Shown one piece after another: positions 1 through 64,000 of a DNA stretch of 64,000 bases. A model generated the notes under the pieces. It had not been told where the DNA came from. It saw only the letters and a program-made list of their open reading frames with translations, and ran no database searches. Source of the DNA: Klebsiella phage vB_KM5a1-KLB31. Positions within the stretch are counted from its first letter, which is position 1, and each line of letters starts with the position of its first letter. The position numbers and the translations under genes are program-made. Location of the stretch: the sequence record PP582757.1; one strand, 5' to 3'.

Positions 1-2184
1 TTACTCGCCCAACAGTTTTACAATTTCAGCAACAGCATTGCCTTCCATATTATACCGGTTGCGCATGTATTCCGTTACAACGATATTTTCACCTTCAAAC
101 TTCTTAATACGTTCTGCAGCTCGACTATCAGCGTATTCGTTAAGTTTACGCACGATATGCAGACCATTATAAACCTGGTCTTTATGGAGCGGGTTCGTAT
201 AAGAAATAATGTTCACCGGATTCAACCAAGAACGCAGTGCAAACAAGTCTTTAGCTTCTTTAGAGCTTTTACCGGATTCGGTGAGATATTTCATCAGGAA
301 ATTCAGCTCTGGATATTTCTCGATATGTCTGGTATAATTATAAGCTCGGCCGCTTGTAGCAGTATAGTAGTCATAATCAACTTCATCAACCAGCTCTACA
401 AATTTATCACTGATAGCGACAAGCATATCTTGACACTGGTCCAGCTTGATAATTTTCTTCTGAAGCTGAGGACGAACAATATGAAACTCTGTGATGCCTA
501 ATACATCGGCACACTGACAAATTCCACCAAAGTTGTTCCAGACACCGTATTCAGATTCCATTGTTACGTAGTTGTACCCATTCTTAAACACTACCCAACC
601 ATCGATATCTTCGGCATCAGCAGCATTATAGAACAATTCTTCTTCGGCCCATGAACCTTCTTTAGTTTTGTACCAACGAACAGCACTTGGAGCTTTAGGC
701 TTAGGCTGATATTCACGTTGAACGACAACCACATAATCTTCTACGGCAGCAAAGAACTCTGAAGTGTATTTCATTACGACTTCATCTTCACCCATCTGAC
801 GAAGAACATCAGGAAGAGTGTTCATTTCCAGTTCTGATTCTGGATTCACGAACAGGATTTCTTCACCACGTTCAGGCAACCATGGATTTTCTTTCAGAAT
901 CTTCTTGGCTTTATCATCTTTAGAATACCGAATTTCATTCAGAGCACGAACAGCCGGCAGACGTTGTTTCTTACAGTCATCAATAATAATGGTCAGTTTC
1001 TTACGTTGGGTACCGAACATATACGTAACACCGACACCACCACGAGTCCCATTAGACTTCAGACGTTTCATCTTAGGGTCTACACAGACTTCGTATACGA
1101 TACCTGCTTCAACAAAACGAGATTTAACATCATATTTTGCATAAAGTTGTTTGTAAGTTTTATTGCCACAAACAACGGCAGCTTTATTCTGAAGCATTTG
1201 GTTAGCACGATAATTCAGGCCGCCAAGTTCACGAACAACTTTACGTTCGTTAGTTGTTTCACGCCATTCTTTCAGATCGGCATCCATCACACGTTTATCA
1301 AGATGAATAATACGTGATTTGATGTTTGCAATAGTCTGTTCGTCAAGAGACAATTCTTCACGTGATGCAGCGATATCGAGTTCGCCTAATGGGAACTTAA
1401 TGAATGCAACATCATTACGAGAACCAATCCAGGTATCACCCAGGCCCGGAACATCATTCAATGGATAAACAATGCTGCCATATACCGCAAACAGACCCGA
1501 ACGTTCTTCATAAGAATAATCGGTTGTTGGGATGACATAATATTCATCAAATTCAGGGAAGAAACGTGGCTCAAGTTTAGAACCAACCAGATTGACCTTA
1601 GCTTCACCGAATGGACGAACAACATATTTGATTTCGTCTTTCCAACGCTGAATATCTGCCGTTTTAACTGGGACTGTAATTTCCAGACCAGTCTTATCAT
1701 CTTCTTTCATATCTTCTTCGAACAGAAGACGAATAACAGGCTCACCATTATCCAGCATTGCCGTATAACCATAGACCTTACCTTCATGATAAGAAACCAC
1801 AGTAAACGTATCAGTATAACTGAACGGAGATTTAGAACCAAGGCCTAATGCACCAATGAAGTCATTAGAGTTGTTCTTGGTAGAAGCAAAGTAAGTCGTG
1901 TACAGGTTTTCCAGGCCATCTTTAGACAGACCAGGACCAAAGTCACGAATAATGAAACGTGGGTCCATTTGGCCAGGAACGTTAATTTGGAATGCACCTT
2001 CAAAGCCATTCAACTTATGGGCATCAAGACAGTTACAGGCCAGTTCACGAACGATTGCACGAATCTTGTTTTTGTAAAGACCAGAAGAAAGGATTTTAAA
2101 TGCCTTTGCACTTGTGGTAATTTTAAACTTGGTGTTTGCACCCTTACTGCCTAATACTACTTCATCATCGCCTTGGATAATCAT
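1..2184 (-). CDS. rIIA: rIIA membrane-associated protein with N-terminal GHKL-type ATPase motifs; window begins at its stop codon
   Basis: 727 aa ORF. GHKL-like motifs RELACNCLDAH, DFGPGL, GALGLGSKS; size and position match T4 rIIA at genome start. Confidence 0.8.
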   Translation of the reverse strand: MIIQGDDEVVLGSKGANTKFKITTSAKAFKILSSGLYKNKIRAIVRELACNCLDAHKLNGFEGAFQINVPGQMDPRFIIRDFGPGLSKDGLENLYTTYFASTKNNSNDFIGALGLGSKSPFSYTDTFTVVSYHEGKVYGYTAMLDNGEPVIRLLFEEDMKEDDKTGLEITVPVKTADIQRWKDEIKYVVRPFGEAKVNLVGSKLEPRFFPEFDEYYVIPTTDYSYEERSGLFAVYGSIVYPLNDVPGLGDTWIGSRNDVAFIKFPLGELDIAASREELSLDEQTIANIKSRIIHLDKRVMDADLKEWRETTNERKVVRELGGLNYRANQMLQNKAAVVCGNKTYKQLYAKYDVKSRFVEAGIVYEVCVDPKMKRLKSNGTRGGVGVTYMFGTQRKKLTIIIDDCKKQRLPAVRALNEIRYSKDDKAKKILKENPWLPERGEEILFVNPESELEMNTLPDVLRQMGEDEVVMKYTSEFFAAVEDYVVVVQREYQPKPKAPSAVRWYKTKEGSWAEEELFYNAADAEDIDGWVVFKNGYNYVTMESEYGVWNNFGGICQCADVLGITEFHIVRPQLQKKIIKLDQCQDMLVAISDKFVELVDEVDYDYYTATSGRAYNYTRHIEKYPELNFLMKYLTESGKSSKEAKDLFALRSWLNPVNIISYTNPLHKDQVYNGLHIVRKLNEYADSRAAERIKKFEGENIVVTEYMRNRYNMEGNAVAEIVKLLGE

Positions 2185-2190
2185 TATTTT

Positions 2191-2487
2191 TCACTCATGT
2201 CGTTTAATAAGTTCTGCCACTTCAAGAAGTTCTTCTTTAGTAGCGGTGTCGTTTTGAATTTTAACTCTCATTTCTTTGAAGCGTTCTTTAAACACTTCGG
2301 CTTCAGCCATATCAAAGAAACGTTGGATGATTCGATATTCACGGAAAACAGCGTCATCAAATAATTCGATGTTGACATTATAACTTCGCATTTGGTAATA
2401 CCTCATGTTGCTTATACTCAAGAGTAGAACCAACTTCACGAAGTATCTTCCGCATATTTCCCATAGAAGCTTTGTGACTTTGGTCAT
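2191..2487 (-). CDS. hypothetical small protein (rIIA.1 position); true start probably at an internal Met (~2391-2406)
   Basis: 98 aa ORF directly upstream of rIIA; overlaps neighbouring ORF in another frame. Confidence 0.4.
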   Translation of the reverse strand: MTKVTKLLWEICGRYFVKLVLLLSISNMRYYQMRSYNVNIELFDDAVFREYRIIQRFFDMAEAEVFKERFKEMRVKIQNDTATKEELLEVAELIKRHE

Positions 2488-2695
2488 GATAAATCAGGTT
2501 CAGAACCGATTCCTGTTGTTCAGGAGTGAGAGCCTGATTGTTTTTAATTTGCACTGCAATAGTTTTTACAGCCAAGGCATAAGAACGTTTCCTGGCGCTA
2601 TCTAGCGTAGAATTCATTGCCTTTCTTATTCCGGCCTCCATCACTGTCAATGCAAGATTATCCAAGTTCACTATACTATTGTCAGACATAACCAT
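2378..2695 (-). CDS. hypothetical protein
   Basis: 105 aa ORF in the gene-dense minus-strand array. Confidence 0.4.
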   Translation of the reverse strand: MVMSDNSIVNLDNLALTVMEAGIRKAMNSTLDSARKRSYALAVKTIAVQIKNNQALTPEQQESVLNLIYHDQSHKASMGNMRKILREVGSTLEYKQHEVLPNAKL

Positions 2696-2782
2696 AATTT
2701 ACCTATTCACGTATCTATTCACAAAGTTATTCAGTTCTGTACCCTGTACAGCCCCGGTCCAAAAAGTATCTATTCAGATACA

Positions 2783-2803
2783 AAAATGGGTATGGCTAAT
2801 ATA
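2783..2803 (-). terminator. hairpin GTATGG-loop-CCATAC followed by T-run on the minus strand
   Basis: Inverted repeat gtatggctaatataccatac; minus-strand transcript reads hairpin then CCAUUUUUGU. Confidence 0.35.
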
Positions 2804-2822
2804 CCATACCCAAATAACAGCA

Positions 2823-3014
2823 TTACTCTACTCGGTAAACCTGTCCATACGCTTTATAGATGGAACCATCTGGGCGCTCTACAGTAATTGTTACAAAAGT
2901 AGAAAACAATGGCTTCTCGGTTGCCCAAAGATATCCAAATTCGCCAGTGGCGAGCGTGACCCAATACTTCTTCATAAAGGCCTTCCTTATTGTATGATAC
3001 CATTTTGATATCAT
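2823..3014 (-). CDS. hypothetical small protein
   Basis: 63 aa ORF between gene 39 and downstream ORFs; followed by hairpin. Confidence 0.3.
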   Translation of the reverse strand: MISKWYHTIRKAFMKKYWVTLATGEFGYLWATEKPLFSTFVTITVERPDGSIYKAYGQVYRVE

Positions 3015-3023
3015 ACATATTTA

Positions 3024-4862
3024 TTACGACATCCAGGCCTTACGAAGTTCAGGGTCTTCACCTAATAACATTTCAAACAGTTCTTTCCAGTTCTCAGGCA
3101 GTTCTACAACGTCATACTGGGGTTCCATAATCATTTTCTTATATTCGTGTTTCTCAAGAGAACCTAGTCCTTTGATATAACGAATTGAATGTTTTGGAAG
3201 TTTATTTTTAGCCGCTTCATATTCAGGCAAGTCATAGAACCATTCTTGATTCTTACCGACTTGGGCAATAATTACCGGAGTCTTGACGAATCGAATACGA
3301 CCTTGTTCGAACAGTTCAGGCCATTGAGTAAAGAAGGCTAAAAGTGATGGATAAATCGAACCTGTTCCATCTACGTCAGCATCGGTCATGATTGCAATAT
3401 TTTTGTACTGCATACCTTCAGAACTTTCGCCAATTGTAAGACCCGTAATAGCACAGATATCAAAGGCTTCTTTGTTCTTCAAAATATCACCGGCCTGCAT
3501 ACCCCAGGTATTCATGAACTTACCACGTAATGGATAACCACCATGTAGTTCACGGTCACGAACTTCAATAAGATAACCGATTGCCGAATCACCTTCTGTC
3601 AAGAACAAAGTTGTATCAGCATCTTTACCGTATTGGTTTGCTTTAATATGTTTTTGAACTTTAGCTTTCTGGGCTTTCTTTTGAGCTTTGGTTTCAGCAG
3701 CTTTCTCGGCAGCTAATTTACGAGCTAATGCAGCTTCAACGATAGGCATAATAAGCCCTTCGTCTTTAAGAATAGCCATTGCAATTTTCTTGGCATCGAT
3801 TTGAATATGAGAACGAATTTCACCGAATGGAGATGTCAAACGTTCTTTAGTCTGAGAATCGAAACGCATGTTGCTCATATCACGAATGAACATAATCATG
3901 GTCAGACATTCTTTGACTCGAGCCTTAGTTACTTCGATGCCTTTATATTTCTTTTTAATGCCTGGCAAGAGGTGTTCACAGATATCATCAAACACACATT
4001 CTACGTGATGACCACCATTCTTGGTGTGAATGTTGTTCACATAAGTCAGATGACGGAATCCATCAGGACTTGTAGCAAATGACATTGATACTTTATCGGT
4101 CTCTTGAATTACAACGTTTTCACCGAACTGTTTAGCGAACTTCTTAAAGTTGCCATCCACTTTCTTACCGCAAAAAGTGAATTGAATGTCCGGGAATACA
4201 ACTGCCAGAGTTTGGAGACGGTCCAAAGTAATATCACGATAAATCTCACCGAAATCGTTCGTTTCAAAATGACTAAAGTCCGGAATGAAAGATACGATTG
4301 TACCTGTCTTGGCTTTAACATGCTCTTTCTTAGAGGCAGGACGGGTTTCCCAACTCTTGTTTTCCATGCCATTAGAACAACGTACGACGATCTCATTCTG
4401 ACCATCGCAGGTGGCGCCTGCAAACGTTACAGAGAAGATGTTGGTTAAACTACTGCCGACACCGTTCATGCCACCTGTCTTACGCTCAGCGTCGTCGCCA
4501 AAGTTACCACCGGCCTTTGGAATGGTCCATGCAGCTACAGGACCTGGCAGTTCGGTTCCGGTCTGGTCTACAACCATCGCTTGTGGAATACCACGACCGT
4601 TATCTTCGACAATAACTTTATTACCTTTAAAGTCTACGTCAATTTTGTTGGCAAATTTAAAGTTCGTACGAATAGCTTCATCGACAGAGTTATCAATGAT
4701 TTCATCGATTAATTTAACCAGGCCAGGAACATAAGTCACTGATTGGAATTTACCAAACAGAAAACGATCGTGCGCTTCATTAGCACTTGAGCCAATATAC
4801 ATCCCACTACGTTTTTTGATATGTTCAACATCACTTAGTACTTTAATTTCATTCTTAATCAT
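3024..4862 (-). CDS. 39: DNA topoisomerase II large subunit (GyrB-like), gene 39 with gene 60 portion fused
   Basis: 612 aa. GHKL ATPase motifs (ELIDEIIDNSVDEA, DNGRGIP) and TOPRIM-like region. No split or bypass element as in T4 gene 60. Confidence 0.85.
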   Translation of the reverse strand: MIKNEIKVLSDVEHIKKRSGMYIGSSANEAHDRFLFGKFQSVTYVPGLVKLIDEIIDNSVDEAIRTNFKFANKIDVDFKGNKVIVEDNGRGIPQAMVVDQTGTELPGPVAAWTIPKAGGNFGDDAERKTGGMNGVGSSLTNIFSVTFAGATCDGQNEIVVRCSNGMENKSWETRPASKKEHVKAKTGTIVSFIPDFSHFETNDFGEIYRDITLDRLQTLAVVFPDIQFTFCGKKVDGNFKKFAKQFGENVVIQETDKVSMSFATSPDGFRHLTYVNNIHTKNGGHHVECVFDDICEHLLPGIKKKYKGIEVTKARVKECLTMIMFIRDMSNMRFDSQTKERLTSPFGEIRSHIQIDAKKIAMAILKDEGLIMPIVEAALARKLAAEKAAETKAQKKAQKAKVQKHIKANQYGKDADTTLFLTEGDSAIGYLIEVRDRELHGGYPLRGKFMNTWGMQAGDILKNKEAFDICAITGLTIGESSEGMQYKNIAIMTDADVDGTGSIYPSLLAFFTQWPELFEQGRIRFVKTPVIIAQVGKNQEWFYDLPEYEAAKNKLPKHSIRYIKGLGSLEKHEYKKMIMEPQYDVVELPENWKELFEMLLGEDPELRKAWMS

Positions 4863-4884
4863 TTCATTTCCTCATGTAGTGAAG

Positions 4885-4913
4885 ATATATTAACCTTCTC
4901 ATTAAAAAGCAAA
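4885..4913 (-). promoter_or_regulatory. candidate MotA-dependent middle promoter for gene 39 (TTTGCTTTTTA, 12 nt spacer, TAATAT)
   Basis: Minus strand reads TTTTTGCTTTTTAATGAGAAGGTTAATATATC about 25 nt upstream of the gene 39 ATG. Confidence 0.4.
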
Positions 4914-4932
4914 AAAGGAGCCCGTAGGCTCC
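4905..4932 (-). terminator. rho-independent terminator (GGAGCC-UACG-GGCUCC plus U-tract) after the SGNH hydrolase gene
   Basis: Plus ggagcccgtaggctcc; minus transcript reads hairpin followed by UUUUUUGCUUUUU. Confidence 0.6.
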
Positions 4933-4934
4933 TA

Positions 4935-6464
4935 TCAAATTAGTGAAGGTAAAACATTTGTGAACTGAGAACCACGCCAGAAATAGCCCTGGTCATTAGG
5001 ATGCACATTATCATTAGACGTGTACAAATTAGAGTTCTCGGCTGTGACCCAACCCATGACATCAACAAAATCAAGACCAAGCTCAGTTGTAAGCTCTATT
5101 AAAGCATCTCGTACAGCAGCAATCTGATCGGTCATACCGAGTGGAGTTGCTGGACCAAACACAATAATTTTAGCCTGTGGCTGATATTGGTTAATAAGTG
5201 TTATTGATTCGCGGAAGTTAGTTTTCAATTCTTCAATTCTTCCTGCCGGAGCATCATTATAGCCAAGAGCCAAAGTAATGATATCAGGTTGGAATGAAAG
5301 AGTCTGTAGCTTAGAAGTTATTCGAGCCTGTGGTTGAGTAGATGCCGTAGAAGTCCAACCGGACCCGCCAATACCATCTGCAAGACCAACTAATCCAAGC
5401 TTATCACAATAGAATCTGAAATCATTAAATGATGCCTGAGTTGCCATTGTACCAAACGTATAAGAATCACCAAGTTGCCAAATCATTTTGGCCGGGCGAG
5501 TAATTGCTGTAATAGTTTTACCTGTATCAACAATTATTGCGCCTACAGCAGTGTTCACACCTACTAAAGAGTATTCACGTTCTACTTCAGAACCAGCCCA
5601 ATCGATATTATAGATGTATGTGCCGCCTGAAGAATCAGTAGAAACTGAAGTCCCAGAAACACGAGCACCATTAACATAAAGATCGTATTTCGAGTTATTA
5701 CCAGCCAGGCGGAATTCGACTTTACTCGAATCGGTTTTAAATGTTACTCGGCATTGAGTACCATTACCTACTCCGTTCCCACGATAACCCGCTACAGCAT
5801 CTTTAATATCAGAACCCCACCAAGTAAGTTTCGCATCAGAACGAGCAATAGTTACACCAGCATAAATCCCAGATGCAACACCGGCATTAGTGGTCACAGT
5901 AAACGTAGCACCGGTACCTGTACCACCAGTGGTTGCACGAGTCCCAGTAGGAGCGGTCGCATAAACACCTGGTGTACGAACCTGGGTAGTTGTGATTGCA
6001 CCACCAGTTCCTACTGCCGTAACACGTAATTGTCCAGGGACATCGCCTGCGGCTCCAGGAACATCAATAACGTCCCCAAACACATATCCAGTGCCACCAG
6101 AAACAAGAGTTGCTGTACCTGAAATACCTACGCCTTTAGTCAGCTTAGTAGTAGGCGGTGAAGCCATAACAGCAACAGGCTGAAGCATAGGTCCTAATGG
6201 TGGTTGAACCGAGCCAACATCATATGTGCTGATATTATAAAGATATCCATTTCTGGATTCAATGAACGAAACTTCACCGTAATCTGCATATGCATCTTTC
6301 AAAGTTTCAATTTGAAGAGCATATTTAGGGTCAGCGTAATCCTGCCATTTCTTACCCTCATTCTTAGAGCGAATAAGGATATCATGAATCCAGTAAGGAA
6401 GATAGAGAAAACTTGTATTTCGCCACGGAATAGGATGTACCGTAGTCCACTTTTGATCGGCCAT
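4935..6464 (-). CDS. large SGNH/GDSL-family hydrolase (esterase) with Gly/Thr-rich beta-type N-terminal region
   Basis: 509 aa. C-terminal motifs GDSYTFG (block I Ser), LALGYND, DNVHPN (block V). N-terminal half rich in G/T/V repeats. Confidence 0.6.
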   Translation of the reverse strand: MADQKWTTVHPIPWRNTSFLYLPYWIHDILIRSKNEGKKWQDYADPKYALQIETLKDAYADYGEVSFIESRNGYLYNISTYDVGSVQPPLGPMLQPVAVMASPPTTKLTKGVGISGTATLVSGGTGYVFGDVIDVPGAAGDVPGQLRVTAVGTGGAITTTQVRTPGVYATAPTGTRATTGGTGTGATFTVTTNAGVASGIYAGVTIARSDAKLTWWGSDIKDAVAGYRGNGVGNGTQCRVTFKTDSSKVEFRLAGNNSKYDLYVNGARVSGTSVSTDSSGGTYIYNIDWAGSEVEREYSLVGVNTAVGAIIVDTGKTITAITRPAKMIWQLGDSYTFGTMATQASFNDFRFYCDKLGLVGLADGIGGSGWTSTASTQPQARITSKLQTLSFQPDIITLALGYNDAPAGRIEELKTNFRESITLINQYQPQAKIIVFGPATPLGMTDQIAAVRDALIELTTELGLDFVDVMGWVTAENSNLYTSNDNVHPNDQGYFWRGSQFTNVLPSLI

Positions 6465-6488
6465 AAATGCCTCCTTATTGTCTAAGGA

Positions 6489-6496
6489 TATTTATG
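6489..6496 (-). promoter_or_regulatory. late-promoter-like box CATAAATA (one mismatch to TATAAATA) about 25 nt upstream of the SGNH hydrolase ATG
   Basis: Minus strand TCATAAATAT followed by AGGAGG SD and ATG at 6464. Confidence 0.3.
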
Positions 6497-6710
6497 ACTT
6501 ACATTTTTTGCATGTCAGGTCATGCCATTGATGAGCGGCCAATCCAGATTTAATATAAGCACGAAACTCTTTAATGGCTGCACGTTTCTGGCGTTTAGTC
6601 ATCCGAACCGGACGATAATATGCTGTAGATTTGCCGCTCACAGAGATAACAAACTTAAAGACCATTGCATCACGACGTGGATGTTTACCGTACGATTCAG
6701 ATGTTTTCAT
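6492..6710 (-). CDS. hypothetical small basic protein
   Basis: 72 aa ORF; start overlaps stop of upstream ORF (ATGA). Confidence 0.4.
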   Translation of the reverse strand: MKTSESYGKHPRRDAMVFKFVISVSGKSTAYYRPVRMTKRQKRAAIKEFRAYIKSGLAAHQWHDLTCKKCKS

Positions 6711-6961
6711 TATTCAAACCTGATAGTAGAGTTTTTGAAGAACATTCCTGCACAAACAGCGCCTTCAACACGAACACCAGTAGGACCTTTAGCAATAAAA
6801 CCAGTTTGGTAGGTGTCTTTATCAGAACAACTCATCCAGGCATAGCCAGTGAATTGAATATCAGAGAAACCATTAGCTTTAAGAATACGTTCTGCGCCTG
6901 GTTCATCAGTACAACCAGCCAAAGCAATAACCATACTCAGAGCGATTAGAATCTTTTTCAT
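6710..6961 (-). CDS. putative lipoprotein
   Basis: 83 aa. Signal peptide with lipobox LAGC (MKKILIALSMVIALAGC). Confidence 0.5.
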   Translation of the reverse strand: MKKILIALSMVIALAGCTDEPGAERILKANGFSDIQFTGYAWMSCSDKDTYQTGFIAKGPTGVRVEGAVCAGMFFKNSTIRFE

Positions 6962-7053
6962 TTCTTAGTTACCTTAAGAATTTTACCACAGTGAAGTTTA
7001 ATAATCCGGCTTTCACCGGATTTCATGAAGCGAATACGTGGTTTAGTACCCAT
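6958..7053 (-). CDS. small ORF (31 aa) translationally coupled on both sides
   Basis: ATG overlaps upstream TAA (TAATG) and its TGA overlaps downstream ATG (ATGA); below the ORF-track threshold. Confidence 0.25.
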   Translation of the reverse strand: MGTKPRIRFMKSGESRIIKLHCGKILKVTKK

Positions 7054-7232
7054 TAGTAGTCACCATTTTTGAAGCCATTATAATGAACAGCAGGAGCAAC
7101 GACTTTATTACGAATCATTTGTCCTTCACAGTTCAGGAACTTACATGGCTGTGGATTATCACGTTCAGAAATCTTAACATTCTTTTCTGCTTGTTCACCA
7201 CATGCTTCACATTTATAATCATACAGAGGCAT
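7053..7232 (-). CDS. zinc-ribbon protein, FmdB-like (MPLYDYKCEACG...C...C)
   Basis: 59 aa ORF not in track: MPLYDYKCEACGEQAEKNVKISERDNPQPCKFLNCEGQ...; N-terminal MPxYxYxCxxCG is the FmdB zinc-ribbon signature. Confidence 0.4.
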   Translation of the reverse strand: MPLYDYKCEACGEQAEKNVKISERDNPQPCKFLNCEGQMIRNKVVAPAVHYNGFKNGDY

Positions 7233-7608
7233 CTTTTAATCCTTGTAACATAATAATTGCAGCGTGTACTTCTTCCATTGTAGTAATGGTCAGACGAATT
7301 TCTGGAATAGCCAGAGGCGTCACAGGAACTTCCGAAACAGGCATATTCGGCATTTCTTTAAAGAACTGAGATTCGCGTTCGGTAATATGGAAGCTCCACT
7401 TGAAGTCATATTCTTTAGCGATATGATCGCCGGTCATAATACGACCATCACTTGTTTCAAACAAATTATAAACACAGTCGCCACGTTGCATCTGCATTTT
7501 AATAGGGCCAAGTTTATCGAGGATACGAACCATATGTTGGTTCACACCTGTTGTACGAACGAATCCTTCACGGTCGTACAAGAAATAGAATTTATTTGTT
7601 TCAATCAT
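7219..7608 (-). CDS. hypothetical protein
   Basis: 129 aa ORF. Confidence 0.45.
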   Translation of the reverse strand: MIETNKFYFLYDREGFVRTTGVNQHMVRILDKLGPIKMQMQRGDCVYNLFETSDGRIMTGDHIAKEYDFKWSFHITERESQFFKEMPNMPVSEVPVTPLAIPEIRLTITTMEEVHAAIIMLQGLKDASV

Positions 7609-8396
7609 TTGAACACCATATTATTCAGCATATCAATAGCTTTCAGTCGAGTGAATTCGTCTTCAACAACAAAACGAATCTTACCAATTACTTCAATTTT
7701 GGGACCTGCAGTGACCAATTCGGAAGCGTCACGTTCGATTTCGCCCATAATCTCATCATCAGTTTTACCGTGGTCTTTTTCTTGCTCGTCGACCCAACCT
7801 GTAGTAGGCTTTTCGATTTCGCCACACGGTTTGAATCGAACGTCACGCTGGGGCAGTTCTTGAACAATAGATTCGCCACGAATAAAGCCTGCACAAATTG
7901 GACGTTTCCATTCTTCAAAATGGACTATTTCATCTTCGGTCAAAGTGAAGTTCAGATAAAGATGGTTTGAACGGTCATTAGGGTCTATATACTTCAGACG
8001 CATGGTCTTAAGTTCTGAGCCTACGTTCAGTACGACATTTTCAACAATGAACGGGTTGTAACCAATAGTTCGCAAGAAGTTTATATTGATTGAAGACCCT
8101 TTCAGCAATCCTTTGGCATCTTTTAACTGATAGCCAGCATTCACACACCAGGCTTTATCATAATCAATAGCAAAATATGTGAGTTCGTTCACCGCATTTA
8201 AATGCATAAACGTAGATTCATCAGCATGGTTTATCACTCGCGTAGCATTACCGTAATCGTCGACTTCAACAACCTTGAATGGGCGAGTGCCTACAAAGTT
8301 GGCGAAAACACGATTATCGCTGCAACGTTGAGTGAAAAGAGCATGGTCATGCATGCTCTTGAAATGGTAGAAATAACCTTCTGTGAACTTATGCAT
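7605..8396 (-). CDS. hypothetical protein (263 aa from Met MHKFTEGY; track ORF extends to 8489)
   Basis: ATG at 8396 overlaps stop of upstream ORF (ATGCATAA); longer N-terminal extension is unlikely. Confidence 0.45.
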   Translation of the reverse strand: MHKFTEGYFYHFKSMHDHALFTQRCSDNRVFANFVGTRPFKVVEVDDYGNATRVINHADESTFMHLNAVNELTYFAIDYDKAWCVNAGYQLKDAKGLLKGSSININFLRTIGYNPFIVENVVLNVGSELKTMRLKYIDPNDRSNHLYLNFTLTEDEIVHFEEWKRPICAGFIRGESIVQELPQRDVRFKPCGEIEKPTTGWVDEQEKDHGKTDDEIMGEIERDASELVTAGPKIEVIGKIRFVVEDEFTRLKAIDMLNNMVFK

Positions 8397-8610
8397 TGTA
8401 AACTTCCTTCCAGTAAGAAGTACCATCTTCAGTGATTTCACGGAAGATGCCATAGATCGGCAGAGTATCACCAACTTTTTCATAAACATATACCACTTGA
8501 GTATGGCTCAGATGGTCAGACCAATCTTTCTGAACAACTACTAATTCATTGCTGAACAGAACATCTTCGAATGCATCACGATTTGAAGTAGTAGTTTCGA
8601 TAGTTTTCAT
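8389..8610 (-). CDS. hypothetical protein
   Basis: 73 aa ORF with GAGG SD; directly downstream of early promoter element E1. Confidence 0.4.
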   Translation of the reverse strand: MKTIETTTSNRDAFEDVLFSNELVVVQKDWSDHLSHTQVVYVYEKVGDTLPIYGIFREITEDGTSYWKEVYNA

Positions 8611-8625
8611 TTTATTTTCCTCTCA

Positions 8626-8674
8626 TTTGTTGGTGTAGGAACATAGTATCATGGTCCTACACCAAAGTAAACAC
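8626..8674 (-). promoter_or_regulatory. T4-type early promoter E1 (GTTTAC-17-TACTAT) embedded in inverted repeat GGTGTAGG...CCTACACC
   Basis: Minus strand GTTTAC TTTGGTGTAGGACCATG ATACTAT GTTCCTACACC; near-identical copy at 13040-13083. Confidence 0.6.
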
Positions 8675-9136
8675 TTATTTTGCGAATTTCAGAACATGAG
8701 TCACAGTGCTACGTGGAACAACTGCAAACTTACCGTCATAGACGATGTTCAGCAGTTCTACGCCATCTTCAATCCACTGGTCAGAAACCCAACCGCAGAC
8801 ACGCAAGAATGGAGTTTCAACACGAACAGCTTTAGTCAACAGATCGGTCGGGTCGATAACTAGAGGACGAATCTGAGTCAGATACATATGAGCAACATCA
8901 GTATCGACTACATAACTGCCAACCTTAACTTTAGAACCATCAACACCTACAGCAGGAGCATCAGAGCCAACGATTTCAGATACATGACGAACCTGAGCAT
9001 AACCAATCACGCCGAAGTCCGTACGGACTTTATAACCATCACGAGCAGAAGAACCGATCAGGGTACCTGCTTCGCCTGCGATTTTAGAACGAGACAGAAG
9101 AGATACGTATACGCGAGAACCAATTTTCATAATCAC
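8675..9136 (-). CDS. hypothetical protein
   Basis: 153 aa ORF. Confidence 0.45.
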   Translation of the reverse strand: MIMKIGSRVYVSLLSRSKIAGEAGTLIGSSARDGYKVRTDFGVIGYAQVRHVSEIVGSDAPAVGVDGSKVKVGSYVVDTDVAHMYLTQIRPLVIDPTDLLTKAVRVETPFLRVCGWVSDQWIEDGVELLNIVYDGKFAVVPRSTVTHVLKFAK

Positions 9137-9139
9137 ACC

Positions 9140-9697
9140 TTAGAATAAAATAAAATCAACTTGAACGGCATCAGCACGTTTAAACATCACTTGGCTGTCA
9201 CCGAGTAGAACACTATTATCACACACTTCGTATATAGCAAGATAGTAGCCTTTGTTACGAAGCGAGTCAAAATCTTCGTCATCAAACCACTTGTAGAAAT
9301 GGCCTTCAGTTTCAAAGCCAAAGTAGAACTCTTTATGCCAACGTTTAGGCAGTTCTAATTGGTCTTCGACATTAAAATGTGTTAACATTGAAGCACATAA
9401 CTTTTTGTCTTCACCTGGAGGTGGACGATTGTATACGCCTTTAGAACCCTGGATATGACGGAAGTTGCCTTGTTCAATACCGTGAAGGTCCATCCAAAGA
9501 ATTGTGTCTTCAGAGTTATCACAACCTACCCACCCATATGGAGAACGTGGTTCTTTGTTCCATGATGGACGAGGTTCTTTTCGTGGGACAAAACCCGGTT
9601 GCATCCATTCGTTGACCGAATTTCTGTCAGACCAATCCAGAACATTAACATCTTCACGACGAGTAACGAATTTTCTTTCAACACGATAGATACGCAT
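9140..9697 (-). CDS. hypothetical protein
   Basis: 185 aa ORF preceded by hairpin-sequestered AGGAGG. Confidence 0.45.
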   Translation of the reverse strand: MRIYRVERKFVTRREDVNVLDWSDRNSVNEWMQPGFVPRKEPRPSWNKEPRSPYGWVGCDNSEDTILWMDLHGIEQGNFRHIQGSKGVYNRPPPGEDKKLCASMLTHFNVEDQLELPKRWHKEFYFGFETEGHFYKWFDDEDFDSLRNKGYYLAIYEVCDNSVLLGDSQVMFKRADAVQVDFILF

Positions 9698-9699
9698 AT

Positions 9700-9752
9700 G
9701 ACCTCCTGTAGATTAGGAGGTCATCATACCATGTTCTAAAGTTGTTGTAAAC
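9700..9752 (-). promoter_or_regulatory. early promoter E2 (GTTTAC-17-TATGAT) followed by leader hairpin GACCTCCT...AGGAGGTC containing the SD
   Basis: Minus strand GTTTAC AACAACTTTAGAACATG GTATGAT GACCTCCTAATCTACAGGAGGTCATATG. Confidence 0.55.
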
Positions 9753-10438
9753 TACCCACGGCCAACCGGCAGAGAACGTGGGTCAACTTCATCACCTTCA
9801 GGACAATCTTCAAGACCTAAAGCATAACGTTGAGCATATTTTAACATAAGAATGTCTTTAGCACAGTCATGAATTGAATCGTGTGCTACAAAGCCATCTA
9901 AGTCACCATTACGTAATGGGGTGGTGCTCAGACCGCGAACCATCGAGTATGCTTCAATAGCAGTACGGATGTCACGCTGGTTCCAGAACTTAACCGGTTC
10001 TAAAGCAAACGTATCAATCTCGTCTTCTGCAACGCCATTATAACGTTCGATATCACGAATCAAGTCAACCAAGATCGGGAAGTCAAATGACATACCACGA
10101 CACCAGGCCTGAGATTTCCATGCATCAACATCATTCTCACGACAGTAATCTAAGAACTGCTGAATACCTTCGAGAGTGGTCACATCTTCGTCAGTAGGAG
10201 CCAAGTTCTTTTTAGCTTCTTCTGATTGGTCTTTCCACCATTTAATAGTGCTCTTACCGAACAGACGTTGTCCTTTCTGAGGAGCCAGTTTGAACTTAAT
10301 ACGTTTGCCACGAGAAGCAATTGTATTAAAGCTTTCAACTTTAGTCGGGTCTGGGTCGAATGCAATAACAGCCAAGTCTATGACTGCTGCTTTGCTCACG
10401 TTACCAAACGTTTCAAAGTCAATAATTATATCTTTCAT
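9752..10438 (-). CDS. dexA: exonuclease A (DEDD 3-prime to 5-prime exonuclease)
   Basis: 228 aa. N-terminal IIDFETFG (exo I motif). Size and position (between dda and gene 39 side) match T4 DexA. Confidence 0.7.
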   Translation of the reverse strand: MKDIIIDFETFGNVSKAAVIDLAVIAFDPDPTKVESFNTIASRGKRIKFKLAPQKGQRLFGKSTIKWWKDQSEEAKKNLAPTDEDVTTLEGIQQFLDYCRENDVDAWKSQAWCRGMSFDFPILVDLIRDIERYNGVAEDEIDTFALEPVKFWNQRDIRTAIEAYSMVRGLSTTPLRNGDLDGFVAHDSIHDCAKDILMLKYAQRYALGLEDCPEGDEVDPRSLPVGRG

Positions 10439-10656
10439 AGATATTGCCCAATGTTAATACGAGACAGTTCTTCAACAAGTGAATCAGACAAAATGATGTC
10501 GGGTTCACACCCTAATTCGTCAGCAAGATTCATTGAATCTTCTACAACACCACATGCGGTATAAAGAGCGCATTGAAAATCCAGACCTTCACGGTCTGTT
10601 TTAGTGTTATAAGCATCAATAATCTTTTGTGCTGCATATTTGTTCAATCTTAACAT
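10435..10656 (-). CDS. hypothetical protein
   Basis: 73 aa ORF. Confidence 0.4.
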   Translation of the reverse strand: MLRLNKYAAQKIIDAYNTKTDREGLDFQCALYTACGVVEDSMNLADELGCEPDIILSDSLVEELSRINIGQYL

Positions 10657-10662
10657 ATTAAC

Positions 10663-12003
10663 CTACACATAATAAGCATCATGACGAGCTCGCGTGAGCC
10701 CTACGTAAGCCAGCTGACGTGCCAATTGGACTTCAGCGACGTGAATACACGGGGTATAGATGAAGCTATTGTTCACACTGATACCCTGGCTTTTATGTAT
10801 TGTACTCACAGGAAGTGCACGCACTTTAAGGAATGTACGTTTGATTTTCCAGAAGTCGTCCCAAGGCGGACGCTTGCCTGCAGCCTTCATTTCACGATAA
10901 GTCGTAGCAACCTTGGCCAGGAACATATCCATCTTTTGATATTGGTCTAATGGAAGAACTTTAATCACTTCGATTTTATATTCTTCATCAGGGTCGATTG
11001 TTTCAACTTCCAATGCCCAATAGTTAATATGCTGCTTAGTCGAAACATTACGAGCAATTAAAGGCATACTCGTAAGCATACAATCTTTAATACGAACCAT
11101 TTCGCCATTATTGAAGACGATTTCACTGAATTTCTTACCGTCAAACTCTAGCTCTTTAATAAATGGCTCTTGCATAACGATAACTTCTTCATTAATGAAT
11201 GGCACTTCGGTTTCATACAACTTACGACGAATAATGTTGTTCAGCTTTTCGACCGACTTATTCGTAAAAGCAAGCATACGAGTTTCGAACAGGTCTTCAG
11301 GAGATTTAACAACATCAAAATATTGCATCATGAAATCTTTCAGCGCAGTCGTACTTGCAAATTCATGAACGCCATGCCCATCAATAATATGATGACGCAA
11401 CCAACCACCAGTACGGATATCAGTAGCGACATCGATAATCGGTGCATTAGAACGCATTACTTCGGTCAGATGAACCTGTTTAAAACTTGGATGGGTGAAG
11501 AATGGAGAAATCTGAGGAGTCCCATCACTTCCTGGTTCTACCGGTTGAATCTGTTCGCGGTCACCAATCCCGATTAATACACACCAAGGTGGAATAGAAT
11601 TCAGAATGATTTTGAAAATCTTACCATCAAGCATTGATGCTTCATCACAAACGAGAACATTACACTTAGACATATCAGGCATTTCGCGCTGTTCAAAGAC
11701 GTCTTGGTCTTCATATGTCATTGGGTTAATTTTCAGAACACGATGAATGGTATTTGCTTCCATACCGGACATCTTTGCCAGGACCTTTTTAGCCTGGTGA
11801 GTAGGTGCGGCCAGAACAACTCCTAACACGCCATTACGTACAATATGTTGGATGATGAACTTAGTCAGGGTTGTTTTACCCGTGCCGGCTGGACCATCCA
11901 GGGTCAGTCGTTCGCCATTCCTTCGTTGAATTGCAGACGTAATAATATCAAAGGCTTCTCTTTGGCCTTTATTCAAACTTTCAAAAGTTACTTCTTGACT
12001 CAT
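10663..12003 (-). CDS. dda: Dda SF1 DNA helicase
   Basis: 446 aa. Walker A GPAGTGKTTLTKFII, DEASM (motif II); strong recalled similarity to T4 Dda throughout. Confidence 0.85.
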   Translation of the reverse strand: MSQEVTFESLNKGQREAFDIITSAIQRRNGERLTLDGPAGTGKTTLTKFIIQHIVRNGVLGVVLAAPTHQAKKVLAKMSGMEANTIHRVLKINPMTYEDQDVFEQREMPDMSKCNVLVCDEASMLDGKIFKIILNSIPPWCVLIGIGDREQIQPVEPGSDGTPQISPFFTHPSFKQVHLTEVMRSNAPIIDVATDIRTGGWLRHHIIDGHGVHEFASTTALKDFMMQYFDVVKSPEDLFETRMLAFTNKSVEKLNNIIRRKLYETEVPFINEEVIVMQEPFIKELEFDGKKFSEIVFNNGEMVRIKDCMLTSMPLIARNVSTKQHINYWALEVETIDPDEEYKIEVIKVLPLDQYQKMDMFLAKVATTYREMKAAGKRPPWDDFWKIKRTFLKVRALPVSTIHKSQGISVNNSFIYTPCIHVAEVQLARQLAYVGLTRARHDAYYV

Positions 12004-12305
12004 ACCAACTTCACCTTCTTAATGAACATGGTGTTGAACACACGAGCTTTAAACATAAACTCTTCATGACGAAGTGCACGACCTGGGAAAGTCATAGTCT
12101 TTTTCCAGAACCAAAAACCAGAAGTAACGACAGTCACTTTAGGGTTCAATTCACTATTCAATGCTTCATGCTCCTCATCAAACCAACGTTGAGCAATTTC
12201 TTTATAAGGAGTTACACAAACCATTTCATTCGGTGAATGGCGATGGAACAGAGGTAGTTCGAAGCCGTCTTTATCTTTGTAATACAAAGCATATCCGTAA
12301 TACAT
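12000..12305 (-). CDS. hypothetical protein (dda.1 position)
   Basis: 101 aa ORF. Confidence 0.4.
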   Translation of the reverse strand: MYYGYALYYKDKDGFELPLFHRHSPNEMVCVTPYKEIAQRWFDEEHEALNSELNPKVTVVTSGFWFWKKTMTFPGRALRHEEFMFKARVFNTMFIKKVKLV

Positions 12306-12315
12306 ATTTCCTCAC

Positions 12316-13026
12316 TTATTTCTGAATCATAGGTAAGCCACGCTTCAGACGTACATAGTTATGAGCATTCATATACTCAAAACGTAACAGGGCTGTAGCT
12401 ATAATACCATATTCCTGTGCAGCGTTGTTTGCCGTCTTGACTTTTGATTTAGGGTCCTCTTTGGCCTTGTTCATTTCTTTTTCGAACAAATCTAAAAGAC
12501 GAGCCGCTTCTGCAGTACCAGATTCGATACGTTTCTTCATGGTCTCAATACGAATCATCATAGGCTCATCGATAACTTTAGAAGCCTCAAGATTTCTAAG
12601 TGATTCTTTACGTCCTTCAACGTTCTTAAGAACACGCAGTCGAACATTGTGGAATTCACGAGCCTTTTTAGAAGGTTGCACAGCCCCTGGCCTATCAAGC
12701 TCTTTAACACGAGAATCCGCAATTTTACCGGCAGCCATGAGTTGTTTTAGTGATAAATCACCACGACGTAAGTTGTACTTCAACTTGACAGGAACAACAT
12801 TACCTTTAATATAGCCTTTGTCATTGTCCCAACGTTCTAATGACATTTTATCATCACCAGACCCGAAGCGTTCACCTGAATAAGCGCAATGAGTTTGAAG
12901 AAGGATATTCTCCATATAAGGGCGGTCAAGATTGAAGGCCTTATTACGCGATGATGCAGATTCACGAGTATGTTGAAGACGACGCTTAGCTTTCTTTTGG
13001 AATGGCGTTAAAGGTACAGTTGACAT
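12316..13026 (-). CDS. hypothetical protein at the T4 srd position; contains a degenerate HNH-like motif
   Basis: 236 aa; HCAYSGERFG...LERWDNDKGYIKGNVVPV resembles an HNH core with the catalytic His replaced; Lys/Arg-rich C-terminal half. Confidence 0.3.
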   Translation of the reverse strand: MSTVPLTPFQKKAKRRLQHTRESASSRNKAFNLDRPYMENILLQTHCAYSGERFGSGDDKMSLERWDNDKGYIKGNVVPVKLKYNLRRGDLSLKQLMAAGKIADSRVKELDRPGAVQPSKKAREFHNVRLRVLKNVEGRKESLRNLEASKVIDEPMMIRIETMKKRIESGTAEAARLLDLFEKEMNKAKEDPKSKVKTANNAAQEYGIIATALLRFEYMNAHNYVRLKRGLPMIQK

Positions 13027-13039
13027 TTCGTTTCTCCAT

Positions 13040-13083
13040 GTTGGTGTAGGAACATAGTATCATGGCCCTACACCTTTGTAAAC
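13040..13083 (-). promoter_or_regulatory. early promoter E3 (GTTTAC-17-TACTAT) in inverted repeat GGTGTAGG...CCTACACC; paralog of E1
   Basis: gttggtgtaggaacatagtatcatggccctacacctttgtaaac. Confidence 0.6.
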
Positions 13084-13328
13084 TACATTTTGAAAAGACC
13101 TATTGGGGCGCCAAATATAGCAATCTCAAGTGCATAGTTAGGTTGCGTTGAAGAGTAATCAGTACACTTAGGCTTTTGCTCTTCTCGAGAATTTTCTTCT
13201 TCTCTTAAGGCAATTTTGGCCTCTTCCCTTAAAGCGGTATTCTTGACATGTTCTTCTTGAAGGCTTTTTGCTTCAAGGGTACGCTCTTTATCACGAGCAC
13301 TTACTGGGATATTTGTTAACCAATTCAT
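13083..13328 (-). CDS. hypothetical protein
   Basis: 81 aa ORF. Confidence 0.4.
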   Translation of the reverse strand: MNWLTNIPVSARDKERTLEAKSLQEEHVKNTALREEAKIALREEENSREEQKPKCTDYSSTQPNYALEIAIFGAPIGLFKM

Positions 13329-13379
13329 AGTCTACCTTTCTTGCTTTTTATTTCCGTAGTGTATAATGGTTCTGAGGTT

Positions 13380-14069
13380 CTACCATTCAATCAGTTCCAA
13401 GTGGATGATAGTATAAGCCATGGCATTCGGATCGGTTTGGAACTGGTCTTTAATATGAATAATGCGGTAACGCGCTTCCGAAGGAAGCATGAACTCGCAC
13501 TCACCTGTCACCATATCTAACTTATCAGCACGTTGTTCGTCAACTTTCGCTAGACCCATATACTCTTCATCCGGGGCACCCAGAACAATGTTAATGATAT
13601 CTTCTTGATAGTTATAAGCCCAAGGACAGTTACGCATACTCAGAATGATGTTTGAATCATAATGCCAGCGCCCAGCGAACTGTTTTGCAGTAGCAAAATC
13701 TGAACTGAAGCTTGTGACGCGATCTAAAGTAAACTCATCGCCTTCGGCCAAGTCTTCAAGTTTCATACGTTCGATTCTTGACACACCACGATACAGTTCT
13801 ACAGGCACTGTAGAGTTCATATGCTTTCTGACAATAGGGTTCAGACGTTCATGAATGAAATCTTCATTCTTATCATTCATACACAACCACAAAGTGCTTT
13901 GCTCTTGGTCAGTGAACTTTGCATCAACACGTTCTTGAATATAAAGACGCTCTTTTTCTTCTTCAGCTACAGAGTCAGTATGTGCTTTAAGAACAGCCTG
14001 ATACGCAGTTTCAGGGATAGTAATCGTAATAGGATGATTTGTTTCGACATTGGTAGCTTTGACAAGCAT
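13380..14069 (-). CDS. ADP-ribosyltransferase, ModA/ModB/Alt-like (R-S-E class)
   Basis: R-S-E triad motifs: ELYRGVSR (Arg), VTSFSSDF (STS-like), TGECEFMLP (E-x-E). Start chosen at Met with GGAGG SD (track ORF extends to 14081). Confidence 0.55.
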   Translation of the reverse strand: MLVKATNVETNHPITITIPETAYQAVLKAHTDSVAEEEKERLYIQERVDAKFTDQEQSTLWLCMNDKNEDFIHERLNPIVRKHMNSTVPVELYRGVSRIERMKLEDLAEGDEFTLDRVTSFSSDFATAKQFAGRWHYDSNIILSMRNCPWAYNYQEDIINIVLGAPDEEYMGLAKVDEQRADKLDMVTGECEFMLPSEARYRIIHIKDQFQTDPNAMAYTIIHLELIEW

Positions 14070-14070
14070 G

Positions 14071-14126
14071 ATGACCTCCATTGGTTGTTGAAGGTCATCA
14101 TATCATGAGGAAAGGGTCTTGTAAAC
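14071..14126 (-). promoter_or_regulatory. early promoter E4 (GTTTAC-17-TATGAT) with leader hairpin ATGACCT...AGGTCAT sequestering GGAGG
   Basis: Minus strand GTTTAC AAGACCCTTTCCTCATG ATATGAT GACCTTCAACAACCAATGGAGGTCATCATG; same GATGACCTCC module as E2. Confidence 0.55.
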
Positions 14127-14323
14127 TACTTCCAAGGAGCCCAAGGTGGAGGATCTGAATAGATGCTAGCAATCTCTTGCAGGGCGGCGACAGGGAGACT
14201 GCCACCATGTTTCTTAATGATTATATCAAGTTCATTCATGATATCAACAGGCGGCGCTTTAGGTGGTTCAGGCTCAGGGTCTGGAATGACAAGCATATCA
14301 AACAAGTCCATTACATCCACCAC
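14126..14323 (-). CDS. hypothetical protein
   Basis: 65 aa ORF. Confidence 0.35.
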   Translation of the reverse strand: MVDVMDLFDMLVIPDPEPEPPKAPPVDIMNELDIIIKKHGGSLPVAALQEIASIYSDPPPWAPWK

Positions 14324-14820
14324 TCACGAATGAAAGGACGCGAATCACCATATGGTTGACCAGATTCAATAGTCTTACGTAACTGTTCTGATTGCTTCCA
14401 ATCTACGTAAGATAACGAAGATTCCGCCCAAAGCTTATAAGAAAAATATGATAAGTCGTCACTACATTGTACGACAAATTTCTGACTCATTGCTTTTTCT
14501 TCAGGATCATAAGCGAACCACCCAACAGCATTACCCGGGTAGATATATCCATTTTTGGATAAAGATGTCATAATACCCCAAGGGCATCCTGGCGGTAAAA
14601 CACCTGTGAAATTATGGACTAGTTCAACCATGATATCTTTAGGCAAAGGAATCTTTTTAAATTCTTGAACAAGGTCTTCGATTTTGCAATTATACCGGTC
14701 GCCTTCAACAAAGGCGATTTCATTGACAATTGCATCTTCGACCCATTCATTACCACGTTCATCAGGCTTCTTAAGCTTACGGGTAATGCGTGCTGCATAA
14801 TTGTGTACAACTGCTGCCAT
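14311..14820 (-). CDS. hypothetical protein
   Basis: 169 aa ORF. Confidence 0.45.
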   Translation of the reverse strand: MAAVVHNYAARITRKLKKPDERGNEWVEDAIVNEIAFVEGDRYNCKIEDLVQEFKKIPLPKDIMVELVHNFTGVLPPGCPWGIMTSLSKNGYIYPGNAVGWFAYDPEEKAMSQKFVVQCSDDLSYFSYKLWAESSLSYVDWKQSEQLRKTIESGQPYGDSRPFIREWWM

Positions 14821-14841
14821 AATATTTTCCTCAATTTAAAA

Positions 14842-15312
14842 TTAATCACAAGAACCAGAGAAACTGCTTGATGAATCACAGGACGAATATGAATCACTTG
14901 AACTATAACTAGGGCTTGAGTAAACTGCTGCAGCTACATAAGCCGGAGTATCATCAACATAAGTGTTGGTATTGCTCGTTGTAGATCGTTGAGACGAAAC
15001 AGAACGGGCCGGTGTACGTTGTGAGGTACGAGCGATATTCAGACCAAACGGGTCTTGTTTCTTTTTCTGATTTGCTTTTAATTTGCTTAAATTGTCTTTC
15101 AGGATTTCATCATTAGAACGCGAAGTACGAGCTTCCTGAATCAGGCGCATCTGACGTTGATATTCAGTTTCTTTGGGCTTCACAACTTCTTCAATCATAC
15201 CATCACCCATGTAGACATATTCCTTCTCTTCTTCGACGAAGGCCATTTTCTCAGGCAGAGGTTTTGAAGCAAACATATTTTTGATGAACTTGAACATAAT
15301 ATTCCTTAGCAA
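14842..15312 (-). CDS. hypothetical protein with Ser-rich C-terminal tail
   Basis: 156 aa; C-terminus SSPSYSSSDSYSSCDSSSSFSGSCD. Confidence 0.45.
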   Translation of the reverse strand: MLRNIMFKFIKNMFASKPLPEKMAFVEEEKEYVYMGDGMIEEVVKPKETEYQRQMRLIQEARTSRSNDEILKDNLSKLKANQKKKQDPFGLNIARTSQRTPARSVSSQRSTTSNTNTYVDDTPAYVAAAVYSSPSYSSSDSYSSCDSSSSFSGSCD

Positions 15313-15557
15313 ATAAAAGTAGTGAATTCGATACCATGATTAATACGAATATGTTTCATCTTTTTAGTATCATAACCTAAAGTCCAATACCGCACTTCAA
15401 GCGAAGCTTCTAGTGAAGTACCTACTTCACGATAGGCATGAACAACAACTTCAACACTAAATGTGACACAATCTCGTTGCTGTCTATACGCCGTAGCAAT
15501 CAAATCATTGATACCACCACATTCTGCTACCGGTTTACGCCATGGAGTCGTCTTCAT
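15306..15557 (-). CDS. hypothetical protein
   Basis: 83 aa ORF; start overlaps TGA of the upstream interrupted frame. Confidence 0.4.
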   Translation of the reverse strand: MKTTPWRKPVAECGGINDLIATAYRQQRDCVTFSVEVVVHAYREVGTSLEASLEVRYWTLGYDTKKMKHIRINHGIEFTTFIC

Positions 15558-15649
15558 GATTTAATCCCAAATAAGTCATCTGCCAATTTCACTGCCGCCT
15601 GGAAATCCAGGTCATCTTTCTTTTCTTTAAGCTGATTCTGAAGATGGTC

Positions 15650-15742
15650 TTAGGTCTTCTCGTTGAAATCGTTCATTGCTTTCCAGAAATCAGAAGGCTG
15701 AGAAAGCCATTTTTCAATCCAGGGTAAAGGGTTCAGTTTCAT
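15650..15742 (-). CDS. 30-aa ORF ending at an in-frame TAA; frame continues 31 more codons to 15554 (possible readthrough or nonsense-interrupted gene)
   Basis: MKLNPLPWIEKWLSQPSDFWKAMNDFNEKT* then DHLQNQLKEKKDDLDFQAAVKLADDLFGIKS* in the same frame, ending with ATGA overlap onto the next gene. Confidence 0.25.
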   Translation of the reverse strand: MKLNPLPWIEKWLSQPSDFWKAMNDFNEKT

Positions 15743-15767
15743 ATTAATTTCCTCTTTGTGTGAGGAC

Positions 15768-15793
15768 ATAATATCACCAGTCTAGAAAGCAAA
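15768..15793 (-). promoter_or_regulatory. candidate MotA-box middle promoter (TTTGCTTTCTA, 11 nt spacer, TATTAT)
   Basis: Minus strand TTTTTTGCTTTCTAGACTGGTGATATTATGTCC immediately after terminator hairpin. Confidence 0.35.
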
Positions 15794-15816
15794 AAAGGAC
15801 TCCCGAAGGAGTCCTT
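15783..15816 (-). terminator. rho-independent terminator with UUCG tetraloop (GGACUCC-UUCG-GGAGUCC plus U6) after soc
   Basis: Plus aaaaaaggactcccgaaggagtcctt. Confidence 0.6.
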
Positions 15817-15820
15817 ATAA

Positions 15821-16069
15821 TCAACCACCGCCACCACCTGAAACTGCAGTCGGGGTAAACATAGCAGCATTCTTGGTCGCCCAATCTGCGGCATCAGTCA
15901 CAACCGTTGCATAAGCAGCTACTGCTGATGGGAAAGTCTGATAGTGAGCACCAGAAATACGATGCGCATCTGCGTAGATTCCAAATGGAACTGAAACTTC
16001 TACGCCTTTAACTTCGAAACCTTCACCCGCAGGATGAGTAAAGGTTTTGATATTAACGAAACCACCCAT
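15821..16069 (-). CDS. soc: small outer capsid protein Soc
   Basis: 82 aa; FVNIKTF and RISGAHYQTFPSAVAAY match recalled T4 Soc (YVNIKTF, KISGAHYQTFPS). Confidence 0.8.
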   Translation of the reverse strand: MGGFVNIKTFTHPAGEGFEVKGVEVSVPFGIYADAHRISGAHYQTFPSAVAAYATVVTDAADWATKNAAMFTPTAVSGGGGG

Positions 16070-16099
16070 AATAAACTCCTTTATTGTTGATTACAGGTG

Positions 16100-16107
16100 T
16101 ATTTATA
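16100..16107 (-). promoter_or_regulatory. T4 late promoter TATAAATA upstream of soc
   Basis: Plus tatttata; minus reads GATATAAATACACC about 31 nt before the soc ATG. Confidence 0.55.
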
Positions 16108-16635
16108 TCAGTAGCCTCGGTCTTGACGAGCGAAGTTCTCAGCATTTTTCAGATGATACAGCTTGTATATTTCTTCTGCGTCCATGCCAAGAGCCATGAA
16201 CTTATTCAAGAAGAAGTGCAGCTGATCGATGAGTTCGAATTTAATTTCAAGCTGGTCTTCAGGAGACAGGTCTTTAATTTTCTTGGCCTGCATTTCAGCA
16301 TGCTGAGCTTTCCAAGGTTTCCAGATAGCCGATGCAGCTTTTTCGCCGTTGCTCATACCGCCTAATGCAGTATAAAGTTCACGAGTTTCATCGCCAATAT
16401 AATCATCGTTAGCACGCAGCCAAGCCAATACTTCACCAGCTGTTTCCAGTGAATCAGGATGACGATTATGCTCAGGCTTATCTTTAGCCAGACGAATCTG
16501 CAGAGATTTCTGCATATCAAGCATTGCCTGCAGTGGGTCTTCATTGCCACGCAACATACCGTAATAACGACCAGTAGCATGGTCAAGAGCAGCTTTATCT
16601 TTTACTAATTGAGAACATTCATTAAAATGAGCCAT
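16108..16635 (-). CDS. 56: dCTPase/dUTPase (dCTP pyrophosphatase, MazG-like), gene 56
   Basis: Start at MAHFNEC. Matches to recalled T4 gp56: DPLQAMLDMQ, LETAGEV, SPEDQLEIKFEL, NFARQDRGY. Confidence 0.85.
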   Translation of the reverse strand: MAHFNECSQLVKDKAALDHATGRYYGMLRGNEDPLQAMLDMQKSLQIRLAKDKPEHNRHPDSLETAGEVLAWLRANDDYIGDETRELYTALGGMSNGEKAASAIWKPWKAQHAEMQAKKIKDLSPEDQLEIKFELIDQLHFFLNKFMALGMDAEEIYKLYHLKNAENFARQDRGY

Positions 16636-16671
16636 TTTATTTCCTTTCAATTCAAACGTAGAATAATTATA

Positions 16672-16965
16672 TCATTTTGTAGATGGAGCAACAAATCCTA
16701 ACTGTTCAGAAATCTTGCGGAATCGTTCCATCTTTTCATATTTCTTCCAGACAGCTTCACGATCTTCGACAAAATCAAAATCAGTTTCAACACGAAGATT
16801 CAAAAGACAACCCATGATATCATTCAATTCTTCAGTAAGGCGCTGTCGATTAGTCTTGCCTTCATATTCAGAGTCAAGTCCGAACTGCATGATTTTAGAA
16901 CAAAGCATTGCTACTTCGTTACACTCTTCACCCAGTTTCAGGAAAGCATGTTGTTCTTGGTTCAT
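16672..16965 (-). CDS. hypothetical protein, possibly a small MazG-like NTP pyrophosphohydrolase
   Basis: 97 aa. LKLGEECNEVAMLCSKI resembles the MazG EExxE helix; weak. Confidence 0.35.
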   Translation of the reverse strand: MNQEQHAFLKLGEECNEVAMLCSKIMQFGLDSEYEGKTNRQRLTEELNDIMGCLLNLRVETDFDFVEDREAVWKKYEKMERFRKISEQLGFVAPSTK

Positions 16966-16972
16966 ATTTCAC

Positions 16973-16980
16973 CATAAATA
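16973..16980 (+). promoter_or_regulatory. late-promoter-like box CATAAATA on the plus strand upstream of a small membrane ORF
   Basis: accATAAATAagtttGGAGGataacATG. Confidence 0.25.
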
Positions 16981-16995
16981 AGTTTGGAGGATAAC

Positions 16996-17181
16996 ATGAC
17001 TAAGAAACCATTATTCAGATTGAATAACCACAAGAAGAAAGTGGTAATAGTTTCTGTAGGGGTACTTGTTGTATTGTGGAATTTTATCATAATCCCAGTA
17101 GCAGCATCCAATGGCCTGGTTCTTCCACCAGTAACCATTGAACACCTTAGAACTGCTGCAACTTTGATGCTTGGATTCTAA
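16996..17181 (+). CDS. plus-strand small membrane protein (61 aa, one TM helix); 3-prime end convergently overlaps gene 61
   Basis: GGAGG SD 5 nt before ATG. MTKKPLFRLNNHKKKVVIVSVGVLVVLWNFIIIPVAAS has a basic N-terminus plus hydrophobic helix. Confidence 0.35.
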   Translation: MTKKPLFRLNNHKKKVVIVSVGVLVVLWNFIIIPVAASNGLVLPPVTIEHLRTAATLMLGF

Positions 17182-18203
17182 GCGCGTGCATAACGTGATA
17201 GACGCATTTTAGCCATTAGCCCCTGTTCGGTATTAGCATTCATATAGGCTAATATTTGTTCAGGGGTAGCCCCATCGTCCTTCACCATATCATTTATATC
17301 CTTCGAAGGCCATTTGACCTTATCCCAGAACACAATACGTTCACCTGCTTCAATCAGACGAGTCATGCGCTTTATCGTATCAGGGTGTCGTTGTTCACTA
17401 TCCATAACCCACACACGAGTCTCTTTAAAAGGCACCATATTTAAGTCCAGGGAGCCGCCTGTTATCGCGATGCTATTCGGTATGAATAAACTATCAATAG
17501 GACCTTCCATCACCCAGACACGTTTACGTTCGTCTACAGTATCTAGTCCGTAGATTTTAGTTGCGTCATCATGGGCTTTGATTGTAATGTACTTTTGAGG
17601 AGCATCTTTTCTAAGCGCTCGTCCTTGGAATGATTCGATTTCTTTTTGCTCGTTTCGGATAGGAATAACCAAGCGCGGTTCATTCGTTTCATTCTTGTAC
17701 GTCCCAGGTTTAATTGAGTTACATAGAGCAGGCCATTGCATTGTAAACCACAGACGATGCCAGGCACTTTTCGGAATACAACGTGAAGTAACATATTTCA
17801 CAATTGGATGCGAAGGGTCTAAACGATCAATACGCTCACAGAAATCAAGCTTTTCAATAACAGGCATCTTTGCCTGAATCTTTTCAGATACTTCGACTTT
17901 ACGAGTCTTACCCATCGCCTGTTCTTTACGCCATTCAACAAGATATTCCCGATAAAGGTCTTCTTCATATTCTTTCAGGTATTTGCTCAAATACATATCA
18001 ACATCGCAGTTAAAGCAATGGATACGCATTGCAGTACCATCTTTAGTTGGATAAGCCCAGAAACGTGCTTTGTGCATGTCTTTTTGGGAATCTCCACAGA
18101 TAGGACAACGACAGTTTAATTTAAAATCACCGTTTGTTACTTGCCTGAATTTAGGCTGGTGGGATAGAGCGCGTATTGCGAATTCTCGGTCTAACCAAGA
18201 CAT
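17178..18203 (-). CDS. 61: DNA primase, gene 61
   Basis: 341 aa; zinc ribbon CRCPICGDS...HCFNCD, TOPRIM-like EGPIDSL; size equals T4 gp61. Confidence 0.85.
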   Translation of the reverse strand: MSWLDREFAIRALSHQPKFRQVTNGDFKLNCRCPICGDSQKDMHKARFWAYPTKDGTAMRIHCFNCDVDMYLSKYLKEYEEDLYREYLVEWRKEQAMGKTRKVEVSEKIQAKMPVIEKLDFCERIDRLDPSHPIVKYVTSRCIPKSAWHRLWFTMQWPALCNSIKPGTYKNETNEPRLVIPIRNEQKEIESFQGRALRKDAPQKYITIKAHDDATKIYGLDTVDERKRVWVMEGPIDSLFIPNSIAITGGSLDLNMVPFKETRVWVMDSEQRHPDTIKRMTRLIEAGERIVFWDKVKWPSKDINDMVKDDGATPEQILAYMNANTEQGLMAKMRLSRYARA

Positions 18204-18212
18204 ATATTCTCC

Positions 18213-18243
18213 TCAAACAAAAAAGGCTCTCGATATGAGAGCC
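18213..18243 (-). terminator. hairpin GGCTCTC-gatat-GAGAGCC plus U-tract upstream of gene 61
   Basis: Plus aaaaaaggctctcgatatgagagcc. Confidence 0.45.
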
Positions 18244-18251
18244 ATTATATA

Positions 18252-18410
18252 TTATTTTTCGGAATCTTCTTTCTTACGCTTTTTAGGAATTTCTTCTGGA
18301 CCTTTATTGGTCACTGCTCCGGTTGTGGTACCGGAGGCGATGTTTGAAGTAGAGCCACCAGAATCACCGGCAACCATTTCTTCGTTTACGAACTCTTTAA
18401 ATGTTTTCAT
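18252..18410 (-). CDS. small acidic ORF (52 aa)
   Basis: MKTFKEFVNEEMVAGDSGG...KKRKKEDSEK; AGGAG SD; below track threshold. Confidence 0.35.
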   Translation of the reverse strand: MKTFKEFVNEEMVAGDSGGSTSNIASGTTTGAVTNKGPEEIPKKRKKEDSEK

Positions 18411-18421
18411 GAGCTCCTGTC

Positions 18422-18598
18422 TTATTTAAGCACACAAATAGCTCGCCCTTCAATAGAAAAAGAATCTACACGCTTTTCCCATTTCTCTGCTGCTTTTTCG
18501 CATTTAACTTCGGCATTTTCGCCAGTGAATTCAACGGTGGTTGTATGGGTACCACCATTTCCTGAAACTAAAGACAAAATTAAAATAAATGTAGCCAT
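18422..18598 (-). CDS. small secreted protein (58 aa) with signal peptide
   Basis: MATFILILSLVSG...; TAATG coupling with upstream gene. Confidence 0.35.
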   Translation of the reverse strand: MATFILILSLVSGNGGTHTTTVEFTGENAEVKCEKAAEKWEKRVDSFSIEGRAICVLK

Positions 18599-18891
18599 TA
18601 TAAACCTATAATATCACAGTGAATGCCTTCCCATGATTCATCGAAATTACGACGATCAATGGCTTCAATAACAGAACGACGATGCTGCTTTTTAAGAGCA
18701 CGAATCTGACGTTTAGTAGGACGAGCCACATAATATTGCATGGTTACGTAACCAAATGGAAGGGTATTTGTACCGCCGGTGTCCAGAAATACTTCCCATT
18801 GAGCTACGGTGTCAATTTCTGCTTTAGTTCCTTTATTTACTACTTCAGGAGAATAATACATTACGATTGTTTTCATTTCTTCATCCAGCAA
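18598..18891 (-). CDS. hypothetical protein
   Basis: 97 aa ORF. Confidence 0.45.
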   Translation of the reverse strand: MLDEEMKTIVMYYSPEVVNKGTKAEIDTVAQWEVFLDTGGTNTLPFGYVTMQYYVARPTKRQIRALKKQHRRSVIEAIDRRNFDESWEGIHCDIIGL

Positions 18892-19253
18892 TTAAAGATT
18901 TGTGAATCGATATCATTCTGAACTTTTGTTTCAGAATAAATGATATCGCCTAATTGGAAGTCGATACATTCAAAATCAGATTGCATCCAGCCTTCTTGAA
19001 GCTCATCGATAATATCTTCATCAATACCTGAAGTTGCCGCAAGCTCAATAGCCAGGCTTTTAAGGACATCGAGTGTCAGACGACGCCCATCACTAGGCAA
19101 TATTGTTCTGTCATCCATATTATCATGGTCAATATAAGTACAGATACTATTTGAATCGATATGAAGCAATACAGTACCAAGCCAGATATTGTGCTCATCA
19201 TATACTTTAAGTTTGCGTTCTACGCGGTCATACTGTAGTTTGAACATGTACAT
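18873..19253 (-). CDS. hypothetical protein
   Basis: 126 aa ORF. Confidence 0.45.
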   Translation of the reverse strand: MYMFKLQYDRVERKLKVYDEHNIWLGTVLLHIDSNSICTYIDHDNMDDRTILPSDGRRLTLDVLKSLAIELAATSGIDEDIIDELQEGWMQSDFECIDFQLGDIIYSETKVQNDIDSQIFNCWMKK

Positions 19254-19606
19254 TAGTCAGGGTCCACAAAGTTAACAGCTTCTTGAGGAGTTTTGCCTTC
19301 ACAGACAACCATTTGAACTGCAATCAAAGTATCTTTGAAGCTATAATCTTCAAAAGTCATAGCACGGTTTTTATCAATTTTGCCACGGAAAATACCTTTA
19401 GCAAAGGCACGCAGTTCAGGCTCATCAACTTCTGCAGAATAGATGCAGTCAGGAGAATTATATCCTTTTTCCATCAAGGAATCTTCTTGCTCTTGACGTT
19501 CTTGTTGCTGAGCGGCTGCCATCATATTAGCAATAGCCATTGAATTAGCAAACGCGCATGTAGAAGCGAACATACCAATGGCGATAATCAAGGAACGTAG
19601 TTTCAT
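19253..19606 (-). CDS. secreted/periplasmic hypothetical protein
   Basis: 117 aa; signal peptide MKLRSLIIAIGMFASTCAFA. Confidence 0.45.
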   Translation of the reverse strand: MKLRSLIIAIGMFASTCAFANSMAIANMMAAAQQQERQEQEDSLMEKGYNSPDCIYSAEVDEPELRAFAKGIFRGKIDKNRAMTFEDYSFKDTLIAVQMVVCEGKTPQEAVNFVDPD

Positions 19607-19743
19607 TCTTCATCTCCTTCAAAGTCAATAGCGTTATCAAGAGCTTCGATGCAATCAACACATGCGTAGCGATTGTTATAATCTAAAATCATATCGGCCT
19701 TATGTTGAAGGCATGAACAATAAAAGCAAAATTTCATTTCCAT

Positions 19744-20034
19744 TTAGATTTCCTCACAGAATGCCCACTCAGCATGATACACTGTGGCACCTTTAACATC
19801 ACTTAAGCAAACCACATTTACCGGTGCAATGACACGATAAAGACGAGGTTCTCCTCCATATGAACGAGCAGCTCTTCCAGCGTAGATTTTGGCAAGACCA
19901 ATATCTTCAGTAAAGAATACTCGACCAAGGTTTTTCTTACGACCAACTTCAGACAAAACTCCAGTTACATCAGGCGGACAAAGCATGAAATCAATGTTTG
20001 CATTACTTGATGAACCGTGGTAGTAAGTTTTCAT
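19744..20034 (-). CDS. hypothetical protein with N-terminal YHGS motif
   Basis: 96 aa; MKTYYHGSSS... See findings for the speculative H-Y-E ART interpretation. Confidence 0.4.
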   Translation of the reverse strand: MKTYYHGSSSNANIDFMLCPPDVTGVLSEVGRKKNLGRVFFTEDIGLAKIYAGRAARSYGGEPRLYRVIAPVNVVCLSDVKGATVYHAEWAFCEEI

Positions 20035-20057
20035 AAGTCCTCCAGTTGGTATGAGTC

Positions 20058-20110
20058 TATAATAACATGTCCTTAGAGGATGTAAACCCCGAAAGGAGGC
20101 CGAAGCCTCC
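20058..20110 (-). promoter_or_regulatory. PeSL-type element E5: UUCG terminator hairpin (GGAGGC-UUCG-GCCUCC) then early promoter GTTTAC-17-TATTAT
   Basis: Minus strand GAGGAGGCTTCGGCCTCCTTTCGGG GTTTAC ATCCTCTAAGGACATGT TATTAT AG. Confidence 0.6.
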
Positions 20111-20112
20111 TC

Positions 20113-21558
20113 TTAGAATTTTAACTGACTTGCAAGTTCGTCAAGGTCACCACGTCCAACACGAGATTGACGATTGGCTTCTGCTACTTTATTCATCTCG
20201 CCTGTGGCTTCACGTACAGTAGAGATAGGAGCTTTATAACCGTTGGCATCATCTTCAACTTCGTACCACTTCTGGTTACCTTTCTTAACACCGATCTTGA
20301 ACTTGTTATAGTAGTTCTTATCGCCATAACGAGACTTCAACTGCTTAATCATTTGTAGACCCATCTGAGCGAACTCTTCTGTTTCTACTACACCCAACAT
20401 AAAGTCAGCGGTGTGCGCAATACCAAATGATTCTGCGATATCAGCCATGTCGATTTCGGCTGCAACGTTAGCACCACGTGTTGTCTGGGCCGCAGTCCAA
20501 AGAACAATTTTCTTTTCTACTGCCAGACCACGAAGTTCTTCTGCAACCATCTTAATAAGACCATAGCTGTTTTCAGAGAACGTCTTAACACGACTTGAAG
20601 CACAAATAGCTAAGTAGTCGACAATAACGATATCAGGAACAAAACCTTGTTTCAGTTTATATTCGTTCAATAATGCACGGAATGTATCGGCATTAGCACC
20701 ACCAGTCGGGTACTGTTTAATCTTCAGTTTACCGAGAGTTTTTGATGCACGCCATTTATCCATCTTGGCTTTATATTCAGGCCAAGAAACATGTCCTTCA
20801 TCAAGGTCATCTAATGTTACATCTAGAAGGTTGGCGTCAATACGTTTACCACATACTTCTTCTGCCATCTCCATGGAGATATAAAGGACATTATAACCAA
20901 GTTGAAGATAATCAGCAGCCAATGAACAAAGACCCAGAGACTTACCCACGTTTGTTCCTGCCAACAGAATATTCTCTGTACCGAACTCAACGCCACCTTT
21001 AGTGATTTTGTTCAGAATATTAATACGGAATGGAACTTTATTTGCCTTGTTCATGTATGATTGGAATCGAGCTTCACTATCATCCATCCAGTCATGTCCA
21101 AGTGCAGAGTCGAAACAAATAGACAGTGCTTCGCGCATGATATCAGGAATCGCACCAATACCAGGGAGCTTACGGTTCTGTTCATTCAATGGCAAGTCGG
21201 CATTCGTCTGGATTTCGATAATCTTTGACGTTGCATTATACATTGCTGCTTTCTGAACATATTTTTCAGTTTCTTTTACCAGCCAATCAAGGTCTTCAGG
21301 CGCTGCAGTTAAATCGGACAGAAGTTGTTTAGTTTCTTGATATGCTATTTCACCGACGTTAGCGTTATCCAATGCAATTTGAAGTGCATTTTTAGAAGGC
21401 ACTGATTGATATTCACTGACATGTGCTTTCAGCAATTTGAATACGTTCTTGGCCGGACCTTGGTCGAAATAGTCCGCATTCATATATGGCCAAACTTGAA
21501 CGAAATAATCCTTATTGCCTAGCAACTGAGCTAGAATTGTTTCTACCACTTCCACCAC
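20113..21558 (-). CDS. 41: replicative DNA helicase (DnaB-like), gene 41
   Basis: 481 aa; Walker A GTNVGKSLGLCS; RecA-like C-terminal fold; size matches T4 gp41. Confidence 0.85.
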   Translation of the reverse strand: MVEVVETILAQLLGNKDYFVQVWPYMNADYFDQGPAKNVFKLLKAHVSEYQSVPSKNALQIALDNANVGEIAYQETKQLLSDLTAAPEDLDWLVKETEKYVQKAAMYNATSKIIEIQTNADLPLNEQNRKLPGIGAIPDIMREALSICFDSALGHDWMDDSEARFQSYMNKANKVPFRINILNKITKGGVEFGTENILLAGTNVGKSLGLCSLAADYLQLGYNVLYISMEMAEEVCGKRIDANLLDVTLDDLDEGHVSWPEYKAKMDKWRASKTLGKLKIKQYPTGGANADTFRALLNEYKLKQGFVPDIVIVDYLAICASSRVKTFSENSYGLIKMVAEELRGLAVEKKIVLWTAAQTTRGANVAAEIDMADIAESFGIAHTADFMLGVVETEEFAQMGLQMIKQLKSRYGDKNYYNKFKIGVKKGNQKWYEVEDDANGYKAPISTVREATGEMNKVAEANRQSRVGRGDLDELASQLKF

Positions 21559-21884
21559 CTTTTCTTCATATTAATTTGTTTGAGCTGTTCATTAATCTGC
21601 ATTGTAACACATTTCTCAACATGTTCTGCGAGTTCGCTCTTACGTTCTTCGGAAGGAGTACCAAAATCAACGGTCACTTGACCTTTTGGAGAAATATCAA
21701 TCTTCGTTACATACACCATATGACTGGAGCCGTCTGGAAGTGTTAATAATATCTCCTGCATAACAGCGCCCATGGACTGTTTAATAATGTCTAAAGACTT
21801 TTCAAAATACCGAGGGTCACTAGGACCCTCAGCACTGTCTTTGACAAAGTTGTCCAGGTCGGACAAATCTAAGTCATCACTCAT
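21543..21884 (-). CDS. hypothetical protein at the gene 40 position
   Basis: 113 aa acidic protein between 41 and uvsX. Confidence 0.35.
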   Translation of the reverse strand: MSDDLDLSDLDNFVKDSAEGPSDPRYFEKSLDIIKQSMGAVMQEILLTLPDGSSHMVYVTKIDISPKGQVTVDFGTPSEERKSELAEHVEKCVTMQINEQLKQINMKKRWWKW

Positions 21885-23067
21885 TAAAGTGTTCCATCAT
21901 GTTGTCTTCCATCTGGTCTAATGCATTTTCGTTATCAGCCGCAGATGGTTTGCCAGGTTTACCCAAGTCTGGAATCTTATTGGATGGTTTAGCATTCAAC
22001 AGATCGGCAACAGCGTCATCGACTTCTTTAATCGAAGAAATTGCACCCAGTTTGTACTTGGTTTCGATTGCATCACGGAATGGTTTATGCTTGAACAGAG
22101 GACCCCAGAATTCAACATCATCGGTTGCCTTAGCACGCCATGATTTTTCTTCTTGAAGCATTTCACCTGTTTCTTCGTCTAGATAAGAACGAGCATACCA
22201 ACCAGCTTTTGGTTTCACTACAAAGCCAAGATCTGTAGCCATTTCCAAGAGACCAGAGAATGGGTCAATACCACCTTTAAAGTTCACCGTAATTGGGAAC
22301 GTGGATTTCTCTTGAACAGTACGAGACTTTTCAGCTTTCAGTGTGAAGTCATAACCGGTGAGTTCAGTACCATCTTTAATCTGACGCTTAGAGATATAGA
22401 ATACCGTCGAAGCGGAATAAAGAATACCAGTACCACCACCCATGATTTCTTTAGGGTACATGCCACCAATTTCCATCGCCGTATGGTTAATCGCTACGCA
22501 CGGAATATCTTTAATAGTCAGATATGGCGTTACGATACGGAACAGAGATTTCAGTGACTTAGCACGAGACATATCACCAACTTCTTTCTCGTCCAAGGCA
22601 TCCTGCGTTTCTTTCTTAGATGCAGTGTTACCGATGGAGTCGATGAAGATAATAACCTTTTCACCACGTTGGATTTCTTCCAGCTGGTTAGTCATATCAA
22701 TCTTCAGTTTTTCTACTGACTGAATCGGAGTATGCACAACACGTTCCAGGTCTACACCCATTGAACGGAAGTAAGATTCAGAAGCACCGAATTCCGAGTC
22801 ATAGAACAGACAAATCGCATCTGGGTATTTCTTCATATATGCGGCAACCATCGTAAGACCAAACAGAGTTTTAAAGTGTTTGGATGGCGCAGCGAAAATA
22901 GTCAGACCAGATTGTAAGCCAGTGTTCAACCCACCACCTAATGCGATATTCAGCATAGGAATACGAGTAGGAACTTCGTCACGACCGTTAAACAGTTTAG
23001 ACTTAGTCAGATCGGCAGTCAGTTTAGTAGTAGAAGCTTTAATCAGGCGAGATTTCAAATCGGACAT
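21877..23067 (-). CDS. uvsX: UvsX recombinase (RecA/Rad51 family)
   Basis: 396 aa; RecA-like core with FAAPSKHFKT P-loop-like segment and C-terminal acidic tail; position after 41/40 as in T4. Confidence 0.85.
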   Translation of the reverse strand: MSDLKSRLIKASTTKLTADLTKSKLFNGRDEVPTRIPMLNIALGGGLNTGLQSGLTIFAAPSKHFKTLFGLTMVAAYMKKYPDAICLFYDSEFGASESYFRSMGVDLERVVHTPIQSVEKLKIDMTNQLEEIQRGEKVIIFIDSIGNTASKKETQDALDEKEVGDMSRAKSLKSLFRIVTPYLTIKDIPCVAINHTAMEIGGMYPKEIMGGGTGILYSASTVFYISKRQIKDGTELTGYDFTLKAEKSRTVQEKSTFPITVNFKGGIDPFSGLLEMATDLGFVVKPKAGWYARSYLDEETGEMLQEEKSWRAKATDDVEFWGPLFKHKPFRDAIETKYKLGAISSIKEVDDAVADLLNAKPSNKIPDLGKPGKPSAADNENALDQMEDNMMEHFNE

Positions 23068-23160
23068 TATATTTTTCCATTAGTCACCATTATATTCTTC
23101 TCACGTTTAAAAGGTAGAGTAATTATATACCCTAGGTTCAACAGCACACAAAACTTTAAA

Positions 23161-23385
23161 CTAACTCAACGTATATGTTTCACCAGTAGGCTTAACCGGA
23201 GTGGATTCACATATCTCGTATTGTTTATGGCATTTCTCACAGAAACCATGCCACCAACAATTCATTCCATCACCACCACAAGTCCCTTCATGAACAAAAC
23301 GCATATGGTTACAATTATAGCAACGGAATTGTGTAGCCTGATAGATTTTATAGGCTACATTACTTTTATCATTAATTATCGACAT
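23161..23385 (-). CDS. Cys/His-rich small protein (putative zinc binding)
   Basis: 74 aa with 9 Cys: CYNCNH...CGGDGMNCWWHGFCEKCHKQYEIC. Confidence 0.4.
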   Translation of the reverse strand: MSIINDKSNVAYKIYQATQFRCYNCNHMRFVHEGTCGGDGMNCWWHGFCEKCHKQYEICESTPVKPTGETYTLS

Positions 23386-23403
23386 ATTTTCCTCACAGGG
23401 CTC

Positions 23404-23955
23404 TTAACGAGCCCATTTGATAATCATTGAAATCAATGCATCACGTTCGCCGGCATTAAAACCTTTGATACGATTATCACCATAATGGTTTAGTAATTGA
23501 TAAATTTCAACATCATTATTAAGAGCGAACTCTTCAAACAATGCAATAACCTTGTTAAAACCTTCAGAACTCAGAGAAATCAAATCATCTTCAAAATCTT
23601 GAGTCATTTCATTACGAGTCAGAATAATTGGCAGAACTTTATGTTCATCACAAAAACGTTGGAAATCTTGTTCATACATATCAAGTTCTTTTTCTGAACC
23701 ATTACGAAGAGCACCATAAACCCAGTTTGAAATATAACCACGGTCTAACAGATAAATCTTAGATGGGTCGAGGTATTTCAGCATGGTTTCAAAGCAGGCC
23801 ACTTCATTACGACTCTTGATATCGAATCGACCATCTACGGTACGTTTAGGGAATTCGATTTTCACATAACGATCAGAGATTTCACAAACATCACGAATAA
23901 AAGTCGTTTTGCCCGCATTATCGCCGCCGTCAACTAAAATAATTTTGGTCTTCAT
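23404..23955 (-). CDS. P-loop nucleoside/nucleotide kinase-like protein
   Basis: 183 aa; Walker A ILVDGGDNAGKTTF. ATGA-coupled to the upstream transferase-position ORF. Confidence 0.5.
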   Translation of the reverse strand: MKTKIILVDGGDNAGKTTFIRDVCEISDRYVKIEFPKRTVDGRFDIKSRNEVACFETMLKYLDPSKIYLLDRGYISNWVYGALRNGSEKELDMYEQDFQRFCDEHKVLPIILTRNEMTQDFEDDLISLSSEGFNKVIALFEEFALNNDVEIYQLLNHYGDNRIKGFNAGERDALISMIIKWAR

Positions 23956-24851
23956 TCGTTAATCACCACATCGTTGTATGAAGGTATATTATATGGCGAA
24001 GAAATATAAGCACCAAAGTAAATGAACTCCGCCAGACCTGGATGGAATACTTTATTTGGGTCTTCAAAGTATTGAATCTTCGGACGTGCAGCCAATGCAC
24101 GATAATACTCTGATTTGCTTAACTTAATTTTGCGAATAACAGCTTCTTCTGGATAACGAGAACGATCAAAACTATCATTTGGGTCTGTGATATAGATTGG
24201 ATTATGAGTCTGGATTCCACATTCTACAACCTGACCAAAACGATAACATTCGTCAGAGATTCGGAATGGGTGGAAAATTCCATCATAACGAATGGGAGGA
24301 AGATCACCCATCATCCGCCGGATTACGCTAGGACGCACTACTTTCTGGTCTACGACAATCTTATAGTCAGTAGCCCCATGTGCAACCAGGACGTCTTTCT
24401 GACACTGATTTAATACAGTAGTCAGCTTACCAAAGTTCACAGACTCAACATCAACATCAATGAACTCATCAATATAATAACGAGGAACTTCTGGGTCTTT
24501 AGTTATATTGAAGTTGAAATACACAGGATGCTTTCCACGATAACCAGTTATATCAGTCACCACACCTACGACATCATAATATTCAACTAAAGAATCAACT
24601 ACGAATTGGTTCTCTTCCCAGAAATGCTTACGTGTTTCATAGGCATTTTCTTTGTACCATAAAGGAACAAATTCGAATTCTGGGAATAATTCACGGAGTT
24701 CGTCGACATCAGTTGCATTATGAGGAACAGCAATGATATCGCCAGAACGGGCACGGTGCAAATGAAGCTGGAAGTTGCCATCCTTAAGGACAGCATACTC
24801 ACCAGTTGCATGAGACCGCATACTAAAGATTGGTACACGGAAATGTGGCAT
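23952..24851 (-). CDS. hypothetical protein occupying the T4 beta-glucosyltransferase slot (candidate hmC-DNA sugar transferase)
   Basis: 299 aa; TAATG-coupled to gene 42; no recognisable similarity to T4 Bgt; role inferred from position only. Confidence 0.35.
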   Translation of the reverse strand: MPHFRVPIFSMRSHATGEYAVLKDGNFQLHLHRARSGDIIAVPHNATDVDELRELFPEFEFVPLWYKENAYETRKHFWEENQFVVDSLVEYYDVVGVVTDITGYRGKHPVYFNFNITKDPEVPRYYIDEFIDVDVESVNFGKLTTVLNQCQKDVLVAHGATDYKIVVDQKVVRPSVIRRMMGDLPPIRYDGIFHPFRISDECYRFGQVVECGIQTHNPIYITDPNDSFDRSRYPEEAVIRKIKLSKSEYYRALAARPKIQYFEDPNKVFHPGLAEFIYFGAYISSPYNIPSYNDVVINE

Positions 24852-25549
24852 TAGTCAAGGAATCCTTTAACATATTCGAAGTCACGTTCGAAAACGTGGG
24901 CTGACACCATTGTATGAGTGTATGTACCTACTTTAACACCGCATTGTTCAGCAATAAAGTGCATCAGTTTGCCTTGGAGATAGAAATCCAATTGCATAAC
25001 AACAGCACAGTTCTGTGAACGCATATGACAATGAGCATGAAGCTTACCATCACGAATATAATATGTCACTGAGTCTGTGCATGGATATTCTAACGATTCG
25101 TCTGAATCAAGTAATGCCTGGTCGGACGATTCCAGGATTTGGAACACAACTCGACGTGAGTTTGGTTTCTCTTTGAGTTCCTTAAGGAGCGCCGGTAACT
25201 GAGCCACGATTCTTGGTCCATAGAACGTGTTGAAATTTGCTGGGAGTGCATCTGATTTTGGTTTTGAAATAAATTTAGCAACATTAGGATATTCCTTAAA
25301 TGCTTCTAATGCATCAGTGCCACCAGAAATCATGAACTTCCAGAAGTCTTCAGCATAATCATAACTAATGCGATTAATACGAGAATCAGACATCTTGAAA
25401 GTTTCTGGATGCTGGACAACTAGAGTCATTGAACCAATTTCATTACAACGACCAATACGAGAATCAGTTACGAATTCTGGGTTGTCGATAATTTCACGGT
25501 TGGCTGCTTTGAATACGTCTTGGAAAAATGGGAAGTTAAAATATTTCAT
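24851..25549 (-). CDS. 42: dCMP hydroxymethylase (thymidylate-synthase fold), gene 42
   Basis: Active-site region EYPCTDSVTYYIRDGKLHAHCHMRSQN matches recalled T4 gp42 (MCTNTVQYLIRDKKINAVVNMRSND). Start at Met whose ATG overlaps the upstream TGA. Confidence 0.8.
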   Translation of the reverse strand: MKYFNFPFFQDVFKAANREIIDNPEFVTDSRIGRCNEIGSMTLVVQHPETFKMSDSRINRISYDYAEDFWKFMISGGTDALEAFKEYPNVAKFISKPKSDALPANFNTFYGPRIVAQLPALLKELKEKPNSRRVVFQILESSDQALLDSDESLEYPCTDSVTYYIRDGKLHAHCHMRSQNCAVVMQLDFYLQGKLMHFIAEQCGVKVGTYTHTMVSAHVFERDFEYVKGFLD

Positions 25550-25785
25550 TCGATTGTGCTCTGACATAGTTTACTCACTTTAAAAATTTCTTGATATATC
25601 GATTTTAACTTATCCGGAGTTTCAGCAAGTTTAATTTTTTCAATATCAAGATTTTCAATAGGGATACCGAATTTGCGTTTGATTTTGCCTATCTTATGTG
25701 TTAAGCAAAATCTGTCAAGAAGTAAATTTATAATTTCTTCATCTATAAGATTGACCTCCTCACGGAGGTCATCAAGTTCTGTCAT
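25546..25785 (-). CDS. chorismate mutase-like protein (AroQ class)
   Basis: 79 aa. LREEVNLIDEEIINLLLDRFCLTHKIGKIK follows the AroQ helix-1 pattern LRxxIDxIDxxLLxLLxxRxxLxxxIGxxK. ATGA-coupled to both neighbours. Confidence 0.55.
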   Translation of the reverse strand: MTELDDLREEVNLIDEEIINLLLDRFCLTHKIGKIKRKFGIPIENLDIEKIKLAETPDKLKSIYQEIFKVSKLCQSTIE

Positions 25786-26963
25786 TCTGGGTACCTCATA
25801 GCATCATCACTATTATCTGTAATCGACACAATCTGAATAGAATTCAGAGGCATATCATTCTTAGACAATTGACGCTTATAGTAACGCTCACAATAGGTGC
25901 AAGTAGAACCACAGACTTCATTAGCACAATCAAAGTCAGGATGTTTGAACCAGCGTTTCATTAAGAAGCCGTCAAGCAATGAAGTTTCGATGTTTACTGT
26001 ATGACTGTAGTTCGCATCGGACTCGTTGTTATAGATGGTTTCTAGTGGCTTCCAGAGCTCAAGGAGATTGCCTTCAAATTTCTCAGAGGAATATGCCTCT
26101 AAAACTTTCATGATGTACTCTGTTGACCCTGTACGTCCTGACACTTTAAATTGAGTGATACCGATGTCACGATATAACTTCAGGTCCTGTGGACGAACGA
26201 AACGTGTACGCAGCCAGTTGAATGGGTCGGTGTCACGAGCTTTGATGCAGTGTTGCATCGGGTAACCATCCAATGATTGTGCATCTTCTGGTGTAGAGTC
26301 GGTACTGTGGAAAATATAGCAAGAATCACGATAACTGCAATGAGTGGTATAACCTTTACCAGCATTAGAGCAGAATTCATTGACCAAAATTTCAAAGATG
26401 ATTCCATTGTCATTACAGAATTTAGCGGCTTGTTTTAAGAATGACACACTACGGTTTTTATGAATACCACAGCATACTTTCTTGATATTATACTGGTCAT
26501 GAAGATACTTAATCTGAGTTACGGCGTCTACGTGCAGGATAGTCGAGATTTCGAATTCGATTTCAGTATTAACTTCACGAACAATTTGCATTACGATTGG
26601 GTTAGCAACAGTAATACGATATACGCCAATTGACCAGAGATATTGGACATATTCTTGGATAGCTTTCTTTTTCCATGAATCAAGTTCACGTTTGGTACCA
26701 GGATTAATACTGTTGAATGTATAGTTGAAGCAAATACCCAGTTCATTACAACGAGCTACATATTTTTCGAGCTCTTCATCTTTTACGTCAGGCAGACGGA
26801 AGTCTGGACGAGCGGCAACAAAGGCCATGGCTCGTGTAGAACCATAGACTTCGTTGATAAGTGAATCAGGGTTTTTAGCATTCAGCTCGACAATTTTATC
26901 CAGCAGGGCTAGGTCAAAGTTTGTACCAATTTTGAAAGTTTGTTTATGGTTTTGCATTTTCAT
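25782..26963 (-). CDS. peptidase U32 family-like protein (candidate prephenate-dependent hydroxylase, RlhA/TrhP/UbiU-like); Cys-rich
   Basis: 393 aa. N-terminal EVYGSTRAM and GVYRITVANPIVMQIV resemble U32 TIM-barrel blocks; EFCSNAGKGYTTHCSY resembles the U32 signature; C-terminal CANEVCGSTCTYC cluster. Tentative, by eye only. Confidence 0.4.
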   Translation of the reverse strand: MKMQNHKQTFKIGTNFDLALLDKIVELNAKNPDSLINEVYGSTRAMAFVAARPDFRLPDVKDEELEKYVARCNELGICFNYTFNSINPGTKRELDSWKKKAIQEYVQYLWSIGVYRITVANPIVMQIVREVNTEIEFEISTILHVDAVTQIKYLHDQYNIKKVCCGIHKNRSVSFLKQAAKFCNDNGIIFEILVNEFCSNAGKGYTTHCSYRDSCYIFHSTDSTPEDAQSLDGYPMQHCIKARDTDPFNWLRTRFVRPQDLKLYRDIGITQFKVSGRTGSTEYIMKVLEAYSSEKFEGNLLELWKPLETIYNNESDANYSHTVNIETSLLDGFLMKRWFKHPDFDCANEVCGSTCTYCERYYKRQLSKNDMPLNSIQIVSITDNSDDAMRYPE

Positions 26964-27005
26964 CTCTTTTAAGCAGGAAAAGGATGCGATGTTTGCAGGC
27001 TTTTA

Positions 27006-27392
27006 TTATAGATTTGGTTTGTACGATTTAAATGTTTCGAATTCGCCTTTATTCATAAGGCTTTTGAATTCATCAGGACGCATAGCTTTGTCGTCGATAA
27101 TCCAATCATACACTGGTTTATGTGTCAGCAATTCATGGAACTTCAATCCGATATTAGCCAGGTTCTGAAGCAGGCCTGGAAGAATATCAACAGCAATACG
27201 CCCTGGTCCTACAGATTTCATACCACGTGCCGTATAAAGTGTTATGTGGTGCCCTTGGTCATACAAAGCATTAATGGCGGACACCATTTCGATGTCCGGC
27301 TTAAAGTTCGCATAATCACGGTCATGGTTCCATTCAGTGATGCAGTCATCTACATCAAAGCACAGTCTGAGCATGTTTTCTACGCGATGCAT
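27006..27392 (-). CDS. HAD-superfamily phosphatase-like protein (KdsC/GmhB-like sugar-phosphate phosphatase)
   Basis: Motif I FDVDDCIT, motif II LYTAR, motif IV WIIDDKA; about 128 aa. Confidence 0.5.
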   Translation of the reverse strand: MHRVENMLRLCFDVDDCITEWNHDRDYANFKPDIEMVSAINALYDQGHHITLYTARGMKSVGPGRIAVDILPGLLQNLANIGLKFHELLTHKPVYDWIIDDKAMRPDEFKSLMNKGEFETFKSYKPNL

Positions 27393-29071
27393 TATCTGAT
27401 TCGTTCCCATTGGTGAGTGATATCGCCACCGACTGGCTTATAGACTTCGCCAGTTTCTTTATCGATGAGTTCCCACTTATCAGAGTTCTTCGTAATAAGT
27501 GTTGCCGTAATAGCTTGAGGCAGGTCTTTAGCAACCGTACCATCTTTCAACATACGTCCCATTTTACGCAATTGTTTTGTCAGCAAATACATACCGTAGT
27601 AATAAGCTGAAACTGCTTTCAACGGGTTGTTCTTGAAATAACCACCGAGTGCAATCCAAATAATTGCTACAGCCAGATGATGGTGTTCATTGAACGTATC
27701 CATCTTCTCATATTTGTAGACCAGCGGTTCGATATTAACCATTGCTTGTTCGCCTTCAATGGTTAAACCACCCCATAATGAATCGGCATTAAAATCATCA
27801 TAGCCACTTACAGCATAAAGTACTTTAGCTTCATCATAAAGACGAGGACCATATACTTTTGTGTTGCCGAAATAACCACGTGGGTCAATGAATTTAATAT
27901 CAGCATCACATTCAGTAATCATAGTGTTGCTGAAGTTTGGGTCCCCGTGAATAACGTGATACGGCCGAGAATATTGATAGTTAATAAGATGATTTAATGC
28001 CTGCTTCAGCATAGGCTTCAGACGACCAATCTTAACACCATTCACATGAGTAATCTTACCAAATGAATCAATCACTGGTTGAATACTTGCACAACGATCA
28101 AGAACTTTATCATGAAATTCTTTCTTAAAGTCTTCTTCCATTTCAGGATGGATTTGATAGAAGCTCTTATCATTAAATCGTAAGGCATCAAGAACTTTAT
28201 CAATCATGCTGATACGAGCATTTGATTTCAAAGTTTTAATATGTTCAAACATTGATGGGCCTTTGATACGTTCCATCGTGAAACTTGTACCATCACGAGA
28301 ATAAATCTTAGGCACTGAATCAGATTGAACTGCATCATACCAAGCAAGTTCATCTTTCTGAAGGTCTTTACCTTGTTCGGTCAGAGCAAACTTCTCAACA
28401 TAATCAGTGTTGATTTCTACTGCATTGAAACTACGATTCAGTTCACGAACTTCATGGGCTTTTGCCAATTTAGGCTTATCACCCAAGTCAATGAGATTCA
28501 TCAATTCGGATTGAACGAAGCTTTCGCCATACAGGAAATCTACAAAGTCTTGTCCAGCGCACCATTCATTCATTTCTTCTGGTGTATCACCCATATAAAA
28601 TTCCCAGTCAGCTAACTGGTAAATGCCTACAACGTTACCACCTGTCGCACCGACATTGCTGATATGAGTACCATCAAAGTTATAACGGCATTCATCACCT
28701 TTCGTATAAATGGTGTTTCGTCCCCATGACCATGAACCAAAGTCAGGAATAATGTCACACCAGTTTACGACTACGTTATGGCCATGCAGCATTTTATCCA
28801 TTGTTGCCATTGCATAAGCCGAACCAAATGCTTCATCTACGACATGAATCGTAATGTCCAGACCTTCTTGGGCTGCATATGCTTTAACTGTTTCAACGAA
28901 ACGAGATGCAACAACGACAATAATTTCTTCAGCACCAAGGTCTGAATAAATCATGTACAGATTTTTTAGAATGGTGTCTTGCTTATAGTTTACAAGCACT
29001 TTCGGGATATGATGAGTGATTGGGTATAAACGAGTTGCCAATCCAGCTCCGAGAATAACAGCCTTTTTCAT
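27392..29071 (-). CDS. bifunctional sugar-1-phosphate nucleotidyltransferase (N-term) / APH-ChoK-like sugar kinase (C-term)
   Basis: N-term ILGAGLATRLYPIT...PKVLV (NTP-transferase G-x-G-x-R motif). C-term HVIHGDPNFSNTMI...KFIDPRGYFG (Brenner HGDxxxxN plus D-x-G). Start chosen at MKKAVILG with GAGGA SD. Confidence 0.6.
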   Translation of the reverse strand: MKKAVILGAGLATRLYPITHHIPKVLVNYKQDTILKNLYMIYSDLGAEEIIVVVASRFVETVKAYAAQEGLDITIHVVDEAFGSAYAMATMDKMLHGHNVVVNWCDIIPDFGSWSWGRNTIYTKGDECRYNFDGTHISNVGATGGNVVGIYQLADWEFYMGDTPEEMNEWCAGQDFVDFLYGESFVQSELMNLIDLGDKPKLAKAHEVRELNRSFNAVEINTDYVEKFALTEQGKDLQKDELAWYDAVQSDSVPKIYSRDGTSFTMERIKGPSMFEHIKTLKSNARISMIDKVLDALRFNDKSFYQIHPEMEEDFKKEFHDKVLDRCASIQPVIDSFGKITHVNGVKIGRLKPMLKQALNHLINYQYSRPYHVIHGDPNFSNTMITECDADIKFIDPRGYFGNTKVYGPRLYDEAKVLYAVSGYDDFNADSLWGGLTIEGEQAMVNIEPLVYKYEKMDTFNEHHHLAVAIIWIALGGYFKNNPLKAVSAYYYGMYLLTKQLRKMGRMLKDGTVAKDLPQAITATLITKNSDKWELIDKETGEVYKPVGGDITHQWERIR

Positions 29072-29112
29072 TGTGTGTTCCTCATTAAATGGTACGTCCA
29101 TTGTACCATCAG

Positions 29113-29256
29113 TTAATTGAAGCAATTGTACTTGGCCTGGAGCCACATCATAACCCAAGCTACAATAAGAGTTGGAATCATTACTGGGGCGTTAATAGCC
29201 CAGTAAATAGTCATTCCAAAGAAAACAAGCAATAAAATACCTGCAGTGTACTTCAT
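29113..29256 (-). CDS. small hydrophobic peptide (47 aa)
   Basis: MKYTAGILLLVFFGMTIYWAINAPVMIPTLIVAWVMMWLQAKYNCFN; ATGA-coupled to the SIS isomerase gene. Confidence 0.3.
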   Translation of the reverse strand: MKYTAGILLLVFFGMTIYWAINAPVMIPTLIVAWVMMWLQAKYNCFN

Positions 29257-29882
29257 TTGTCACCACGGAGTTGAGCACCAAGTGCACCACCAGGATGGAA
29301 GCGTAGGAAGTCTTCAGGCGTAAAATTACGTGCGGCTGAAAGGTTAATTGCGAATGTATCAATCAGAGCCAAGAGCAATGTCGTAGACATCGTAGGCGCT
29401 AATTTGTTATCGTCAATCTCGATAGCCTTGCCTGTACAGAAGGTATAGTCAAACATCTTCAGAATATCTTTAGACAGGTCTGGATTGCAATGAAGAAGAA
29501 TCTGATTCACACCAGGACGAATGCCACGCAGGTGCGCAACGACGCCTAACATTTCTTCGGTCTTGCCTGAACGAGAGATATGAACCAGAACATCGTCAGG
29601 TCCAATGAAGCCTGCATCACCATGGGAATAATGTCCGGTGTTCAGATACATACTTGGAATACCAAGCGAGGCCATTGTTTCTGAAGCCTTAGTGGCGATA
29701 TTAGCGTTTTTACCTACGCCGGTGATAATTACACGACCTTCGTAGTTAGATAAACCAGGGATGCCTAGAACGCTCAGGATTTGAAGATAGTTTTTCTCAT
29801 CATTCTGAACAACAGAAGTCAAGATGTCAAGAGCCTGAGCCTGAAGAACTAGAGCATGTTTAGCACGATCAATTGGATTCAT
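29253..29882 (-). CDS. SIS-domain sugar-phosphate isomerase (KdsD/GutQ arabinose-5-phosphate isomerase-like, no CBS domains)
   Basis: 209 aa; ITGVGKNANIATKASETMASLGIPS and HGDAG match the SIS core of API enzymes. Confidence 0.6.
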   Translation of the reverse strand: MNPIDRAKHALVLQAQALDILTSVVQNDEKNYLQILSVLGIPGLSNYEGRVIITGVGKNANIATKASETMASLGIPSMYLNTGHYSHGDAGFIGPDDVLVHISRSGKTEEMLGVVAHLRGIRPGVNQILLHCNPDLSKDILKMFDYTFCTGKAIEIDDNKLAPTMSTTLLLALIDTFAINLSAARNFTPEDFLRFHPGGALGAQLRGDK

Positions 29883-30378
29883 TTTTTAAACCATATTCAA
29901 CACATTCATTAACGATACGACCTGAAGAATCACGAACCTTCACAAATTCGGTCGCTGCGGCACGAGCTTTCTTTGAATTAAACCCGTGTTCTAGAATAGC
30001 CTTTTCATATCGGTCCTGATATCCGGCTAAATGGATATCCATACCACGTTGGCACTTATTATACACTGCCATACGTTTGTAAGCATCTTTTTCACGCTTA
30101 ACAATTCGTTCCCATTCAGGATTACCGGCAGCTTCTTGGGCAGCACGTTCACGGTCCATTTTTAAAGCAAGTTCGGCCTGGTTAGCACAGTTCTTTCCAC
30201 ACTGGTTGTTCTGGCGTGTGTAAACGATGCCGGTCCCATTATGCCACTGCAATTTGCCTTGAGTAATTTTGGCATCAGCGGTCTCACGAACTTGTCCAAC
30301 TTCATGATCGTAGACGGTTGGTCCTTGTAAGGCGCATCCGGATAAAAATAGTACTGCAAGTAAAGCTATTCGTTTCAT
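29869..30378 (-). CDS. putative lipoprotein
   Basis: 169 aa; signal plus lipobox LLAVLFLSGC; at the T4 imm position. Confidence 0.5.
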   Translation of the reverse strand: MKRIALLAVLFLSGCALQGPTVYDHEVGQVRETADAKITQGKLQWHNGTGIVYTRQNNQCGKNCANQAELALKMDRERAAQEAAGNPEWERIVKREKDAYKRMAVYNKCQRGMDIHLAGYQDRYEKAILEHGFNSKKARAAATEFVKVRDSSGRIVNECVEYGLKNESN

Positions 30379-30429
30379 TTTATTTTCCTCAATGTTTCAA
30401 GTAAACTACCACATCCTTGTGGCAGCAAA

Positions 30430-33132
30430 TTAGAAGTCGAACATATCGAACAGACTTGCCTTCTTCTCATAATCAATCTTGGCTGCATCTGTAAAACCGG
30501 TCAGAGGTTTAACAAATGACTTCTGGAACAGAACGTTGTAGTCCATCCAAGCCAGAACCTGATCTTTGATTTGAGGTGGCAGTTCGATACCACTCGGCCA
30601 AGACATAACACGATCACCAAATGGGTTACCTTCACGAAGTGGCAGAACATAAACTTTCTCACCATCAACGATTTGTGGGACTGTAAGGTCACCTTTGGTT
30701 GCACGCATGTACGTCAATGCACCGCGAATATGAGCTGGGCACTTAGGACCTGGGAATCCATTATCGTTGTACTTCATGATGTTGTTCGCAGAACTTACAC
30801 CAGCGATGCTGATATAATTCAATTCGTTGAATTCTTTGTTGAACTCTTTGAAATAAGACTGCAGACTTTCTTCACCTTCTTGAAGCATACGACGAATACA
30901 TTCTTTCAATGCTTTCTGTACGGCTTTAGGAGTAGATGATTTCTGAGTTTCAAGACCCATAATCTTCAACTTAGGTTCAACGAAACGAGTACCTTCCATG
31001 TCCCATACGTTCAGGGCGTATCGTTTCTTACCAGTCCAGAACCCACCAATACCTTTAGAACCTAGTGGTGGTCCAGCGATAGCTTCTCGGTCCATGAACA
31101 TCAGGTGTTCTTTGTTGTTCATGTATTCACACATTTCACGGAAGCCTGCATCAATAGCCGGTTCCATACGTTCACGTGCAAACTTATCTAAGAAGTCGAC
31201 ATAATGGTTTGTATCACGGAACTTGTCCATGCCTACTTTTTCCAGAATCTTATCAGCCTTCACATAAATCGAGTCTGTATCACCGTACAGCACGAATGCT
31301 TCATTTTCAGTACCAAGAGTTTTGTTCAGATATTCGTTAACCTTACGTTCAATCCACTGCAATGCCATCTGACCAAAGGTTGTGATAGCCGTAGCATTTC
31401 GAAGATCATAATAACGGAACCATACGTTACCAAGTGCACCATAAAGTGAGTTGATAAGCAACTTACGGTTAATCTGAGCCGTGTTACCTGCAACTTCACA
31501 ACGTTCTGCCTTGAAAAGCATTGCTTCTAATGCCTTCTGAGATAGTTCATGAAGTTTTGATTTCACTTCATCATCAAAGTCAAAACGATAATCAACTTCG
31601 AACTCAGGATTCTCACCTTTAGTTGTTTTCTTGGCTTCTTTAATTACTTCTTGGTTACGTTGTGCAGCCAGCATATAGTTTTTATGTTCTTTACGTTGTT
31701 TGAACACTTTAGTGATTTCAACTGGAACTACACCAGCGAAACTCTTATCATACATCATACCATTCGGAGAACAACTGAATTCATCTGACGGACGTGGAGC
31801 TGTCCCAGCAATATATTCATGCAATGGATGAAGTTTGAACTGACCGCGTAATGTTTCTGGACTGATATTAACCTGACGAATGATACTTGGGTACAGAGAT
31901 GTCAAGTCAAAGCTCATTACATATTTGTAGCTGTTCGGAATCGGTTCTTTAACAAATGCACCAGGATAAGGCAGAACTGGGTGTGACTGCATTTGTGGAA
32001 TAACTTTCTTCTGGTCTTTCAACGAATTGAAGATAATAGCGTCCCAAGTCTTAATTGGACTGAACACTGATTGAATCTGCATCTTCGCATAATAACCCAT
32101 CGACAAACTCAGGTTAATGAACTGGCGTTTCATGTCGATTTGAATAACACGATACACATCGATAATGTTATAAGAAATATAACGTTGATGGTTCGTTTCA
32201 CGTAATTTGGAAATAGGACCATCATAAGGCAGTTTGCCGACCTTCAATTCGTATTCAGACACATAGTCCAAAGAATAAGATGGCTGGTTGGTGAAACTGA
32301 ATTTCTTATAAAGGTCGATATAATCCAGCATACTGATACCGTACAACTGAATAATCTGACGAGTACCATACATGTTCTCAACTTCTTTAATACGAACACG
32401 ACGGTGTGGTGACAGACGTTTAGCAGTACTTTCACTGAACAGGTTCTTCAAACGGTTATACACGTACGGCACGTCAAATGCCTCAACGTTCCAACCAGTC
32501 AGAACTACTGGGGTCTTTTCTTCCCACAGGTTCAAATATTCAAGCAGAAGTTCTTTTTCATCATCGAACGGCATATAAACGATTTTTTCTGCAATTTCTT
32601 CAGGCAGTGCATCACCACCTTGTTCTTCAATCTTACGAGCAAGTTCTAGTGACCAACGTCTCACATTACCATATGGAGAACCAAGAAGGTCAAACACATA
32701 GAAACGATCGTCGATAGAATCATAATGTGTGATTGCGTCAATCGGATGTTTAGCTTCAGCAGGTTCAGGGAATCCATCAGGAGATGTTACCTCGATGTCA
32801 AAGTTAGCCACACGAATTTTAGTTTGGTCATAATGAATTTCACCACGATAAGTGTCACTGATATAGGACAATTTGTAGTCGTCCATACCAAGAGCTTCAA
32901 GACCCATATCGTCCATACGTTTCATCCAATCTTTGGCTTCACGCATGGTTTCAAATGGTTTCTTCTTACAATACTTTCCGTAGATATCTTTATATTCAGT
33001 TTCTTCGTTAGTGTGCATGAACATGCATGGCGCATAAATCACTTCACGAGTTTGTTCCCGACCATTCTTATCAATGAATCGTTCAAAGATTTTATCACCG
33101 GCTTGTTCGACTGTCAAATAAAATTCTTGCAT
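30430..33132 (-). CDS. 43: DNA polymerase (family B), gene 43
   Basis: 900 aa; exo motifs FDIEV and YNIIDV; pol motifs SLYPSII, YGDTDS, KKRYA; near-collinear with recalled T4 gp43. Confidence 0.9.
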   Translation of the reverse strand: MQEFYLTVEQAGDKIFERFIDKNGREQTREVIYAPCMFMHTNEETEYKDIYGKYCKKKPFETMREAKDWMKRMDDMGLEALGMDDYKLSYISDTYRGEIHYDQTKIRVANFDIEVTSPDGFPEPAEAKHPIDAITHYDSIDDRFYVFDLLGSPYGNVRRWSLELARKIEEQGGDALPEEIAEKIVYMPFDDEKELLLEYLNLWEEKTPVVLTGWNVEAFDVPYVYNRLKNLFSESTAKRLSPHRRVRIKEVENMYGTRQIIQLYGISMLDYIDLYKKFSFTNQPSYSLDYVSEYELKVGKLPYDGPISKLRETNHQRYISYNIIDVYRVIQIDMKRQFINLSLSMGYYAKMQIQSVFSPIKTWDAIIFNSLKDQKKVIPQMQSHPVLPYPGAFVKEPIPNSYKYVMSFDLTSLYPSIIRQVNISPETLRGQFKLHPLHEYIAGTAPRPSDEFSCSPNGMMYDKSFAGVVPVEITKVFKQRKEHKNYMLAAQRNQEVIKEAKKTTKGENPEFEVDYRFDFDDEVKSKLHELSQKALEAMLFKAERCEVAGNTAQINRKLLINSLYGALGNVWFRYYDLRNATAITTFGQMALQWIERKVNEYLNKTLGTENEAFVLYGDTDSIYVKADKILEKVGMDKFRDTNHYVDFLDKFARERMEPAIDAGFREMCEYMNNKEHLMFMDREAIAGPPLGSKGIGGFWTGKKRYALNVWDMEGTRFVEPKLKIMGLETQKSSTPKAVQKALKECIRRMLQEGEESLQSYFKEFNKEFNELNYISIAGVSSANNIMKYNDNGFPGPKCPAHIRGALTYMRATKGDLTVPQIVDGEKVYVLPLREGNPFGDRVMSWPSGIELPPQIKDQVLAWMDYNVLFQKSFVKPLTGFTDAAKIDYEKKASLFDMFDF

Positions 33133-33187
33133 GGTTTTCCCTTAGACGAGTAATTGTCTTTTGTTTGATGAACTTATTATACTCCAA

Positions 33188-33201
33188 ATGGGACCGAAGT
33201 C
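33188..33201 (-). terminator. UUCG-tetraloop hairpin (GGGAC-UUCG-GUCCC) between regA and gene 43
   Basis: Plus gggaccgaagtccc. Confidence 0.4.
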
Positions 33202-33208
33202 CCATTGC

Positions 33209-33577
33209 TTAATTTCCAATCGTGTATTTGGCTTTCAAAGTCCATTCGTGTTTCTGTTTGAAAGAAATAACACGGAAGTTGTTAGACAGTTCTTTCATGA
33301 ATGTACGTTGACCAGGAGCGATTTCAATCAGACCCCAGTCTTCAAGCAGCCATGTGATGCTATCACGACGAATTTCATCTTCTTCGTCAATAACAACTGG
33401 TCGTCCGTCCATCTTCAACATTTCTTTAAAGTGGACAACAAAATAACGACCTTGTTTTTGAAGGATATGGCAACTCTGATATAATACTTTATCTTTGTTG
33501 TTAGCAATACCCATACGTGTCAGGGTTTCTTTTACCTTCAGAAAGTCTTCAGGGTTTTTCAGGTTAATTTCAATCAT
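33209..33577 (-). CDS. regA: RegA translational repressor
   Basis: 122 aa, nearly identical over long stretches to recalled T4 RegA (KVKETLTRMGIANNKDKVLYQSCHILQK, WLLEDWGLIEI, NNFRVISFKQKHEW). Confidence 0.9.
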   Translation of the reverse strand: MIEINLKNPEDFLKVKETLTRMGIANNKDKVLYQSCHILQKQGRYFVVHFKEMLKMDGRPVVIDEEDEIRRDSITWLLEDWGLIEIAPGQRTFMKELSNNFRVISFKQKHEWTLKAKYTIGN

Positions 33578-33578
33578 A

Positions 33579-34151
33579 TTACCATTCCAATGCTTGCTTT
33601 TTAAATTGCTTTTGTTCTTTCACATTCTTAGTGATGGACTTCAGGAATTCGTCAGTCACTAACCCTTTCATCTTCTTCAATACTGCAGGAAGATTGCCTT
33701 TCAATTTGTAGGTTTCGAGATAACGGACAGCGTCATCGTTATTAATCGTATGGAACTTCATTAATAACCGGGTGATGAACACAACGTTCACATCATCGTC
33801 ATGGGCCTTAGCCCATTTACCGAATCTCTTACCTTTTGGAACTGCATGAAGCAAATAGTTGAAATGACTTTGGTCATCTAATTTCAAACAATTCACTAAA
33901 GCCGATTGCATAATACAATCGACATGTTGACTCAGACTATTATCAATCCAGAACTGATTATAGTTCTCAGATTGTGCCAGGTTACGTTGTTTCTTACCGA
34001 ATGTGATATCATTCAAGATTGCAAACAATTCGTTCTCTGCCTTCTCTTTAAACGAATCGGACAATTCTTGAACCTTATCAAAGTCGCGTTGTTTCCAGGC
34101 GACTTCATGTTCATTCAGTTCAACGTCATCATCAAAGAGACTTACAGCCAT
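33579..34151 (-). CDS. 62: clamp-loader small subunit, gene 62
   Basis: 190 aa, position between regA and 44 as in T4. Confidence 0.7.
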   Translation of the reverse strand: MAVSLFDDDVELNEHEVAWKQRDFDKVQELSDSFKEKAENELFAILNDITFGKKQRNLAQSENYNQFWIDNSLSQHVDCIMQSALVNCLKLDDQSHFNYLLHAVPKGKRFGKWAKAHDDDVNVVFITRLLMKFHTINNDDAVRYLETYKLKGNLPAVLKKMKGLVTDEFLKSITKNVKEQKQFKKQALEW

Positions 34152-35101
34152 TGGAGCTCCAGAGCAAGTTGAATGAACAGATATGTCATGTGAATTTCAG
34201 GGTTCGCAGCGATACCGTGATATTGGTTATTTTCACCGACAATTTCATACATTCTAACAATACTTGCAGATGGCAGTTTACCATACAGGTCATTGGCTAG
34301 AGCTTGAACAAAGTTTGCATAATCGTTCACATGACGTGGAGCCAGTGCACGAAGGTCTTTGAAGTTCTTATCTTTCAATGCTGCAACGACTTCATCAATT
34401 GGCGATGCCGTATTCATGATAACACTGAGAATACCGGTATCAATCTTGCCACTTGCCGCATAACGGTCTAGCTGATTAATGGTCTTACGGAAGTCTGGGA
34501 AATTCTGTTTAACCAGGGCTGCAATAACTTTCAGGTCTTCGACCACAACTTCTTCGTTCTTACAAATCGCTACAGCACGATGAATCATTTCTTTCATCAT
34601 ATTTGTTTGGTCTGTAGGAGTTGCTTCACCAAACTTAATAACACGACAACGTGACTGCAATGGAGTAATAATACCATCGATGTTGTTTGCCGTAATAATA
34701 ACAGAGCAGTTTGAAGAATATGCTTCTAAGAATGAACGAAGGTGGCGTTGAGCTTCAGCAACACCTGCACGGTCAAATTCATCAATAACGATTACTTTAC
34801 GACGACCTTCAATAGATTTTGAAGATGCAAAACGAGTGAGTTCATTACGAACAAAATCAATACGACAGTCTGAACCATTCACAAACATCATATCAGAATT
34901 TGTATCATGACACAATGCTTTGGCTACAGTTGTTTTGCCTGTACCTGGTGAAGCAGAAACGAGGATAATGTTTGGGATAAGACCCTTATCAACGATTGCT
35001 TGAAGAGTGGCTTTATCTTGAGCCGGAAGAATACATTCGGCCAGAGTAGTAGGACGGAATTTTTGTTCCCACATGAATTCATTATTATTAACGCTTAACA
35101 T
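34142..35101 (-). CDS. 44: clamp-loader ATPase subunit, gene 44
   Basis: Walker A SPGTGKTTVAKALCHD; DEFDR box; close to recalled T4 gp44. Start set at MLSVNNNEFMWEQKFRP. Confidence 0.85.
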   Translation of the reverse strand: MLSVNNNEFMWEQKFRPTTLAECILPAQDKATLQAIVDKGLIPNIILVSASPGTGKTTVAKALCHDTNSDMMFVNGSDCRIDFVRNELTRFASSKSIEGRRKVIVIDEFDRAGVAEAQRHLRSFLEAYSSNCSVIITANNIDGIITPLQSRCRVIKFGEATPTDQTNMMKEMIHRAVAICKNEEVVVEDLKVIAALVKQNFPDFRKTINQLDRYAASGKIDTGILSVIMNTASPIDEVVAALKDKNFKDLRALAPRHVNDYANFVQALANDLYGKLPSASIVRMYEIVGENNQYHGIAANPEIHMTYLFIQLALELQWL

Positions 35102-35136
35102 TACATTTTCCTCAGTTGGTTTCACTTAATACTCCA

Positions 35137-35152
35137 TGGGAGCCGAAGCTCC
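35137..35152 (-). terminator. UUCG-tetraloop hairpin (GGGAGC-UUCG-GCUCCC) between 45 and 44
   Basis: Plus gggagccgaagctccc. Confidence 0.4.
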
Positions 35153-35158
35153 CAATTA

Positions 35159-35851
35159 TTATGCAAATTCGTGAGTACTGCCTTCTTCCATTGCAATAAC
35201 ATAGGAAGCTTGAGAACCTTCGAACTTGGTTGCAAATTTCTTATCTTTTGCCCACAGCATAACACGATAGTCAGCTGGAATCATTCGCATATTAGACATG
35301 TTGATAATAAACTTGAATTGTTCAGGCGCATCATAATCGCCTACAACTAGAGAATAAATGGTACGAACCAGGTCTTTATCTTCCAGCTGGTTATGACCAT
35401 CGATAACGATTTTACCATCTTTAGAACGGAAGACCAAAGTATCGATCTGCATACCACGTGCTACACGCATCAGCTGTTGTAGGTCTTCACCTTTAAGGTC
35501 GAAAATAACATTCGCTACTGGGAATGGAATTTTCTTGGCTGGGAACACGATAGTACTCGGATCGGCTACTGGCCAATGAATTGTTGAACGCTGGTCACGA
35601 ATTACCAGAGTCGTTTCGTCTTCACTTACTGATACTTCGGCAGAATCAGAAACCAGACTCAGAATAGACAGGAAACCATTCAGGTCATAGATTGCCGCTT
35701 CGATATCAATTTCATCATTAACTTCGGCTTCACCATAACTTGCACCTGTTACAGAACGAGTTAGAATTGTATTACCAGGACGAAGCATAATACCAGAATA
35801 GATGCCGGAGAAGTTTTTCAGTACTGCAATGGTGTCTTTAGAGAATTTCAT
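35159..35851 (-). CDS. 45: sliding clamp, gene 45
   Basis: 230 aa; MKFSKDTIAVLKNFSGIYSGIML and FIINMSNMRM match recalled T4 gp45. Confidence 0.85.
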   Translation of the reverse strand: MKFSKDTIAVLKNFSGIYSGIMLRPGNTILTRSVTGASYGEAEVNDEIDIEAAIYDLNGFLSILSLVSDSAEVSVSEDETTLVIRDQRSTIHWPVADPSTIVFPAKKIPFPVANVIFDLKGEDLQQLMRVARGMQIDTLVFRSKDGKIVIDGHNQLEDKDLVRTIYSLVVGDYDAPEQFKFIINMSNMRMIPADYRVMLWAKDKKFATKFEGSQASYVIAMEEGSTHEFA

Positions 35852-35881
35852 TTAATTACCTTTTATTCAAATCAGATTTAA

Positions 35882-36313
35882 TTATACTACAGCTTCGATA
35901 ACAGCCATTTGTTTCTTGATTGCAGCAGGCAGAGATTCAATGAACTCTGGGATGCTTGCAGCAATGATTTCACCAGCTTCGAGCAGTTGGTCATCAGCAT
36001 CAACACAATATTCGTCTTCAAGACGATCGGCACCGACTGGGTCCATTACGAACTTAGCACCGGAATCTACACTGTCAGAAATGTGTTGGCGCATAATATC
36101 TAACCACTTTTCAGAAACTTCATCATCAATTGCTTCATAAAGCATGAACTTAGTTTCTTGTGGCAGAGATTTCAGACGAGTCGCAGATGTTTCATCACAA
36201 TGGAGAACCCATGAACGACGAATTTTATTTTGGTTGTTCGGATTAGAATCAGTACGAACATTTTTAGGCTGGATATCACGAGCAGTAAAACCAAGTGCAG
36301 ATACATATGACAT
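35882..36313 (-). CDS. hypothetical protein at the rpbA position
   Basis: 143 aa acidic protein between 45 and 46. Confidence 0.3.
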   Translation of the reverse strand: MSYVSALGFTARDIQPKNVRTDSNPNNQNKIRRSWVLHCDETSATRLKSLPQETKFMLYEAIDDEVSEKWLDIMRQHISDSVDSGAKFVMDPVGADRLEDEYCVDADDQLLEAGEIIAASIPEFIESLPAAIKKQMAVIEAVV

Positions 36314-36324
36314 ATTATTTCTCT

Positions 36325-36519
36325 CTAATCAAAATATTCATAAACGAACCAAGCAGGATGACGGTTCGACATTATTTTATCACACTCAGAAAGAAAAGCA
36401 TTTTTAAGCATTTCTTTAGTCACTAAGTGATTCGTCTCGTTATGTGTATTTGTCAACACATAACGTTTAACTTCAGGAAAGGCCAGCAGATGCTGACCTG
36501 TTGCAAATTCAATAGCCAT
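36325..36519 (-). CDS. hypothetical protein
   Basis: 64 aa ORF. Confidence 0.35.
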   Translation of the reverse strand: MAIEFATGQHLLAFPEVKRYVLTNTHNETNHLVTKEMLKNAFLSECDKIMSNRHPAWFVYEYFD

Positions 36520-38201
36520 TATTCCATTACCGTAAAGCGTCCGACCTTTTTCATCTGAAGATGTTGGCCGTATGCCTGTGGGTCATGGTCACGATGTGAA
36601 ATAATAAACACGTTTGAATCTTGTAGACTATTCAGTATTGTACCAATGGTTTTAACACCGTCGGTATCAGTTGCTGAATCGAATACTTCATCCAAAATCA
36701 GGGTGGAGATATTAATACCACTCACCTTAGAAGCAATATCACGCCAAGTAAATAACAAGGCGATATCTATACGTGCCTTTTCACCTTGACTAAAGCTGAA
36801 ATAGCTAAAGTCTTCACGACCACGAGATTTAATAGACTCGTTGAACTCTTCGTCTAAAGTGAAAACATAATCAGCTTCCATAATCTTTAAGTAGTGATTA
36901 ATCTGCTTATTGAAAATTGGAATGTACTTCTTAATGATTGCACCCTTGATGCCAGAGTCCTTTAACATTTCGGTCAAGATACCACGATGGTATTTTTCCA
37001 TGACCAGAGTTGTTTTCTCTTTCACAATTTTATCCAAGTCTGCTTGGAGCACTGCAATTTCATCGGCATGACTGATGAATTCAGCTGCGGCCTGTTCGAT
37101 TAAGACTTTAACCTTCTTGGCTTTTTCTACGGCTGTAATGGCTGTAGATTTATGACCCTGAATTTGTGTCTTAATATCACGAGCAACAGATTGTTGACGA
37201 TGAACTTCATCTTGAATTACTTTCAATTCACGACGTTGAGATTGTATCTCTTGAATGTTCGTTTGTAACGTATTAGCTTTATCTTTAATCTTAGAGACAA
37301 GATTACTGTGAGTATCTAATGCCTGCATACACGTAGGACAATCACCACCATGGTCGTACAGCCCAATAACCTTATTATAGGTTTGGAAACCATTTTGAAG
37401 TGCAGCTGCTTGTCGGTCTAAAGTGTCCAGGGCGTCGCTAGGGTCATCATCAATGATTACGGCAAGTAAATCATCAGTTAACTTTTCGATGTTCGCCTTG
37501 GCGGTCCTGGCTTCACCTACGAGGTCATCGTACATTGTTTGTAGACGAGCAGCGTTATCACCAGACAATTTCTTCTGACGTTCTTCGTTGTCATTGTAAA
37601 TCTTAATCTGTTGTGTGATACCGTCTTGTTTAACATCGATTACCTGAATCTGAGAATTCGTTTCACGAATCAATGATTTGTTCAGTTTGTCCATTTCAGC
37701 TAAGATTGATACTTCGAGCAAATCTTCGACGAGCTTACGTCTTGCGGGTGTGCTAAGACCCATGAACGGAGTATAGCCTGCCGTTCCGAGCACGACAATT
37801 TGTTTAAAGCTGGAATAGGACATTCCGATGAGTTGTTCGAATTGCTCTTGGAAGTCTTTAGCGCTTGCACTTTCATCAAGTGCTTTACCGTTGACGTGGA
37901 CTTCGAAGACATTTGGTTTCTGGCCTCGTTTAACATAATATTCTTTGCCATCAAATTCCATCCAGAGTTCGACCAAAAGGTCTTTCTTATTAGAACTGTT
38001 CAGCAATTGGCCTTTCTTGACATCACGGAATGGCTTACCAAATAAAGCAAAAGTTATTGCTTCAAGGAATGTTGATTTGCCTGCTCCATTTTTACCAGTG
38101 ACAAGAGTCTTTTGATGTTTGTCAAGAATAATAGTGATGGGCTGAGCGCCCACCGACATAATATTTTTATAGATGACTTTCTTTAGCTTAAACGTTTTCA
38201 T
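36519..38201 (-). CDS. 46: recombination endonuclease subunit (Rad50/SbcC-like ATPase), gene 46
   Basis: 560 aa; Walker A GKNGAGKSTFLEAITFALFG, coiled-coil with CPTC hook, signature FSQGEKARI, Walker B LILDEVFD. Confidence 0.85.
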   Translation of the reverse strand: MKTFKLKKVIYKNIMSVGAQPITIILDKHQKTLVTGKNGAGKSTFLEAITFALFGKPFRDVKKGQLLNSSNKKDLLVELWMEFDGKEYYVKRGQKPNVFEVHVNGKALDESASAKDFQEQFEQLIGMSYSSFKQIVVLGTAGYTPFMGLSTPARRKLVEDLLEVSILAEMDKLNKSLIRETNSQIQVIDVKQDGITQQIKIYNDNEERQKKLSGDNAARLQTMYDDLVGEARTAKANIEKLTDDLLAVIIDDDPSDALDTLDRQAAALQNGFQTYNKVIGLYDHGGDCPTCMQALDTHSNLVSKIKDKANTLQTNIQEIQSQRRELKVIQDEVHRQQSVARDIKTQIQGHKSTAITAVEKAKKVKVLIEQAAAEFISHADEIAVLQADLDKIVKEKTTLVMEKYHRGILTEMLKDSGIKGAIIKKYIPIFNKQINHYLKIMEADYVFTLDEEFNESIKSRGREDFSYFSFSQGEKARIDIALLFTWRDIASKVSGINISTLILDEVFDSATDTDGVKTIGTILNSLQDSNVFIISHRDHDPQAYGQHLQMKKVGRFTVME

Positions 38202-38433
38202 CTTCCCACTCGCTTTTAATTAACGTTTCAGCTAATTGTATCACAGAAGCATCGGTGTCATCTTTATATGCATTAAAACTGAACTCGTAGCCGACATCAG
38301 TAGAAATATAATATGAAACCACTTTGCCTGAATTATCCAGGCATTTTTCAATATCATATTTGATGTGGAAAGTTTGGTCGAAATTCTCAACGTAACAAGT
38401 ACCATGCAGCATATTGCTATTAGCAGAAATCAT
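38188..38433 (-). CDS. hypothetical protein
   Basis: 81 aa ORF between 46 and 47. Confidence 0.4.
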   Translation of the reverse strand: MISANSNMLHGTCYVENFDQTFHIKYDIEKCLDNSGKVVSYYISTDVGYEFSFNAYKDDTDASVIQLAETLIKSEWEDENV

Positions 38434-39449
38434 TTACTCACCTCAATATAAAGTTGTTTGGCTAAAGACTTCAATGACTTACGGTCTTCATCAGAATGAC
38501 CATCAGGCAGTGCATCGATATAATCTTCCATCAGGTCTAACAATGATTTAATATCAATTTCTTCATCTGCTTCGCCTTCAACAGAGTCATCAACCTTTGA
38601 GACTACACGTAATGAATGGACTACTTTTTCAAGTTCACTTTCGAACTTAGGTAATCCTTTATCGATTGACTCAACAATAACACGCACTGCCAGATTTTTA
38701 AACTCGTCGTATTTGATTGTTTCGTTGGGATAACTAATCTTACGGTGCCATGTTGTAGGATTTGGGACGAAGTCAAACGTTTCTTTTTGAGTGTCCTGAA
38801 CCCAGAATCCTCGAGGGTCATTTTCGTCGCCCGCTGTAAGCGTCCACGGTGTGCCAATGTATTTGACATTAGCTGCGCTAGAGATTGTGTGGAAATGGCC
38901 TGACCACACTTGTTTGTATTTTTTGAGGAAGTCTGGTTCGAGCCCATGAGATTTCATTCCTTTATAGAAGTAGAAGCCATTCAGCTCCCAGTGACCAATA
39001 CAATATTGAGCAGAGCTTGTCTTGATGTGTTCCATTATTTCGGTCGTGTTCTCATCACACATCCATGGAATCAGGTCAATCAAAGTACCGTCAAAGTCAA
39101 ATGATACAGGCTTTTCAATCACAGTGATATGAGCATATTTACCAAGAACTTCTGTTGCCGCATTAGGAGTCAGAGTATTCTTGTAATGCATATCATGGTT
39201 GCCAACAATCGTAATCAGATGAATACCAGCTTCTTCAAGCTCATTAGCAATCTGACGAGCAAATTCCATGCACTTATGGGTAATTGCTTTACGTACGTCG
39301 AAGATATCACCATATTGAATAATGGTTTTGATGTTATGCTTTTTAGCATAAGCGATGTGGTCTCTGATACCCTTTAATTGGATTTCTTGGACCCACGGGT
39401 CATCGGCCTTAACACCTAAGTGCCAGTCGCCAGAATGGATAATTTTCAT
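38430..39449 (-). CDS. 47: recombination endonuclease subunit (Mre11/SbcD-like phosphoesterase), gene 47
   Basis: 339 aa; MKIIHSGDWHLG, GDIFD, GNHD calcineurin-like phosphoesterase motifs. Confidence 0.85.
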   Translation of the reverse strand: MKIIHSGDWHLGVKADDPWVQEIQLKGIRDHIAYAKKHNIKTIIQYGDIFDVRKAITHKCMEFARQIANELEEAGIHLITIVGNHDMHYKNTLTPNAATEVLGKYAHITVIEKPVSFDFDGTLIDLIPWMCDENTTEIMEHIKTSSAQYCIGHWELNGFYFYKGMKSHGLEPDFLKKYKQVWSGHFHTISSAANVKYIGTPWTLTAGDENDPRGFWVQDTQKETFDFVPNPTTWHRKISYPNETIKYDEFKNLAVRVIVESIDKGLPKFESELEKVVHSLRVVSKVDDSVEGEADEEIDIKSLLDLMEDYIDALPDGHSDEDRKSLKSLAKQLYIEVSK

Positions 39450-39466
39450 TTGTTCACCTCTAAGGA

Positions 39467-39496
39467 CATTATATTCTCCCGATTTAATAGCAGAAA
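39467..39496 (-). promoter_or_regulatory. candidate MotA-box middle promoter for gene 47 (TCTGCTATTA, 11 nt spacer, TATAAT)
   Basis: Minus strand TTTTCTGCTATTAAATCGGGAGAATATAATGTCC immediately after terminator. Confidence 0.4.
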
Positions 39497-39497
39497 A

Positions 39498-39511
39498 GGG
39501 ACCGAAGTCCC
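39498..39511 (-). terminator. UUCG-tetraloop terminator (GGGAC-UUCG-GUCCC plus UUUUCUGC) abutting the stop of a 45-aa ORF
   Basis: Plus gggaccgaagtccc. Confidence 0.5.
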
Positions 39512-39649
39512 TTAAATTTTCTTGTACGTGATAGTGCCTTCAGCTTTAGCCTTTTCATACGACTCTTTGAATCGTCTCATTGCTTCAACCTTACCGGCAC
39601 GAATCTTTTCGTAATCAGGCTTAGAGGTCTGGTCTTTCATCAAAGACAT
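39512..39649 (-). CDS. small ORF (45 aa), Lys/Glu-rich
   Basis: MSLMKDQTSKPDYEKIRAGKVEAMRRFKESYEKAKAEGTITYKKI; below track threshold. Confidence 0.3.
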   Translation of the reverse strand: MSLMKDQTSKPDYEKIRAGKVEAMRRFKESYEKAKAEGTITYKKI

Positions 39650-39842
39650 CCACATCTTCGGCAAGTCTTACCATTGATACCACCTTTTAACCATAATTGT
39701 ATCGGCCCATACGACTTCTTTAGGATTGGCTTCAATAGCCTTACCTGTGTCGCCTAGAACACGATAGTGGGTTTCGGATAACTTGACAGCCATAACACCA
39801 TTAGCAACAGATAAAGTGAACCCTGCGTTAACCTTGAGACGC

Positions 39843-40163
39843 TTAAACGGTTTTTGTACCAGCATTGATAATATTCCAAATTTGTTGACGTGTCGAAGCC
39901 CACATAGAAGCAATGAGTACGTCGTTATAAGGCTGACGATAAATTGTACGCAGTTTTTCAATAGCATACTTATATGCGTCGTAGTTATTTTCTAGAACAG
40001 CACCTTGGGCGTGTTCATTCAAACGTTTGATTTCACGTTTGTGCTTTTTAAGAATAGCATTAGCCTGTTCTGTCGCAGTTTTGGCATTGGCTTCTTCTAA
40101 ACGTTTCTGAGCTTCTTCGATCTGTTCATCAGTTAGTTCAGACAGGCTGTCAATATCTTTCAT
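39843..40163 (-). CDS. hypothetical coiled-coil protein
   Basis: 106 aa; overlaps a less convincing ORF at 39668..39967. Confidence 0.4.
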   Translation of the reverse strand: MKDIDSLSELTDEQIEEAQKRLEEANAKTATEQANAILKKHKREIKRLNEHAQGAVLENNYDAYKYAIEKLRTIYRQPYNDVLIASMWASTRQQIWNIINAGTKTV

Positions 40164-40164
40164 T

Positions 40165-40413
40165 TTAATCCTTTGGAGTTAGTTCAAGTGTGATATAGAA
40201 ATTATCATCAGTTACATGATAGCGATATTCTATATCATTATCATCGCTGGTCAAGTGAACTTCACCAGGATTCATAGGGTCTATTTTTATCGGCAACTTC
40301 TCAACATCCCGTAAATACATCTTAAGCAAATACGGTACTGCAGTGATGTCGCCGACTTCTTCAAGGAACCCAGCGAGGTTAATTGTTAGCCTCATATAAA
40401 AAATCCAATCCAC
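40165..40413 (-). CDS. hypothetical protein
   Basis: 82 aa ORF. Confidence 0.4.
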
Positions 40414-40951
40414 CTTCTTTAGGTTCGTCGCTCTTATCAGACCCTGGCGGCTTAATTAAAGAAGTTTCATACTGTGTCATTTTATCGTAGATGTCTTGGA
40501 TGAATGTTTCATCAGCCAATGCTACGATATCATCGTCACGACTGTCATAGACGTTGTGAACGAAATAACTGTACTTTTTAGCCATTTCTTTACGTTCTTT
40601 TTTGATACGCTGAACGAAGGCATTAAAGCAAGCTGTAGTTATATACGCATGAGGATTATCATACTTCGTTTCGTCAAAGTTATGAAGGCCTTTAATTGCG
40701 GCTTCAATACCGTCTGCGATCATTTCATCTTTCCAGGACTGGGTATATCCTGAGAAGTTAAAACGTTTTGACAGACCTTCGGCGATTAGCATAATAGCAA
40801 GACCAATCACATCATTCTGACGAACGATTTTATTTGGGTCTGTATTCGCATTGAGCTCTTGTTTCCATTTAGAAATGGCTTTCAAAAGCTCCTTATTATT
40901 TACATAATTGTTCTTGGTACGTTTGACTTCCATAGCAGCCTCTTTACTCAA
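40379..40951 (-). CDS. 55: late-transcription sigma factor, gene 55
   Basis: 190 aa; [61 protein letters not shown] are near-identical to recalled T4 gp55. Confidence 0.85.
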
Positions 40952-40998
40952 TTCATAGGTCCATTATATCATAGGTTGAGGGACCCGAATTTAAAGCA

Positions 40999-41271
40999 TC
41001 AAAAAGCGTTAGGACATGTCTCGTTCCAATGCTGTCGAACAATACCAGCAAAACGGTTAAATTCAATCGGATTCAACATAGGACGATTATTAACCTTTGT
41101 TGCATGATGAATAGCACCTAAAAACATCGTCTGGTTGATAACCAGGTCACGAAGATGGCTTTCAAAAAGCTCTCCAGCAGAGTCATCAATATAATGAATA
41201 GTATTATCTTTGCTTAGGATAAGCATACCATCTAAAGTAAGAAAACGATAAGGTATTTTAAGATTAATCAT
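40999..41271 (-). CDS. hypothetical protein (55.x-type small ORF)
   Basis: 90 aa. Confidence 0.4.
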   Translation of the reverse strand: MINLKIPYRFLTLDGMLILSKDNTIHYIDDSAGELFESHLRDLVINQTMFLGAIHHATKVNNRPMLNPIEFNRFAGIVRQHWNETCPNAF

Positions 41272-41543
41272 GGTAACTTTCTCAGAATCTGATACATTTC
41301 GAACAGTCGTTCACAAATGTTCAGGAATTCTTTGTAACTGAACGGTGCTTCAGTGAAGCCAATTTCTTTAACGTATTCGGTGAGTTCACGATAAAGACGT
41401 TCATAATGGCTATGATTCAGTTCAGACACATGCCACTGGTAGCTGTCATCAGCTTCTTCGTATGGGATAAAATAAATTCCCATATAGCTGTCAACAACAA
41501 ACTGAACGGTTCCCACGTCAAGAGCTAATTGATTGCGATTCAT
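41268..41543 (-). CDS. hypothetical protein
   Basis: 91 aa. Confidence 0.4.
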   Translation of the reverse strand: MNRNQLALDVGTVQFVVDSYMGIYFIPYEEADDSYQWHVSELNHSHYERLYRELTEYVKEIGFTEAPFSYKEFLNICERLFEMYQILRKLP

Positions 41544-41761
41544 TCTAGAACATCCTTAATATAATCTACAGCATTATACACTGAAGTAAAGGCATCTAAG
41601 AACTCATATGAATTCTCACGAATGATATACAGATGCCATTGTTCGAAGTCTTCTTCAATGACGTATTTGTCATTCTCTACAAACGTTTGGCCTTCTTTAT
41701 TAGAGACTAGATAACCTAATAGGCGAAGGTTAGCGATATCATCAGGAAATAATTTAGTCAT
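41540..41761 (-). CDS. hypothetical protein
   Basis: 73 aa. Confidence 0.4.
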   Translation of the reverse strand: MTKLFPDDIANLRLLGYLVSNKEGQTFVENDKYVIEEDFEQWHLYIIRENSYEFLDAFTSVYNAVDYIKDVLE

Positions 41762-42017
41762 TCAGATATTCCTCAAATTCTTTTAAAGTCATGCCTTCGT
41801 TCCAGGCTGTAGAAGTGTTAACCTTAGTGTATTTTGTTTTAGAACTAATAGGATAAATTCTAAATTTACGATTAGTTTCTCTGAACGCAATGCACGCCTT
41901 GGCAATAGCATAACCTTGAGTCATTTTACGAGTTCGACACAACTTATTGTTGTATTCAACATAAGTCATTATAACTGAAACACCTTCAGGCAAATTAAGC
42001 ATCAAGATATTCCTCAA
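41754..42017 (-). CDS. hypothetical protein, tandem paralog A
   Basis: 87 aa; C-terminus EGMTLKEFEEYLND parallels GEMWNEALTVAELEEYLDA of the next ORF. Confidence 0.4.
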   Translation of the reverse strand: MRNILMLNLPEGVSVIMTYVEYNNKLCRTRKMTQGYAIAKACIAFRETNRKFRIYPISSKTKYTKVNTSTAWNEGMTLKEFEEYLND

Positions 42018-42276
42018 GTTCGGCCACGGTTAATGCTTCATTCCACATTTCGCCTTTTAAAGGTTCGCTCCAAGCATATTTGTTTTCAGAGCCACCTAAA
42101 GGACGTGGGAATATTCTGCAGTTCTCAAGAGCTCCGGTACTGTGAAAATGTTGAAGCTCTATGATGCCGATATAAGAATGGACCACGGTCACTCTGGCGT
42201 GCCAGAAATCAAGTCGTTCCATTTTGAGTACGACGAATCGTACTCCTTTAGGACATCCAGCAATGTTTAGACTCAT
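41995..42276 (-). CDS. hypothetical protein, tandem paralog B
   Basis: 93 aa; shared C-terminal (L/V)xEfEEYLxx motif. Confidence 0.4.
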   Translation of the reverse strand: MSLNIAGCPKGVRFVVLKMERLDFWHARVTVVHSYIGIIELQHFHSTGALENCRIFPRPLGGSENKYAWSEPLKGEMWNEALTVAELEEYLDA

Positions 42277-42605
42277 GATGCAGCCTTAACAATCTTGAGG
42301 TCACGGAAACCTTTCTTACGCTGGTTCTTCATCTTACGAATGGTCTTATCAGAAATCTGATTCTTGTCTGGGTCATAGGTGCCCACACCAAATGCAGGAG
42401 TACTGAACTCTGACAGAATATAACCGACAACCAATTCACGAATACGGGCCTTACCGATCTTCTGATCGTTTTCTTTCATGGTACCGTGCAGGTCTTGTTC
42501 CCACTTGTCGAGGATTTCCGGAGTAACATAGCCACCAGATTTCATGATGCTAACAACTTTGTCATAAGCGAAAGAATTCAGAACGTTTTTAATAGCTTGA
42601 GACAT
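42273..42605 (-). CDS. hypothetical basic protein
   Basis: 110 aa. Confidence 0.4.
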   Translation of the reverse strand: MSQAIKNVLNSFAYDKVVSIMKSGGYVTPEILDKWEQDLHGTMKENDQKIGKARIRELVVGYILSEFSTPAFGVGTYDPDKNQISDKTIRKMKNQRKKGFRDLKIVKAAS

Positions 42606-42643
42606 AGCAATTTCCTCAGTAAATTAATATTTTGTTATCCAAG

Positions 42644-42678
42644 GAGGACATTATACCCTGTCCTCACGGGTTTAGAAC
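42644..42678 (-). promoter_or_regulatory. early-promoter variant E13 (GTTCTA-17-TATAAT) with -10 box in the loop of inverted repeat GAGGACA...TGTCCTC
   Basis: Minus strand GTTCTA AACCCGTGAGGACAGGG TATAAT GTCCTCC. Confidence 0.4.
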
Positions 42679-42932
42679 ACTTGAAGATGTTGATTAATCA
42701 ACCAGCCCATGTGGTCTGCTTCGCTTTCAGTCATTTTAACACCGATTTCTTTAAAGCGTCTTTGAAGATCATATGTGGTACCACGACGAATCAGAGCTAC
42801 TTTAGGTCCATAAGCAAGCTCGACAATAATGCCGGTTTGGTGTGCTGTAGGCCAAATGGTAACAAAGACTACTTTTTGGTCGTCTACAATCAGGCGAATG
42901 ATATTCTTGACTTCAGATATTTTTATAGCCAT
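42672..42932 (-). CDS. hypothetical protein
   Basis: 86 aa. Confidence 0.4.
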   Translation of the reverse strand: MAIKISEVKNIIRLIVDDQKVVFVTIWPTAHQTGIIVELAYGPKVALIRRGTTYDLQRRFKEIGVKMTESEADHMGWLINQHLQVF

Positions 42933-43186
42933 TAGATGAGCCCCAGTACAAGTACAGAAACATTATCTGCTTCATAATCGTAGATATCAGAGATTAAAGC
43001 ATGAACAGCATTATTTACAAGAGAAGTCTTTTGTTTAGCCATCAGACAATTCACTTCGGTCATCATTCCGCGAGCACGAAAGATAATTTCAGAACCACGA
43101 ACTTCAATGGTCATGTTAGTCGGGTAAGAACTAGTTGATACACGTACTTCGGCAATAATGTGACGTTGAACTTCGAGAGTAATCAT
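42932..43186 (-). CDS. hypothetical protein (start at MITLEV after the GGAGG in promoter element E6)
   Basis: Track ORF begins at a GTG inside the promoter; ATG with GGAGG SD at 43186 is preferred. Confidence 0.4.
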   Translation of the reverse strand: MITLEVQRHIIAEVRVSTSSYPTNMTIEVRGSEIIFRARGMMTEVNCLMAKQKTSLVNNAVHALISDIYDYEADNVSVLVLGLI

Positions 43187-43195
43187 GTGAACCTC

Positions 43196-43244
43196 CATTT
43201 GTTTGTGTAGGAACATACTATCACGAACAAATGGAGTTGTAAAC
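43196..43244 (-). promoter_or_regulatory. early promoter E6 (GTTTAC-17-TAGTAT) inside inverted repeat CCATTTGTT...AACAAATGG whose 3-prime arm runs into the SD
   Basis: Minus strand GTTTAC AACTCCATTTGTTCGTG ATAGTAT GTTCCTACACAAACAAATGGAGGTTCACATG. Confidence 0.55.
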
Positions 43245-43246
43245 AC

Positions 43247-43588
43247 CTAATCTTCTATGATGTCAGGGTCAAAGCCCTTGTCGAGGAGGAACTGCTTGAG
43301 GAAGCGGATGTTATGGATGAGTTTGTCATCGATAAAGATAACAGGATAGCGTATAGAGAGGCTAGGGAAACCTGCACGCTTGGCTAATGAAACTATAAGA
43401 GGTCTGTCATAAGTGAACCCTACGCCGTCAGGAGATGGCGAGAGCACTTCTTTGAATTCATACGGAAGCGACAGGTTTTCCAGAAGTTTACGAACAAAAA
43501 TACAGCCAGCACAATGGCTGACTGTATCAGGAATTCCGTAGACTTCAATCTTTAATGATTGGTTTTCCACGTGTGATACCACCTTCAT
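43247..43588 (-). CDS. thioredoxin-fold CxxC protein (glutaredoxin-like, NrdH position)
   Basis: KIEVYGIPDTVSHCAGCIFVRKLLE; start set at internal Met because the longer ORF overlaps 43545..43853. Confidence 0.4.
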   Translation of the reverse strand: MKVVSHVENQSLKIEVYGIPDTVSHCAGCIFVRKLLENLSLPYEFKEVLSPSPDGVGFTYDRPLIVSLAKRAGFPSLSIRYPVIFIDDKLIHNIRFLKQFLLDKGFDPDIIED

Positions 43589-43853
43589 AGGACCATGAAC
43601 CAAGTTCTTGATATTCGCCGTCTTCAGATTCTCTCCAGAGACTGATTTCAATCAGGAAACCTGTATCAGCAAATTGGAAATAGACGGATGGTTGTACACC
43701 AAATGTAGAACTCATTTCATTGATTCGAGCCAAAGTTTCTTCTTCGCCGACAAAGAAATCAGGGTTCAGCGTACAGCCACCAAACTGGTAGCCGTCGCCA
43801 AGGTCGTCCCATTCTTTCCAGTCAACAACTACAAATTCTTCGAAACGTTTCAT
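43545..43853 (-). CDS. hypothetical acidic protein
   Basis: 102 aa; overlaps the downstream CxxC gene by about 44 nt in another frame. Confidence 0.3.
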   Translation of the reverse strand: MKRFEEFVVVDWKEWDDLGDGYQFGGCTLNPDFFVGEEETLARINEMSSTFGVQPSVYFQFADTGFLIEISLWRESEDGEYQELGSWSYEGGITRGKPIIKD

Positions 43854-44065
43854 TTTGAAGCCTTTTTAAGTTCTTCAGCTTTAGCTTCAACTTTGGCAAT
43901 AGCCTTGTCAATTGAAGCTTTAAAATCGAATTTCTGACCATCGACTTTAGGGTCAATATAATGAATCAGTGCGGCAAAGATAACAACCGGAATCATGGCA
44001 GTCAGAGCATAAGCCATCAGGATAACGAACAGAACTACAACCAGATATTTACGAAACTGAATCAT
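43850..44065 (-). CDS. small membrane protein (start at MIQFRKYL)
   Basis: Hydrophobic helix LVVVLFVILMAYALTAMIPVVIFAALI. Confidence 0.35.
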   Translation of the reverse strand: MIQFRKYLVVVLFVILMAYALTAMIPVVIFAALIHYIDPKVDGQKFDFKASIDKAIAKVEAKAEELKKASK

Positions 44066-44186
44066 TTTATTCCTTACATATTTGCGATAATAGACAGAAC
44101 AGGAGAAACTACACCCATATACCATTGAGACCAGAATTCAGGGCCAAATTTTTCGGTAAAGGTATTAAACTCTACAATTAAATCGG

Positions 44187-44660
44187 TCATTTTAACGATT
44201 TCCTCAGTTGTTTTTTAAACGATGCTACCATCTTAGGTTTAGTATCGCTTTCGATATAAGTGAAGCCATGTTGTTTGAACATCGCTATCATATCATCTTT
44301 ATTACCACGAGCGAACTCTTTTGCTTTATCAGTCACAAAACTCGGGTGGATATTATTTTCACTATAATCATCTTTCAGATAGGTCAGCAAACTCTCAAGC
44401 CATTCGAGGTAGTCGATGTTTTGACCTTTTAAACCAGAGCGGTTGAACTTATGCTTCATTTGGCCTTCTGCGGCATTGCACAGATTACATAGCAACCCAC
44501 GAACCTTACCAGCTTTTGGCCCGCTTAATTCATGGTCGTGGTCAAGGTGATTCGCTTGAACATCGGTAGAAAGCTCTCGCTTACAGAGCAGACATTTACC
44601 ATGCTGTGCATCATAAAATTTTTGTTTTTGTTCTTTGTATAGTTTACCAGTCAATAACAT
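44187..44660 (-). CDS. 49: endonuclease VII (Holliday junction resolvase), gene 49
   Basis: 157 aa; MLLTGKLYKE.QKQKFYDAQ.GKCL.C.REL, HLDHDHEL.GPKAGKVRGLLCNLCNAAEG near-identical to recalled T4 gp49. Confidence 0.9.
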   Translation of the reverse strand: MLLTGKLYKEQKQKFYDAQHGKCLLCKRELSTDVQANHLDHDHELSGPKAGKVRGLLCNLCNAAEGQMKHKFNRSGLKGQNIDYLEWLESLLTYLKDDYSENNIHPSFVTDKAKEFARGNKDDMIAMFKQHGFTYIESDTKPKMVASFKKQLRKSLK

Positions 44661-44693
44661 ACGTTCACCTCAATATAAGATGAACGTATTTAA

Positions 44694-45122
44694 TCAGAAT
44701 GCTCGATCAGAGAATTCAAGACGTTTTTCGAGTTGACGAATATAGTCTGCAGCGCACTGCATCAAGTTGGCTTCATATCCGTTTACACGGGTTTTAGCTT
44801 CTTCCAGACGAACAGTAATTTCCATACCGTCGAATTGATTCATCGGAGCTTCAGGGAAGAAATCAGAAGCAAGCTCTTCAATTTCTTTAAGTTGGTCCAT
44901 TGTATCAGCACAATAGAAGCACCAGAACCAAGAGTCGCGACTGTTTACATGAAGATAAGGGCCGTTCTTGATTTTAACAGAAGTGATGCCATCTTCATAG
45001 TCACGATCACGTTCGGCAACAGTAACAACCTTGAACACAACACCTTTCTTTAATTCAGGGAACTGCATCAACAGTTCTTCGTCATCAGCGATGATTTCAA
45101 AAACTTTATCGACTAATTTCAT
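44694..45122 (-). CDS. hypothetical protein
   Basis: 142 aa. Confidence 0.45.
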   Translation of the reverse strand: MKLVDKVFEIIADDEELLMQFPELKKGVVFKVVTVAERDRDYEDGITSVKIKNGPYLHVNSRDSWFWCFYCADTMDQLKEIEELASDFFPEAPMNQFDGMEITVRLEEAKTRVNGYEANLMQCAADYIRQLEKRLEFSDRAF

Positions 45123-45192
45123 TATCTTCTTCTCACAGGTTTATCGTGAATGGCACAGTGGATAGCACCCACTAACATAATAGCAGAGATAC

Positions 45193-45381
45193 TTATAGCG
45201 ATTGCAAGTTCCATGTTTTATCCTCCAGGTCAAGTAATTCATTCACTGTAGGTTCATCATAACATGGAACTTCCTCTGTGTAAACAGGTTCTTCAGGCTC
45301 GACGGTTTCCCATCGAGCTGCGTACCATGGCTTAATGCTCACGCCAATAGCTTGAGACTTCGAAATCAGGCGCATCATCAT
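45193..45381 (-). CDS. hypothetical protein
   Basis: 62 aa. Confidence 0.3.
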   Translation of the reverse strand: MMMRLISKSQAIGVSIKPWYAARWETVEPEEPVYTEEVPCYDEPTVNELLDLEDKTWNLQSL

Positions 45382-45649
45382 ATTCCCAGAACCAGTCGCC
45401 TACCGGAATGTATTCAGTGCAACCTGTTTCTTTATTCTGGACTGGCTCGTAGTCAGTGTTCTCGAGACCAACAAATTGCCATTGAACTTCGAATGCAACA
45501 CCACCAATCACTACGGTGTTCTCACCCCAGGCATTTTCTACAGCCCATTCAATACCTTGCTCTTTTGCAAGAGCGACCATGTAGTCATAAAGACGCCATT
45601 CCAGGTCGTCTTCGACACCATCGCCTAAATTGATAATTTGGTCTTTCAT
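45332..45649 (-). CDS. hypothetical acidic protein
   Basis: 105 aa. Confidence 0.4.
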   Translation of the reverse strand: MKDQIINLGDGVEDDLEWRLYDYMVALAKEQGIEWAVENAWGENTVVIGGVAFEVQWQFVGLENTDYEPVQNKETGCTEYIPVGDWFWEYDDAPDFEVSSYWREH

Positions 45650-45822
45650 TATTTCTTCTCAAAGTTAACAAAAGCAGATGCCAATAAAGCGAACGGCCAG
45701 ATAACGAACGCAAATATATGATCGTCTACTTTTCGTTCATCATTATAAGCACAAAGGAGTTTAGCGGCTCCGATACCAAAAATTGTATAAACGATTGCCG
45801 CAATAATCCAAATCAAAGTCAT
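45649..45822 (-). CDS. small membrane protein (57 aa), WP-motif paralog family member 1
   Basis: MTLIWIIAAIVYTIFGIGAAKLL...FVIWPFALLASAF; ATGA/TAATG coupling with both neighbours; not in track. Confidence 0.35.
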   Translation of the reverse strand: MTLIWIIAAIVYTIFGIGAAKLLCAYNDERKVDDHIFAFVIWPFALLASAFVNFEKK

Positions 45823-46088
45823 TTCAGTTGTCCTGCTACAGCACGGAAATCATCGAAGCCACCAAGGTGGTTATCATTCCAGAAAATCTGAGGCATTGTG
45901 ATACCGACTTTACTTTCGCGACCAAGACGTTTCAGAAGGTCAGCGATAACAGCATCATCGAATACTTCTTTCTGGGGCATCACATTCACAAATTGGAATG
46001 GAATACCTTTCATAGTCGCCAGTCGTTTAGCATTATCACAATAAGCACATTTATGAATTGTGCTGTCGTAACCAAAAATCGTTAACAT
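45819..46088 (-). CDS. nrdC: glutaredoxin/thioredoxin NrdC
   Basis: 89 aa; IFGYDSTIHKCAYCDNAKRL...FDDAVIADLLKRLGRESKVGITMPQIF matches recalled T4 NrdC (CVYC active site equivalent CAYC). Confidence 0.8.
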   Translation of the reverse strand: MLTIFGYDSTIHKCAYCDNAKRLATMKGIPFQFVNVMPQKEVFDDAVIADLLKRLGRESKVGITMPQIFWNDNHLGGFDDFRAVAGQLK

Positions 46089-46359
46089 CTTCGTCTATTT
46101 CCTTAAAAATTTGTTCGAGTACATCATTGAAATCAGGATGGCTATGAAGCGGACCTTGCCAGTTGTCATAGCTAATACCAAGACGTTTACGCGCTTCCTG
46201 ATAAATCGTAGAAGAAGCGAAGTTCTTGGCTTTTGTCATAGCTGATTTTATCACTGAATCGTTTGGAGCAGAGTTATTCTCTTTGTGATACATCATGAAT
46301 AAACGCAGAGCACAACGCTCTGCTTCTTCTACATATTGCTTACGTTTTGGTTTAGTCAC
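46051..46359 (-). CDS. hypothetical protein
   Basis: 102 aa. Confidence 0.4.
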   Translation of the reverse strand: MTKPKRKQYVEEAERCALRLFMMYHKENNSAPNDSVIKSAMTKAKNFASSTIYQEARKRLGISYDNWQGPLHSHPDFNDVLEQIFKEIDEDVNDFWLRQHNS

Positions 46360-46648
46360 GTTTAATCACCTGCTTATATGCTTCATGGGCCGCAATAGCA
46401 ATACGTTCGTTCATAGGCAAAGTTGTTTCTGGTTGGGTAGACAACTTATGGAATGCAGCAGTTTTAAACCAAATAGAAGTAAATTCTACTGTACCTTGTA
46501 AAGAGCATGAAAGAGCTTCATGAGAATATTCTTCGCCTGCTTCTTCGGCATGTTGAAGGCAAATTCGAGACGTAAGTTCATTAAGCTCTTTGAACAGAGC
46601 TTTCATTTCAGGAGAACTAAACCGATCTTTATATTCAAATGGATTCAT
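46352..46648 (-). CDS. hypothetical protein (start at MNPFEYKD)
   Basis: Longer track ORF would overlap the upstream gene by 86 nt. Confidence 0.4.
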   Translation of the reverse strand: MNPFEYKDRFSSPEMKALFKELNELTSRICLQHAEEAGEEYSHEALSCSLQGTVEFTSIWFKTAAFHKLSTQPETTLPMNERIAIAAHEAYKQVIKRD

Positions 46649-46649
46649 C

Positions 46650-47150
46650 TTACACCCCAGGGAAAATGGTTTTAACACGTTCGGCAATAGCACGATCCAG
46701 AACTTCAGTGAACTTCTTATTAAGTCGATCAACAATGAGCTGTTCTATACGAGATTCAGACATTTTCAGGGCGTTTTCAATACGATCTTCAAGGTCTTTG
46801 ACAGCCTTTTCAACCTGGTCGTTTACTGCACCCATAACCTGAGAATAAGCAATACGGTTTGCTTCTTCTTTCATGATACGTTCGAGTTCGAAAGTACCTT
46901 CAACCTTATTCCAGCCTTTAGAGACAAAGAACTTATTCAGCTGCTCTTTAACCATTGGAGATACGTCAGGCAGGCGGGCGCCTACGAGACTGATTTCTTT
47001 CTGAATAGTTTCTTGCACTTTGTTCTTACTATTCTTCAGGACGAGTTCCTGGACAATATTATTGATAACTGCTTGCTGGAGCTTAACACGAGAAGCTTCA
47101 TCACCAAACAGTTTCATTACAGCATTTGTATCAAGTTTTAAATCGATCAT
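46650..47150 (-). CDS. hypothetical protein
   Basis: 166 aa. Confidence 0.45.
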   Translation of the reverse strand: MIDLKLDTNAVMKLFGDEASRVKLQQAVINNIVQELVLKNSKNKVQETIQKEISLVGARLPDVSPMVKEQLNKFFVSKGWNKVEGTFELERIMKEEANRIAYSQVMGAVNDQVEKAVKDLEDRIENALKMSESRIEQLIVDRLNKKFTEVLDRAIAERVKTIFPGV

Positions 47151-47434
47151 TTTATGGTTCTCACAAATTTTTGTTTACATGTACGGCACTTGAATTGAAG
47201 TGTCGGCGTGGCCCATTGGGTAAGTTGTACCTGAATACTATCACAGAAAGGACATGGCTCGGCATGCTTTCGAGCCCATTCACGACGATCTGCCATTTGC
47301 ATTACAGTGTCCCAATTAATATCAGGGACTTCTTCGTCACAACCTTCGAAAGGGACAGGACCTTTTTCAAGGTCCACTTCGTGCCAGCCTTCAGGTAAAG
47401 ATAAATCTAAATCTTCGGCTAATTGATTTTTCAT
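47147..47434 (-). CDS. zinc-ribbon protein
   Basis: 95 aa; CPFCDS...CRTCKQ. Confidence 0.45.
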   Translation of the reverse strand: MKNQLAEDLDLSLPEGWHEVDLEKGPVPFEGCDEEVPDINWDTVMQMADRREWARKHAEPCPFCDSIQVQLTQWATPTLQFKCRTCKQKFVRTIK

Positions 47435-48444
47435 TTGCGCAGTTCCTGCATTGCGTGAAGCAATTTACCACGCTGAGCACGCATTTTATCTGCTTTAGAA
47501 GTAAGTTCATCAATCTGACGATCGTACCCATCAAGAATAAGGGTGATTTCGTTTACAGACTTTTCCATCTCTTTGAAGAAATGCTCTTCAATAGGAGTAT
47601 GTTCAGGCTGAGCAATTTTAAAGTAGGCCAATTCACCGCTATTAGACCAATTACCTTTAAGAACAAAATCTTTCTGTTCTGCTGACAAAGGTTCGGTTTT
47701 AATTGGGTCTGGTTTAACTTGAGCCTGGCGAACCGTAATAGTGAACGTGTTACCAACAAACGTATAATGCAACAGGTCTTCATTTACCGCGTCAAGGAAT
47801 GCACGTAACTGAGCAAATGCCTGGTCCGGAGCATGACCCATCACTTGGACTGTGAACTTATTATCATAACCGGCAACCATCTTAGCATCAATATAAGGCA
47901 GAATACCACCACAAGTTTTGAACACTAATTCGCGACTACGTCCTACACACAGACGCGAGCCAAGAGTCAGAATCATTCGCCAGTTATAATTAAACTCTGA
48001 ACAGAAGCTTTGAGTATATGCTTTCATTGTCGGAGAACATGCCGAAGTGAAATGACCACGAGCATTCTTACGAGTAAACTTCATGCCTTCTTTACGAACA
48101 CCGAACTGAGAGATACGTTTCAGAGCACGGTCTACGGCAAAGTACTTTGAGTCGCGCAGAGCTTTATAGAAATCATAGACACACAGATAAGTGTGCGCTG
48201 CATCCAGACGAGGCAGACGATTCATAATAGCCTGAACACCGCCAATATGGTCGAATGCGTCTTTATTCAGAGAGAAACGAATCTGCTCCACAAATGGTTT
48301 TACATCACTTGGGTGATTCTTTACAACCATCTTTGAATCGGTAAAATCATCTTTATGATGGTCTGATGGAGAACGAAAACGATTAGCCGTTTCACGGCAC
48401 GCTTCGCGTACTACGATTCTGTTATTCAACTTTTGGATTGTCAT
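47431..48444 (-). CDS. hypothetical protein (337 aa)
   Basis: Long ORF with strong middle promoter upstream; no motif recognised. Confidence 0.5.
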   Translation of the reverse strand: MTIQKLNNRIVVREACRETANRFRSPSDHHKDDFTDSKMVVKNHPSDVKPFVEQIRFSLNKDAFDHIGGVQAIMNRLPRLDAAHTYLCVYDFYKALRDSKYFAVDRALKRISQFGVRKEGMKFTRKNARGHFTSACSPTMKAYTQSFCSEFNYNWRMILTLGSRLCVGRSRELVFKTCGGILPYIDAKMVAGYDNKFTVQVMGHAPDQAFAQLRAFLDAVNEDLLHYTFVGNTFTITVRQAQVKPDPIKTEPLSAEQKDFVLKGNWSNSGELAYFKIAQPEHTPIEEHFFKEMEKSVNEITLILDGYDRQIDELTSKADKMRAQRGKLLHAMQELRK

Positions 48445-48504
48445 AATTTTTTCCTCTATCTCTCTTGGCTGATAAATAATCCCGTTTTGAAAGGACCATG
48501 ATTC

Positions 48505-48532
48505 ATTATACCATAGCCCTTCCTAAAGCATT
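48505..48532 (-). promoter_or_regulatory. MotA-box middle promoter (ATGCTTTA, 13 nt spacer, TATAAT)
   Basis: Minus strand TAATGCTTTAGGAAGGGCTATGGTATAATGAATC; best match to the T4 middle-promoter consensus in the window. Confidence 0.55.
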
Positions 48533-48537
48533 AAAGG

Positions 48538-48747
48538 TTAATCGAAAATCATCTCACAAATCCAAATGAATGGGCTGATGAGAACTTTAAGAATATAAAA
48601 TACCCAGAACACAGGCCACATCACAACAACCATTGCTGCAGTATTTCCGTCAAAATCGTCTAAGAACCAATCACCAACCCATCGGAAATAGAAGGCTGAA
48701 GCAAAGCCTATAACAATATAGGCTATTGCGAATAAAATAACTTCCAT
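48538..48747 (-). CDS. small membrane protein, WP-motif paralog family member 2
   Basis: 69 aa; VVVMWPVFWVFYIL. Confidence 0.4.
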   Translation of the reverse strand: MEVILFAIAYIVIGFASAFYFRWVGDWFLDDFDGNTAAMVVVMWPVFWVFYILKVLISPFIWICEMIFD

Positions 48748-49517
48748 TAAATCACCACTGATGAAGGACGTTTAAAGAATGAATGAGTAATATCATTCAC
48801 TGCTTGACTGAACGTCGCTGTGAACTCGATATCGCCACGGAAATCATTTGGTACTGCCTTGGGCAGAGAACCATAAACCGTAGCACCATTTTCCAGTCGA
48901 ACGGTCATCTTAGCAACAGGTCCCCAGATATCCATCCATTCTTTGACTGAAACTACTTTACCTTTTACTGTCTGTTTGCCCACAGGAGCTTCGCCTTTGG
49001 ACTTATTCAGCTCAGCATAATAATTACTATACCAAGCTTCACTGTACGCCTGAATCGCTTCCAGGATGGTCTTATGAGCACGTACTTTACACATACCTGC
49101 TTTAATTCCACCTTCCAGGTCCCAGATTTTATAAGGAGTCTGGATTTCCATGTTAGAGATTGCTTTAATCTCTTTGTACATATCATACGTCAAACGCAGT
49201 TTCCACCAGCCATGATCGCCTGTGTATTCTGGTTTGTCAAAGCTATCCAACTCAGTGACATATGGAAGGTAACTACCAGCGTGATACGCTTCCACTTCAC
49301 CTAATTCATTTTCCCACAAGTAACCATCAAATGGCGCATGTGGACGGTCATCAACACCCCAGGTAGGAGCTACAACTTTATCGAATGATTCACGTCCGTA
49401 ACGGGACTTGCTCCATCCTGAGTTCAACTCCTCGGCGCGTTTTTCAACTTTCGCTCGGTGCTCACGGTGGGCTTTACGATTTTCTTCAAAAAGGTCGTTG
49501 ATGATTTTAGTTAACAT
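48747..49517 (-). CDS. hypothetical protein
   Basis: 256 aa; downstream of early promoter E7. Confidence 0.5.
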   Translation of the reverse strand: MLTKIINDLFEENRKAHREHRAKVEKRAEELNSGWSKSRYGRESFDKVVAPTWGVDDRPHAPFDGYLWENELGEVEAYHAGSYLPYVTELDSFDKPEYTGDHGWWKLRLTYDMYKEIKAISNMEIQTPYKIWDLEGGIKAGMCKVRAHKTILEAIQAYSEAWYSNYYAELNKSKGEAPVGKQTVKGKVVSVKEWMDIWGPVAKMTVRLENGATVYGSLPKAVPNDFRGDIEFTATFSQAVNDITHSFFKRPSSVVI

Positions 49518-49532
49518 TTTGTATCTCCATGT

Positions 49533-49574
49533 TGGTGTAGGAGCACTATAACACGCCTCTACACCATTGTAAAC
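49533..49574 (-). promoter_or_regulatory. early promoter E7 (GTTTAC-17-TATAGT) in inverted repeat GGTGTAG...CTACACC
   Basis: Minus strand GTTTAC AATGGTGTAGAGGCGTG TTATAGT GCTCCTACACC. Confidence 0.55.
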
Positions 49575-49762
49575 TACTTCGTGTTAATGATGTAGGTTAA
49601 CCAGAAAGGCCAGAACAGGATAATCAAAATGTTCTTTGGCAAACGTTGCATTGCCGTCTTACCTTTAACATATCCTGAAGTAATAACGGCCGACAGAAGA
49701 CCGGTTACTACCCAGGCCATAGGAGCCCATACACAAAGTAAAGCCGTCGCTATAGGTGTCAT
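49574..49762 (-). CDS. small membrane protein, WP-motif paralog family member 3
   Basis: 62 aa; LLCVWAPMAWVVTGLLSAVIT...ILFWPFWLTYI. Confidence 0.4.
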   Translation of the reverse strand: MTPIATALLCVWAPMAWVVTGLLSAVITSGYVKGKTAMQRLPKNILIILFWPFWLTYIINTK

Positions 49763-49763
49763 G

Positions 49764-49931
49764 TTAACCCTTATTCACACAGTACAATAGCCAAGCAGGC
49801 CAGAAGATAACGCATACCAGAGATTTGAACAAATTAGCCTGTTTTAGCTTAATCTCTGTGATTACTAGACATGCCATCCCAGTAAGCATCCAAACAGACC
49901 ATATGGCTAAAGCAATTAGTAATTCAATCAT
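49764..49931 (-). CDS. small membrane protein (55 aa), WP-motif paralog family member 4
   Basis: MIELLIALAIWSVWMLTGMACLVITE...VIFWPAWLLYC, clearly paralogous to 49574..49762; not in track. Confidence 0.4.
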   Translation of the reverse strand: MIELLIALAIWSVWMLTGMACLVITEIKLKQANLFKSLVCVIFWPAWLLYCVNKG

Positions 49932-50278
49932 TAGTAATAAGTCCTTTCGTCGTATTCGCCGCCGAACCAGGCGCTCTGAGGAGCTTTAGGCTGTTGTGAC
50001 TTTTTAAATTCGGCACGAGCAATATGAGTAGCCATGCTGAAAATGCTTGCGGCTTGAATTTGTTCACGGTCCATTGTGATAAGACCTTTGGCCTTTGCAT
50101 GCAGAATCACACGCTTACGAGTACCAATCATGCCAGCCGGGAACATACGCATCTGATGATATTGGACGTTCATATACTGACTAAACTTTGCAACGGAACG
50201 GCACATTGCACGTTTGAACTCTTCACCTGCTTTGTGAAGGTCCCATTCTAAACGAGTTACAGGAGTCATATTAATCAC
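49931..50278 (-). CDS. hypothetical protein
   Basis: 115 aa. Confidence 0.45.
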   Translation of the reverse strand: MINMTPVTRLEWDLHKAGEEFKRAMCRSVAKFSQYMNVQYHQMRMFPAGMIGTRKRVILHAKAKGLITMDREQIQAASIFSMATHIARAEFKKSQQPKAPQSAWFGGEYDERTYY

Positions 50279-50462
50279 CCATTAATGCTTCAACATCAGA
50301 ACGGTAGATATTTGCTTCAGCAACTTCTTCGCCATCAAAAGAGGCTTTGATAGAAAGTGTACCAAACAAACCATCATAATCAACAGAAAGCTCAAGCTCT
50401 TCACGAAGAACACGTTTAACTTCGAGCTGAATAAGCTCTTTAATCTGTTCTACAGTAATCAT
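50271..50462 (-). CDS. hypothetical protein
   Basis: 63 aa. Confidence 0.35.
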   Translation of the reverse strand: MITVEQIKELIQLEVKRVLREELELSVDYDGLFGTLSIKASFDGEEVAEANIYRSDVEALMGD

Positions 50463-50962
50463 TGATCGTCACCATTGTACATTTCTTCTTCATCGTAAAC
50501 TTCAGGCTTACGTTCCATGATATAGTCATACGGGTCATCAATGTCCATACGTTGCCAGAATGTGCCAAGTTGGATATTCTTAGGAGCATTGCTTTTAGAA
50601 CCGGTGCAACGACCGATGTCACGACGTGAATAACGATGGTGTCCGTTTTCATCCATAATGGTTTCATACGTCGTACGGCCCATGTTTTCAAGGTCTTTAT
50701 ATTTGACCATCTTGACCGTTTTGCCTTCCAGAGTTTCGTATGTCGCACCCGGAAGAAGCAGAGTTGGGTTACCGTCCAGTGAATGGACCATCACAATAAC
50801 ATCTTCGATGTTTTCGGCCGGATAAGCGATACCTACATTAACACCATGCTGATAAACCGCTTGGTATTGGTTTTCAGCAGAAATAACGGTCTTACGGAAT
50901 TTATTGTCCCAAACACCATCAGTGAAGCGTTTGTATTTCAGTTCATAGCGAATCAGTTTCAT
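50459..50962 (-). CDS. hypothetical protein (start at MKLIRYEL with GAGG SD)
   Basis: Track ORF extends to 51013 but overlaps the upstream 53-aa ORF. Confidence 0.45.
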   Translation of the reverse strand: MKLIRYELKYKRFTDGVWDNKFRKTVISAENQYQAVYQHGVNVGIAYPAENIEDVIVMVHSLDGNPTLLLPGATYETLEGKTVKMVKYKDLENMGRTTYETIMDENGHHRYSRRDIGRCTGSKSNAPKNIQLGTFWQRMDIDDPYDYIMERKPEVYDEEEMYNGDDQ

Positions 50963-50972
50963 AATATTTTCC

Positions 50973-51134
50973 TCAGATTTTGTGAACAGTGTTATCACGT
51001 TTGTAGATGTCAATCAACATCTGGCTTGGCTCTTCATAAGTCCAGGTGTCATAGGCTTTTACCGCAGAAATTGCAATCATAGCTATTGCAAGAATCTTAA
51101 CCAGTTCATCAAACACGCTTTTTAAAAATTTCAT
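50973..51134 (-). CDS. small ORF (53 aa) with hydrophobic segment
   Basis: MKFLKSVFDELVKILAIAMIAISAVKAYD...; directly downstream of early promoter E8. Confidence 0.35.
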   Translation of the reverse strand: MKFLKSVFDELVKILAIAMIAISAVKAYDTWTYEEPSQMLIDIYKRDNTVHKI

Positions 51135-51150
51135 TTTGTTTCTCCGTTTT

Positions 51151-51189
51151 GGTAGGAAGACTATATCATGCCTTCCTACCGTTGTAAAC
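51151..51189 (-). promoter_or_regulatory. early promoter E8 (GTTTAC-17-TATAGT) in inverted repeat GGTAGGAAG...CTTCCTACC
   Basis: Minus strand GTTTAC AACGGTAGGAAGGCATG ATATAGT CTTCCTACC. Confidence 0.55.
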
Positions 51190-51190
51190 C

Positions 51191-52171
51191 TTATTTCAGA
51201 AGAGTTACTTCAGCAATCTCTTCCCAACCATTTGCATCGGTAGCGACGAAGTCAGCCAGGTAAAGCGCTGTACGTAAGGAAACGTTACGGAGTTTAGTAA
51301 CATTAGCCTTCATCCAGTTGAGTGCCATGGACGTCTGAGCGTCGCTTAAACCACGTTTCTGCATCATGTTGGTGTTCAAGATTACATCTTCAACGCGAAT
51401 CATGATTTCTTCGTTTGAGTGAACACCCAGGTCCAGATAAACTGAACGTGATACAAGAGCATGAAGGTGTGGAGCAAGTTTAGAACCACGTTCTAATTCT
51501 TTATCGATATCAACGTTAGTGATGAAAACGATAGTACCTTCAAACTCGAATTCTTTATCGATGTTTTTGTCATCGAGGTAAGAAGAAGCAGTGCTCCAGC
51601 AAACTTTACGAGTTTCGCCTGTATCGAGTGCTGCTTTCAGGAGGTTAAGCATATCCATATCAGAGAATACGTCAACATCATCAATAAGCAGAACGCTGTT
51701 TGCATCACGGTTGTTCCAAAGCTGCTCATAAAGACCGATACCTGAGATTTTACCGTTGATGCTTTTATAAACGATTTCACCATATTCATGAGAAGTTTTC
51801 AGGGCTTTATCCAAGCTGTAAGTTTTACCAATACCTGCGGCACCAGAGATGATTAAAGAACGGATGTTGCCAGAGATAATACCTTTGGTCATCATGTTCA
51901 TAACTGTGAAGCGTTTGTTGATACGCTGTTTCATTTCTTCGACTGACTCAACTGTAGCCAGTAGAGAAACCTCCATACCTTCCATTTCGATATCAGATTT
52001 GAACACCCATACACCACGTTCTTTGCCATCAACTTGGATGAACACTTTACCATCACCAAGGTGTGCTTCATGAGCAGGAACAACATCTGGGAACCAAGTC
52101 TTGGTTGCAACGAATTTACCAGAGATGTCGTTACCGCGGAAAGTACCTTTGTTGATTTGAACGTTGAACAT
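51191..52171 (-). CDS. AAA/P-loop ATPase-like protein
   Basis: 326 aa; Walker A GAAGIGKTYSLDKAL, Walker B-like VLLIDDVD. Confidence 0.5.
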   Translation of the reverse strand: MFNVQINKGTFRGNDISGKFVATKTWFPDVVPAHEAHLGDGKVFIQVDGKERGVWVFKSDIEMEGMEVSLLATVESVEEMKQRINKRFTVMNMMTKGIISGNIRSLIISGAAGIGKTYSLDKALKTSHEYGEIVYKSINGKISGIGLYEQLWNNRDANSVLLIDDVDVFSDMDMLNLLKAALDTGETRKVCWSTASSYLDDKNIDKEFEFEGTIVFITNVDIDKELERGSKLAPHLHALVSRSVYLDLGVHSNEEIMIRVEDVILNTNMMQKRGLSDAQTSMALNWMKANVTKLRNVSLRTALYLADFVATDANGWEEIAEVTLLK

Positions 52172-52211
52172 TTTATTCTCCAGTGGTTTTCAGTATTTGT
52201 TTCGATGCAGC

Positions 52212-52241
52212 TATAATAACATGTTGAAAGCAGATGTAAAC
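52212..52241 (-). promoter_or_regulatory. early promoter E9 (GTTTAC-17-TATTAT)
   Basis: Minus strand GTTTAC ATCTGCTTTCAACATGT TATTAT AGC; same ACATGTTATTATAG core as E5. Confidence 0.5.
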
Positions 52242-52243
52242 AC

Positions 52244-52666
52244 TTATTTGCAAAGATTCCACTGAATCAGAGTATATTTTTCATTGTAGCCATCTTTAAT
52301 CATCATTGCAGCAAACTCTTCAAAGTTGTTAGAAGCATTGAAGAACGCTACAGCTTTCTTAGTAGGCTTTGCAACACGCTTTTCAGTTTTTGCAACTTTA
52401 ACTTCTTCAACAACTGGCGCTGCTTCAACGATATCGCAAGAACCATCTGAGTAGCGAGCCCATACTTCGTTACCAACTTTAAACATTGCTGCTTTACGAC
52501 CATTTGGCATTTCAACCATTTTGCCTTTCAGCTTAGTCACTTCAGTGATAACCTGATCGCCATATTCTTCATAACGATCTTTAGAAGTAACACCATCAGT
52601 AGAAGCAATCATTGGGAAGTTGAAGTGGTAATAAGCAAAGTTACGAATCGCGTAGTAAGTTTTCAT
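52244..52666 (-). CDS. hypothetical protein
   Basis: 140 aa. Confidence 0.45.
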   Translation of the reverse strand: MKTYYAIRNFAYYHFNFPMIASTDGVTSKDRYEEYGDQVITEVTKLKGKMVEMPNGRKAAMFKVGNEVWARYSDGSCDIVEAAPVVEEVKVAKTEKRVAKPTKKAVAFFNASNNFEEFAAMMIKDGYNEKYTLIQWNLCK

Positions 52667-52699
52667 TTTATATCTCCGTTTAATTTGTTTCAGTTCGTT

Positions 52700-52743
52700 T
52701 AGCTGATAGGTCTATAGTAACCTGCCTTAAAGCATATGTAAAC
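52700..52743 (-). promoter_or_regulatory. early promoter E14 (GTTTAC-17-TACTAT), back-to-back with a plus-strand late promoter
   Basis: Minus strand GTTTAC ATATGCTTTAAGGCAGG TTACTAT. Confidence 0.45.
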
Positions 52744-52751
52744 TGGAAAGT

Positions 52752-52759
52752 TATAAATA
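52752..52759 (+). promoter_or_regulatory. T4 late promoter TATAAATA on the plus strand
   Basis: aagTTATAAATAatttaggcctaaatAAGGAGattttATG; perfect consensus 26 nt upstream of the ATG. Confidence 0.55.
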
Positions 52760-52784
52760 ATTTAGGCCTAAATAAGGAGATTTT

Positions 52785-53558
52785 ATGTTAATTGCTGCAG
52801 ACTCTATAGAAAGCCTGAACACTAAGATTCAAGAGAAGATAGCTGATGGGATGTATTTGTTTGGAGCACCAACTATTCTACCATCTACACAGTTTGATTC
52901 TGATAGATATTTTCAGTTGATGTCTGACACAAGAGATACTGTACCAGGCCCGCCAGGTGCTAAAGGGGATAAAGGAGATACTGGAGCCGATTCTACTGTT
53001 CCGGGTCCTCCAGGTGCAAAAGGAGATACAGGCGCTGCAGGACTTTCTGCTTATCAAACATGGCTTAATCTCGGGCATACTGGTACTGAACAAGATTTCT
53101 TAAATTCCATAGCAGGAACAAGACAAAAATCTGAAGCGTTTTGGACCGGGTTGTCTATAGCATTGACTGCAGGAACTACTTACAATCTGATAAACATTTT
53201 GAAAGGAACACCTACTACTGCAGGTCAATTAGCTCCATTCTTTAGAATTGCTGATAATAAATTATGGCCATTCAACTCTGACACCACAATGACATTTAAG
53301 CTTAACGTAACAGGTGTTTTTACCGGTGTGAGTCAAGCCCGTAGTCTGACAATTAACTTTGTTGGGACCAACGGTAACACTTTAGTTCAAAACCGTCCTG
53401 AAAATGCTATAGACACTATGTCATTTGCCACATTCTTTAGTGTAGACAAGAATGGACAAATGGCAACTAATGGTTCTGTTATCGATATAATCGCCAATGG
53501 AGGTGTGTTCACCATTAACAGTGTTCTTTTAGTAGCAGAACAAGTAGTGAAGTCTTAA
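52785..53558 (+). CDS. plus-strand late gene: collagen-repeat protein (two VPGPPGAKGD(K)GDTGA repeats), putative virion or fibre-associated protein
   Basis: 257 aa; AAGGAG SD; Gly-X-Y triplets TVPGPPGAKGDKGDTGADSTVPGPPGAKGDTGAAG; beta-rich C-terminal domain; perfect late promoter; own terminator. Confidence 0.65.
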   Translation: MLIAADSIESLNTKIQEKIADGMYLFGAPTILPSTQFDSDRYFQLMSDTRDTVPGPPGAKGDKGDTGADSTVPGPPGAKGDTGAAGLSAYQTWLNLGHTGTEQDFLNSIAGTRQKSEAFWTGLSIALTAGTTYNLINILKGTPTTAGQLAPFFRIADNKLWPFNSDTTMTFKLNVTGVFTGVSQARSLTINFVGTNGNTLVQNRPENAIDTMSFATFFSVDKNGQMATNGSVIDIIANGGVFTINSVLLVAEQVVKS

Positions 53559-53567
53559 TGCCCAAAA

Positions 53568-53583
53568 GGGACCGTAAGGTCCC
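53568..53583. terminator. bidirectional hairpin terminator (GGGACC-GUAA-GGUCCC) shared by the convergent plus late gene and a minus-strand membrane-protein gene
   Basis: Plus aaaagggaccgtaaggtcccttta followed by ttattattt; both stop codons abut it. Confidence 0.55.
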
Positions 53584-53587
53584 TTTA

Positions 53588-53836
53588 TTATTTGTTAATC
53601 TGATTTTCGGCGATACGTGCCGGGAACTGAGCAACCCACTTCAGCAAAGACCATAATCCACCAATAATGAACAGTGGGAGCCATAAGATAAAGTAGAACC
53701 AGTAATCAGAAACAGATTCGATAGTATTGTTCTTGATGAATGCTTTGCACACCAAGAATCCGAGTGCAAAATAAACCAACCCAATAAAGATAGGCATAAT
53801 CCACCATAGTTGTGCTAATAGTAAAGTCATAATCAC
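53588..53836 (-). CDS. small membrane protein (two TM helices)
   Basis: 82 aa; Trp-rich hydrophobic segments. Confidence 0.4.
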   Translation of the reverse strand: MIMTLLLAQLWWIMPIFIGLVYFALGFLVCKAFIKNNTIESVSDYWFYFILWLPLFIIGGLWSLLKWVAQFPARIAENQINK

Positions 53837-54843
53837 CTGTAATAAGAGTTATGGTTCGCCAAATAAACCTCTTCGAGGAACTTGTTCCAGAAGCTCATAT
53901 CAACTTCTTTACGCATACCATTCTTTTCTGCATTCACAGCCAACAGTTCTACTATATCAACTGTATCTTCCAGCAATTCTTGAACTTCTTTGAATGGAAG
54001 AGCACCAGACTTAATCAGTCGCACCATTCCGGCTTCACGCAGTGGGAATACCAAGTCGCCAGTAGAATAGATTTCTTTCAGCTGAATACCTGCACGATAA
54101 GCATGACTCAGAGCTTTCCAATCCACACCTTCATTAGCTTCTGCCTTACGAGCACGTTCACCATATTCGGCTTCAAGCTTAGTCAAACTGTATTTAATTT
54201 CAGCAATAGTGATTGTGTCCTGGAATTTACGACCCAATACATTATAGAAATGTTGAACACCCATTTTGGAATCAACATCGTCTTTCCAGAATAAGAATTC
54301 ACTTGTCGGTAAAAGATGAGCAATTTCACCCAGCTTCCAACGTTGGTTGTGGGCCTTATCTTTAGGACGATCTTCATATTTCCATTCAGGATATTCGTTC
54401 AGAATATTGAGAATGATTTTCAGGTCTGCCAGACGTGAACCTTTGACACCATATTTCGCAGCCTGTTTACGGACATAACCCAGATAAGATTTCATGTCAG
54501 TAGTATAGAAGCGTTCACGGTTATCTTGGATGAATTTCCATACATCAGCCAGGTCGGATTTAACAACCAGTTCGGCTGGGGTGTGAATCATATCAAGAGC
54601 AACAGTTTCTCCTGACTGAGCAAGCTCTAACCAATACTTCAGAGAATAAAGCTCATGGTCGACATCATCATGGCCATTCTTAGAAGCAGTATTGTTGGTG
54701 TTCATGTTGGTATGGTTCATTGCACGACCCATGAGAATATCTTTTGGGTGTGGAACGAAGATTTCTTTGAAATCTGTGTCACTTTCAGGTGTTGACGTAC
54801 CATATAAATGGCTTCCGAAGAAGCCTTTCATAACTGTTTTCAT
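53833..54843 (-). CDS. pol-beta-superfamily nucleotidyltransferase-like protein
   Basis: 336 aa; N-terminal GSHLYGTSTPESDTDF (G-S then 11 residues then D-x-D), helical C-terminal region. Confidence 0.45.
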   Translation of the reverse strand: MKTVMKGFFGSHLYGTSTPESDTDFKEIFVPHPKDILMGRAMNHTNMNTNNTASKNGHDDVDHELYSLKYWLELAQSGETVALDMIHTPAELVVKSDLADVWKFIQDNRERFYTTDMKSYLGYVRKQAAKYGVKGSRLADLKIILNILNEYPEWKYEDRPKDKAHNQRWKLGEIAHLLPTSEFLFWKDDVDSKMGVQHFYNVLGRKFQDTITIAEIKYSLTKLEAEYGERARKAEANEGVDWKALSHAYRAGIQLKEIYSTGDLVFPLREAGMVRLIKSGALPFKEVQELLEDTVDIVELLAVNAEKNGMRKEVDMSFWNKFLEEVYLANHNSYYR

Positions 54844-55379
54844 CGTGTAGGATTACCCCATTCAAAACCACGGAATGTGCGAATCAGAACATCATCGTTC
54901 AGGTTAACTACAAGACCCGCGCCAGATACGGTATCTTCCATGAACATTGTACCACCATTACCGGCAATAGCAAGTACTTTAAATTCACGGTCGTGTTTAC
55001 CGAAGATATCACCAACTTCGACCGGAACTTTCTTAATAGTCTTTTCGTCGGTCCAGTAATTCAGCTCATCGGCCTGAGAAGTATGAAGCTTTTCTTGTTT
55101 GCCTTGAGACATCACAGTGGCTTCTTTTACTTTATAGACACCAACTTGGTCTTCAGAATACACAACCAGTTCAATCAGAGTACGATTAGAATAAATTTTC
55201 AGTTGAGTACGGTTTTTATTATTACCATCAATAAAGATGTTATGAGCACCATGAGCCAGAGAAATGAAGTCTACAATACCGTCAATACGACGACCATTCT
55301 CGAGATGAATTTCTAAAGAACGGCCCACTTCTAGGGCCTTTTTATTACGATCTTCGACTTTAGTTTGTTTAATGAACAT
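54840..55379 (-). CDS. hypothetical protein
   Basis: 179 aa. Confidence 0.45.
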   Translation of the reverse strand: MFIKQTKVEDRNKKALEVGRSLEIHLENGRRIDGIVDFISLAHGAHNIFIDGNNKNRTQLKIYSNRTLIELVVYSEDQVGVYKVKEATVMSQGKQEKLHTSQADELNYWTDEKTIKKVPVEVGDIFGKHDREFKVLAIAGNGGTMFMEDTVSGAGLVVNLNDDVLIRTFRGFEWGNPTR

Positions 55380-55382
55380 GGC

Positions 55383-55871
55383 TTATTCCTTTTCTTCTGT
55401 TTTTGTGAAATTCAGAGTAGGACAGAATTTATCGTGCTTAGCTTTAACAAAGGCCCATACAATATTAGGCTGTTTCGGTTCGATACCATTTGCACGATCA
55501 ATTTCAGCCTGTCGTTCACGTTCTACTGCTTTATCATACTTGCGATCAGACCACCATTCAGAAATACGCTGCCATACCCATACACCGCCAAACACCACAG
55601 CACATGCACCAGCCAGAATTACAGCCAGGAACAGAATAGAACCAAAGAAGCTTGCTACATAAGCCCAAACACCTGTTGCACCCCAGGCAATCATTGGAGC
55701 AAGCATCATATTAGACAGCATAATAGTCAAACCAGTACCTACAGCGCTCAAGAATAGAACACGATAAATTACGGCACGTACATAAGGACAAAGTGAACGT
55801 GGAACACCTTTAGAAGAGGTGAAAGTGTTTTTAACGAGTTTGTAGTGCCAAGAATTTACATTGATATTCAT
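55383..55871 (-). CDS. membrane protein (multiple TM helices)
   Basis: 162 aa; long hydrophobic stretches. Confidence 0.45.
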   Translation of the reverse strand: MNINVNSWHYKLVKNTFTSSKGVPRSLCPYVRAVIYRVLFLSAVGTGLTIMLSNMMLAPMIAWGATGVWAYVASFFGSILFLAVILAGACAVVFGGVWVWQRISEWWSDRKYDKAVERERQAEIDRANGIEPKQPNIVWAFVKAKHDKFCPTLNFTKTEEKE

Positions 55872-55892
55872 TTTATTTTATTTCCTTTCAAA

Positions 55893-56108
55893 TTAAAGAG
55901 TAGAAGTTACTTGAACCAGATAATCACGCAGAGCCATAATATCACGCTTATCTAAAGCAATAATATCGGTGCCCTGTTTAATAGTCATAATAGCATTACG
56001 AGATGTATCATAAGTCTTTTTGATATTCAGACGGATATCATCGTCGCCGTCATCATTATGGATTGTTGCGCCATAGCCATAACCTTCATAGTTCAGACCA
56101 ACTTTCAT
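55893..56108 (-). CDS. hypothetical protein
   Basis: 71 aa. Confidence 0.35.
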   Translation of the reverse strand: MKVGLNYEGYGYGATIHNDDGDDDIRLNIKKTYDTSRNAIMTIKQGTDIIALDKRDIMALRDYLVQVTSTL

Positions 56109-56383
56109 TTTAACTCACCTTTAGCCTTTGCTTCGTGGATTGCAGCCAGAACACTTGCATAGTTCTCCGGGTCGCTTTTACGTACGATAGACACGCTATA
56201 AGGCATACTATCATGGTCTTTGATGAAACGTTCTAACTGACATGTCAGAAGAACTTCAGGGTGAAATAGAGTGTACATCAGGTTGCCTGTTGCGGCCCTG
56301 TATTGACAAATCTCTACGGATTGTTTACCTTCCCACTGACGTGTCAGGACTAAATCGCCTACTTCAAGTTTTGGAAAACCCAT
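56105..56383 (-). CDS. hypothetical protein
   Basis: 92 aa; downstream of early promoter E10. Confidence 0.4.
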   Translation of the reverse strand: MGFPKLEVGDLVLTRQWEGKQSVEICQYRAATGNLMYTLFHPEVLLTCQLERFIKDHDSMPYSVSIVRKSDPENYASVLAAIHEAKAKGELK

Positions 56384-56402
56384 TTCAATTTCCTCTCGTT
56401 TG

Positions 56403-56443
56403 TCTGTAGGAGTATAATAACACGTCCTACAGACGTTGTAAAC
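56403..56443 (-). promoter_or_regulatory. early promoter E10 (GTTTAC-17-TATTAT) in inverted repeat GTCTGTAGGA...TCCTACAGAC
   Basis: Minus strand GTTTAC AACGTCTGTAGGACGTG TTATTAT ACTCCTACAGAC. Confidence 0.55.
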
Positions 56444-56445
56444 AC

Positions 56446-56661
56446 TTAGCGATTGTGCTTAAGGATTGAATACAACTGTTCAAGTTGATTCCAATCTAGT
56501 ACGATGCAACTATCACCTTGAGTGAAGATGACCCCATTTTTAACGCTCTCACATTCACACAGCTTAAAATTAAAATTAGAATCAGGTTCTAAAGCAATCG
56601 CGCCGTTTTTAGAACTACCATATGGATCGTATAACATTATCTCATGCTCCTGTGCCAGCAA
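56446..56661 (-). CDS. hypothetical protein
   Basis: 71 aa. Confidence 0.35.
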   Translation of the reverse strand: MLAQEHEIMLYDPYGSSKNGAIALEPDSNFNFKLCECESVKNGVIFTQGDSCIVLDWNQLEQLYSILKHNR

Positions 56662-56894
56662 TTACGTGGCTCACGTTTAAAAATTTCATCATGCATTGAT
56701 TGACACTTCACACAATACATGACGCCTTTTACCGCTAAACGTCGTGCTTCTGGAATCTTTTCATCACATTCATAGCAGAATTCCAGAGATTCACGATGTT
56801 CGTTAATTTGGCTTCGAGCATGAACTACTGCAGCCTGTACGACCGCAGCAATTTCATCCTGTTCAGCACCATCTTTAGCAAATCCTACGGCCAT
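56637..56894 (-). CDS. TraR/DksA-family C4 zinc-finger protein
   Basis: 85 aa; CYECDEKIPEARRLAVKGVMYCVKC (C-x2-C-x17-C-x2-C). Confidence 0.5.
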   Translation of the reverse strand: MAVGFAKDGAEQDEIAAVVQAAVVHARSQINEHRESLEFCYECDEKIPEARRLAVKGVMYCVKCQSMHDEIFKREPRNCWHRSMR

Positions 56895-57127
56895 TAGAGC
56901 TCCGGGAAACTGTTCAGAAGTTGTTTGAATCGAGACAGTTCGTCAAGTTTCATTTGACCACCACCAAAAGAAGACATACCATTGAATTTGAAAGAAGCAC
57001 CGATAGCACGTCCTTCATGAATATCCATGGTAAGCAAGGTGTTGTCATGGCCATTGTTGTACTCGATAGAGCGAGTTACACTGATATGGTTTCCACCATG
57101 TTCTGCAATACGTTCGATAATTTCCAT
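56894..57127 (-). CDS. hypothetical protein
   Basis: 77 aa. Confidence 0.4.
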   Translation of the reverse strand: MEIIERIAEHGGNHISVTRSIEYNNGHDNTLLTMDIHEGRAIGASFKFNGMSSFGGGQMKLDELSRFKQLLNSFPEL

Positions 57128-57300
57128 TAGAGCCTCTCTATCATATCATGAAGACGTTGTTTCGCTTCAGCCATTTTCTCTTCGTGCTTTTTGGCCGTAC
57201 CATGGCCTTGCCAGCCTGCACCAAACTTAACCGATGCTTCTTGAAGCTCATAGACAAGTTTAATGAGCTCGACTTTAACATTAGTAGGAACCATGTTCAT
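57127..57300 (-). CDS. small ORF (57 aa)
   Basis: MNMVPTNVKVELIKLVYELQEASVKFGAGWQGHG...; TAATG coupling at both ends; not in track. Confidence 0.3.
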   Translation of the reverse strand: MNMVPTNVKVELIKLVYELQEASVKFGAGWQGHGTAKKHEEKMAEAKQRLHDMIERL

Positions 57301-57569
57301 TATGCAATCCAGTCTTCAATAGCTTTAACCAGACGAAGTGCTTCACCGCTACGCAGCCAATGATACTCTTCATCGATAAGAAGCAGTTTAGTACCGAGTG
57401 AAGCAGAAGTTTCCAGCCAGAAGCTGTAAGGAGCATTCACTGAATCATTATCAATGCAAATACCTATTTCGCCGATAGCAGGAATGTACTTCAGGTTAAA
57501 AGTGACTTCGTCACCATCTTTATGAACGAGTTTGATTTCGCCAAAGCTACGAGACATTTGAATACTCAT
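57300..57569 (-). CDS. hypothetical protein
   Basis: 89 aa; downstream of early promoter E11. Confidence 0.4.
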   Translation of the reverse strand: MSIQMSRSFGEIKLVHKDGDEVTFNLKYIPAIGEIGICIDNDSVNAPYSFWLETSASLGTKLLLIDEEYHWLRSGEALRLVKAIEDWIA

Positions 57570-57580
57570 TTCTTTACTCC

Positions 57581-57629
57581 AGTTCGTTAGTGTAGGAACA
57601 TCTTAACACGAACAAAACTGGATGTAAAC
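57581..57629 (-). promoter_or_regulatory. early promoter E11 (GTTTAC-17-TAAGAT) with imperfect inverted repeat CCAGTT..GTTCGT...ACGAACTGG
   Basis: Minus strand GTTTAC ATCCAGTTTTGTTCGTG TTAAGAT GTTCCTACACTAACGAACTGGAG. Confidence 0.5.
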
Positions 57630-57635
57630 ACTAAA

Positions 57636-57666
57636 ACGAAAAAAGGGTCCCACCGAAGTAGGACCC
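57636..57666 (-). terminator. rho-independent terminator (GGGUCC-loop-GGACCC plus U6) immediately upstream of E11; PeSL-like arrangement
   Basis: Plus aaaaaagggtcccaccgaagtaggaccc. Confidence 0.55.
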
Positions 57667-57671
57667 TGTAA

Positions 57672-58055
57672 TTATTCTAACGTTAACAGATACTTAGTCT
57701 GGTAGGCAAGACCAGAAATTTCATCTAGGACGGCTTGGATAGCACGTGGACATACTGAGTATGCTGCATTAGTTCTTTCTATAACTGCATCCAGGAAAGC
57801 AATTGTGTCTTTAGGCATCTGTCCCATATCAGGCAGATTTGCGGTGTATGGTTGACCACTATAACCTAACCATTGCTCACTGAATGTATCAGTAAGGTCT
57901 CTGATACCGTTATAATAAAAATCATAAGCTTTGTGTCGAGCGTAACTTTTGGTTTCAAGATGGGCTGACTTAATATAAGCTGACGAGGCTAAAAGCCAAC
58001 CAATGTACTCGTCAATTTTATTGCCAGGTCCTTTAACAAAGTCGTTAAATGTCAT
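57672..58055 (-). CDS. hypothetical protein
   Basis: 127 aa. Confidence 0.45.
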   Translation of the reverse strand: MTFNDFVKGPGNKIDEYIGWLLASSAYIKSAHLETKSYARHKAYDFYYNGIRDLTDTFSEQWLGYSGQPYTANLPDMGQMPKDTIAFLDAVIERTNAAYSVCPRAIQAVLDEISGLAYQTKYLLTLE

Positions 58056-58335
58056 TGTCTAACTTAACCTTATTTACCGTAGCATACGCAATCCCAGCAG
58101 ATTGGCCATCTAATGTACATTCGTTTGATAGACACGATTCATTATCGGCTTTCCATCTTTGATTAACAAATGATAGAAACTTCTGAGACTCTTTGACACT
58201 CGGCTCTTCAAACTGTTTGTAGATTTGTAAGGCACCCTCAACATAACTGTTGTAATCTCGTTCTGTTGCCTGTGCTACTGGGGTTATACAAACCCCGACC
58301 AAAATGGCGGTTGAACAAATCTTAATAAGGTCCAT
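58045..58335 (-). CDS. secreted hypothetical protein
   Basis: 96 aa; signal peptide ending VAQA. Confidence 0.4.
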   Translation of the reverse strand: MDLIKICSTAILVGVCITPVAQATERDYNSYVEGALQIYKQFEEPSVKESQKFLSFVNQRWKADNESCLSNECTLDGQSAGIAYATVNKVKLDNDI

Positions 58336-58345
58336 AATCGGACTC

Positions 58346-58564
58346 CTATTGATTTAAAACATTCCTTTTCGCTGTCAGGACAGCCTTAACTTTAGTGAGG
58401 TACTTTTCCAGTAAACGTTGATGTACGTAGTCGGCTTTGGCCCCATTCTGTTCAAAGGAATGTTTTGCTGAGCCGATAGAGGTACCAACTTCACGACGGA
58501 TTTCGTCGAGAGATTCAACGGACAGATTACGGAGTTGCTTTTCAGTCAAATACTGCATATACAC
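58346..58564 (-). CDS. hypothetical protein
   Basis: 72 aa. Confidence 0.4.
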   Translation of the reverse strand: MYMQYLTEKQLRNLSVESLDEIRREVGTSIGSAKHSFEQNGAKADYVHQRLLEKYLTKVKAVLTAKRNVLNQ

Positions 58565-58619
58565 CTCTTAGTTAGTCATAGGTATTTATTATGAGGTACA
58601 AGTGTACCTCGATTTAGCT

Positions 58620-59003
58620 TTAGTCCCACAACATCAACGCAATACCTTTCTCGTTTTTACGAGCGGCCTTTTCGTCCCAGTTGTAGTCAGTGTCGCTTCT
58701 CAGCGAGTTTTTGATTTCCATCTTGTGGAATACACGTGGAATAGGTGAAGCATAGCGCATCCAGCGCAGAGTCTTCCAGAATGAATCACGATGACGTTCT
58801 TTCATCATAGAAGCAAGCTCTGATGGCCTTTCCTTGTTTTGTGCAATTTGCTTATCAACATATTTCTGTTGATGCTCTTTGTCTTTCTTGGTTTTAACGT
58901 ATTCGGTATAGCGTTTGATATAAGCGAATTCGTTATTTTTCTGGTCGTGCCACTTAGAAGAAGTAGTTACGTGCCAGCCTTTACGACGGATAGTTCTTGA
59001 CAT
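58620..59003 (-). CDS. hypothetical basic protein
   Basis: 127 aa. Confidence 0.45.
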   Translation of the reverse strand: MSRTIRRKGWHVTTSSKWHDQKNNEFAYIKRYTEYVKTKKDKEHQQKYVDKQIAQNKERPSELASMMKERHRDSFWKTLRWMRYASPIPRVFHKMEIKNSLRSDTDYNWDEKAARKNEKGIALMLWD

Positions 59004-59060
59004 TTTATCACCTTTGAGTTAAGTAAGCTCAACGGTAATAGAATCCTGATTTGAAGAATT

Positions 59061-59639
59061 TCATACACCCACCAGTTCGCACCAATGTTTTCGACACAAC
59101 GAGACATATTTGTCTTCGCCACCCAACTCAACCTGAGCACCTTCGGTTACTGCAGAGCCATCTTCTCTGATACGTGCAACCATTGTAGCTTTACGTCCAC
59201 AATGACATACACCTTTCAATTCTACCAACTTATCGGCTACAGCAAGTAAAGCCTTAGAACCTTCAAAAAGATTGCCTTTGAAATCCGTACGTAAGCCGTA
59301 GCACATCACAGGCGTATTATAAAGGTCTACTATTTTACACAGTTGGAAGACTTGTTCAGATTCAAGGAACTGAGCCTCATCAATCATGACGCAATGAATA
59401 TCACGCTGTGTATGGGCCCATTTAAAGAATTCAAGAAGGTCCATACCAGGTTTAATGATATTTGCTTCCTGTTTCAGGCCGATACGAGATACAATTTCGG
59501 AGGATGAATCACGGTCGTCTATTGCAGGTTTCATTACTAAGGTGCCCATACCACGCTCTTTATAGTTATTAGCATGTGACAGCAAAGCCAGAGATTTACC
59601 GGCATTCATACTTGCGTAATGAAAATAAAGTTGTGACAT
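59061..59639 (-). CDS. tk: thymidine kinase
   Basis: 192 aa; YASMNAGKS P-loop, DEAQFL, CHCGRKA zinc motif; near-collinear with recalled T4 Tk. Confidence 0.85.
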   Translation of the reverse strand: MSQLYFHYASMNAGKSLALLSHANNYKERGMGTLVMKPAIDDRDSSSEIVSRIGLKQEANIIKPGMDLLEFFKWAHTQRDIHCVMIDEAQFLESEQVFQLCKIVDLYNTPVMCYGLRTDFKGNLFEGSKALLAVADKLVELKGVCHCGRKATMVARIREDGSAVTEGAQVELGGEDKYVSLCRKHWCELVGV

Positions 59640-59647
59640 AATGTTCC

Positions 59648-59833
59648 TTAAGCCATAATGCTTTCTAAATATTGTTCTAATGCGATACGTGAATCTTCTA
59701 AATCACGTTCGGCTTCTGCTTTAGCAGAACGAGAAGATGACCAGGAAGATTGTTCCCATGCATCAGCGGCAGCCATGATACGCATCTCGTCCGCCAAGTA
59801 GAAAATATGTTCTTTCTGCTCTTTAGTAATCAT
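59648..59833 (-). CDS. hypothetical protein
   Basis: 61 aa. Confidence 0.35.
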   Translation of the reverse strand: MITKEQKEHIFYLADEMRIMAAADAWEQSSWSSSRSAKAEAERDLEDSRIALEQYLESIMA

Positions 59834-60008
59834 ATTCTATACCATCCATAGCAAGAATGTGTTTACGTTGCTTTTGTAGAGCCTCTGCAGCAAAAGTATA
59901 TTCGTCTTCAGTGCCTATAGCAGCCATAACTCCGGCATGTTTAGCCAATTTAATAAGCTTATCAATTTGCTCTACAATATAACACTGCTCTTCATCAGAC
60001 ATAGTCAT
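59823..60008 (-). CDS. hypothetical protein
   Basis: 61 aa. Confidence 0.35.
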   Translation of the reverse strand: MTMSDEEQCYIVEQIDKLIKLAKHAGVMAAIGTEDEYTFAAEALQKQRKHILAMDGIEYDY

Positions 60009-60214
60009 TTCGGCTCACCATATTCAACCCATTCAGGAGTAGATTGGAAGAATCCTTCACCAGCATGATTCTTACACGTTTTGTTAGAGCAATATAACCA
60101 CCAATCCCATTCAGAATACGGTTTAGTGTTCATAAGCCCATCATTACATAAAGAGAACACGATAGGCCATTTGCAATCTTTACAACGGTTCTTTTCTTTG
60201 ATATGGGTTTGCAT
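60005..60214 (-). CDS. Cys-rich small protein
   Basis: 69 aa; CKDCKW...CSNKTCKNH. Confidence 0.35.
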   Translation of the reverse strand: MQTHIKEKNRCKDCKWPIVFSLCNDGLMNTKPYSEWDWWLYCSNKTCKNHAGEGFFQSTPEWVEYGEPK

Positions 60215-60684
60215 TAATTACCGTCCCAATCAACAATAATGATATTCAGATTAGGAGTGAATATATCAATTAGAATTGATACCTTTTCCCAATCACCACC
60301 AGCAATACCACAACCGATACGAGGCATATAAATTGTCGGAGGAACAATCATTCTGTTACCCCATTGATTTAATTCTATCATACAGTTAACTAAAGCACCA
60401 TAGTCAAGATTTGGCCCGGGTTCGTATTGGGTATAAAGATTGAAGCAATATACTTCATGGTCATCTTGCCCATGTAACTTAACAGCACGAGTAAATGTAC
60501 CAAGTTTTTCTTTATCGCCTAATTCTGACAAACCTTTATCGGCGTTAAGAACTACAGGATAAGCGGCAGCCAATTGTCCTGCTACGCCTGCGCCCATTGT
60601 ATGGAAGCAATTACAGCCATGGGCTACGTTGTAACCTGACTTAAAAAGTGATACGATATTGCCAGTGATGTATTTGGTTATCAT
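60214..60684 (-). CDS. macro-domain protein (ADP-ribose binding / ADP-ribosyl hydrolase family)
   Basis: 156 aa; ITGNIVSL...NVAHGCNCFHTMGAGVAGQLAAAYP fits the macro-domain NAAN...GGGV..AI block. Confidence 0.5.
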   Translation of the reverse strand: MITKYITGNIVSLFKSGYNVAHGCNCFHTMGAGVAGQLAAAYPVVLNADKGLSELGDKEKLGTFTRAVKLHGQDDHEVYCFNLYTQYEPGPNLDYGALVNCMIELNQWGNRMIVPPTIYMPRIGCGIAGGDWEKVSILIDIFTPNLNIIIVDWDGN

Positions 60685-61028
60685 TTGGAATTCAATCCAC
60701 GGTTATAAGAATCGACTAGTCTGTCAACCATTGATTCACAGACCGATTTATATTTTTCATCTGAAGGAATACATTCAGTAGTTAAAAGGCGGTCTTCGTA
60801 ACGTTTAGATAAGGTCCCTTCTCTAAAACGAGAACGGGAATCCATTTGACCATCTTTATACGCGACTATGACCTGGCTACTGAATTCGCTTATGCATTGT
60901 GTATTCTTAGGTGCGCAATAATCTTTAGCAGTTCTGTTCGCGTAGTCAATAATTTCTGACATATCGGTTGATGCTGAAACTCCCAAACTGAGTGTTAACC
61001 CCAAAGCTAAAGTTATCTGCTTTAACAT
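60681..61028 (-). CDS. secreted hypothetical protein
   Basis: 115 aa; signal peptide MLKQITLALGLTLSLGVSA. Confidence 0.4.
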   Translation of the reverse strand: MLKQITLALGLTLSLGVSASTDMSEIIDYANRTAKDYCAPKNTQCISEFSSQVIVAYKDGQMDSRSRFREGTLSKRYEDRLLTTECIPSDEKYKSVCESMVDRLVDSYNRGLNSK

Positions 61029-61580
61029 TTATTCCACCGTTTGATGTAACATTTTGCGTGATTTTAGATAATTAGCTTTTTCAAGAACTTGTGATGCATA
61101 TTTGTTACCTGCTTTCACATTCCATCCTGCGTTGTATGAAGAAATAGCCTTTCTCATATCACCTTTGTGCACGTTTAACCAGTAAGATAATTCGATATAA
61201 GCCCAGGAAGCGCTATTAGAGCGTTTCTTGACCATTCTGATTATCTCTTTGTCTGACATGTTCCATCCAACCTGGTTGACCCTGTTACGTAAGGTTGGCA
61301 GGTAATTTTGGAACATACCGTATGCATGATGTTTCTGTTTTTGCATACCTGTATTTAAGCCAGCTGATGATTCTTGCCAAACCAAGGCAGCCATGATATA
61401 TCCCAAACCATTATTGTCATAACGGCTTTCGTGCTCTTTGAACTTACCCGACTTCTGGTATTGTTCACCAAAAGCATACGCATAATGTAAATTATCGAGT
61501 TGTTCATTACTGAAAGTAGGCTCTACGCTATGGGCAGACATACTTGCTGTCAATAGTAAGGCAGCTAATACTTTTTTCAT
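61029..61580 (-). CDS. secreted lytic transglycosylase (SLT domain)
   Basis: 183 aa; signal peptide; catalytic ES (WQESSAG), GMFQ, SYNAGW motifs. Confidence 0.55.
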   Translation of the reverse strand: MKKVLAALLLTASMSAHSVEPTFSNEQLDNLHYAYAFGEQYQKSGKFKEHESRYDNNGLGYIMAALVWQESSAGLNTGMQKQKHHAYGMFQNYLPTLRNRVNQVGWNMSDKEIIRMVKKRSNSASWAYIELSYWLNVHKGDMRKAISSYNAGWNVKAGNKYASQVLEKANYLKSRKMLHQTVE

Positions 61581-61590
61581 GAATTTTCCT

Positions 61591-62049
61591 TTAAATTAAA
61601 TCGATTACCTTTGTGCTGATTTTTCCTTCAAGACGACGATTGTTAATAAAAGCCATACGGCAGCACAGAGATGGCAGGCGTCCAGGAGTTGGACGATCTA
61701 CTGTCATTCCTAGCCATAAATTACGGTCTGTAATTTCCAGACGTAATGGACGATACTCTACACCTTCCACTTTGTCATCTTCAACATCAGGCAAGGCTGG
61801 GAGTTTGAGGAACTCTACAACGGTAGTGACATGGTTGTGGAGCAATTTGAACAGAGTAAAGACGTATTGCTCATCGATTTCACGTTGGATAGCACGGTCC
61901 AAGAGGTGTGGGCTGTACTTTACAAAAAAGCGTTCAACGCCATTTGCAGCACAAGATGTAGCAATTGTTTTGTTGATTTCTGCGAACTCGGTCTCAAAGA
62001 CACGACGCAGTTTGTTACGACGAATGTAAACGCTAGAATCAATAGACAT
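61591..62049 (-). CDS. regB: RegB sequence-specific endoribonuclease
   Basis: 152 aa; FIRRNKLRR.FE.EF, HLLDRAIQREIDE.YVF, GVEYRP.RLEITD.NLWLG, CRMA.IN.RRL match recalled T4 RegB. Confidence 0.85.
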   Translation of the reverse strand: MSIDSSVYIRRNKLRRVFETEFAEINKTIATSCAANGVERFFVKYSPHLLDRAIQREIDEQYVFTLFKLLHNHVTTVVEFLKLPALPDVEDDKVEGVEYRPLRLEITDRNLWLGMTVDRPTPGRLPSLCCRMAFINNRRLEGKISTKVIDLI

Positions 62050-62052
62050 TTT

Positions 62053-62106
62053 TATCTCCTTTTAGTGTGTAGAGTGATAGTAACACAACTAAAAGGAGAT
62101 GTAAAC
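62053..62106 (-). promoter_or_regulatory. early promoter E12 for regB (GTTTAC-17-TACTAT) in a perfect 13-bp inverted repeat ATCTCCTTTTAGT...ACTAAAAGGAGAT whose 3-prime arm is the SD
   Basis: Minus strand GTTTAC ATCTCCTTTTAGTTGTG TTACTAT CACTCTACACACTAAAAGGAGATAAAAATG. Confidence 0.6.
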
Positions 62107-62107
62107 A

Positions 62108-62362
62108 CTATGGATAGAACGGGGTTAAAGACCAAGATTCTTTAGAAACTTTGTCGGCGAAAGCCATCATTTCTTCGATTTGACGCAGACGTTGGTCCGC
62201 ATAATCTTCTTCACCTTCTTCCTTACATGCTTCAAGGTCTTCTTCGAGATATTTCAAGTACTCGTTACAAATCTTGTTGACCTTTTCTTGAAAGTCCATC
62301 AGACCCGCTACAGTGCTCATCAGTATTTCTCTTCTGGCTGGAAAACTGCACGGCATGCCCAC
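62108..62362 (-). CDS. hypothetical protein
   Basis: 84 aa. Confidence 0.35.
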   Translation of the reverse strand: MGMPCSFPARREILMSTVAGLMDFQEKVNKICNEYLKYLEEDLEACKEEGEEDYADQRLRQIEEMMAFADKVSKESWSLTPFYP

Positions 62363-62649
62363 ATAGAGGCTTCTTTCAGTTTCTCTTTAGCGATACGCAT
62401 AGCATCACAGGCAGACAGAGCTTGGTCTAGTTCATTCTCGGACAAGCCTTCGCTGTTGACATAGACTTCAGTGAGCTCTTCGTCTAGGGTTTTAAAAATT
62501 AGACCAAGACGTTCTTCAGCATCTTTGATGGCATTTACTTTACCGATTTTATCTTCGGTATGCGGACGATAACCCTTAATATCTTCAATCGACATAAGGC
62601 ACCTCTTCATCGGTTTCTTTATCATATTCGACCAAGCGAATAGGTTCAT
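62320..62649 (-). CDS. hypothetical protein
   Basis: 109 aa. Confidence 0.35.
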   Translation of the reverse strand: MNLFAWSNMIKKPMKRCLMSIEDIKGYRPHTEDKIGKVNAIKDAEERLGLIFKTLDEELTEVYVNSEGLSENELDQALSACDAMRIAKEKLKEASMWACRAVFQPEEKY

Positions 62650-62839
62650 TCACACCATAACCACGAGTAGAAATATAAGTGGTAGCATCTTCCCACTTCA
62701 TAGTTTCTTCGTTCCAGACACCATTCTGGTGAGCTTCCATAAAGTCTTGCTCACCTTGATTACTGAACCAGCCACAAAATGATTCCACTAAATGTGGCGC
62801 GCATTCGATAACAATTTTCGCCATGTTGGCTCCAAACAA
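62585..62839 (-). CDS. hypothetical protein
   Basis: 84 aa. Confidence 0.35.
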   Translation of the reverse strand: MFGANMAKIVIECAPHLVESFCGWFSNQGEQDFMEAHQNGVWNEETMKWEDATTYISTRGYGVNEPIRLVEYDKETDEEVPYVD

Positions 62840-63138
62840 ATAATCTTACGATCGTAAGTGATAAGGCTTGAAGTTTTGATACCCTTACAAGGACCAGAGA
62901 TAAACTCTACTTCAAACCACGGATGCTCATTCATCAGACCAAGGTCTGGTGCTGTGCAAGTGAATAATGAGCCCTTAAAAGGCCCATCTAAAAATCGATG
63001 AAGACGAGGAGGCAAATGAGTTTTGCCAGAGAAATTAATATGAGCCAGCTTAACCAGTGTCTCAACGTTGCACTTACCCGAATCAATAAAGAAACGGAGC
63101 CATTCAGAAGCATTTTTAAAGCCCATATAATTCATCAT
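62788..63138 (-). CDS. hypothetical protein
   Basis: 116 aa. Confidence 0.35.
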   Translation of the reverse strand: MMNYMGFKNASEWLRFFIDSGKCNVETLVKLAHINFSGKTHLPPRLHRFLDGPFKGSLFTCTAPDLGLMNEHPWFEVEFISGPCKGIKTSSLITYDRKIICLEPTWRKLLSNARHI

Positions 63139-63656
63139 TGTATTCCCATCACAAAGAACAGAGGATATTTGGCCCCACTTGTACGGGTAGCCAGTTTTAC
63201 GTTGTCTTCATACGCCTTATAAAACTTGTAAATTTCAGGCATCTTTGAACAAGGTTCATCAATTATAACTAAGACACGTGAAAGCGAAGTACCACGATAA
63301 GGTCTGTCACCAGAATCAGACAGAAAGCTACGCATTGAATGCGAAAATATTTGCAGTGGATTTATTTTAACATACTTATGCATGCATTTAATACGAATAC
63401 GGTCTTCTGTCGCTTTAGCATAAGAGCTATTATAAGCCAAACAAATTACCGTACCGCCTTCGTCAATCCAGTCTGCAGCAAATAAGGCTACTGCTTCGGT
63501 TTTACCGCTTTGACGGCCTGCATCAAGACGAAGTGTGCAATATTCTTGCATATTTGCTATACGGTCTTGTTCGTATTTTTGATTACTTAAAACATCGTCA
63601 GCATGGGCATGAAACGCATGCATCAGGGTCAAGTATGGAGCTGTAAGATATTTCAT
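63135..63656 (-). CDS. P-loop NTPase-like protein (start at MKYLTAPY; track N-terminal extension runs into a repeat element)
   Basis: Walker A LDAGRQSGKTEA, Walker B-like VLVIIDEP. Confidence 0.4.
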   Translation of the reverse strand: MKYLTAPYLTLMHAFHAHADDVLSNQKYEQDRIANMQEYCTLRLDAGRQSGKTEAVALFAADWIDEGGTVICLAYNSSYAKATEDRIRIKCMHKYVKINPLQIFSHSMRSFLSDSGDRPYRGTSLSRVLVIIDEPCSKMPEIYKFYKAYEDNVKLATRTSGAKYPLFFVMGIQ

Positions 63657-63725
63657 TTTTGGATTCTCGGTTGGTTGGGCCGTTCCTTGGCACATTATGG
63701 TCCATTCGATACCACGTGTAAACCC

Positions 63726-63957
63726 CTTACCGTCGCGGACTGGCCTTATTACAGGCGGGAAAGGCCCATCACTCAAAGAGGAGAGGGTTGGTTCACCTTT
63801 TTCCATCCATGTTAATTATCCATCAGCCATCGGGATTGATGGGACCCTGATTGTAACTGGCTTTACCGCGCTCGGGCTCGACCTTGTTACAGGTGGGAAA
63901 AGGTACATCACTCAGAGGACACGACGTTCATGAGGAGAGGTTCGGTTCACCTTTATT
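63726..63957. repeat. tandem pair of related GC-rich elements, about 80-95 bp each
   Basis: Copy 1 63726..63804 and copy 2 63862..63957 share taccg.gc.cgg.ct.g.cctt.ttacagg.gggaaa.gg..catcactca.agagga...gag.gtt.ggttcaccttt; each contains a GGCCTT...AAGGCC-type stem. Confidence 0.4.
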
Positions 63958-63961
63958 AGAT

Positions 63962-64000
63962 TAGCGAGCAGCGTTAGCTACTTCGTAAGCATATTCCACG
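63962..64000 (-). CDS. C-terminal end of a gene continuing beyond the window
   Basis: Minus strand reads ...VEYAYEVANAAR* with TAA at 63962. Confidence 0.3.

Follow-up and report, generated by a model that had tools for sequence, protein, structure and literature searches.

Promoter-early stem-loops (PeSLs) have been defined as a sigma70 early promoter combined with a stem-loop, often overlapping the -10 box, that lies between the stop codon of an upstream gene and the Shine-Dalgarno sequence (SD) and ATG of a downstream gene and is found at indel breakpoints (PMC2839356, PMC4122927). In T4, hairpins that hide the ribosome-binding site (RBS) and contain an internal promoter are known for e, soc, 49, 39, 25, 26, I-TevI-III and segB, and RegB is inhibited by RNA structure (PMC3014915, PMC2988022). 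Here, we analyzed a T4-like phage (genus Kanagawavirus) that is approximately 96 to 97% identical to the Edwardsiella phages PEi20 and PEi26, using its first 64 kb, a 64,000-nucleotide stretch referred to below as the window. Fourteen elements in this window, E1 to E14, probably represent PeSL-type early regulatory cassettes, with a hairpin that is predicted to have two uses. The PeSL-like label given to them in a preceding, sequence-only reading is apt, as the cassettes fit the published description (PMC2839356, PMC4122927).

Promoters and positions of the cassettes

As had been claimed, there are 14 elements, all on the minus strand (the strand of all cassette features given below), and a sigma70-type promoter-like cassette was found at every site, with an SD and ATG directly downstream. 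Each contains a strong sigma70-type promoter (TTTACa, 17-nt spacer, TGnTAnnnT). Taken literally, GTTTAC-17-TAnnAT matches only two sites; the actual geometry is TTTACn-17-TAnnnT, with a TGn in most cassettes and a 16-nt spacer in E5 and E10. The window contains 11 matches to TTTAC-N15-TGnTAnnnT, all on the minus strand, versus 0.27 expected, a number equalled in none of 100 shuffles. The cassettes fill the 55 to 80 nt from the stop codon of one gene to the ATG of the next, the -35 box often being overlapped by the upstream stop codon (TAGTTTAC or TAAGTGTTTAC), and the SD is GGAG in most of them and GAGAGG in E1 and E12. For all cassettes, the start site (+1) was inferred as the 7th nucleotide past the -10 box.

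E6, upstream of 55.2 (42603-42678), is degraded: the GTTTAC ascribed to it (at 42644) is missing, with a degenerate -35 box (TTCTAA) preceding the -10 box TATAAT, while the more distant relatives Kosakonia 305, Q7622 and CIP9 have TTTACA at the -35 position; its stem, GAGGACA/TGTCCTC (z, -1.2), flanks the -10 box and is distinct from the SD, and in PEi20 the stem is kept and the -10 box is missing. E10, upstream of nrdC.10 (52169-52241), and E11 (52664-52743), which lacks the TGn, consist of a promoter only, showing no significant stem relative to shuffled sequences (z, +1.7 and -0.5, respectively). In relatives, a UUCG terminator is located directly upstream of E10 in place of coding sequence. 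Sequence comparison confirmed the near-identity reported for E1 and E3; ACATGTTATTATAG, attributed to E5 and E9, is actually common to E5 and E10.

Comparative mapping in related genomes revealed that homology to PEi20 and PEi26 breaks at E3, E6, E12 and E14, two of these four breakpoints falling exactly at the G of GTTTAC. At E3, homology to both phages stops at 13083, 1 nt from the -35 box; the other breaks lie at 42650 for E6 (versus PEi20) and at 56474 for E12 and 62106 for E14 (both versus PEi26). The minus-strand segment next to E3 (13083-13335), missing in PEi20 and PEi26, contains an 81-amino-acid open reading frame (ORF; 13083-13328, MNWLT...) whose stop codon, TAG, adjoins the TTTAC of the cassette. 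Its homologue in Q7622, gp023 (38% identity; E value, 5e-13), ends in a TAG directly followed by the TTTAC of the modB cassette instead, placing the ORF at different cassettes in different phages. The core of E3 itself is of the E1 type and identical to that of E1 in PEi26. Together, the four breakpoints, the E1-type core and the relocated small ORF support the duplication and shuffling suggested earlier. On the basis of the breakpoints, the conserved cassette sequence appears to act as a recombination joint for the exchange of adjacent ORFs, independently of any use of the hairpin.

Stems and the Shine-Dalgarno sequence

Approximately 10 cassettes have two complementary segments, one upstream of the predicted start and the other at or downstream of it. 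Nine of the 14 (E1, E2, E3, E4, E7, E9, E12, E13 and E14) surpassed their dinucleotide-shuffled versions in folding by a wide margin (z <= -3.4, p <= 0.003), with the stem straddling the predicted transcription start in each; stems were weak in E5 and E6. Upstream and downstream segments of the same cassette pair at -13.8 kcal/mol, compared to -9.4 kcal/mol with those of other cassettes (permutation p = 1e-5), and the stems have stabilities of -16 to -21 kcal/mol. The same classes were found in Serratia phage X20, which belongs to another genus, and at the ipII, denV and regB loci of T4, and compensatory changes were seen in orthologues of E9, E3 and E5.

The five most conspicuous palindromes, those of the class A cassettes E1, E3, E8, E9 and E12, do not sequester the SD: their arms lie on either side of the -10 box and end 3 to 10 nt before the SD, which is accessible. 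In E1, upstream of cef (8608-8672; -35 box at 8666-8671), TTGGTGTAGGACCATG (8650-8665) and TATGTTCCTACACCAA (8630-8645) flank the -10 box (8643-8648), with the predicted +1 near 8636 and a free SD at 8618-8622 (dG -20.0, z -4.6; SD unpaired probability, 0.68 on read-through RNA and 0.78 on the cassette's own transcript). Similarly placed are GGTGTAGGGCCATG and TATGTTCCTACACC in E3, upstream of srd (13024-13083; z -4.2), TGGTGTAGAGGCG and TGCTCCTACACCA in E8 (49515-49574; z -2.3), GGTAGGAAGGC and GTCTTCCTACC in E9 (51132-51189; dG -19.1, z -5.9) and GTCTGTAGGA and TCCTACAGAC in E12 (56381-56443; dG -19.8, z -5.2), in which the GAGAGG is free. The E3 stem is conserved even at loci whose Srd shares only 40% identity, pairing in E8 is preserved in relatives through G.U changes, and in Kosakonia 305, a phage that lacks the E12 cassette, G-C is exchanged for A-T in E9, a compensatory change.

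In E2, E4, E5, E13 and E14, on the other hand, the SD or AUG itself forms the 3' arm, and the same holds, less clearly and by structure, for E7. The sequence-only reading had proposed that the SD is sequestered on read-through RNA and free on the cassette's own transcript; when both leaders were folded in silico, this contrast appeared in those five of the 14 cassettes (SD unpaired probability, 0.00 to 0.02 versus 0.48 to 0.61), was weak in E7, a sixth case by structure only, and was not found in E1, E3, E8, E9, E12, E10 or E11. Among 69 other genes in the window, an unpaired probability of <0.05 occurs in only 5.8%. The set to which an SD arm had been assigned, E2, E4, E6 and E12, thus stands for E2 and E4; the arm lies elsewhere in E6 and E12, and E5, E13 and E14, as well as E7 by structure, had been omitted.

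E2 and E4 belong to class C. In E2, upstream of motB.2 (9695-9752; z -3.4), ATGACCTCCT (9715-9724), extending from the -10 box to about +1, pairs with the SD arm AGGAGGTCAT (9698-9707), giving SD unpaired probabilities of 0.01 on read-through RNA and 0.57 on the own transcript, and the stem is conserved, with an altered loop, in Kosakonia 305 and CIP9. In E4, upstream of modB (14067-14126; dG -19.3, z -4.2), TATGATGACCTTCA (14089-14102) covers the -10 box and discriminator and TGGAGGTCATCATG (14067-14080) spans the SD and AUG (0.00 and 0.61).

The remaining four are class B. E5, after gene 41 (20032-20112), starts with a UUCG hairpin, GAGGAGGCTTCGGCCTCC (20095-20112), followed by the promoter and a weak stem of TCCTCTA (20074-20080) with TGGAGGA (20038-20044, the SD; z -1.3; 0.00 and 0.58); relatives have ATCTCC/GGAGAT instead, and the inner stem GGAC/GTCT becomes GGGC/GCCT. 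E13 (57567-57667; z -3.8) likewise follows an intrinsic-terminator-like hairpin (57644-57667) with a T tract; terminator-like UUCG hairpins are indeed present upstream of both E5 and E13. The arms of E13 are TCCAGTTTTGTTCG and, as the SD, CGAACTGGAG (0.00 and 0.48). In Kosakonia 305, the 5' arm of E13 is noncomplementary and the SD stem is not conserved, which counts against SD occlusion by this cassette. In E7 (43184-43244; dG -19.5, z -4.3), CTCCATTTGTT directly follows the -35 box, AACAAATGGAG includes the SD and the loop contains the -10 box and a CCTACAC; the contrast is weak because accessibility of the SD is low on the own transcript too (0.22, versus 0.16 on read-through RNA). Finally, E14, upstream of regB (62047-62106; dG -21.0, z -7.6), has ATCTCCTTTTAGT (within 62083-62100) as 5' arm and ACTAAAAGGAGAT (within 62054-62070), the SD, as 3' arm, with the -10 box and start site in the loop (0.00 and 0.49).

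It is this regB cassette that gives the strongest support for the predicted SD pairing. Among 42 loci plus T4, representing 14 distinct arm types (lineages), promoter spacer and SD covary (swap test p = 1e-5): cognate duplexes average -14.05 kcal/mol, versus -8.94 kcal/mol for noncognate ones (p = 1e-5), and in 8 of the 14 lineages, the cognate partner outranks the other 13. In T4, TTTTCCTCTTGACTG pairs with CAGTTAAGAGGAGAA at 15 of 15 positions. Counting against it, one of the 14 lineages (L040) has no arm reaching the SD or AUG, and in another (L047) the outer SD stem is just 5 bp long.

Predicted function and alternative explanations

Since the 5' arm lies upstream of the predicted start, the hairpin can form only on RNA initiated from a promoter farther upstream; judging from geometry and folding, that arm would be absent from the cassette's own transcript. 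In E2, E4, E5, E13 and E14, and by structure in E7, read-through RNA would be untranslatable for the downstream gene and would resist RegB cleavage at GGAG, the ribosome site being exposed only on transcripts initiated at the early promoter of that gene itself. RegB, ModB and others might consequently be made only in the short period of early-promoter firing, a suggestion backed by covariation in the case of regB. A ribosome terminating 5 to 10 nt upstream could open the stem, turning occlusion into coupling. In E1, E3, E8, E9 and E12, the arms would bury the start-site/leader motif CCTACAC(C)AAC and leave the SD open; here, in the least certain step of the proposal, the most likely role of the hairpin is to mark or insulate a gene boundary on read-through RNA, with attenuation, pausing or removal of the single-stranded leader beside the SD as candidate means. 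No single mechanism fits the whole family: class A stems lie off the SD, E10 and E11 are stemless and E5 and E6 are weak.

Could the stems simply be terminators or attenuators of upstream transcription, as the PeSL authors proposed, with incidental SD overlap? They are stable and located at gene boundaries, and the stem-loop of RB49 PeSL211/210 cut lacZ expression about as the rrnB T1 terminator did (PMC2839356). However, no T tract follows any of the embedded stems, loops reach approximately 30 nt and a terminator scan flagged solely the separate hairpin upstream of E13. Additionally, the regB 3' arm follows the SD in most lineages, which a plain terminator does not need, and downstream gene expression in T4-type phages depends on read-through (PMC2988021). 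We consider this explanation unlikely. A primary role in RNA decay, with GGAG shielded from RegB on long transcripts or a protective 3' stem left on the upstream cistron after SD cleavage, seems quite improbable. GGAG is the SD in most cassettes, the stems of E3, E8 and E9 stop 4 to 5 nt before it and secondary structure blocks RegB, which cleaves the SD of its own message (PMC3014915), but E1 and E12 carry GAGAGG, and such a role is compatible with translational occlusion rather than exclusive of it.

Very doubtful, in our view, is that the inverted repeats act as DNA, i.e., as cruciforms or palindromes recognized by a recombinase, nuclease or dimeric early-promoter regulator, with RNA hairpins as a by-product. 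The four homology breakpoints lie at cassettes, but at the -35 edge, outside the stems. The class A half-site GGTGTAG/CTACACC is conserved even in the divergent srd loci, CCTACAC is overrepresented (10 versus 4.2 expected) and the mechanism of T4 early-promoter shut-off is still unresolved (PMC3014915); on the other hand, CCTACAC is partnerless in E7 and E13, and arms vary freely between cassettes and lineages yet remain complementary. Class A outer stems have 22 G.U pairs versus 2 A.C oppositions, a count partly reliant on a scoring rule favoring G.U at stem ends, and the sense strand is the better folder in 22 of 23 class A sequences, a bias to which an inner CATG/TATG stem, dictated by the promoter consensus, contributes; this asymmetry, unexpected for duplex DNA or a cruciform, points to sense RNA. 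It is scarcely credible, and already disfavored, that the complementary arms arose by chance from promoter and SD consensus sequences crowded into very short intergenic regions: the inner CATG/TATG stem does follow from TGn plus TAnnAT, and E5, E6, E10 and E11 are not significant against shuffles, but z-scores reach -7.6, both swap tests (regB lineages and window cassettes) gave p = 1e-5 and orthologues show compensatory changes.

Comparison with known systems

The cassettes resemble the PeSLs of RB49 and phi1 (Arbiol et al. 2010, PMC2839356) in their sigma70-type early promoter, the stem-loop in the spacer or around the -10 box, the bounds set by an upstream stop codon and a downstream SD and ATG, the repetition on one strand, the clusters of small noncore ORFs and the indel or replacement breakpoints. 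Class A cassettes correspond to the RB49 subclass with GGGGG/CCCCC arms overlapping the -10 box. RB49 PeSLs, however, have a TTGACA box, stems built from short G/C tracts and, upstream, an AT-rich tract, whereas those in the window have TTTACa and mixed-sequence arms of 10 to 15 nt, and no AT-rich tract was found upstream of them (AT content, 0.58 versus a window mean of 0.596). A scan of 19 RB49 cassettes revealed no SD hiding (the lowest unpaired probability on read-through RNA was 0.19), whereas five cassettes in the window show it, with E7 as a less clear sixth.

The PeSLs of T4/PST and nt-1/KVP40 (Comeau et al. 2014, PMC4122927) share the consensus TTTACW-N17-TAYWAT and include "half" or degraded cassettes comparable to E6, and the middle-promoter PmSL of the same paper has window counterparts at 48445-48537 and 40934-40998. 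Stems in PST and T4 were drawn just upstream of the promoter, an arrangement matched here solely by the UUCG hairpins of E5 and E13; start-straddling, SD-hiding stems are absent from that description, yet present in T4 at regB, denV and ipII. Lambdoid phage morons also move a gene with its own promoter and at times its own terminator, but without a conserved flanking cassette as recombination joint and without a hairpin around the promoter.

The RBS-sequestering hairpins of T4, classical examples of which are found in the window at gene 49 and hoc, operate alike: on long transcripts, the SD or AUG becomes part of a helix, and RNA started from the promoter within the hairpin lacks the 5' arm. 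The predicted SD-occluding early-promoter cassette is a variant missing from the 19 RB49 cassettes and from the T4 reviews, where the cases are "all late genes" with late promoters (PMC2988022). In the window, the internal promoter is of the early sigma70 type, and regB, modB and motB.2 are early genes as well, so that the gate would close, rather than open, during infection.

An early-promoter family filling intergenic gaps

Edwardsiella phages PEi20 and PEi26 (Straboviridae, Kanagawavirus) are the closest relatives of the window, which is colinear with their first ~64 kb (~95 to 97% identity); the next relatives (~82%) are Kosakonia phage 305, Enterobacter phages Q7622 and CIP9, and others. 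Nearly all genes of the window lie on the minus strand. At each of the 14 minus-strand sites reported as cassettes (E1 to E14), a promoter-like element is followed by a Shine-Dalgarno (SD) sequence and ATG; according to the PEi20 annotation, the downstream genes are cef, motB.2, srd, modB, 55.2, nrdC.10, regB, and several small hypothetical open reading frames (ORFs). The pattern TTTAC-N15-TGnTAnnnT has 11 exact matches in the window, every one on the minus strand, when only 0.27 would be expected; no shuffle reached 11, and a generic sigma70 scan listed 12 of the 14 cassettes, mostly with the TGn extension. The spacer is 16 nt long in E5 (20032-20112, after gene 41) and E10 (52169-52241, nrdC.10), TGn is missing from E11 (52664-52743), and the -35 of E6 (42603-42678, 55.2) is degenerate (TTCTAA). 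The motif had been formulated as GTTTAC-N17-TAnnAT in the sequence-only reading; taken literally, this matches two sites only, and the 17-nt spacer holds in most elements when counted from the hexamer TTTACn, not from GTTTAC. Judging by these motifs, the elements are putative sigma70-like early promoters (-35, ~17 nt, and -10) of the kind found in promoter-early stem-loops (PeSLs). The family is real, non-random, and well populated, and it is of this known kind.

Each cassette takes up the whole of its intergenic gap (44 to 102 nt), as PeSLs do, and the stop codon of the preceding gene adjoins or runs into the -35, in the form of TAGTTTAC or TAAGTGTTTAC; the stop codon lay within 0 to 3 nt of the -35 or overlapped it in 12 of the 15 cassettes examined (the 14 plus an extra site at 45284). 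Unlike the cassettes of phage RB49, those in the window have no AT-rich tract upstream of the -35 (mean AT content of 0.58 over 25 nt, versus a window mean of 0.596). The extra site (45212-45285, minus strand) is a further exact early-promoter match (TTTACA-17-TATGAT with TG); being stemless (z = +1.1) and apparently located within CDS 49.1 of the PEi20 annotation, it was not counted as a cassette. Additionally, the region's best generic sigma70 match (TTGATA-16-TATAAT with TG, 11/12; 14220-14247, minus strand) is internal to the ORF that precedes E4.

Stem geometry and predicted occlusion of the Shine-Dalgarno sequence

On the basis of stem position, with +1 assumed to be the seventh nucleotide after the -10, we distinguish three classes of cassettes, all on the minus strand. 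Class A comprises E1 (8608-8672, cef), E3 (13024-13083, srd), E8 (49515-49574), E9 (51132-51189), E12 (56381-56443), and, weakly, E6; here, a 10- to 15-nt arm in the spacer is matched by an arm 2 to 4 nt after the -10, which covers the predicted start and coincides with a conserved motif, (T)CCTACAC(C)AAC, the SD following 3 to 10 nt beyond. In class B (E7 [43184-43244], E13 [57567-57667], E14 [62047-62106, regB], and, weakly, E5), the 5' arm directly follows the -35 and the 3' arm is the SD itself, with the -10 and the start in a loop of ~30 nt. In class C (E2 [9695-9752, motB.2] and E4 [14067-14126, modB]), the 5' arm begins at the -10 and reaches about +1, and the SD falls within the 3' arm, as does the AUG in E4. 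As a leader or start-site motif, CCTACAC(C)AAC is present in E1, E3, E7, E8, and E13, with variants in E9, E12, and E14, and it is conserved even where a complementary partner is lacking (E7 and E13); the core CCTACAC occurs 10 times, versus 4.2 expected.

Each cassette was folded from the -35 to the ATG and compared with 300 dinucleotide shuffles. The inverted repeats ascribed to the family stood out in nine of the 14 cassettes (E1, E2, E3, E4, E7, E9, E12, E13, and E14; z ≤ -3.4, P ≤ 0.003), giving these a stable stem-loop in or next to the promoter, as in PeSLs. Folding was weaker in E8 (z = -2.3) and in E5 and E6 (z of about -1.2), and no inverted repeat was found in E10 or E11. A search of the whole window against Rfam yielded no match at the gathering score. 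A swap test combined the pre-start segment of each cassette with the post-(-10) segments of all cassettes, its own included; the mean was -13.8 kcal/mol for cognate pairs and -9.4 kcal/mol for non-cognate ones (permutation P = 1e-5). The complementarity is thus cassette specific and does not simply follow from motifs that the cassettes share.

Without exception, the predicted +1 comes after the 5' arm, and the hairpin could therefore form only on RNA begun further upstream (read-through RNA). Among the candidates for a ribosome-binding-site (RBS) hairpin of the T4 type, the 5' arm is located between the -35 and about +2, and a transcript begun at the cassette's own promoter would lack it. The consequences for the SD are predicted to be pronounced in five cassettes, with unpaired probabilities on read-through and own transcripts of 0.01 and 0.57 (E2), 0.00 and 0.61 (E4), 0.00 and 0.58 (E5), 0.00 and 0.48 (E13), and 0.00 and 0.49 (E14), respectively; among 69 other window genes with a recognizable SD, only 5.8% fell below 0.05. 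In these five, the SD or AUG is thus predicted to be paired on upstream-started RNA (≤0.02), which is not the case for class A, where E1, E3, E8, and E9 keep an accessible SD on both RNA forms (unpaired probability of ~0.6 to 0.7); the value for E12 is lower (0.12 on read-through versus 0.39 on own RNA). For E7, the values are 0.16 and 0.22, and it qualifies by structure only. SD sequestration on read-through RNA, as proposed earlier, is therefore predicted for a subset of five of the 14 cassettes, plus E7 in the structural sense, and not for the others; of the four elements in which one arm had been equated with the SD, the assignment was right for E2 and E4 and wrong for E6 and E12.

Comparative evidence for pairing and for an RNA structure

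Orthologous cassettes were drawn from PEi20, PEi26, Kosakonia 305, Q7622, and CIP9. A clean double change, from G-C to A-T, was seen among E9 orthologues, while those of E3 alternate between GTAGG/CCTAC and GTAGA/TCTAC and those of E5 change from TCCTC/GGAGGA to ATCTCC/GGAGAT, with an inner stem in relatives that goes from GGAC/GTCT to GGGC/GCCT. All six genomes share the same 13-nt arms in E14, in spite of variation in its loop and in the flanking genes (81% identity). As a counterexample, the 5' arm of E13 is noncomplementary in Kosakonia 305. All three classes recur in Serratia phage X20, from another genus, with other arm sequences. Distant srd loci added little covariation for class A, as most of them have no early-type cassette upstream.

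For regB, loci were taken from IMG/VR and T4, giving 14 distinct arm types. Column-wise covariation on a MAFFT alignment of these cassettes was dropped, since the stem register shifts between lineages and the columns hold no pairs; a swap test of cognate versus non-cognate duplexes was used in its place. In most of the 14 arm types, the segment directly after the -35 pairs with the SD, by means of lineage-specific arms (ATCTCCTTTTAGT/ACTAAAAGGAGAT in the window; ATCCTCATTTG/CAAATGAGGAT, TTCTCCTCTAGTTG/CAACTAGAGGAGAA, and TTTCTCCTCTTTATG/CATAAAGAGGAGAAA in other lineages), and in T4 itself (TTTTCCTCTTGACTG/CAGTTAAGAGGAGAA) 15 of 15 positions are paired. Cognate duplexes averaged -14.05 kcal/mol, versus -8.94 kcal/mol for non-cognate ones (P = 1e-5), and in eight lineages the cognate partner was the best of all 14. 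Four lineages fall outside class B: one is of class C, with the AUG still hidden, one is of class A, and in two a class A stem is nested within a short SD stem. Because the spacer sequence of a promoter is otherwise unconstrained, this covariation over about a dozen lineages provides good evidence that SD pairing is the selected feature at regB.

Could the palindromes act as duplex DNA, either as a cruciform or as a protein site? Neither would give the strand asymmetry seen in class A, where 22 of 23 unique sequences fold better as the sense than as the antisense strand, although such whole-cassette folds include ~1 G.U pair per hairpin that belongs to an inner CATG/TATG stem imposed by the promoter consensus. 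The outer stems across class A orthologues contain 234 Watson-Crick pairs, 22 G.U pairs, 2 A.C oppositions, and 6 other mismatches, under a scoring rule that favored G.U at stem ends. The structure under selection in class A is thus most likely sense-strand RNA. Across all classes, whole-cassette folding of sense versus antisense strands gave no signal (Wilcoxon P = 0.14); as this comparison is confounded by CA-rich leaders and the inner CATG/TATG stem, it was retained for class A only, together with the outer-stem count.

A second alternative is that the embedded stems attenuate transcription, as published for PeSLs on the basis of one RB49 stem in a lacZ fusion (PMC2839356). Against this, no cassette has a T tract after its embedded stem, and the embedded stems do not show the GC-rich stem, short loop, and U tract of intrinsic terminators, none of them being called by a terminator scan; for class A, we regard attenuation as uncertain. 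Those features, and the sole call of that scan, belong to a separate UUCG hairpin upstream of E13 (57644-57667), and a similar hairpin, followed by TTTCGGG, precedes E5 (20095-20112), so the hairpins noted earlier upstream of these two cassettes are indeed present. Seven further minus-strand intergenic hairpins were observed (53516-53587, 39450-39511, 35102-35158, 33133-33208, 15770-15820, 4863-4934, and 18204-18251), six with a UUCG or UACG tetraloop and the last with a UAUCG loop. Most are followed by T tracts and several directly by middle-promoter-like TGCTT motifs, and they resemble the CUUCGG hairpins typical of T4.

Cassette exchange, proposed gating, and known systems

Homology to PEi20 and PEi26 breaks at 13083 and 62106, in each case exactly at the G of a GTTTAC. 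Two further breaks lie within E6 (42650) and 32 nt from E12 (56474). Expressed as offsets (E3, +1 nt; E14, +1 nt; E6, -27 nt; E12, +32 nt), these amount to four coincidences among ~30 gap ends, versus ~0.5 expected; the cassettes mark sites of gene swapping in this group of T4-like phages, in plastic regions with indel or replacement breakpoints such as are known for PeSLs; the cassette-free stretch from 20.1 to 42.6 kb is the replication-gene core. Upstream of E3, a 252-bp segment encodes an 81-amino-acid ORF that is absent from PEi20 and PEi26 and is 38% identical to an ORF of Q7622 located at the modB cassette, both ending in TAG|TTTAC; a small ORF is thus found at differing cassettes in different phages. 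Since the E3 core in the window equals the E1 core of PEi26, unlike the E3 of either PEi20 or PEi26, the sequences suggest exchange between cassettes. The shuffling envisaged in the sequence-only reading is supported by these breakpoints and, indirectly, by the E1-type core in E3 and the relocated small ORF. In the E6 orthologue of PEi20 (~43650 of its record), the stem GAGGAC-CTAGT-GTCCTC is kept but the -10 is gone and the upstream gene is another one; this is a "half PeSL" remnant. Kosakonia 305 lacks E12 altogether.

That the cassettes are PeSL-type elements is nearly certain, and from their sequences we infer start sites, stem formation in vivo, and the consequences of the stems. RegB, which cuts at its own SD, is inhibited by RNA structure (PMC3014915). 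On these grounds, classes B and C are read most economically as cassettes for which own-promoter RNA alone would be both translatable and open to RegB cleavage, and synthesis from these genes would thereby be confined to the period of early-promoter activity. Such SD gating in a subset of cassettes is slightly favored. For class A, the function of which is uncertain, the stem probably serves, by some other route, as an insulator of the gene boundary on read-through RNA. The combined account of PeSL cassettes, SD gating in a subset, and class A insulation is the one toward which we lean. More tentatively, and with somewhat less than even confidence, we propose that T4-like phages, including T4, gate translation of early genes (regB, denV, modB, motB.2, and several small ORFs) by placing their own early promoter inside an SD-hiding hairpin, such that only own-promoter RNA would be translatable and open to RegB, while the gene would not be translated from the read-through RNA, which is far longer lived. 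If true, this would provide a posttranscriptional stop for potentially harmful early proteins once early promoters are shut off and, if confirmed, it would help account for the temporal confinement of early protein synthesis and offer compact natural parts that couple a promoter to a translational insulator.

The window cassettes match the description of published PeSLs in most respects, but their stems are longer and of mixed sequence, whereas RB49 stems are built from short G/C tracts that lie in the spacer or surround the -10. None of 19 scanned RB49 cassettes hides its SD (lowest read-through unpaired probability, 0.19). A hairpin, CCACAAGGATGTGG, lies just upstream of a GTTTAC at 30379-30429 (minus strand) and, in X20, within the -35 to -10 interval of two early promoters (record positions 16320 and 27211), a spacer-type placement like that of the main RB49 subclass. 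A middle-promoter-type cassette at 48445-48537 (minus strand), absent from the original list, resembles a PmSL, with a MotA-box-like AATGCTTTA and TATAAT within a 14-bp stem, GGAAGGGCUAUGGU...AUCAUGGUCCUUUC (z = -3.0). Similarly, a MotA-box-like TGCTT and TATAAT upstream of gene 55 (40934-40998, minus strand) are flanked by GGGTCC/GGACC; although the fold of the whole region is not significant (z = 0.08), the predicted unpaired probability of the gene 55 SD in the upstream context is only 0.01.

So far, discussion of PeSLs has centered on their roles in termination and as recombination joints. Across many T4-like phages, the position of the stem would restrict it to read-through RNA, on which it covers the RBS of a subset of early genes, with clear covariation at regB. 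The SD-occluding early-promoter hairpin is, by its sequence, a PeSL variant conserved as far as T4, where a perfect 14-bp class A palindrome surrounds the ipII -10 and class B, SD-pairing stems are built into the denV and regB early promoters (T4 record positions 65798, 65412, and 62796). We found no description of this form in the PeSL papers and three T4 reviews from 2010; older T4 literature may mention the regB and denV hairpins. For T4 e, soc, 49, and I-TevI, among others, the RBS is hidden on a long RNA and exposed on RNA from a promoter inside the hairpin (PMC3014915), and according to a 2010 review all genes known to be regulated by RBS-hiding hairpins are late (PMC2988022). Gene 49 (~44660-44735) and hoc (~6464-6540), both on the minus strand, have classical-looking SD-sequestering hairpins with late-promoter-like 5' arms (ATTAAATA and CATAAATA, respectively; SD unpaired probability, 0.01 to 0.02) that match the known T4 gene 49 paradigm. 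While T4-type RBS hairpins thus combine late promoters (TATAAATA) with late genes, the SD-hiding cassettes of the window combine early sigma70 promoters with early genes (regB, modB, motB.2, and small early ORFs). If confirmed, the gating proposed here would extend the late-gene trick of a promoter inside a hairpin to early genes, as a mirror image of the mechanism known from e, soc, and 49.

Follow-up and report, generated by a model that had tools for sequence, protein, structure and literature searches.

The closest described relatives of the locus analysed here are the gp45-gp55 cluster of phage RB69, the Afh cluster of phage HY126 and the cluster of Serratia phage LC53 (Lee et al. 2026, PMC13326640; He et al. 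2026; Mahler et al. 2025). Work from 2025-2026 showed that the product of the RB69-type system is arabinosyl-5-hydroxycytosine (ara-5hoC) (PMC13326640). The RB69 base had earlier been described as arabinosyl-hydroxymethylcytosine (hmC), an assignment now called erroneous (PMC13390438), and was re-determined as ara-5hoC, with an ether link at C5 (PMC13326640). RB69 gp48 is a verified flavin- and O2-dependent 5-hydroxy-dCMP synthase for which the D169N rule is diagnostic, and the oxygen added by the phage TS-type synthase comes from O2 (PMC13326640). According to the account of He et al. (2026) given in section 27 of PMC13326640, the kinase domain of the HY126 bifunctional enzyme turns arabinose-5-phosphate into the 1,5-bisphosphate, from which the HAD phosphatase strips the 5-phosphate; isomerase, bifunctional enzyme and phosphatase are enough for UDP-arabinose.

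Acinetobacter phage DLP3 (gp76-gp83) shares with our locus the D169N synthase, HAD phosphatase, bifunctional enzyme, isomerase, Tmk-like kinase and GT-B transferases, but has three transferases, no U32 protein and no chorismate mutase (PMC13326640 Table 1). The glucosyl-hmC system of T4 (gp42, a-gt, b-gt, gp56, gp1) has the same logic and genomic slot as our locus. In both, a TS-fold enzyme would modify dCMP before replication, a dCTPase would exclude dCTP, and a GT-B enzyme would glycosylate the DNA after replication. They differ in C5 chemistry, which is folate-dependent hydroxymethylation in T4 and is predicted to be flavin/O2 hydroxylation here, and in sugar donor, which is host UDP-glucose in T4 and would be phage-made UDP-arabinofuranose here.

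Lineage and layout of the cluster

The window, a 64,000-nt stretch of Klebsiella phage vB_KM5a1-KLB31 (PP582757.1), contains at 23404-29882 what we take, with a probability of roughly 0.85, to be a module for ara-5hoC hypermodification of DNA, in a phage that is a Kanagawavirus-like relative of T4. The nucleotide sequence of the region shares 92% identity with that of Kanagawavirus PEi20, and the Kanagawaviruses are listed as one of the groups in which the cluster is conserved (PMC13326640). The hypermodification system is already known; since the window belongs to a Kanagawavirus relative of Edwardsiella phage PEi20, it is a further carrier of that system. The host lineage is Edwardsiella-type, unlike that of RB69. 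Between uvsX and the DNA polymerase gene the window has the RB69/HY126/LC53-type order of Tmk-like kinase, GT-B transferase, D169N TS homologue, U32 protein, HAD phosphatase, bifunctional enzyme and SIS isomerase. A gene-by-gene comparison matched RB69 gp45-gp55 throughout, at 62-89% protein identity, with the gp49 slot as the sole exception; there the window has an AroQ chorismate mutase and RB69 an unrelated 79-aa protein. These orthologies and the profile matches below bear out an earlier note on this DNA, which had proposed a phage hypermodification module of the RB69 lineage.

All of the cluster genes are on the minus strand. Most junctions are translationally coupled, as the earlier note had said of the whole run, with overlaps of 14, 19, 4, 22, 1 and 4 nt; the exceptions are gaps of 181 nt between the isomerase and bifunctional enzyme genes and of 42 nt between the HAD and U32 genes. 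The larger gap contains a minus-strand ORF for a small hydrophobic (membrane) protein of 47 aa (29113..29256). Its start overlaps the isomerase stop codon, and small ORFs are annotated at the same position in PEi20 (ORF-048) and RB69 (gp54). Every ORF named in that note exists, on the minus strand and with the limits it gave, but the U32 and chorismate mutase genes lying inside its coordinates had been left out. It had assigned the enzymes by motif only, a description now outdated in that close orthologues of several parts have been experimentally characterised. Elsewhere in the window, a gp56 dCTPase homologue (16108-16650) supports the core module.

The base branch

In the position of T4 gene 42, the window encodes a TS-superfamily protein (24851..25567; Pfam Thymidylat_synt 2.2e-16) that is predicted to be a flavin/O2-dependent 5-hydroxy-dCMP synthase. 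Its best solved relatives are PDB 9iqc/9ir2 (6.3e-141) and 9iqu (5.2e-139), and it is 66-70% identical to the synthases of Acinetobacter phages. At ThyA positions 143, 146, 169, 177 and 80 it has E, C, N, D and A, which gives the D169N/N177D/L143E signature.

The gene had previously been read as gene 42, encoding a dCMP hydroxymethylase, with hmC as the base. A T4-type enzyme and DNA with arabinosyl-hmC would be in keeping with a TS-fold gene at this position, with the dCMP-specifying Asp at ThyA position 177 and with the arabinosyl-hmC reported in a 2018 paper on RB69 (PMC6024577). That reading now appears extremely improbable. The protein is 26.6% identical to T4 gp42 against 85.7% to RB69 gp48, a 5-hydroxy-dCMP maker (PMC13326640); it carries D169N and lacks W80, which contacts the folate. 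The hmC assignment in RB69 has since been corrected (PMC13326640, PMC13390438), and the extra CH2 is missing from the mass of the modified nucleoside in RB69, NP, DLP3 and others. Comparison with the T4 proteins found no T4-type gp42 in the window. Judged by these comparisons, "gene 42" is a 5-hydroxy-dCMP synthase and not a dCMP hydroxymethylase.

The Tmk-like P-loop nucleotide kinase (23404..23955), an orthologue of RB69 gp45 (72% identity), matches PHROG 761 "thymidylate kinase" (1.2e-42) and possibly has 5-hydroxy-dCMP as its substrate. In the base branch as we envisage it, the TS-fold enzyme would hydroxylate dCMP at C5 with flavin and O2, as demonstrated for its orthologues. The phage dNMP kinase would then probably phosphorylate the 5-hydroxy-dCMP, perhaps together with the Tmk-like kinase of the cluster, and DNA polymerase would insert the hydroxylated nucleotide in place of dC.

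The sugar branch and arabinosyl transfer

The predicted arabinose-5-phosphate isomerase (29253..29882) is a SIS-only protein, 70% identical to its RB69 orthologue gp55, that matches Pfam SIS (3.5e-8) and PHROG 5670 "arabinose 5-phosphate isomerase" (2.7e-108). Its NCBIfam matches to KpsF/GutQ (6.8e-34) and KdsD (3.4e-30) both fall short of the cut-off, since the protein has no CBS domains. The bifunctional sugar kinase/sugar-1-phosphate nucleotidyltransferase (27392..29071) is AfhE-like and corresponds to RB69 gp52:53 (65% identity to gp52 and 79% to gp53). It has an N-terminal NTP-transferase domain (Pfam NTP_transferase 1.9e-9, on residues 32-130 of a longer ORF at 27392-29158) and a C-terminal APH/choline-kinase-like domain. 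We place the true start at 29071 (MKKAVILGAG) since residue 30 of the longer ORF is where the PHROG profile starts to match. Matches to the enzyme included PHROG 4098 (6.6e-284), NCBIfam sugar-1-phosphate nucleotidyltransferases (down to 6.7e-13) and PDB 1jyk (1.2e-4). Its kinase domain had no significant Pfam profile match; a distant homologue matches Pfam APH at 0.0058.

The HAD-superfamily phosphatase (27006..27410) is AfhF-like, 89% identical to RB69 gp51, and is predicted to be an arabinose-1,5-bisphosphate 5-phosphatase. It matches its solved orthologue PDB 9iqw (2.3e-80), PDB 1xpj (3.7e-10) and the NCBIfam capsule biosynthesis phosphatase model TIGR01689 (2.8e-12); a Pfam search gave no match at E<0.01. 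The motifs previously noted in these proteins, ILGAGLATRLYPIT and HGDPNFSN...IDPRG in the bifunctional enzyme and FDVDDCIT (with DVDD) in the phosphatase, occur verbatim in the translations, and of the Pfam families then expected, SIS and NTP_transferase were recovered but not the kinase or HAD families.

Given 65-89% identity to RB69 orthologues that PMC13326640 equates with the HY126 enzymes, the isomerase would convert ribulose-5-phosphate to arabinose-5-phosphate, the kinase domain would produce arabinose-1,5-bisphosphate, the HAD phosphatase would remove the 5-phosphate, and the nucleotidyltransferase domain would make UDP-arabinofuranose. The earlier proposal of an NDP-pentose made from a pentose-phosphate-pathway intermediate and transferred onto a modified cytosine is therefore supported; the order it gave, with dephosphorylation before the anomeric kinase, is the reverse of that in HY126 (He et al. 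2026, as cited in PMC13326640).

By orthology, the sugar is predicted to be arabinose. The homologous genes of Shewanella phage Thanatos, including a U32 gene at 79% identity, accompany a pentose of uncertain identity (PMC12838424), and the module could likewise attach a sugar other than arabinose, be it a pentose or not. We consider this very unlikely, since the arabinose-5-phosphate isomerase is kept and the whole sugar branch closely resembles that of RB69, in which arabinose is proven by NMR (PMC13326640).

The predicted transfer enzyme is a 299-aa protein (23952..24851) orthologous to RB69 gp46:47 (72% identity to gp46 and 62% to gp47), which are one ORF in reality (PMC13326640). Sequence searches of Pfam, NCBIfam and the PDB gave no match. 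Its AlphaFold model (pLDDT 94.7) has a GT-B fold, with Foldseek matches to HepE (4xso, 1.5e-6), MshA (3c4q, TMq 0.61) and UDP-GlcNAc 2-epimerases. Orthology and modelled fold suggest a DNA 5-hydroxycytosine arabinosyltransferase 1, which would attach arabinose to DNA cytosines at their 5-hydroxyl group. A search of the 64-kb window, including the interval between rIIA and gene 39, found no second or third arabinosyltransferase of the RB69 gp3 type. T4 has both a-gt and b-gt, whereas tblastn of all 64 kb detected no homologue of either (best E 0.95 and 1.6), in agreement with the absence reported earlier. Genes 47 (38430-39449) and 55 (40379-40951) are 930 nt apart, and the matching PEi20 interval contains only the small a-gt.2 to a-gt.5 ORFs.

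The U32 protein and chorismate mutase

The orthologue of RB69 gp50 (25782..26963, 393 aa, 84% identity) belongs to the Peptidase_U32 family (Pfam 1e-11, above the gathering score). It aligned with E. coli TrhP/UbiU/UbiV/RlhA in hhalign (probability 96.5%, E 8e-10), and the top PDB structure match of its AlphaFold model (pLDDT 92) is the U32 protein Mk0906 (5d88). The phage proteins are nevertheless a separate, divergent subfamily relative to the cellular U32s, with no PDB sequence match and UbiU as the only NCBIfam match (1.3e-3). Nine cysteines are invariant among 40 homologues. Two of them correspond in the alignment to TrhP C170 and C177, which are Fe-S ligands, but these are only two of the four canonical positions; the spacing is CX10CX5CX23C versus CX6CX15CX3/4C, and there is an extra C-terminal CX4CX3CX2C cluster. 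Across 15 T4-like loci, this is the most conserved protein of the cluster (mean 90%, versus 55-82% for the others).

The start of the neighbouring AroQ-class chorismate mutase gene (25546..25785, 79 aa; chorismate to prephenate) overlaps the U32 stop by 4 nt. The mutase matches Pfam CM_2 (1.3e-9, above the gathering score), PDB 1ybz (2.9e-7) and 1ecm (7.5e-3), and 16 of its 19 NCBIfam matches are chorismate mutase models. The catalytic residues appear to be kept: R8, R25, K36, E49, S71 and Q75 align with EcCM R11, R28, K39, E52, S84 and Q88, as read by eye from alignments, S84 and Q88 by analogy through 1ybz.

From comparative evidence, we tentatively propose, at a little under even odds, that the two genes form a cassette for an O2-independent route to the hydroxylated base. 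The U32 protein would be an iron-sulfur, prephenate-dependent C5 hydroxylase like RlhA, TrhP and UbiU/V. RlhA and TrhP produce 5-hydroxycytidine in rRNA and 5-hydroxyuridine in tRNA, respectively, both in a prephenate-dependent manner (PMC5727448, PMC6599085), and prephenate is the oxygen donor of UbiU/V (PMC10990095). The mutase would raise the prephenate supply, and the U32 protein would take oxygen from prephenate and use it to hydroxylate cytosine at C5, either in a nucleotide or in DNA. This is the ring chemistry of RlhA (rRNA ho5C2501), on a deoxynucleotide or DNA instead of the RNA or ubiquinone of the cellular U32s. Dual pathways exist in TrhO (O2) and TrhP for tRNA ho5U and in UbiI/H/F (flavin, O2) and UbiU-UbiV for ubiquinone; the window likewise combines an O2-dependent enzyme with a predicted U32 Fe-S protein, maybe for the same hydroxylation, and shares with the cellular U32 pathways the link to prephenate supply. 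If this is true, modification would be possible while a facultatively anaerobic host grows without oxygen. We found no proposal of a prephenate-dependent, O2-independent cytosine hydroxylase in a phage in the accessible literature; He et al. 2026 (Nat Chem Biol) and Mahler et al. 2025 (Cell Host Microbe), outside that scope, may already assign or exclude such a role.

The U32 protein occurs in 221 phage records, all with at least 79% identity, and the mutase in 47, lying no more than 500 nt from U32 wherever a record is in both listings. LC53 and PEi20 carry the mutase. The two genes also come and go together in a single genus, with both in PEi20 and CIP9 and neither in Q7622. Against the proposal, RB69-type Mosigviruses have U32 with the unrelated 79-aa ORF in place of the mutase, and Dhakaviruses and some Kanagawaviruses of facultative anaerobes lack U32. 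The TS-type synthase is found in 57 Acinetobacter and 16 Rhizobium phage records, and neither name is among the ten commonest for U32 (each with at least 3 records) or among the matches listed, distant query included. The U32 hosts among the matches listed were all Enterobacterales or Shewanella. The host of DLP3 is a strict aerobe.

We also searched 7 kb on either side of 31 distant, full-length U32 loci (39-53% identical). The isomerase and bifunctional enzyme were present at 12 of these, a homologue of the 299-aa transferase at 10 (often overlapping U32), and DAHP synthase at seven, in five of them fused to CM_2. Among 137 neighbours in 26 de-replicated loci, the commonest Pfam families were Thymidylate_kin (8) and DAHP_synth_1 (7), with CM_2 (5) level with NTP_transferase and SIS. 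The only TS genes within the 7 kb were canonical ThyA (D169, N177, L143), and a TS-type synthase could be encoded further out on these contigs.

Alternatively, the U32 protein could work in the sugar branch or as a sugar/heterocycle reductase, with the mutase as an unrelated auxiliary metabolic gene. The U32 gene sits between base-branch and sugar-branch genes, its distant homologues often adjoin the isomerase, bifunctional enzyme and glycosyltransferase and in some cases epimerase/dehydratase genes, and RB69 gp50 has been labelled a "sugar or heterocycle reductase" (PMC13326640). Such a role is unlikely, in that UDP-arabinose formation in HY126, as PMC13326640 reports it from He et al., needs no fourth enzyme, and DLP3 makes the same ara-5hoC without any U32 (PMC13326640 Table 1). 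It would also leave unexplained why U32 is repeatedly linked to chorismate mutase and DAHP synthase. We know of no U32 family member that is a reductase.

A somewhat less likely explanation is that the U32 protein, with the mutase, hydroxylates RNA, such as ho5U34 in host or phage tRNA or ho5C2501 in rRNA, tuning translation during infection and having nothing to do with DNA. T4-like phages encode tRNAs. Both U32 enzymes characterised on nucleic acids have RNA as their substrate and depend on prephenate (PMC5727448, PMC6599085). However, the phage protein is without the C-terminal extensions of RlhA and TrhP (653 and 453 aa), and from T4-likes to probable Prevotella phages its gene is inside or overlaps DNA-modification and pyrimidine-nucleotide genes, including those for glycosyltransferase, Tmk-like kinase, dCMP deaminase, dUTPase and DNA polymerase. 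The DAHP synthase-chorismate mutase fusion is closest to Prevotella proteins, which account for all nine named matches within the best 120 (52-55% identity).

Gene order and the modified base

Region 23000-30500 of this T4-like phage is 92% identical at the nucleotide level to the Edwardsiella phages PEi20 and PEi26 (genus Kanagawavirus). All genes of the cluster region are on the minus strand, flanked by DNA polymerase gene 43 (30430-33132) on one side and uvsX (21877-23067) on the other. Read from gene 43, the cluster encodes a SIS isomerase (29253-29882), a bifunctional nucleotidyltransferase/kinase (27392-29071), a HAD phosphatase (27006-27410), a Peptidase_U32 protein of 393 residues (25782-26963), an AroQ chorismate mutase of 79 residues (25546-25785), a thymidylate synthase (TS) homologue (24851-25567), a 299-residue protein (23952-24851), and a Tmk-like kinase (23404-23955). 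Adjoining genes overlap by 14, 19, 4, 22, 1, and 4 nt, with just two short gaps. The ORFs, motifs, and coupling described in an earlier note on this sequence are therefore real; its gene list holds for the ORFs it named but omits the U32 protein and the chorismate mutase, both of which lie within the same span. Across the cluster, neither predicted promoters (22 found, 23.9 expected) nor terminators (6 found, 5.3 expected) exceeded chance.

Small minus-strand ORFs accompany these genes. A lipoprotein-like ORF of 169 residues (29869-30378; signal MKRIALLAVLFLSGC) belongs to PHROG 1754, a family of unknown function, and at its 3' end shares 14 nt with the start of the isomerase gene. A very hydrophobic 47-residue membrane ORF (29113-29256), whose start overlaps the isomerase stop codon, lies in the only sizeable gap between cluster genes and takes up most of it; small ORFs are annotated at this position in PEi20 and RB69. 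Between the Tmk-like kinase gene and uvsX is a Cys/His-rich ORF of 74 residues (23161-23385; CYNCNHM...CGGDGMNCWWHGFCEKCH) from PHROG 11273, also a family of unknown function, which possibly encodes a zinc-binding protein.

Except at the gp49 position, gene content and order are those of RB69 gp45-gp55. Identity to the RB69 proteins is 70% for the isomerase (gp55), 65-79% for the bifunctional enzyme (gp52:53), 89% for the phosphatase (gp51), 84% for the U32 protein, 86% for the TS homologue, 62-72% for the 299-residue protein, and 72% for the kinase. Kanagawaviruses were already among the groups reported to have a syntenic cluster (Lee et al., NAR 2026, PMC13326640), and the cluster studied here is a further, Kanagawavirus-lineage member of the system published in 2025-2026.

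We aligned the TS homologue with ThyA, T4 gp42, and RB69 gp48 using MAFFT. At the E. coli ThyA positions it has N169, D177, E143, and C146, and position 80 is Ala rather than Trp, whereas T4 gp42 retains both D169 and W80. Asn at position 169 is the diagnostic residue of 5-hydroxy-dCMP synthases (Lee et al., PMC13326640). The protein is only 26.6% identical to T4 gp42 and 85.7% identical to RB69 gp48, and its closest solved relatives are PDB 9iqc (6.3e-141), 9ir2, and 9iqu, all near 1e-140. Asn169 and Ala80 are not what is expected of a folate-dependent dCMP hydroxymethylase orthologous to gp42, in which Asp169 is retained. Together with Asp177 and the catalytic Cys146, these features mark the gene as that of a predicted TS-superfamily 5-hydroxy-dCMP synthase, and the base as 5-hydroxycytosine. 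The earlier note had called it gene 42 and the base 5-hydroxymethylcytosine (hmC), so that its observation of a hypermodification cluster was correct and its interpretation is partly outdated.

The DNA of RB69 and of Acinetobacter phage DLP3 contains mono- to tri-arabinosylated 5-hydroxycytosine, as determined by MS and NMR, with the arabinose ether-linked straight to C5 (PMC13326640). RB69 gp48 and DLP3 gp80 make 5-hydroxy-dCMP with oxygen from O2 and with a bound flavin (PMC13326640), and the earlier arabinosyl-hmC assignment was erroneous (PMC13390438). By orthology, the TS-fold enzyme of the present phage would hydroxylate dCMP in the same O2- and flavin-dependent manner, and its virion DNA is predicted to carry arabinosylated 5-hydroxy-dC in place of dC.

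For the cluster as the earlier note described it, an already characterized anti-restriction DNA hypermodification, the value lies in correct annotation: the labels "dCMP hydroxymethylase," "peptidase," "phosphoheptose isomerase," and "thymidylate kinase" are still widespread for such genes in public records.

Sugar activation and transfer

The isomerase is a SIS-only relative of KdsD and GutQ (Pfam SIS, 3.5e-8; KpsF/GutQ, 6.8e-34; PHROG 5670, 2.7e-108), as expected of an arabinose-5-phosphate isomerase. The N-terminal domain of the bifunctional enzyme is a sugar-1-phosphate nucleotidyltransferase (Pfam NTP_transferase, 1.9e-9). Its C-terminal domain gave no significant Pfam match and is identified as a kinase by orthology and by the motif HGDPNFSN...IDPRG (HxDxxxxN...D), which makes the protein a sugar kinase and UDP-sugar pyrophosphorylase of the AfhE type. 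The HAD protein (PDB 9iqw, 2.3e-80; TIGR01689, 2.8e-12) is a sugar phosphatase of the AfhF type.

In HY126, as far as the work of He et al. (2026) is described in PMC13326640, the kinase domain converts arabinose-5-phosphate to arabinose-1,5-bisphosphate, the HAD phosphatase then gives arabinose-1-phosphate, and this is converted to UDP-arabinofuranose. The earlier note had placed dephosphorylation ahead of the kinase step, the reverse of the HY126 order described there. For orthologues, O2- and flavin-dependent dCMP hydroxylation (PMC13326640), the three-enzyme route to UDP-arabinofuranose, and post-replicative arabinosylation of DNA have been shown; by orthology, the same sugar route and post-replicative arabinosylation would operate in the present phage.

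The 299-residue protein has no sequence-family match. Its AlphaFold model (pLDDT 94.7) is a GT-B glycosyltransferase with matches that include MshA (3c4q), likewise the top match for RB69 gp46:47 (PMC13326640, Table 1), and its 62-72% identity is to RB69 gp47 and gp46. It is thus a predicted GT-B DNA arabinosyltransferase adjoining the synthase. T4 α-gt and β-gt have no counterpart in the whole 64-kb window (tblastn, best E 0.95 and 1.6, respectively), in agreement with the earlier note. A further arabinosyltransferase of the RB69 gp3 type (di-/tri-arabinosylation) was not found in the window, which covers 64 kb of a roughly 177-kb genome (tblastn, best E 2.9), and the degree of arabinosylation is therefore not predictable from this part of the genome. 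Pfam showed no glycosyltransferase among ten of the larger ORFs outside the cluster; the matches were to DUF7235, a STAND-like NTPase, RlaP, and a tail needle knob.

The U32 protein and chorismate mutase

The U32 protein matches Pfam Peptidase_U32 (1e-11) above the gathering score of 22.4 bits, and hhalign aligned it to E. coli TrhP, UbiU, UbiV, and RlhA with 96.5% probability. Its AlphaFold model (pLDDT 92) is a U32 TIM barrel whose top Foldseek match is 5d88 (E 3.8e-7, TM 0.67). PDB sequence searches with the protein and a 40-sequence profile returned nothing usable, so its placement comes only from fold comparison and hhalign. Nine cysteines are invariant among 40 aligned homologues (down to 46% identity): C164, C198, C209, C215, C239, and the C-terminal cluster C346-x4-C351-x3-C355-x2-C358. 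C209 and C215 align with C170 and C177 of TrhP, which are Fe-S ligands, although the spacing is unlike the canonical CX6CX15CX3/4C of [4Fe-4S] sites (PMC6747719).

The mutase gene overlaps the U32 stop codon. The protein scores 38.5 bits against Pfam CM_2 (cut-off, 27), and alignments with 1ybz and 1ecm place its R8, R25, K36, E49, S71, and Q75 at EcCM R11, R28, K39, E52, S84, and Q88, the last two by analogy through 1ybz. We take the EcCM active site to be numbered R11', R28, K39, E52, S84, and Q88. With the CM_2 domain and these residues, the protein is an AroQ (type II) chorismate mutase. Such enzymes yield prephenate.

The characterized U32 proteins are all factors of O2-independent hydroxylations that need prephenate. 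RlhA makes 5-hydroxycytidine in 23S rRNA (PMC5727448), TrhP makes 5-hydroxyuridine in tRNA (PMC6599085), and prephenate is the oxygen donor of UbiU/V (PMC10990095).

Over 15 T4-like loci, the U32 protein is the best conserved of the cluster proteins (mean identity 90%, minimum 82%), followed by the TS homologue (mean 82%) and the remainder (55-80%). Within Kanagawavirus, the U32 and mutase genes are either both present (PEi20, CIP9, Entb_45, and the present phage) or both missing; in Q7622, which lacks them, the TS homologue abuts the phosphatase directly. Among isolated phages, 47 records, representing at least 11 host genera, contain the mutase, which is within 500 nt of U32 in each record common to both sets of results. 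The U32 subfamily has 269 matches, and the contigs of the members inspected are phage-like and reach 466 kb.

We searched 31 distant full-length U32 loci, 39-53% identical, with local phmmer. The isomerase and bifunctional enzyme also occur in 12 of these 31, a homologue of the 299-residue transferase in 10 (often overlapping U32), and DAHP synthase in 7. In an unbiased count over the 137 same-strand neighbors of the 26 de-replicated distant loci, the commonest Pfam domains were Thymidylate_kin (8), DAHP_synth_1 (7), CM_2, NTP_transferase, and SIS (5 each), and dCMP deaminase (4). TS genes within 7 kb on either side of the distant loci are all canonical ThyA, with D169, N177, L143, and W80.

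The DAHP_synth_1 neighbors could instead be KDO-8-P synthases that use arabinose-5-phosphate, the product of the isomerase. We rejected this assignment and kept the shikimate reading because five of the seven carry a fused CM_2 domain and the nearest named relatives have the annotation bifunctional DAHP synthase/chorismate mutase. All nine named matches to the fusion among the best 120 are from Prevotella, at 52-55% identity. Prevotella are obligate anaerobes, and this similarity therefore points to obligately anaerobic hosts for the phages with U32 and the fusion, a suggestion made from sequence.

Two distant loci, L012 (9145-9891) and L032 (8071-8817), have a stand-alone DAHP_synth_1-family protein of 248 residues with no chorismate mutase domain directly after U32. 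This protein is ambiguous, and may be either a DAHP synthase or a KDO-8-P synthase supplied with arabinose-5-phosphate by the neighboring isomerase.

Of 50,697 records of isolated phages, 369 contain the O2-dependent synthase, 57 of them from Acinetobacter phages and 16 from Rhizobium phages, and 221 contain U32. For U32, the hosts among the matches listed are all Enterobacterales or Shewanella; no Acinetobacter or Rhizobium phage appeared among the matches listed or the ten commonest names, and the same was true with a 50%-identical query.

We propose, from family knowledge and gene linkage, that the U32 protein and mutase constitute a viral, prephenate-dependent, O2-independent path to 5-hydroxycytosine in DNA precursors or DNA, a reading to which we assign slightly less than an even chance (about 0.45). 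The chorismate mutase would raise prephenate, and an Fe-S U32 enzyme would draw on it, in the absence of O2, for the C5 hydroxylation of a cytosine nucleotide, as the anaerobic twin of the flavin- and O2-dependent TS-type synthase. The neighboring Tmk-like kinase, dCMP deaminase, and dUTPase hint at a mononucleotide as the substrate, the alternative being DNA. Several observations speak against this path. The cysteine spacing of the U32 protein is non-canonical, RB69-type phages have U32 without the mutase, and several phages of facultative anaerobes lack U32. The RB69 counterpart, gp50, has been labeled "sugar or heterocycle reductase" in PMC13326640. That paper nowhere mentions U32, chorismate, or prephenate, and it holds the RNA hydroxylation pathways to be unrelated to the phage system. 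In the accessible literature we found no paper tying U32, chorismate mutase, or prephenate to phage DNA modification, and there the best-conserved gene of the cluster and its mutase partner are without an assigned role.

The comparative data lead to a specific hypothesis, inexpensive to test, of how a hypermodified DNA base could be made without oxygen. To our knowledge, the sole route to 5-hydroxy-dCMP requires O2. Edwardsiella, E. coli, Klebsiella, and gut Bacteroidota hosts often or always grow without O2, and a prephenate-dependent route would explain how the DNA of such phages is protected in anoxic guts. If the proposal is true, a U32 hydroxylase acting on a DNA-related substrate and a virus taking oxygen from prephenate would each be without precedent, and the probable Prevotella phages, with U32, the DAHP synthase/chorismate mutase fusion, and only canonical ThyA nearby, would depend on the U32 route alone. 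It would bring DNA chemistry into the U32 hydroxylase family and supply the soluble, easily assayed substrate that the family still lacks; none of the U32 hydroxylases has an in vitro assay (PMC10990095). It also predicts that oxygen affects how sensitive phages are to restriction and type IV systems, which matters for phage therapy.

Mosaicism and other features

Compared with PEi20 (loci L015 / L001), identity is 100% for the isomerase and the bifunctional enzyme, 98% for the phosphatase, and 99% for the U32 protein, then 67% for the mutase, 91% for the TS homologue, 79% for the transferase, and 95% for the kinase. The drop after U32 suggests that recombination occurred where the U32 gene meets the mutase gene. 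Between phosphatase and U32, PEi20 carries the homing endonuclease gene segC; the present phage has only a 42-nt gap there.

In RB69 (locus L003, 26256-26495), gp49 is a 79-residue ORF, the same length as the mutase, between the TS homologue and U32, and other Mosigviruses have the same arrangement. We considered gp49 as a cryptic chorismate mutase and rejected it because it has no BLAST similarity to the mutase studied here and no Pfam match even at E 10.

Two U32 homologues on large phage-like metagenomic contigs, 54-55% identical, are directly after dCMP deaminase: L009 (7447-9086), on a contig of 466 kb, where the two genes overlap by 4 nt, and L014 (7504-9083), on one of 60 kb. Nearby are genes for a thymidylate-kinase-like protein, UDG, DNA polymerase III alpha, and SSB, with no sugar genes within 8 kb. 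These could represent a different U32-dependent pyrimidine modification.

Elsewhere in the window, a plus-strand gene (52785-53558) encodes a 257-residue protein that combines a collagen-like repeat with a tail-needle-knob domain of the Sf6 type (Phage_tail_NK, 3.7e-29), a module that is unusual in a T4-like phage. Large ORFs on the plus strand are very few in this region, where transcription otherwise runs leftwards, and this one is annotated in PEi20 as well. Two minus-strand ORFs are possible defense or counter-defense genes: one at the nrdC.10 position (51191-52171), with weak matches to STAND/AAA NTPase and HTH domains, and one at the nrdC.11 position (53833-54843), an RlaP-type nucleotidyltransferase (8.8e-14).
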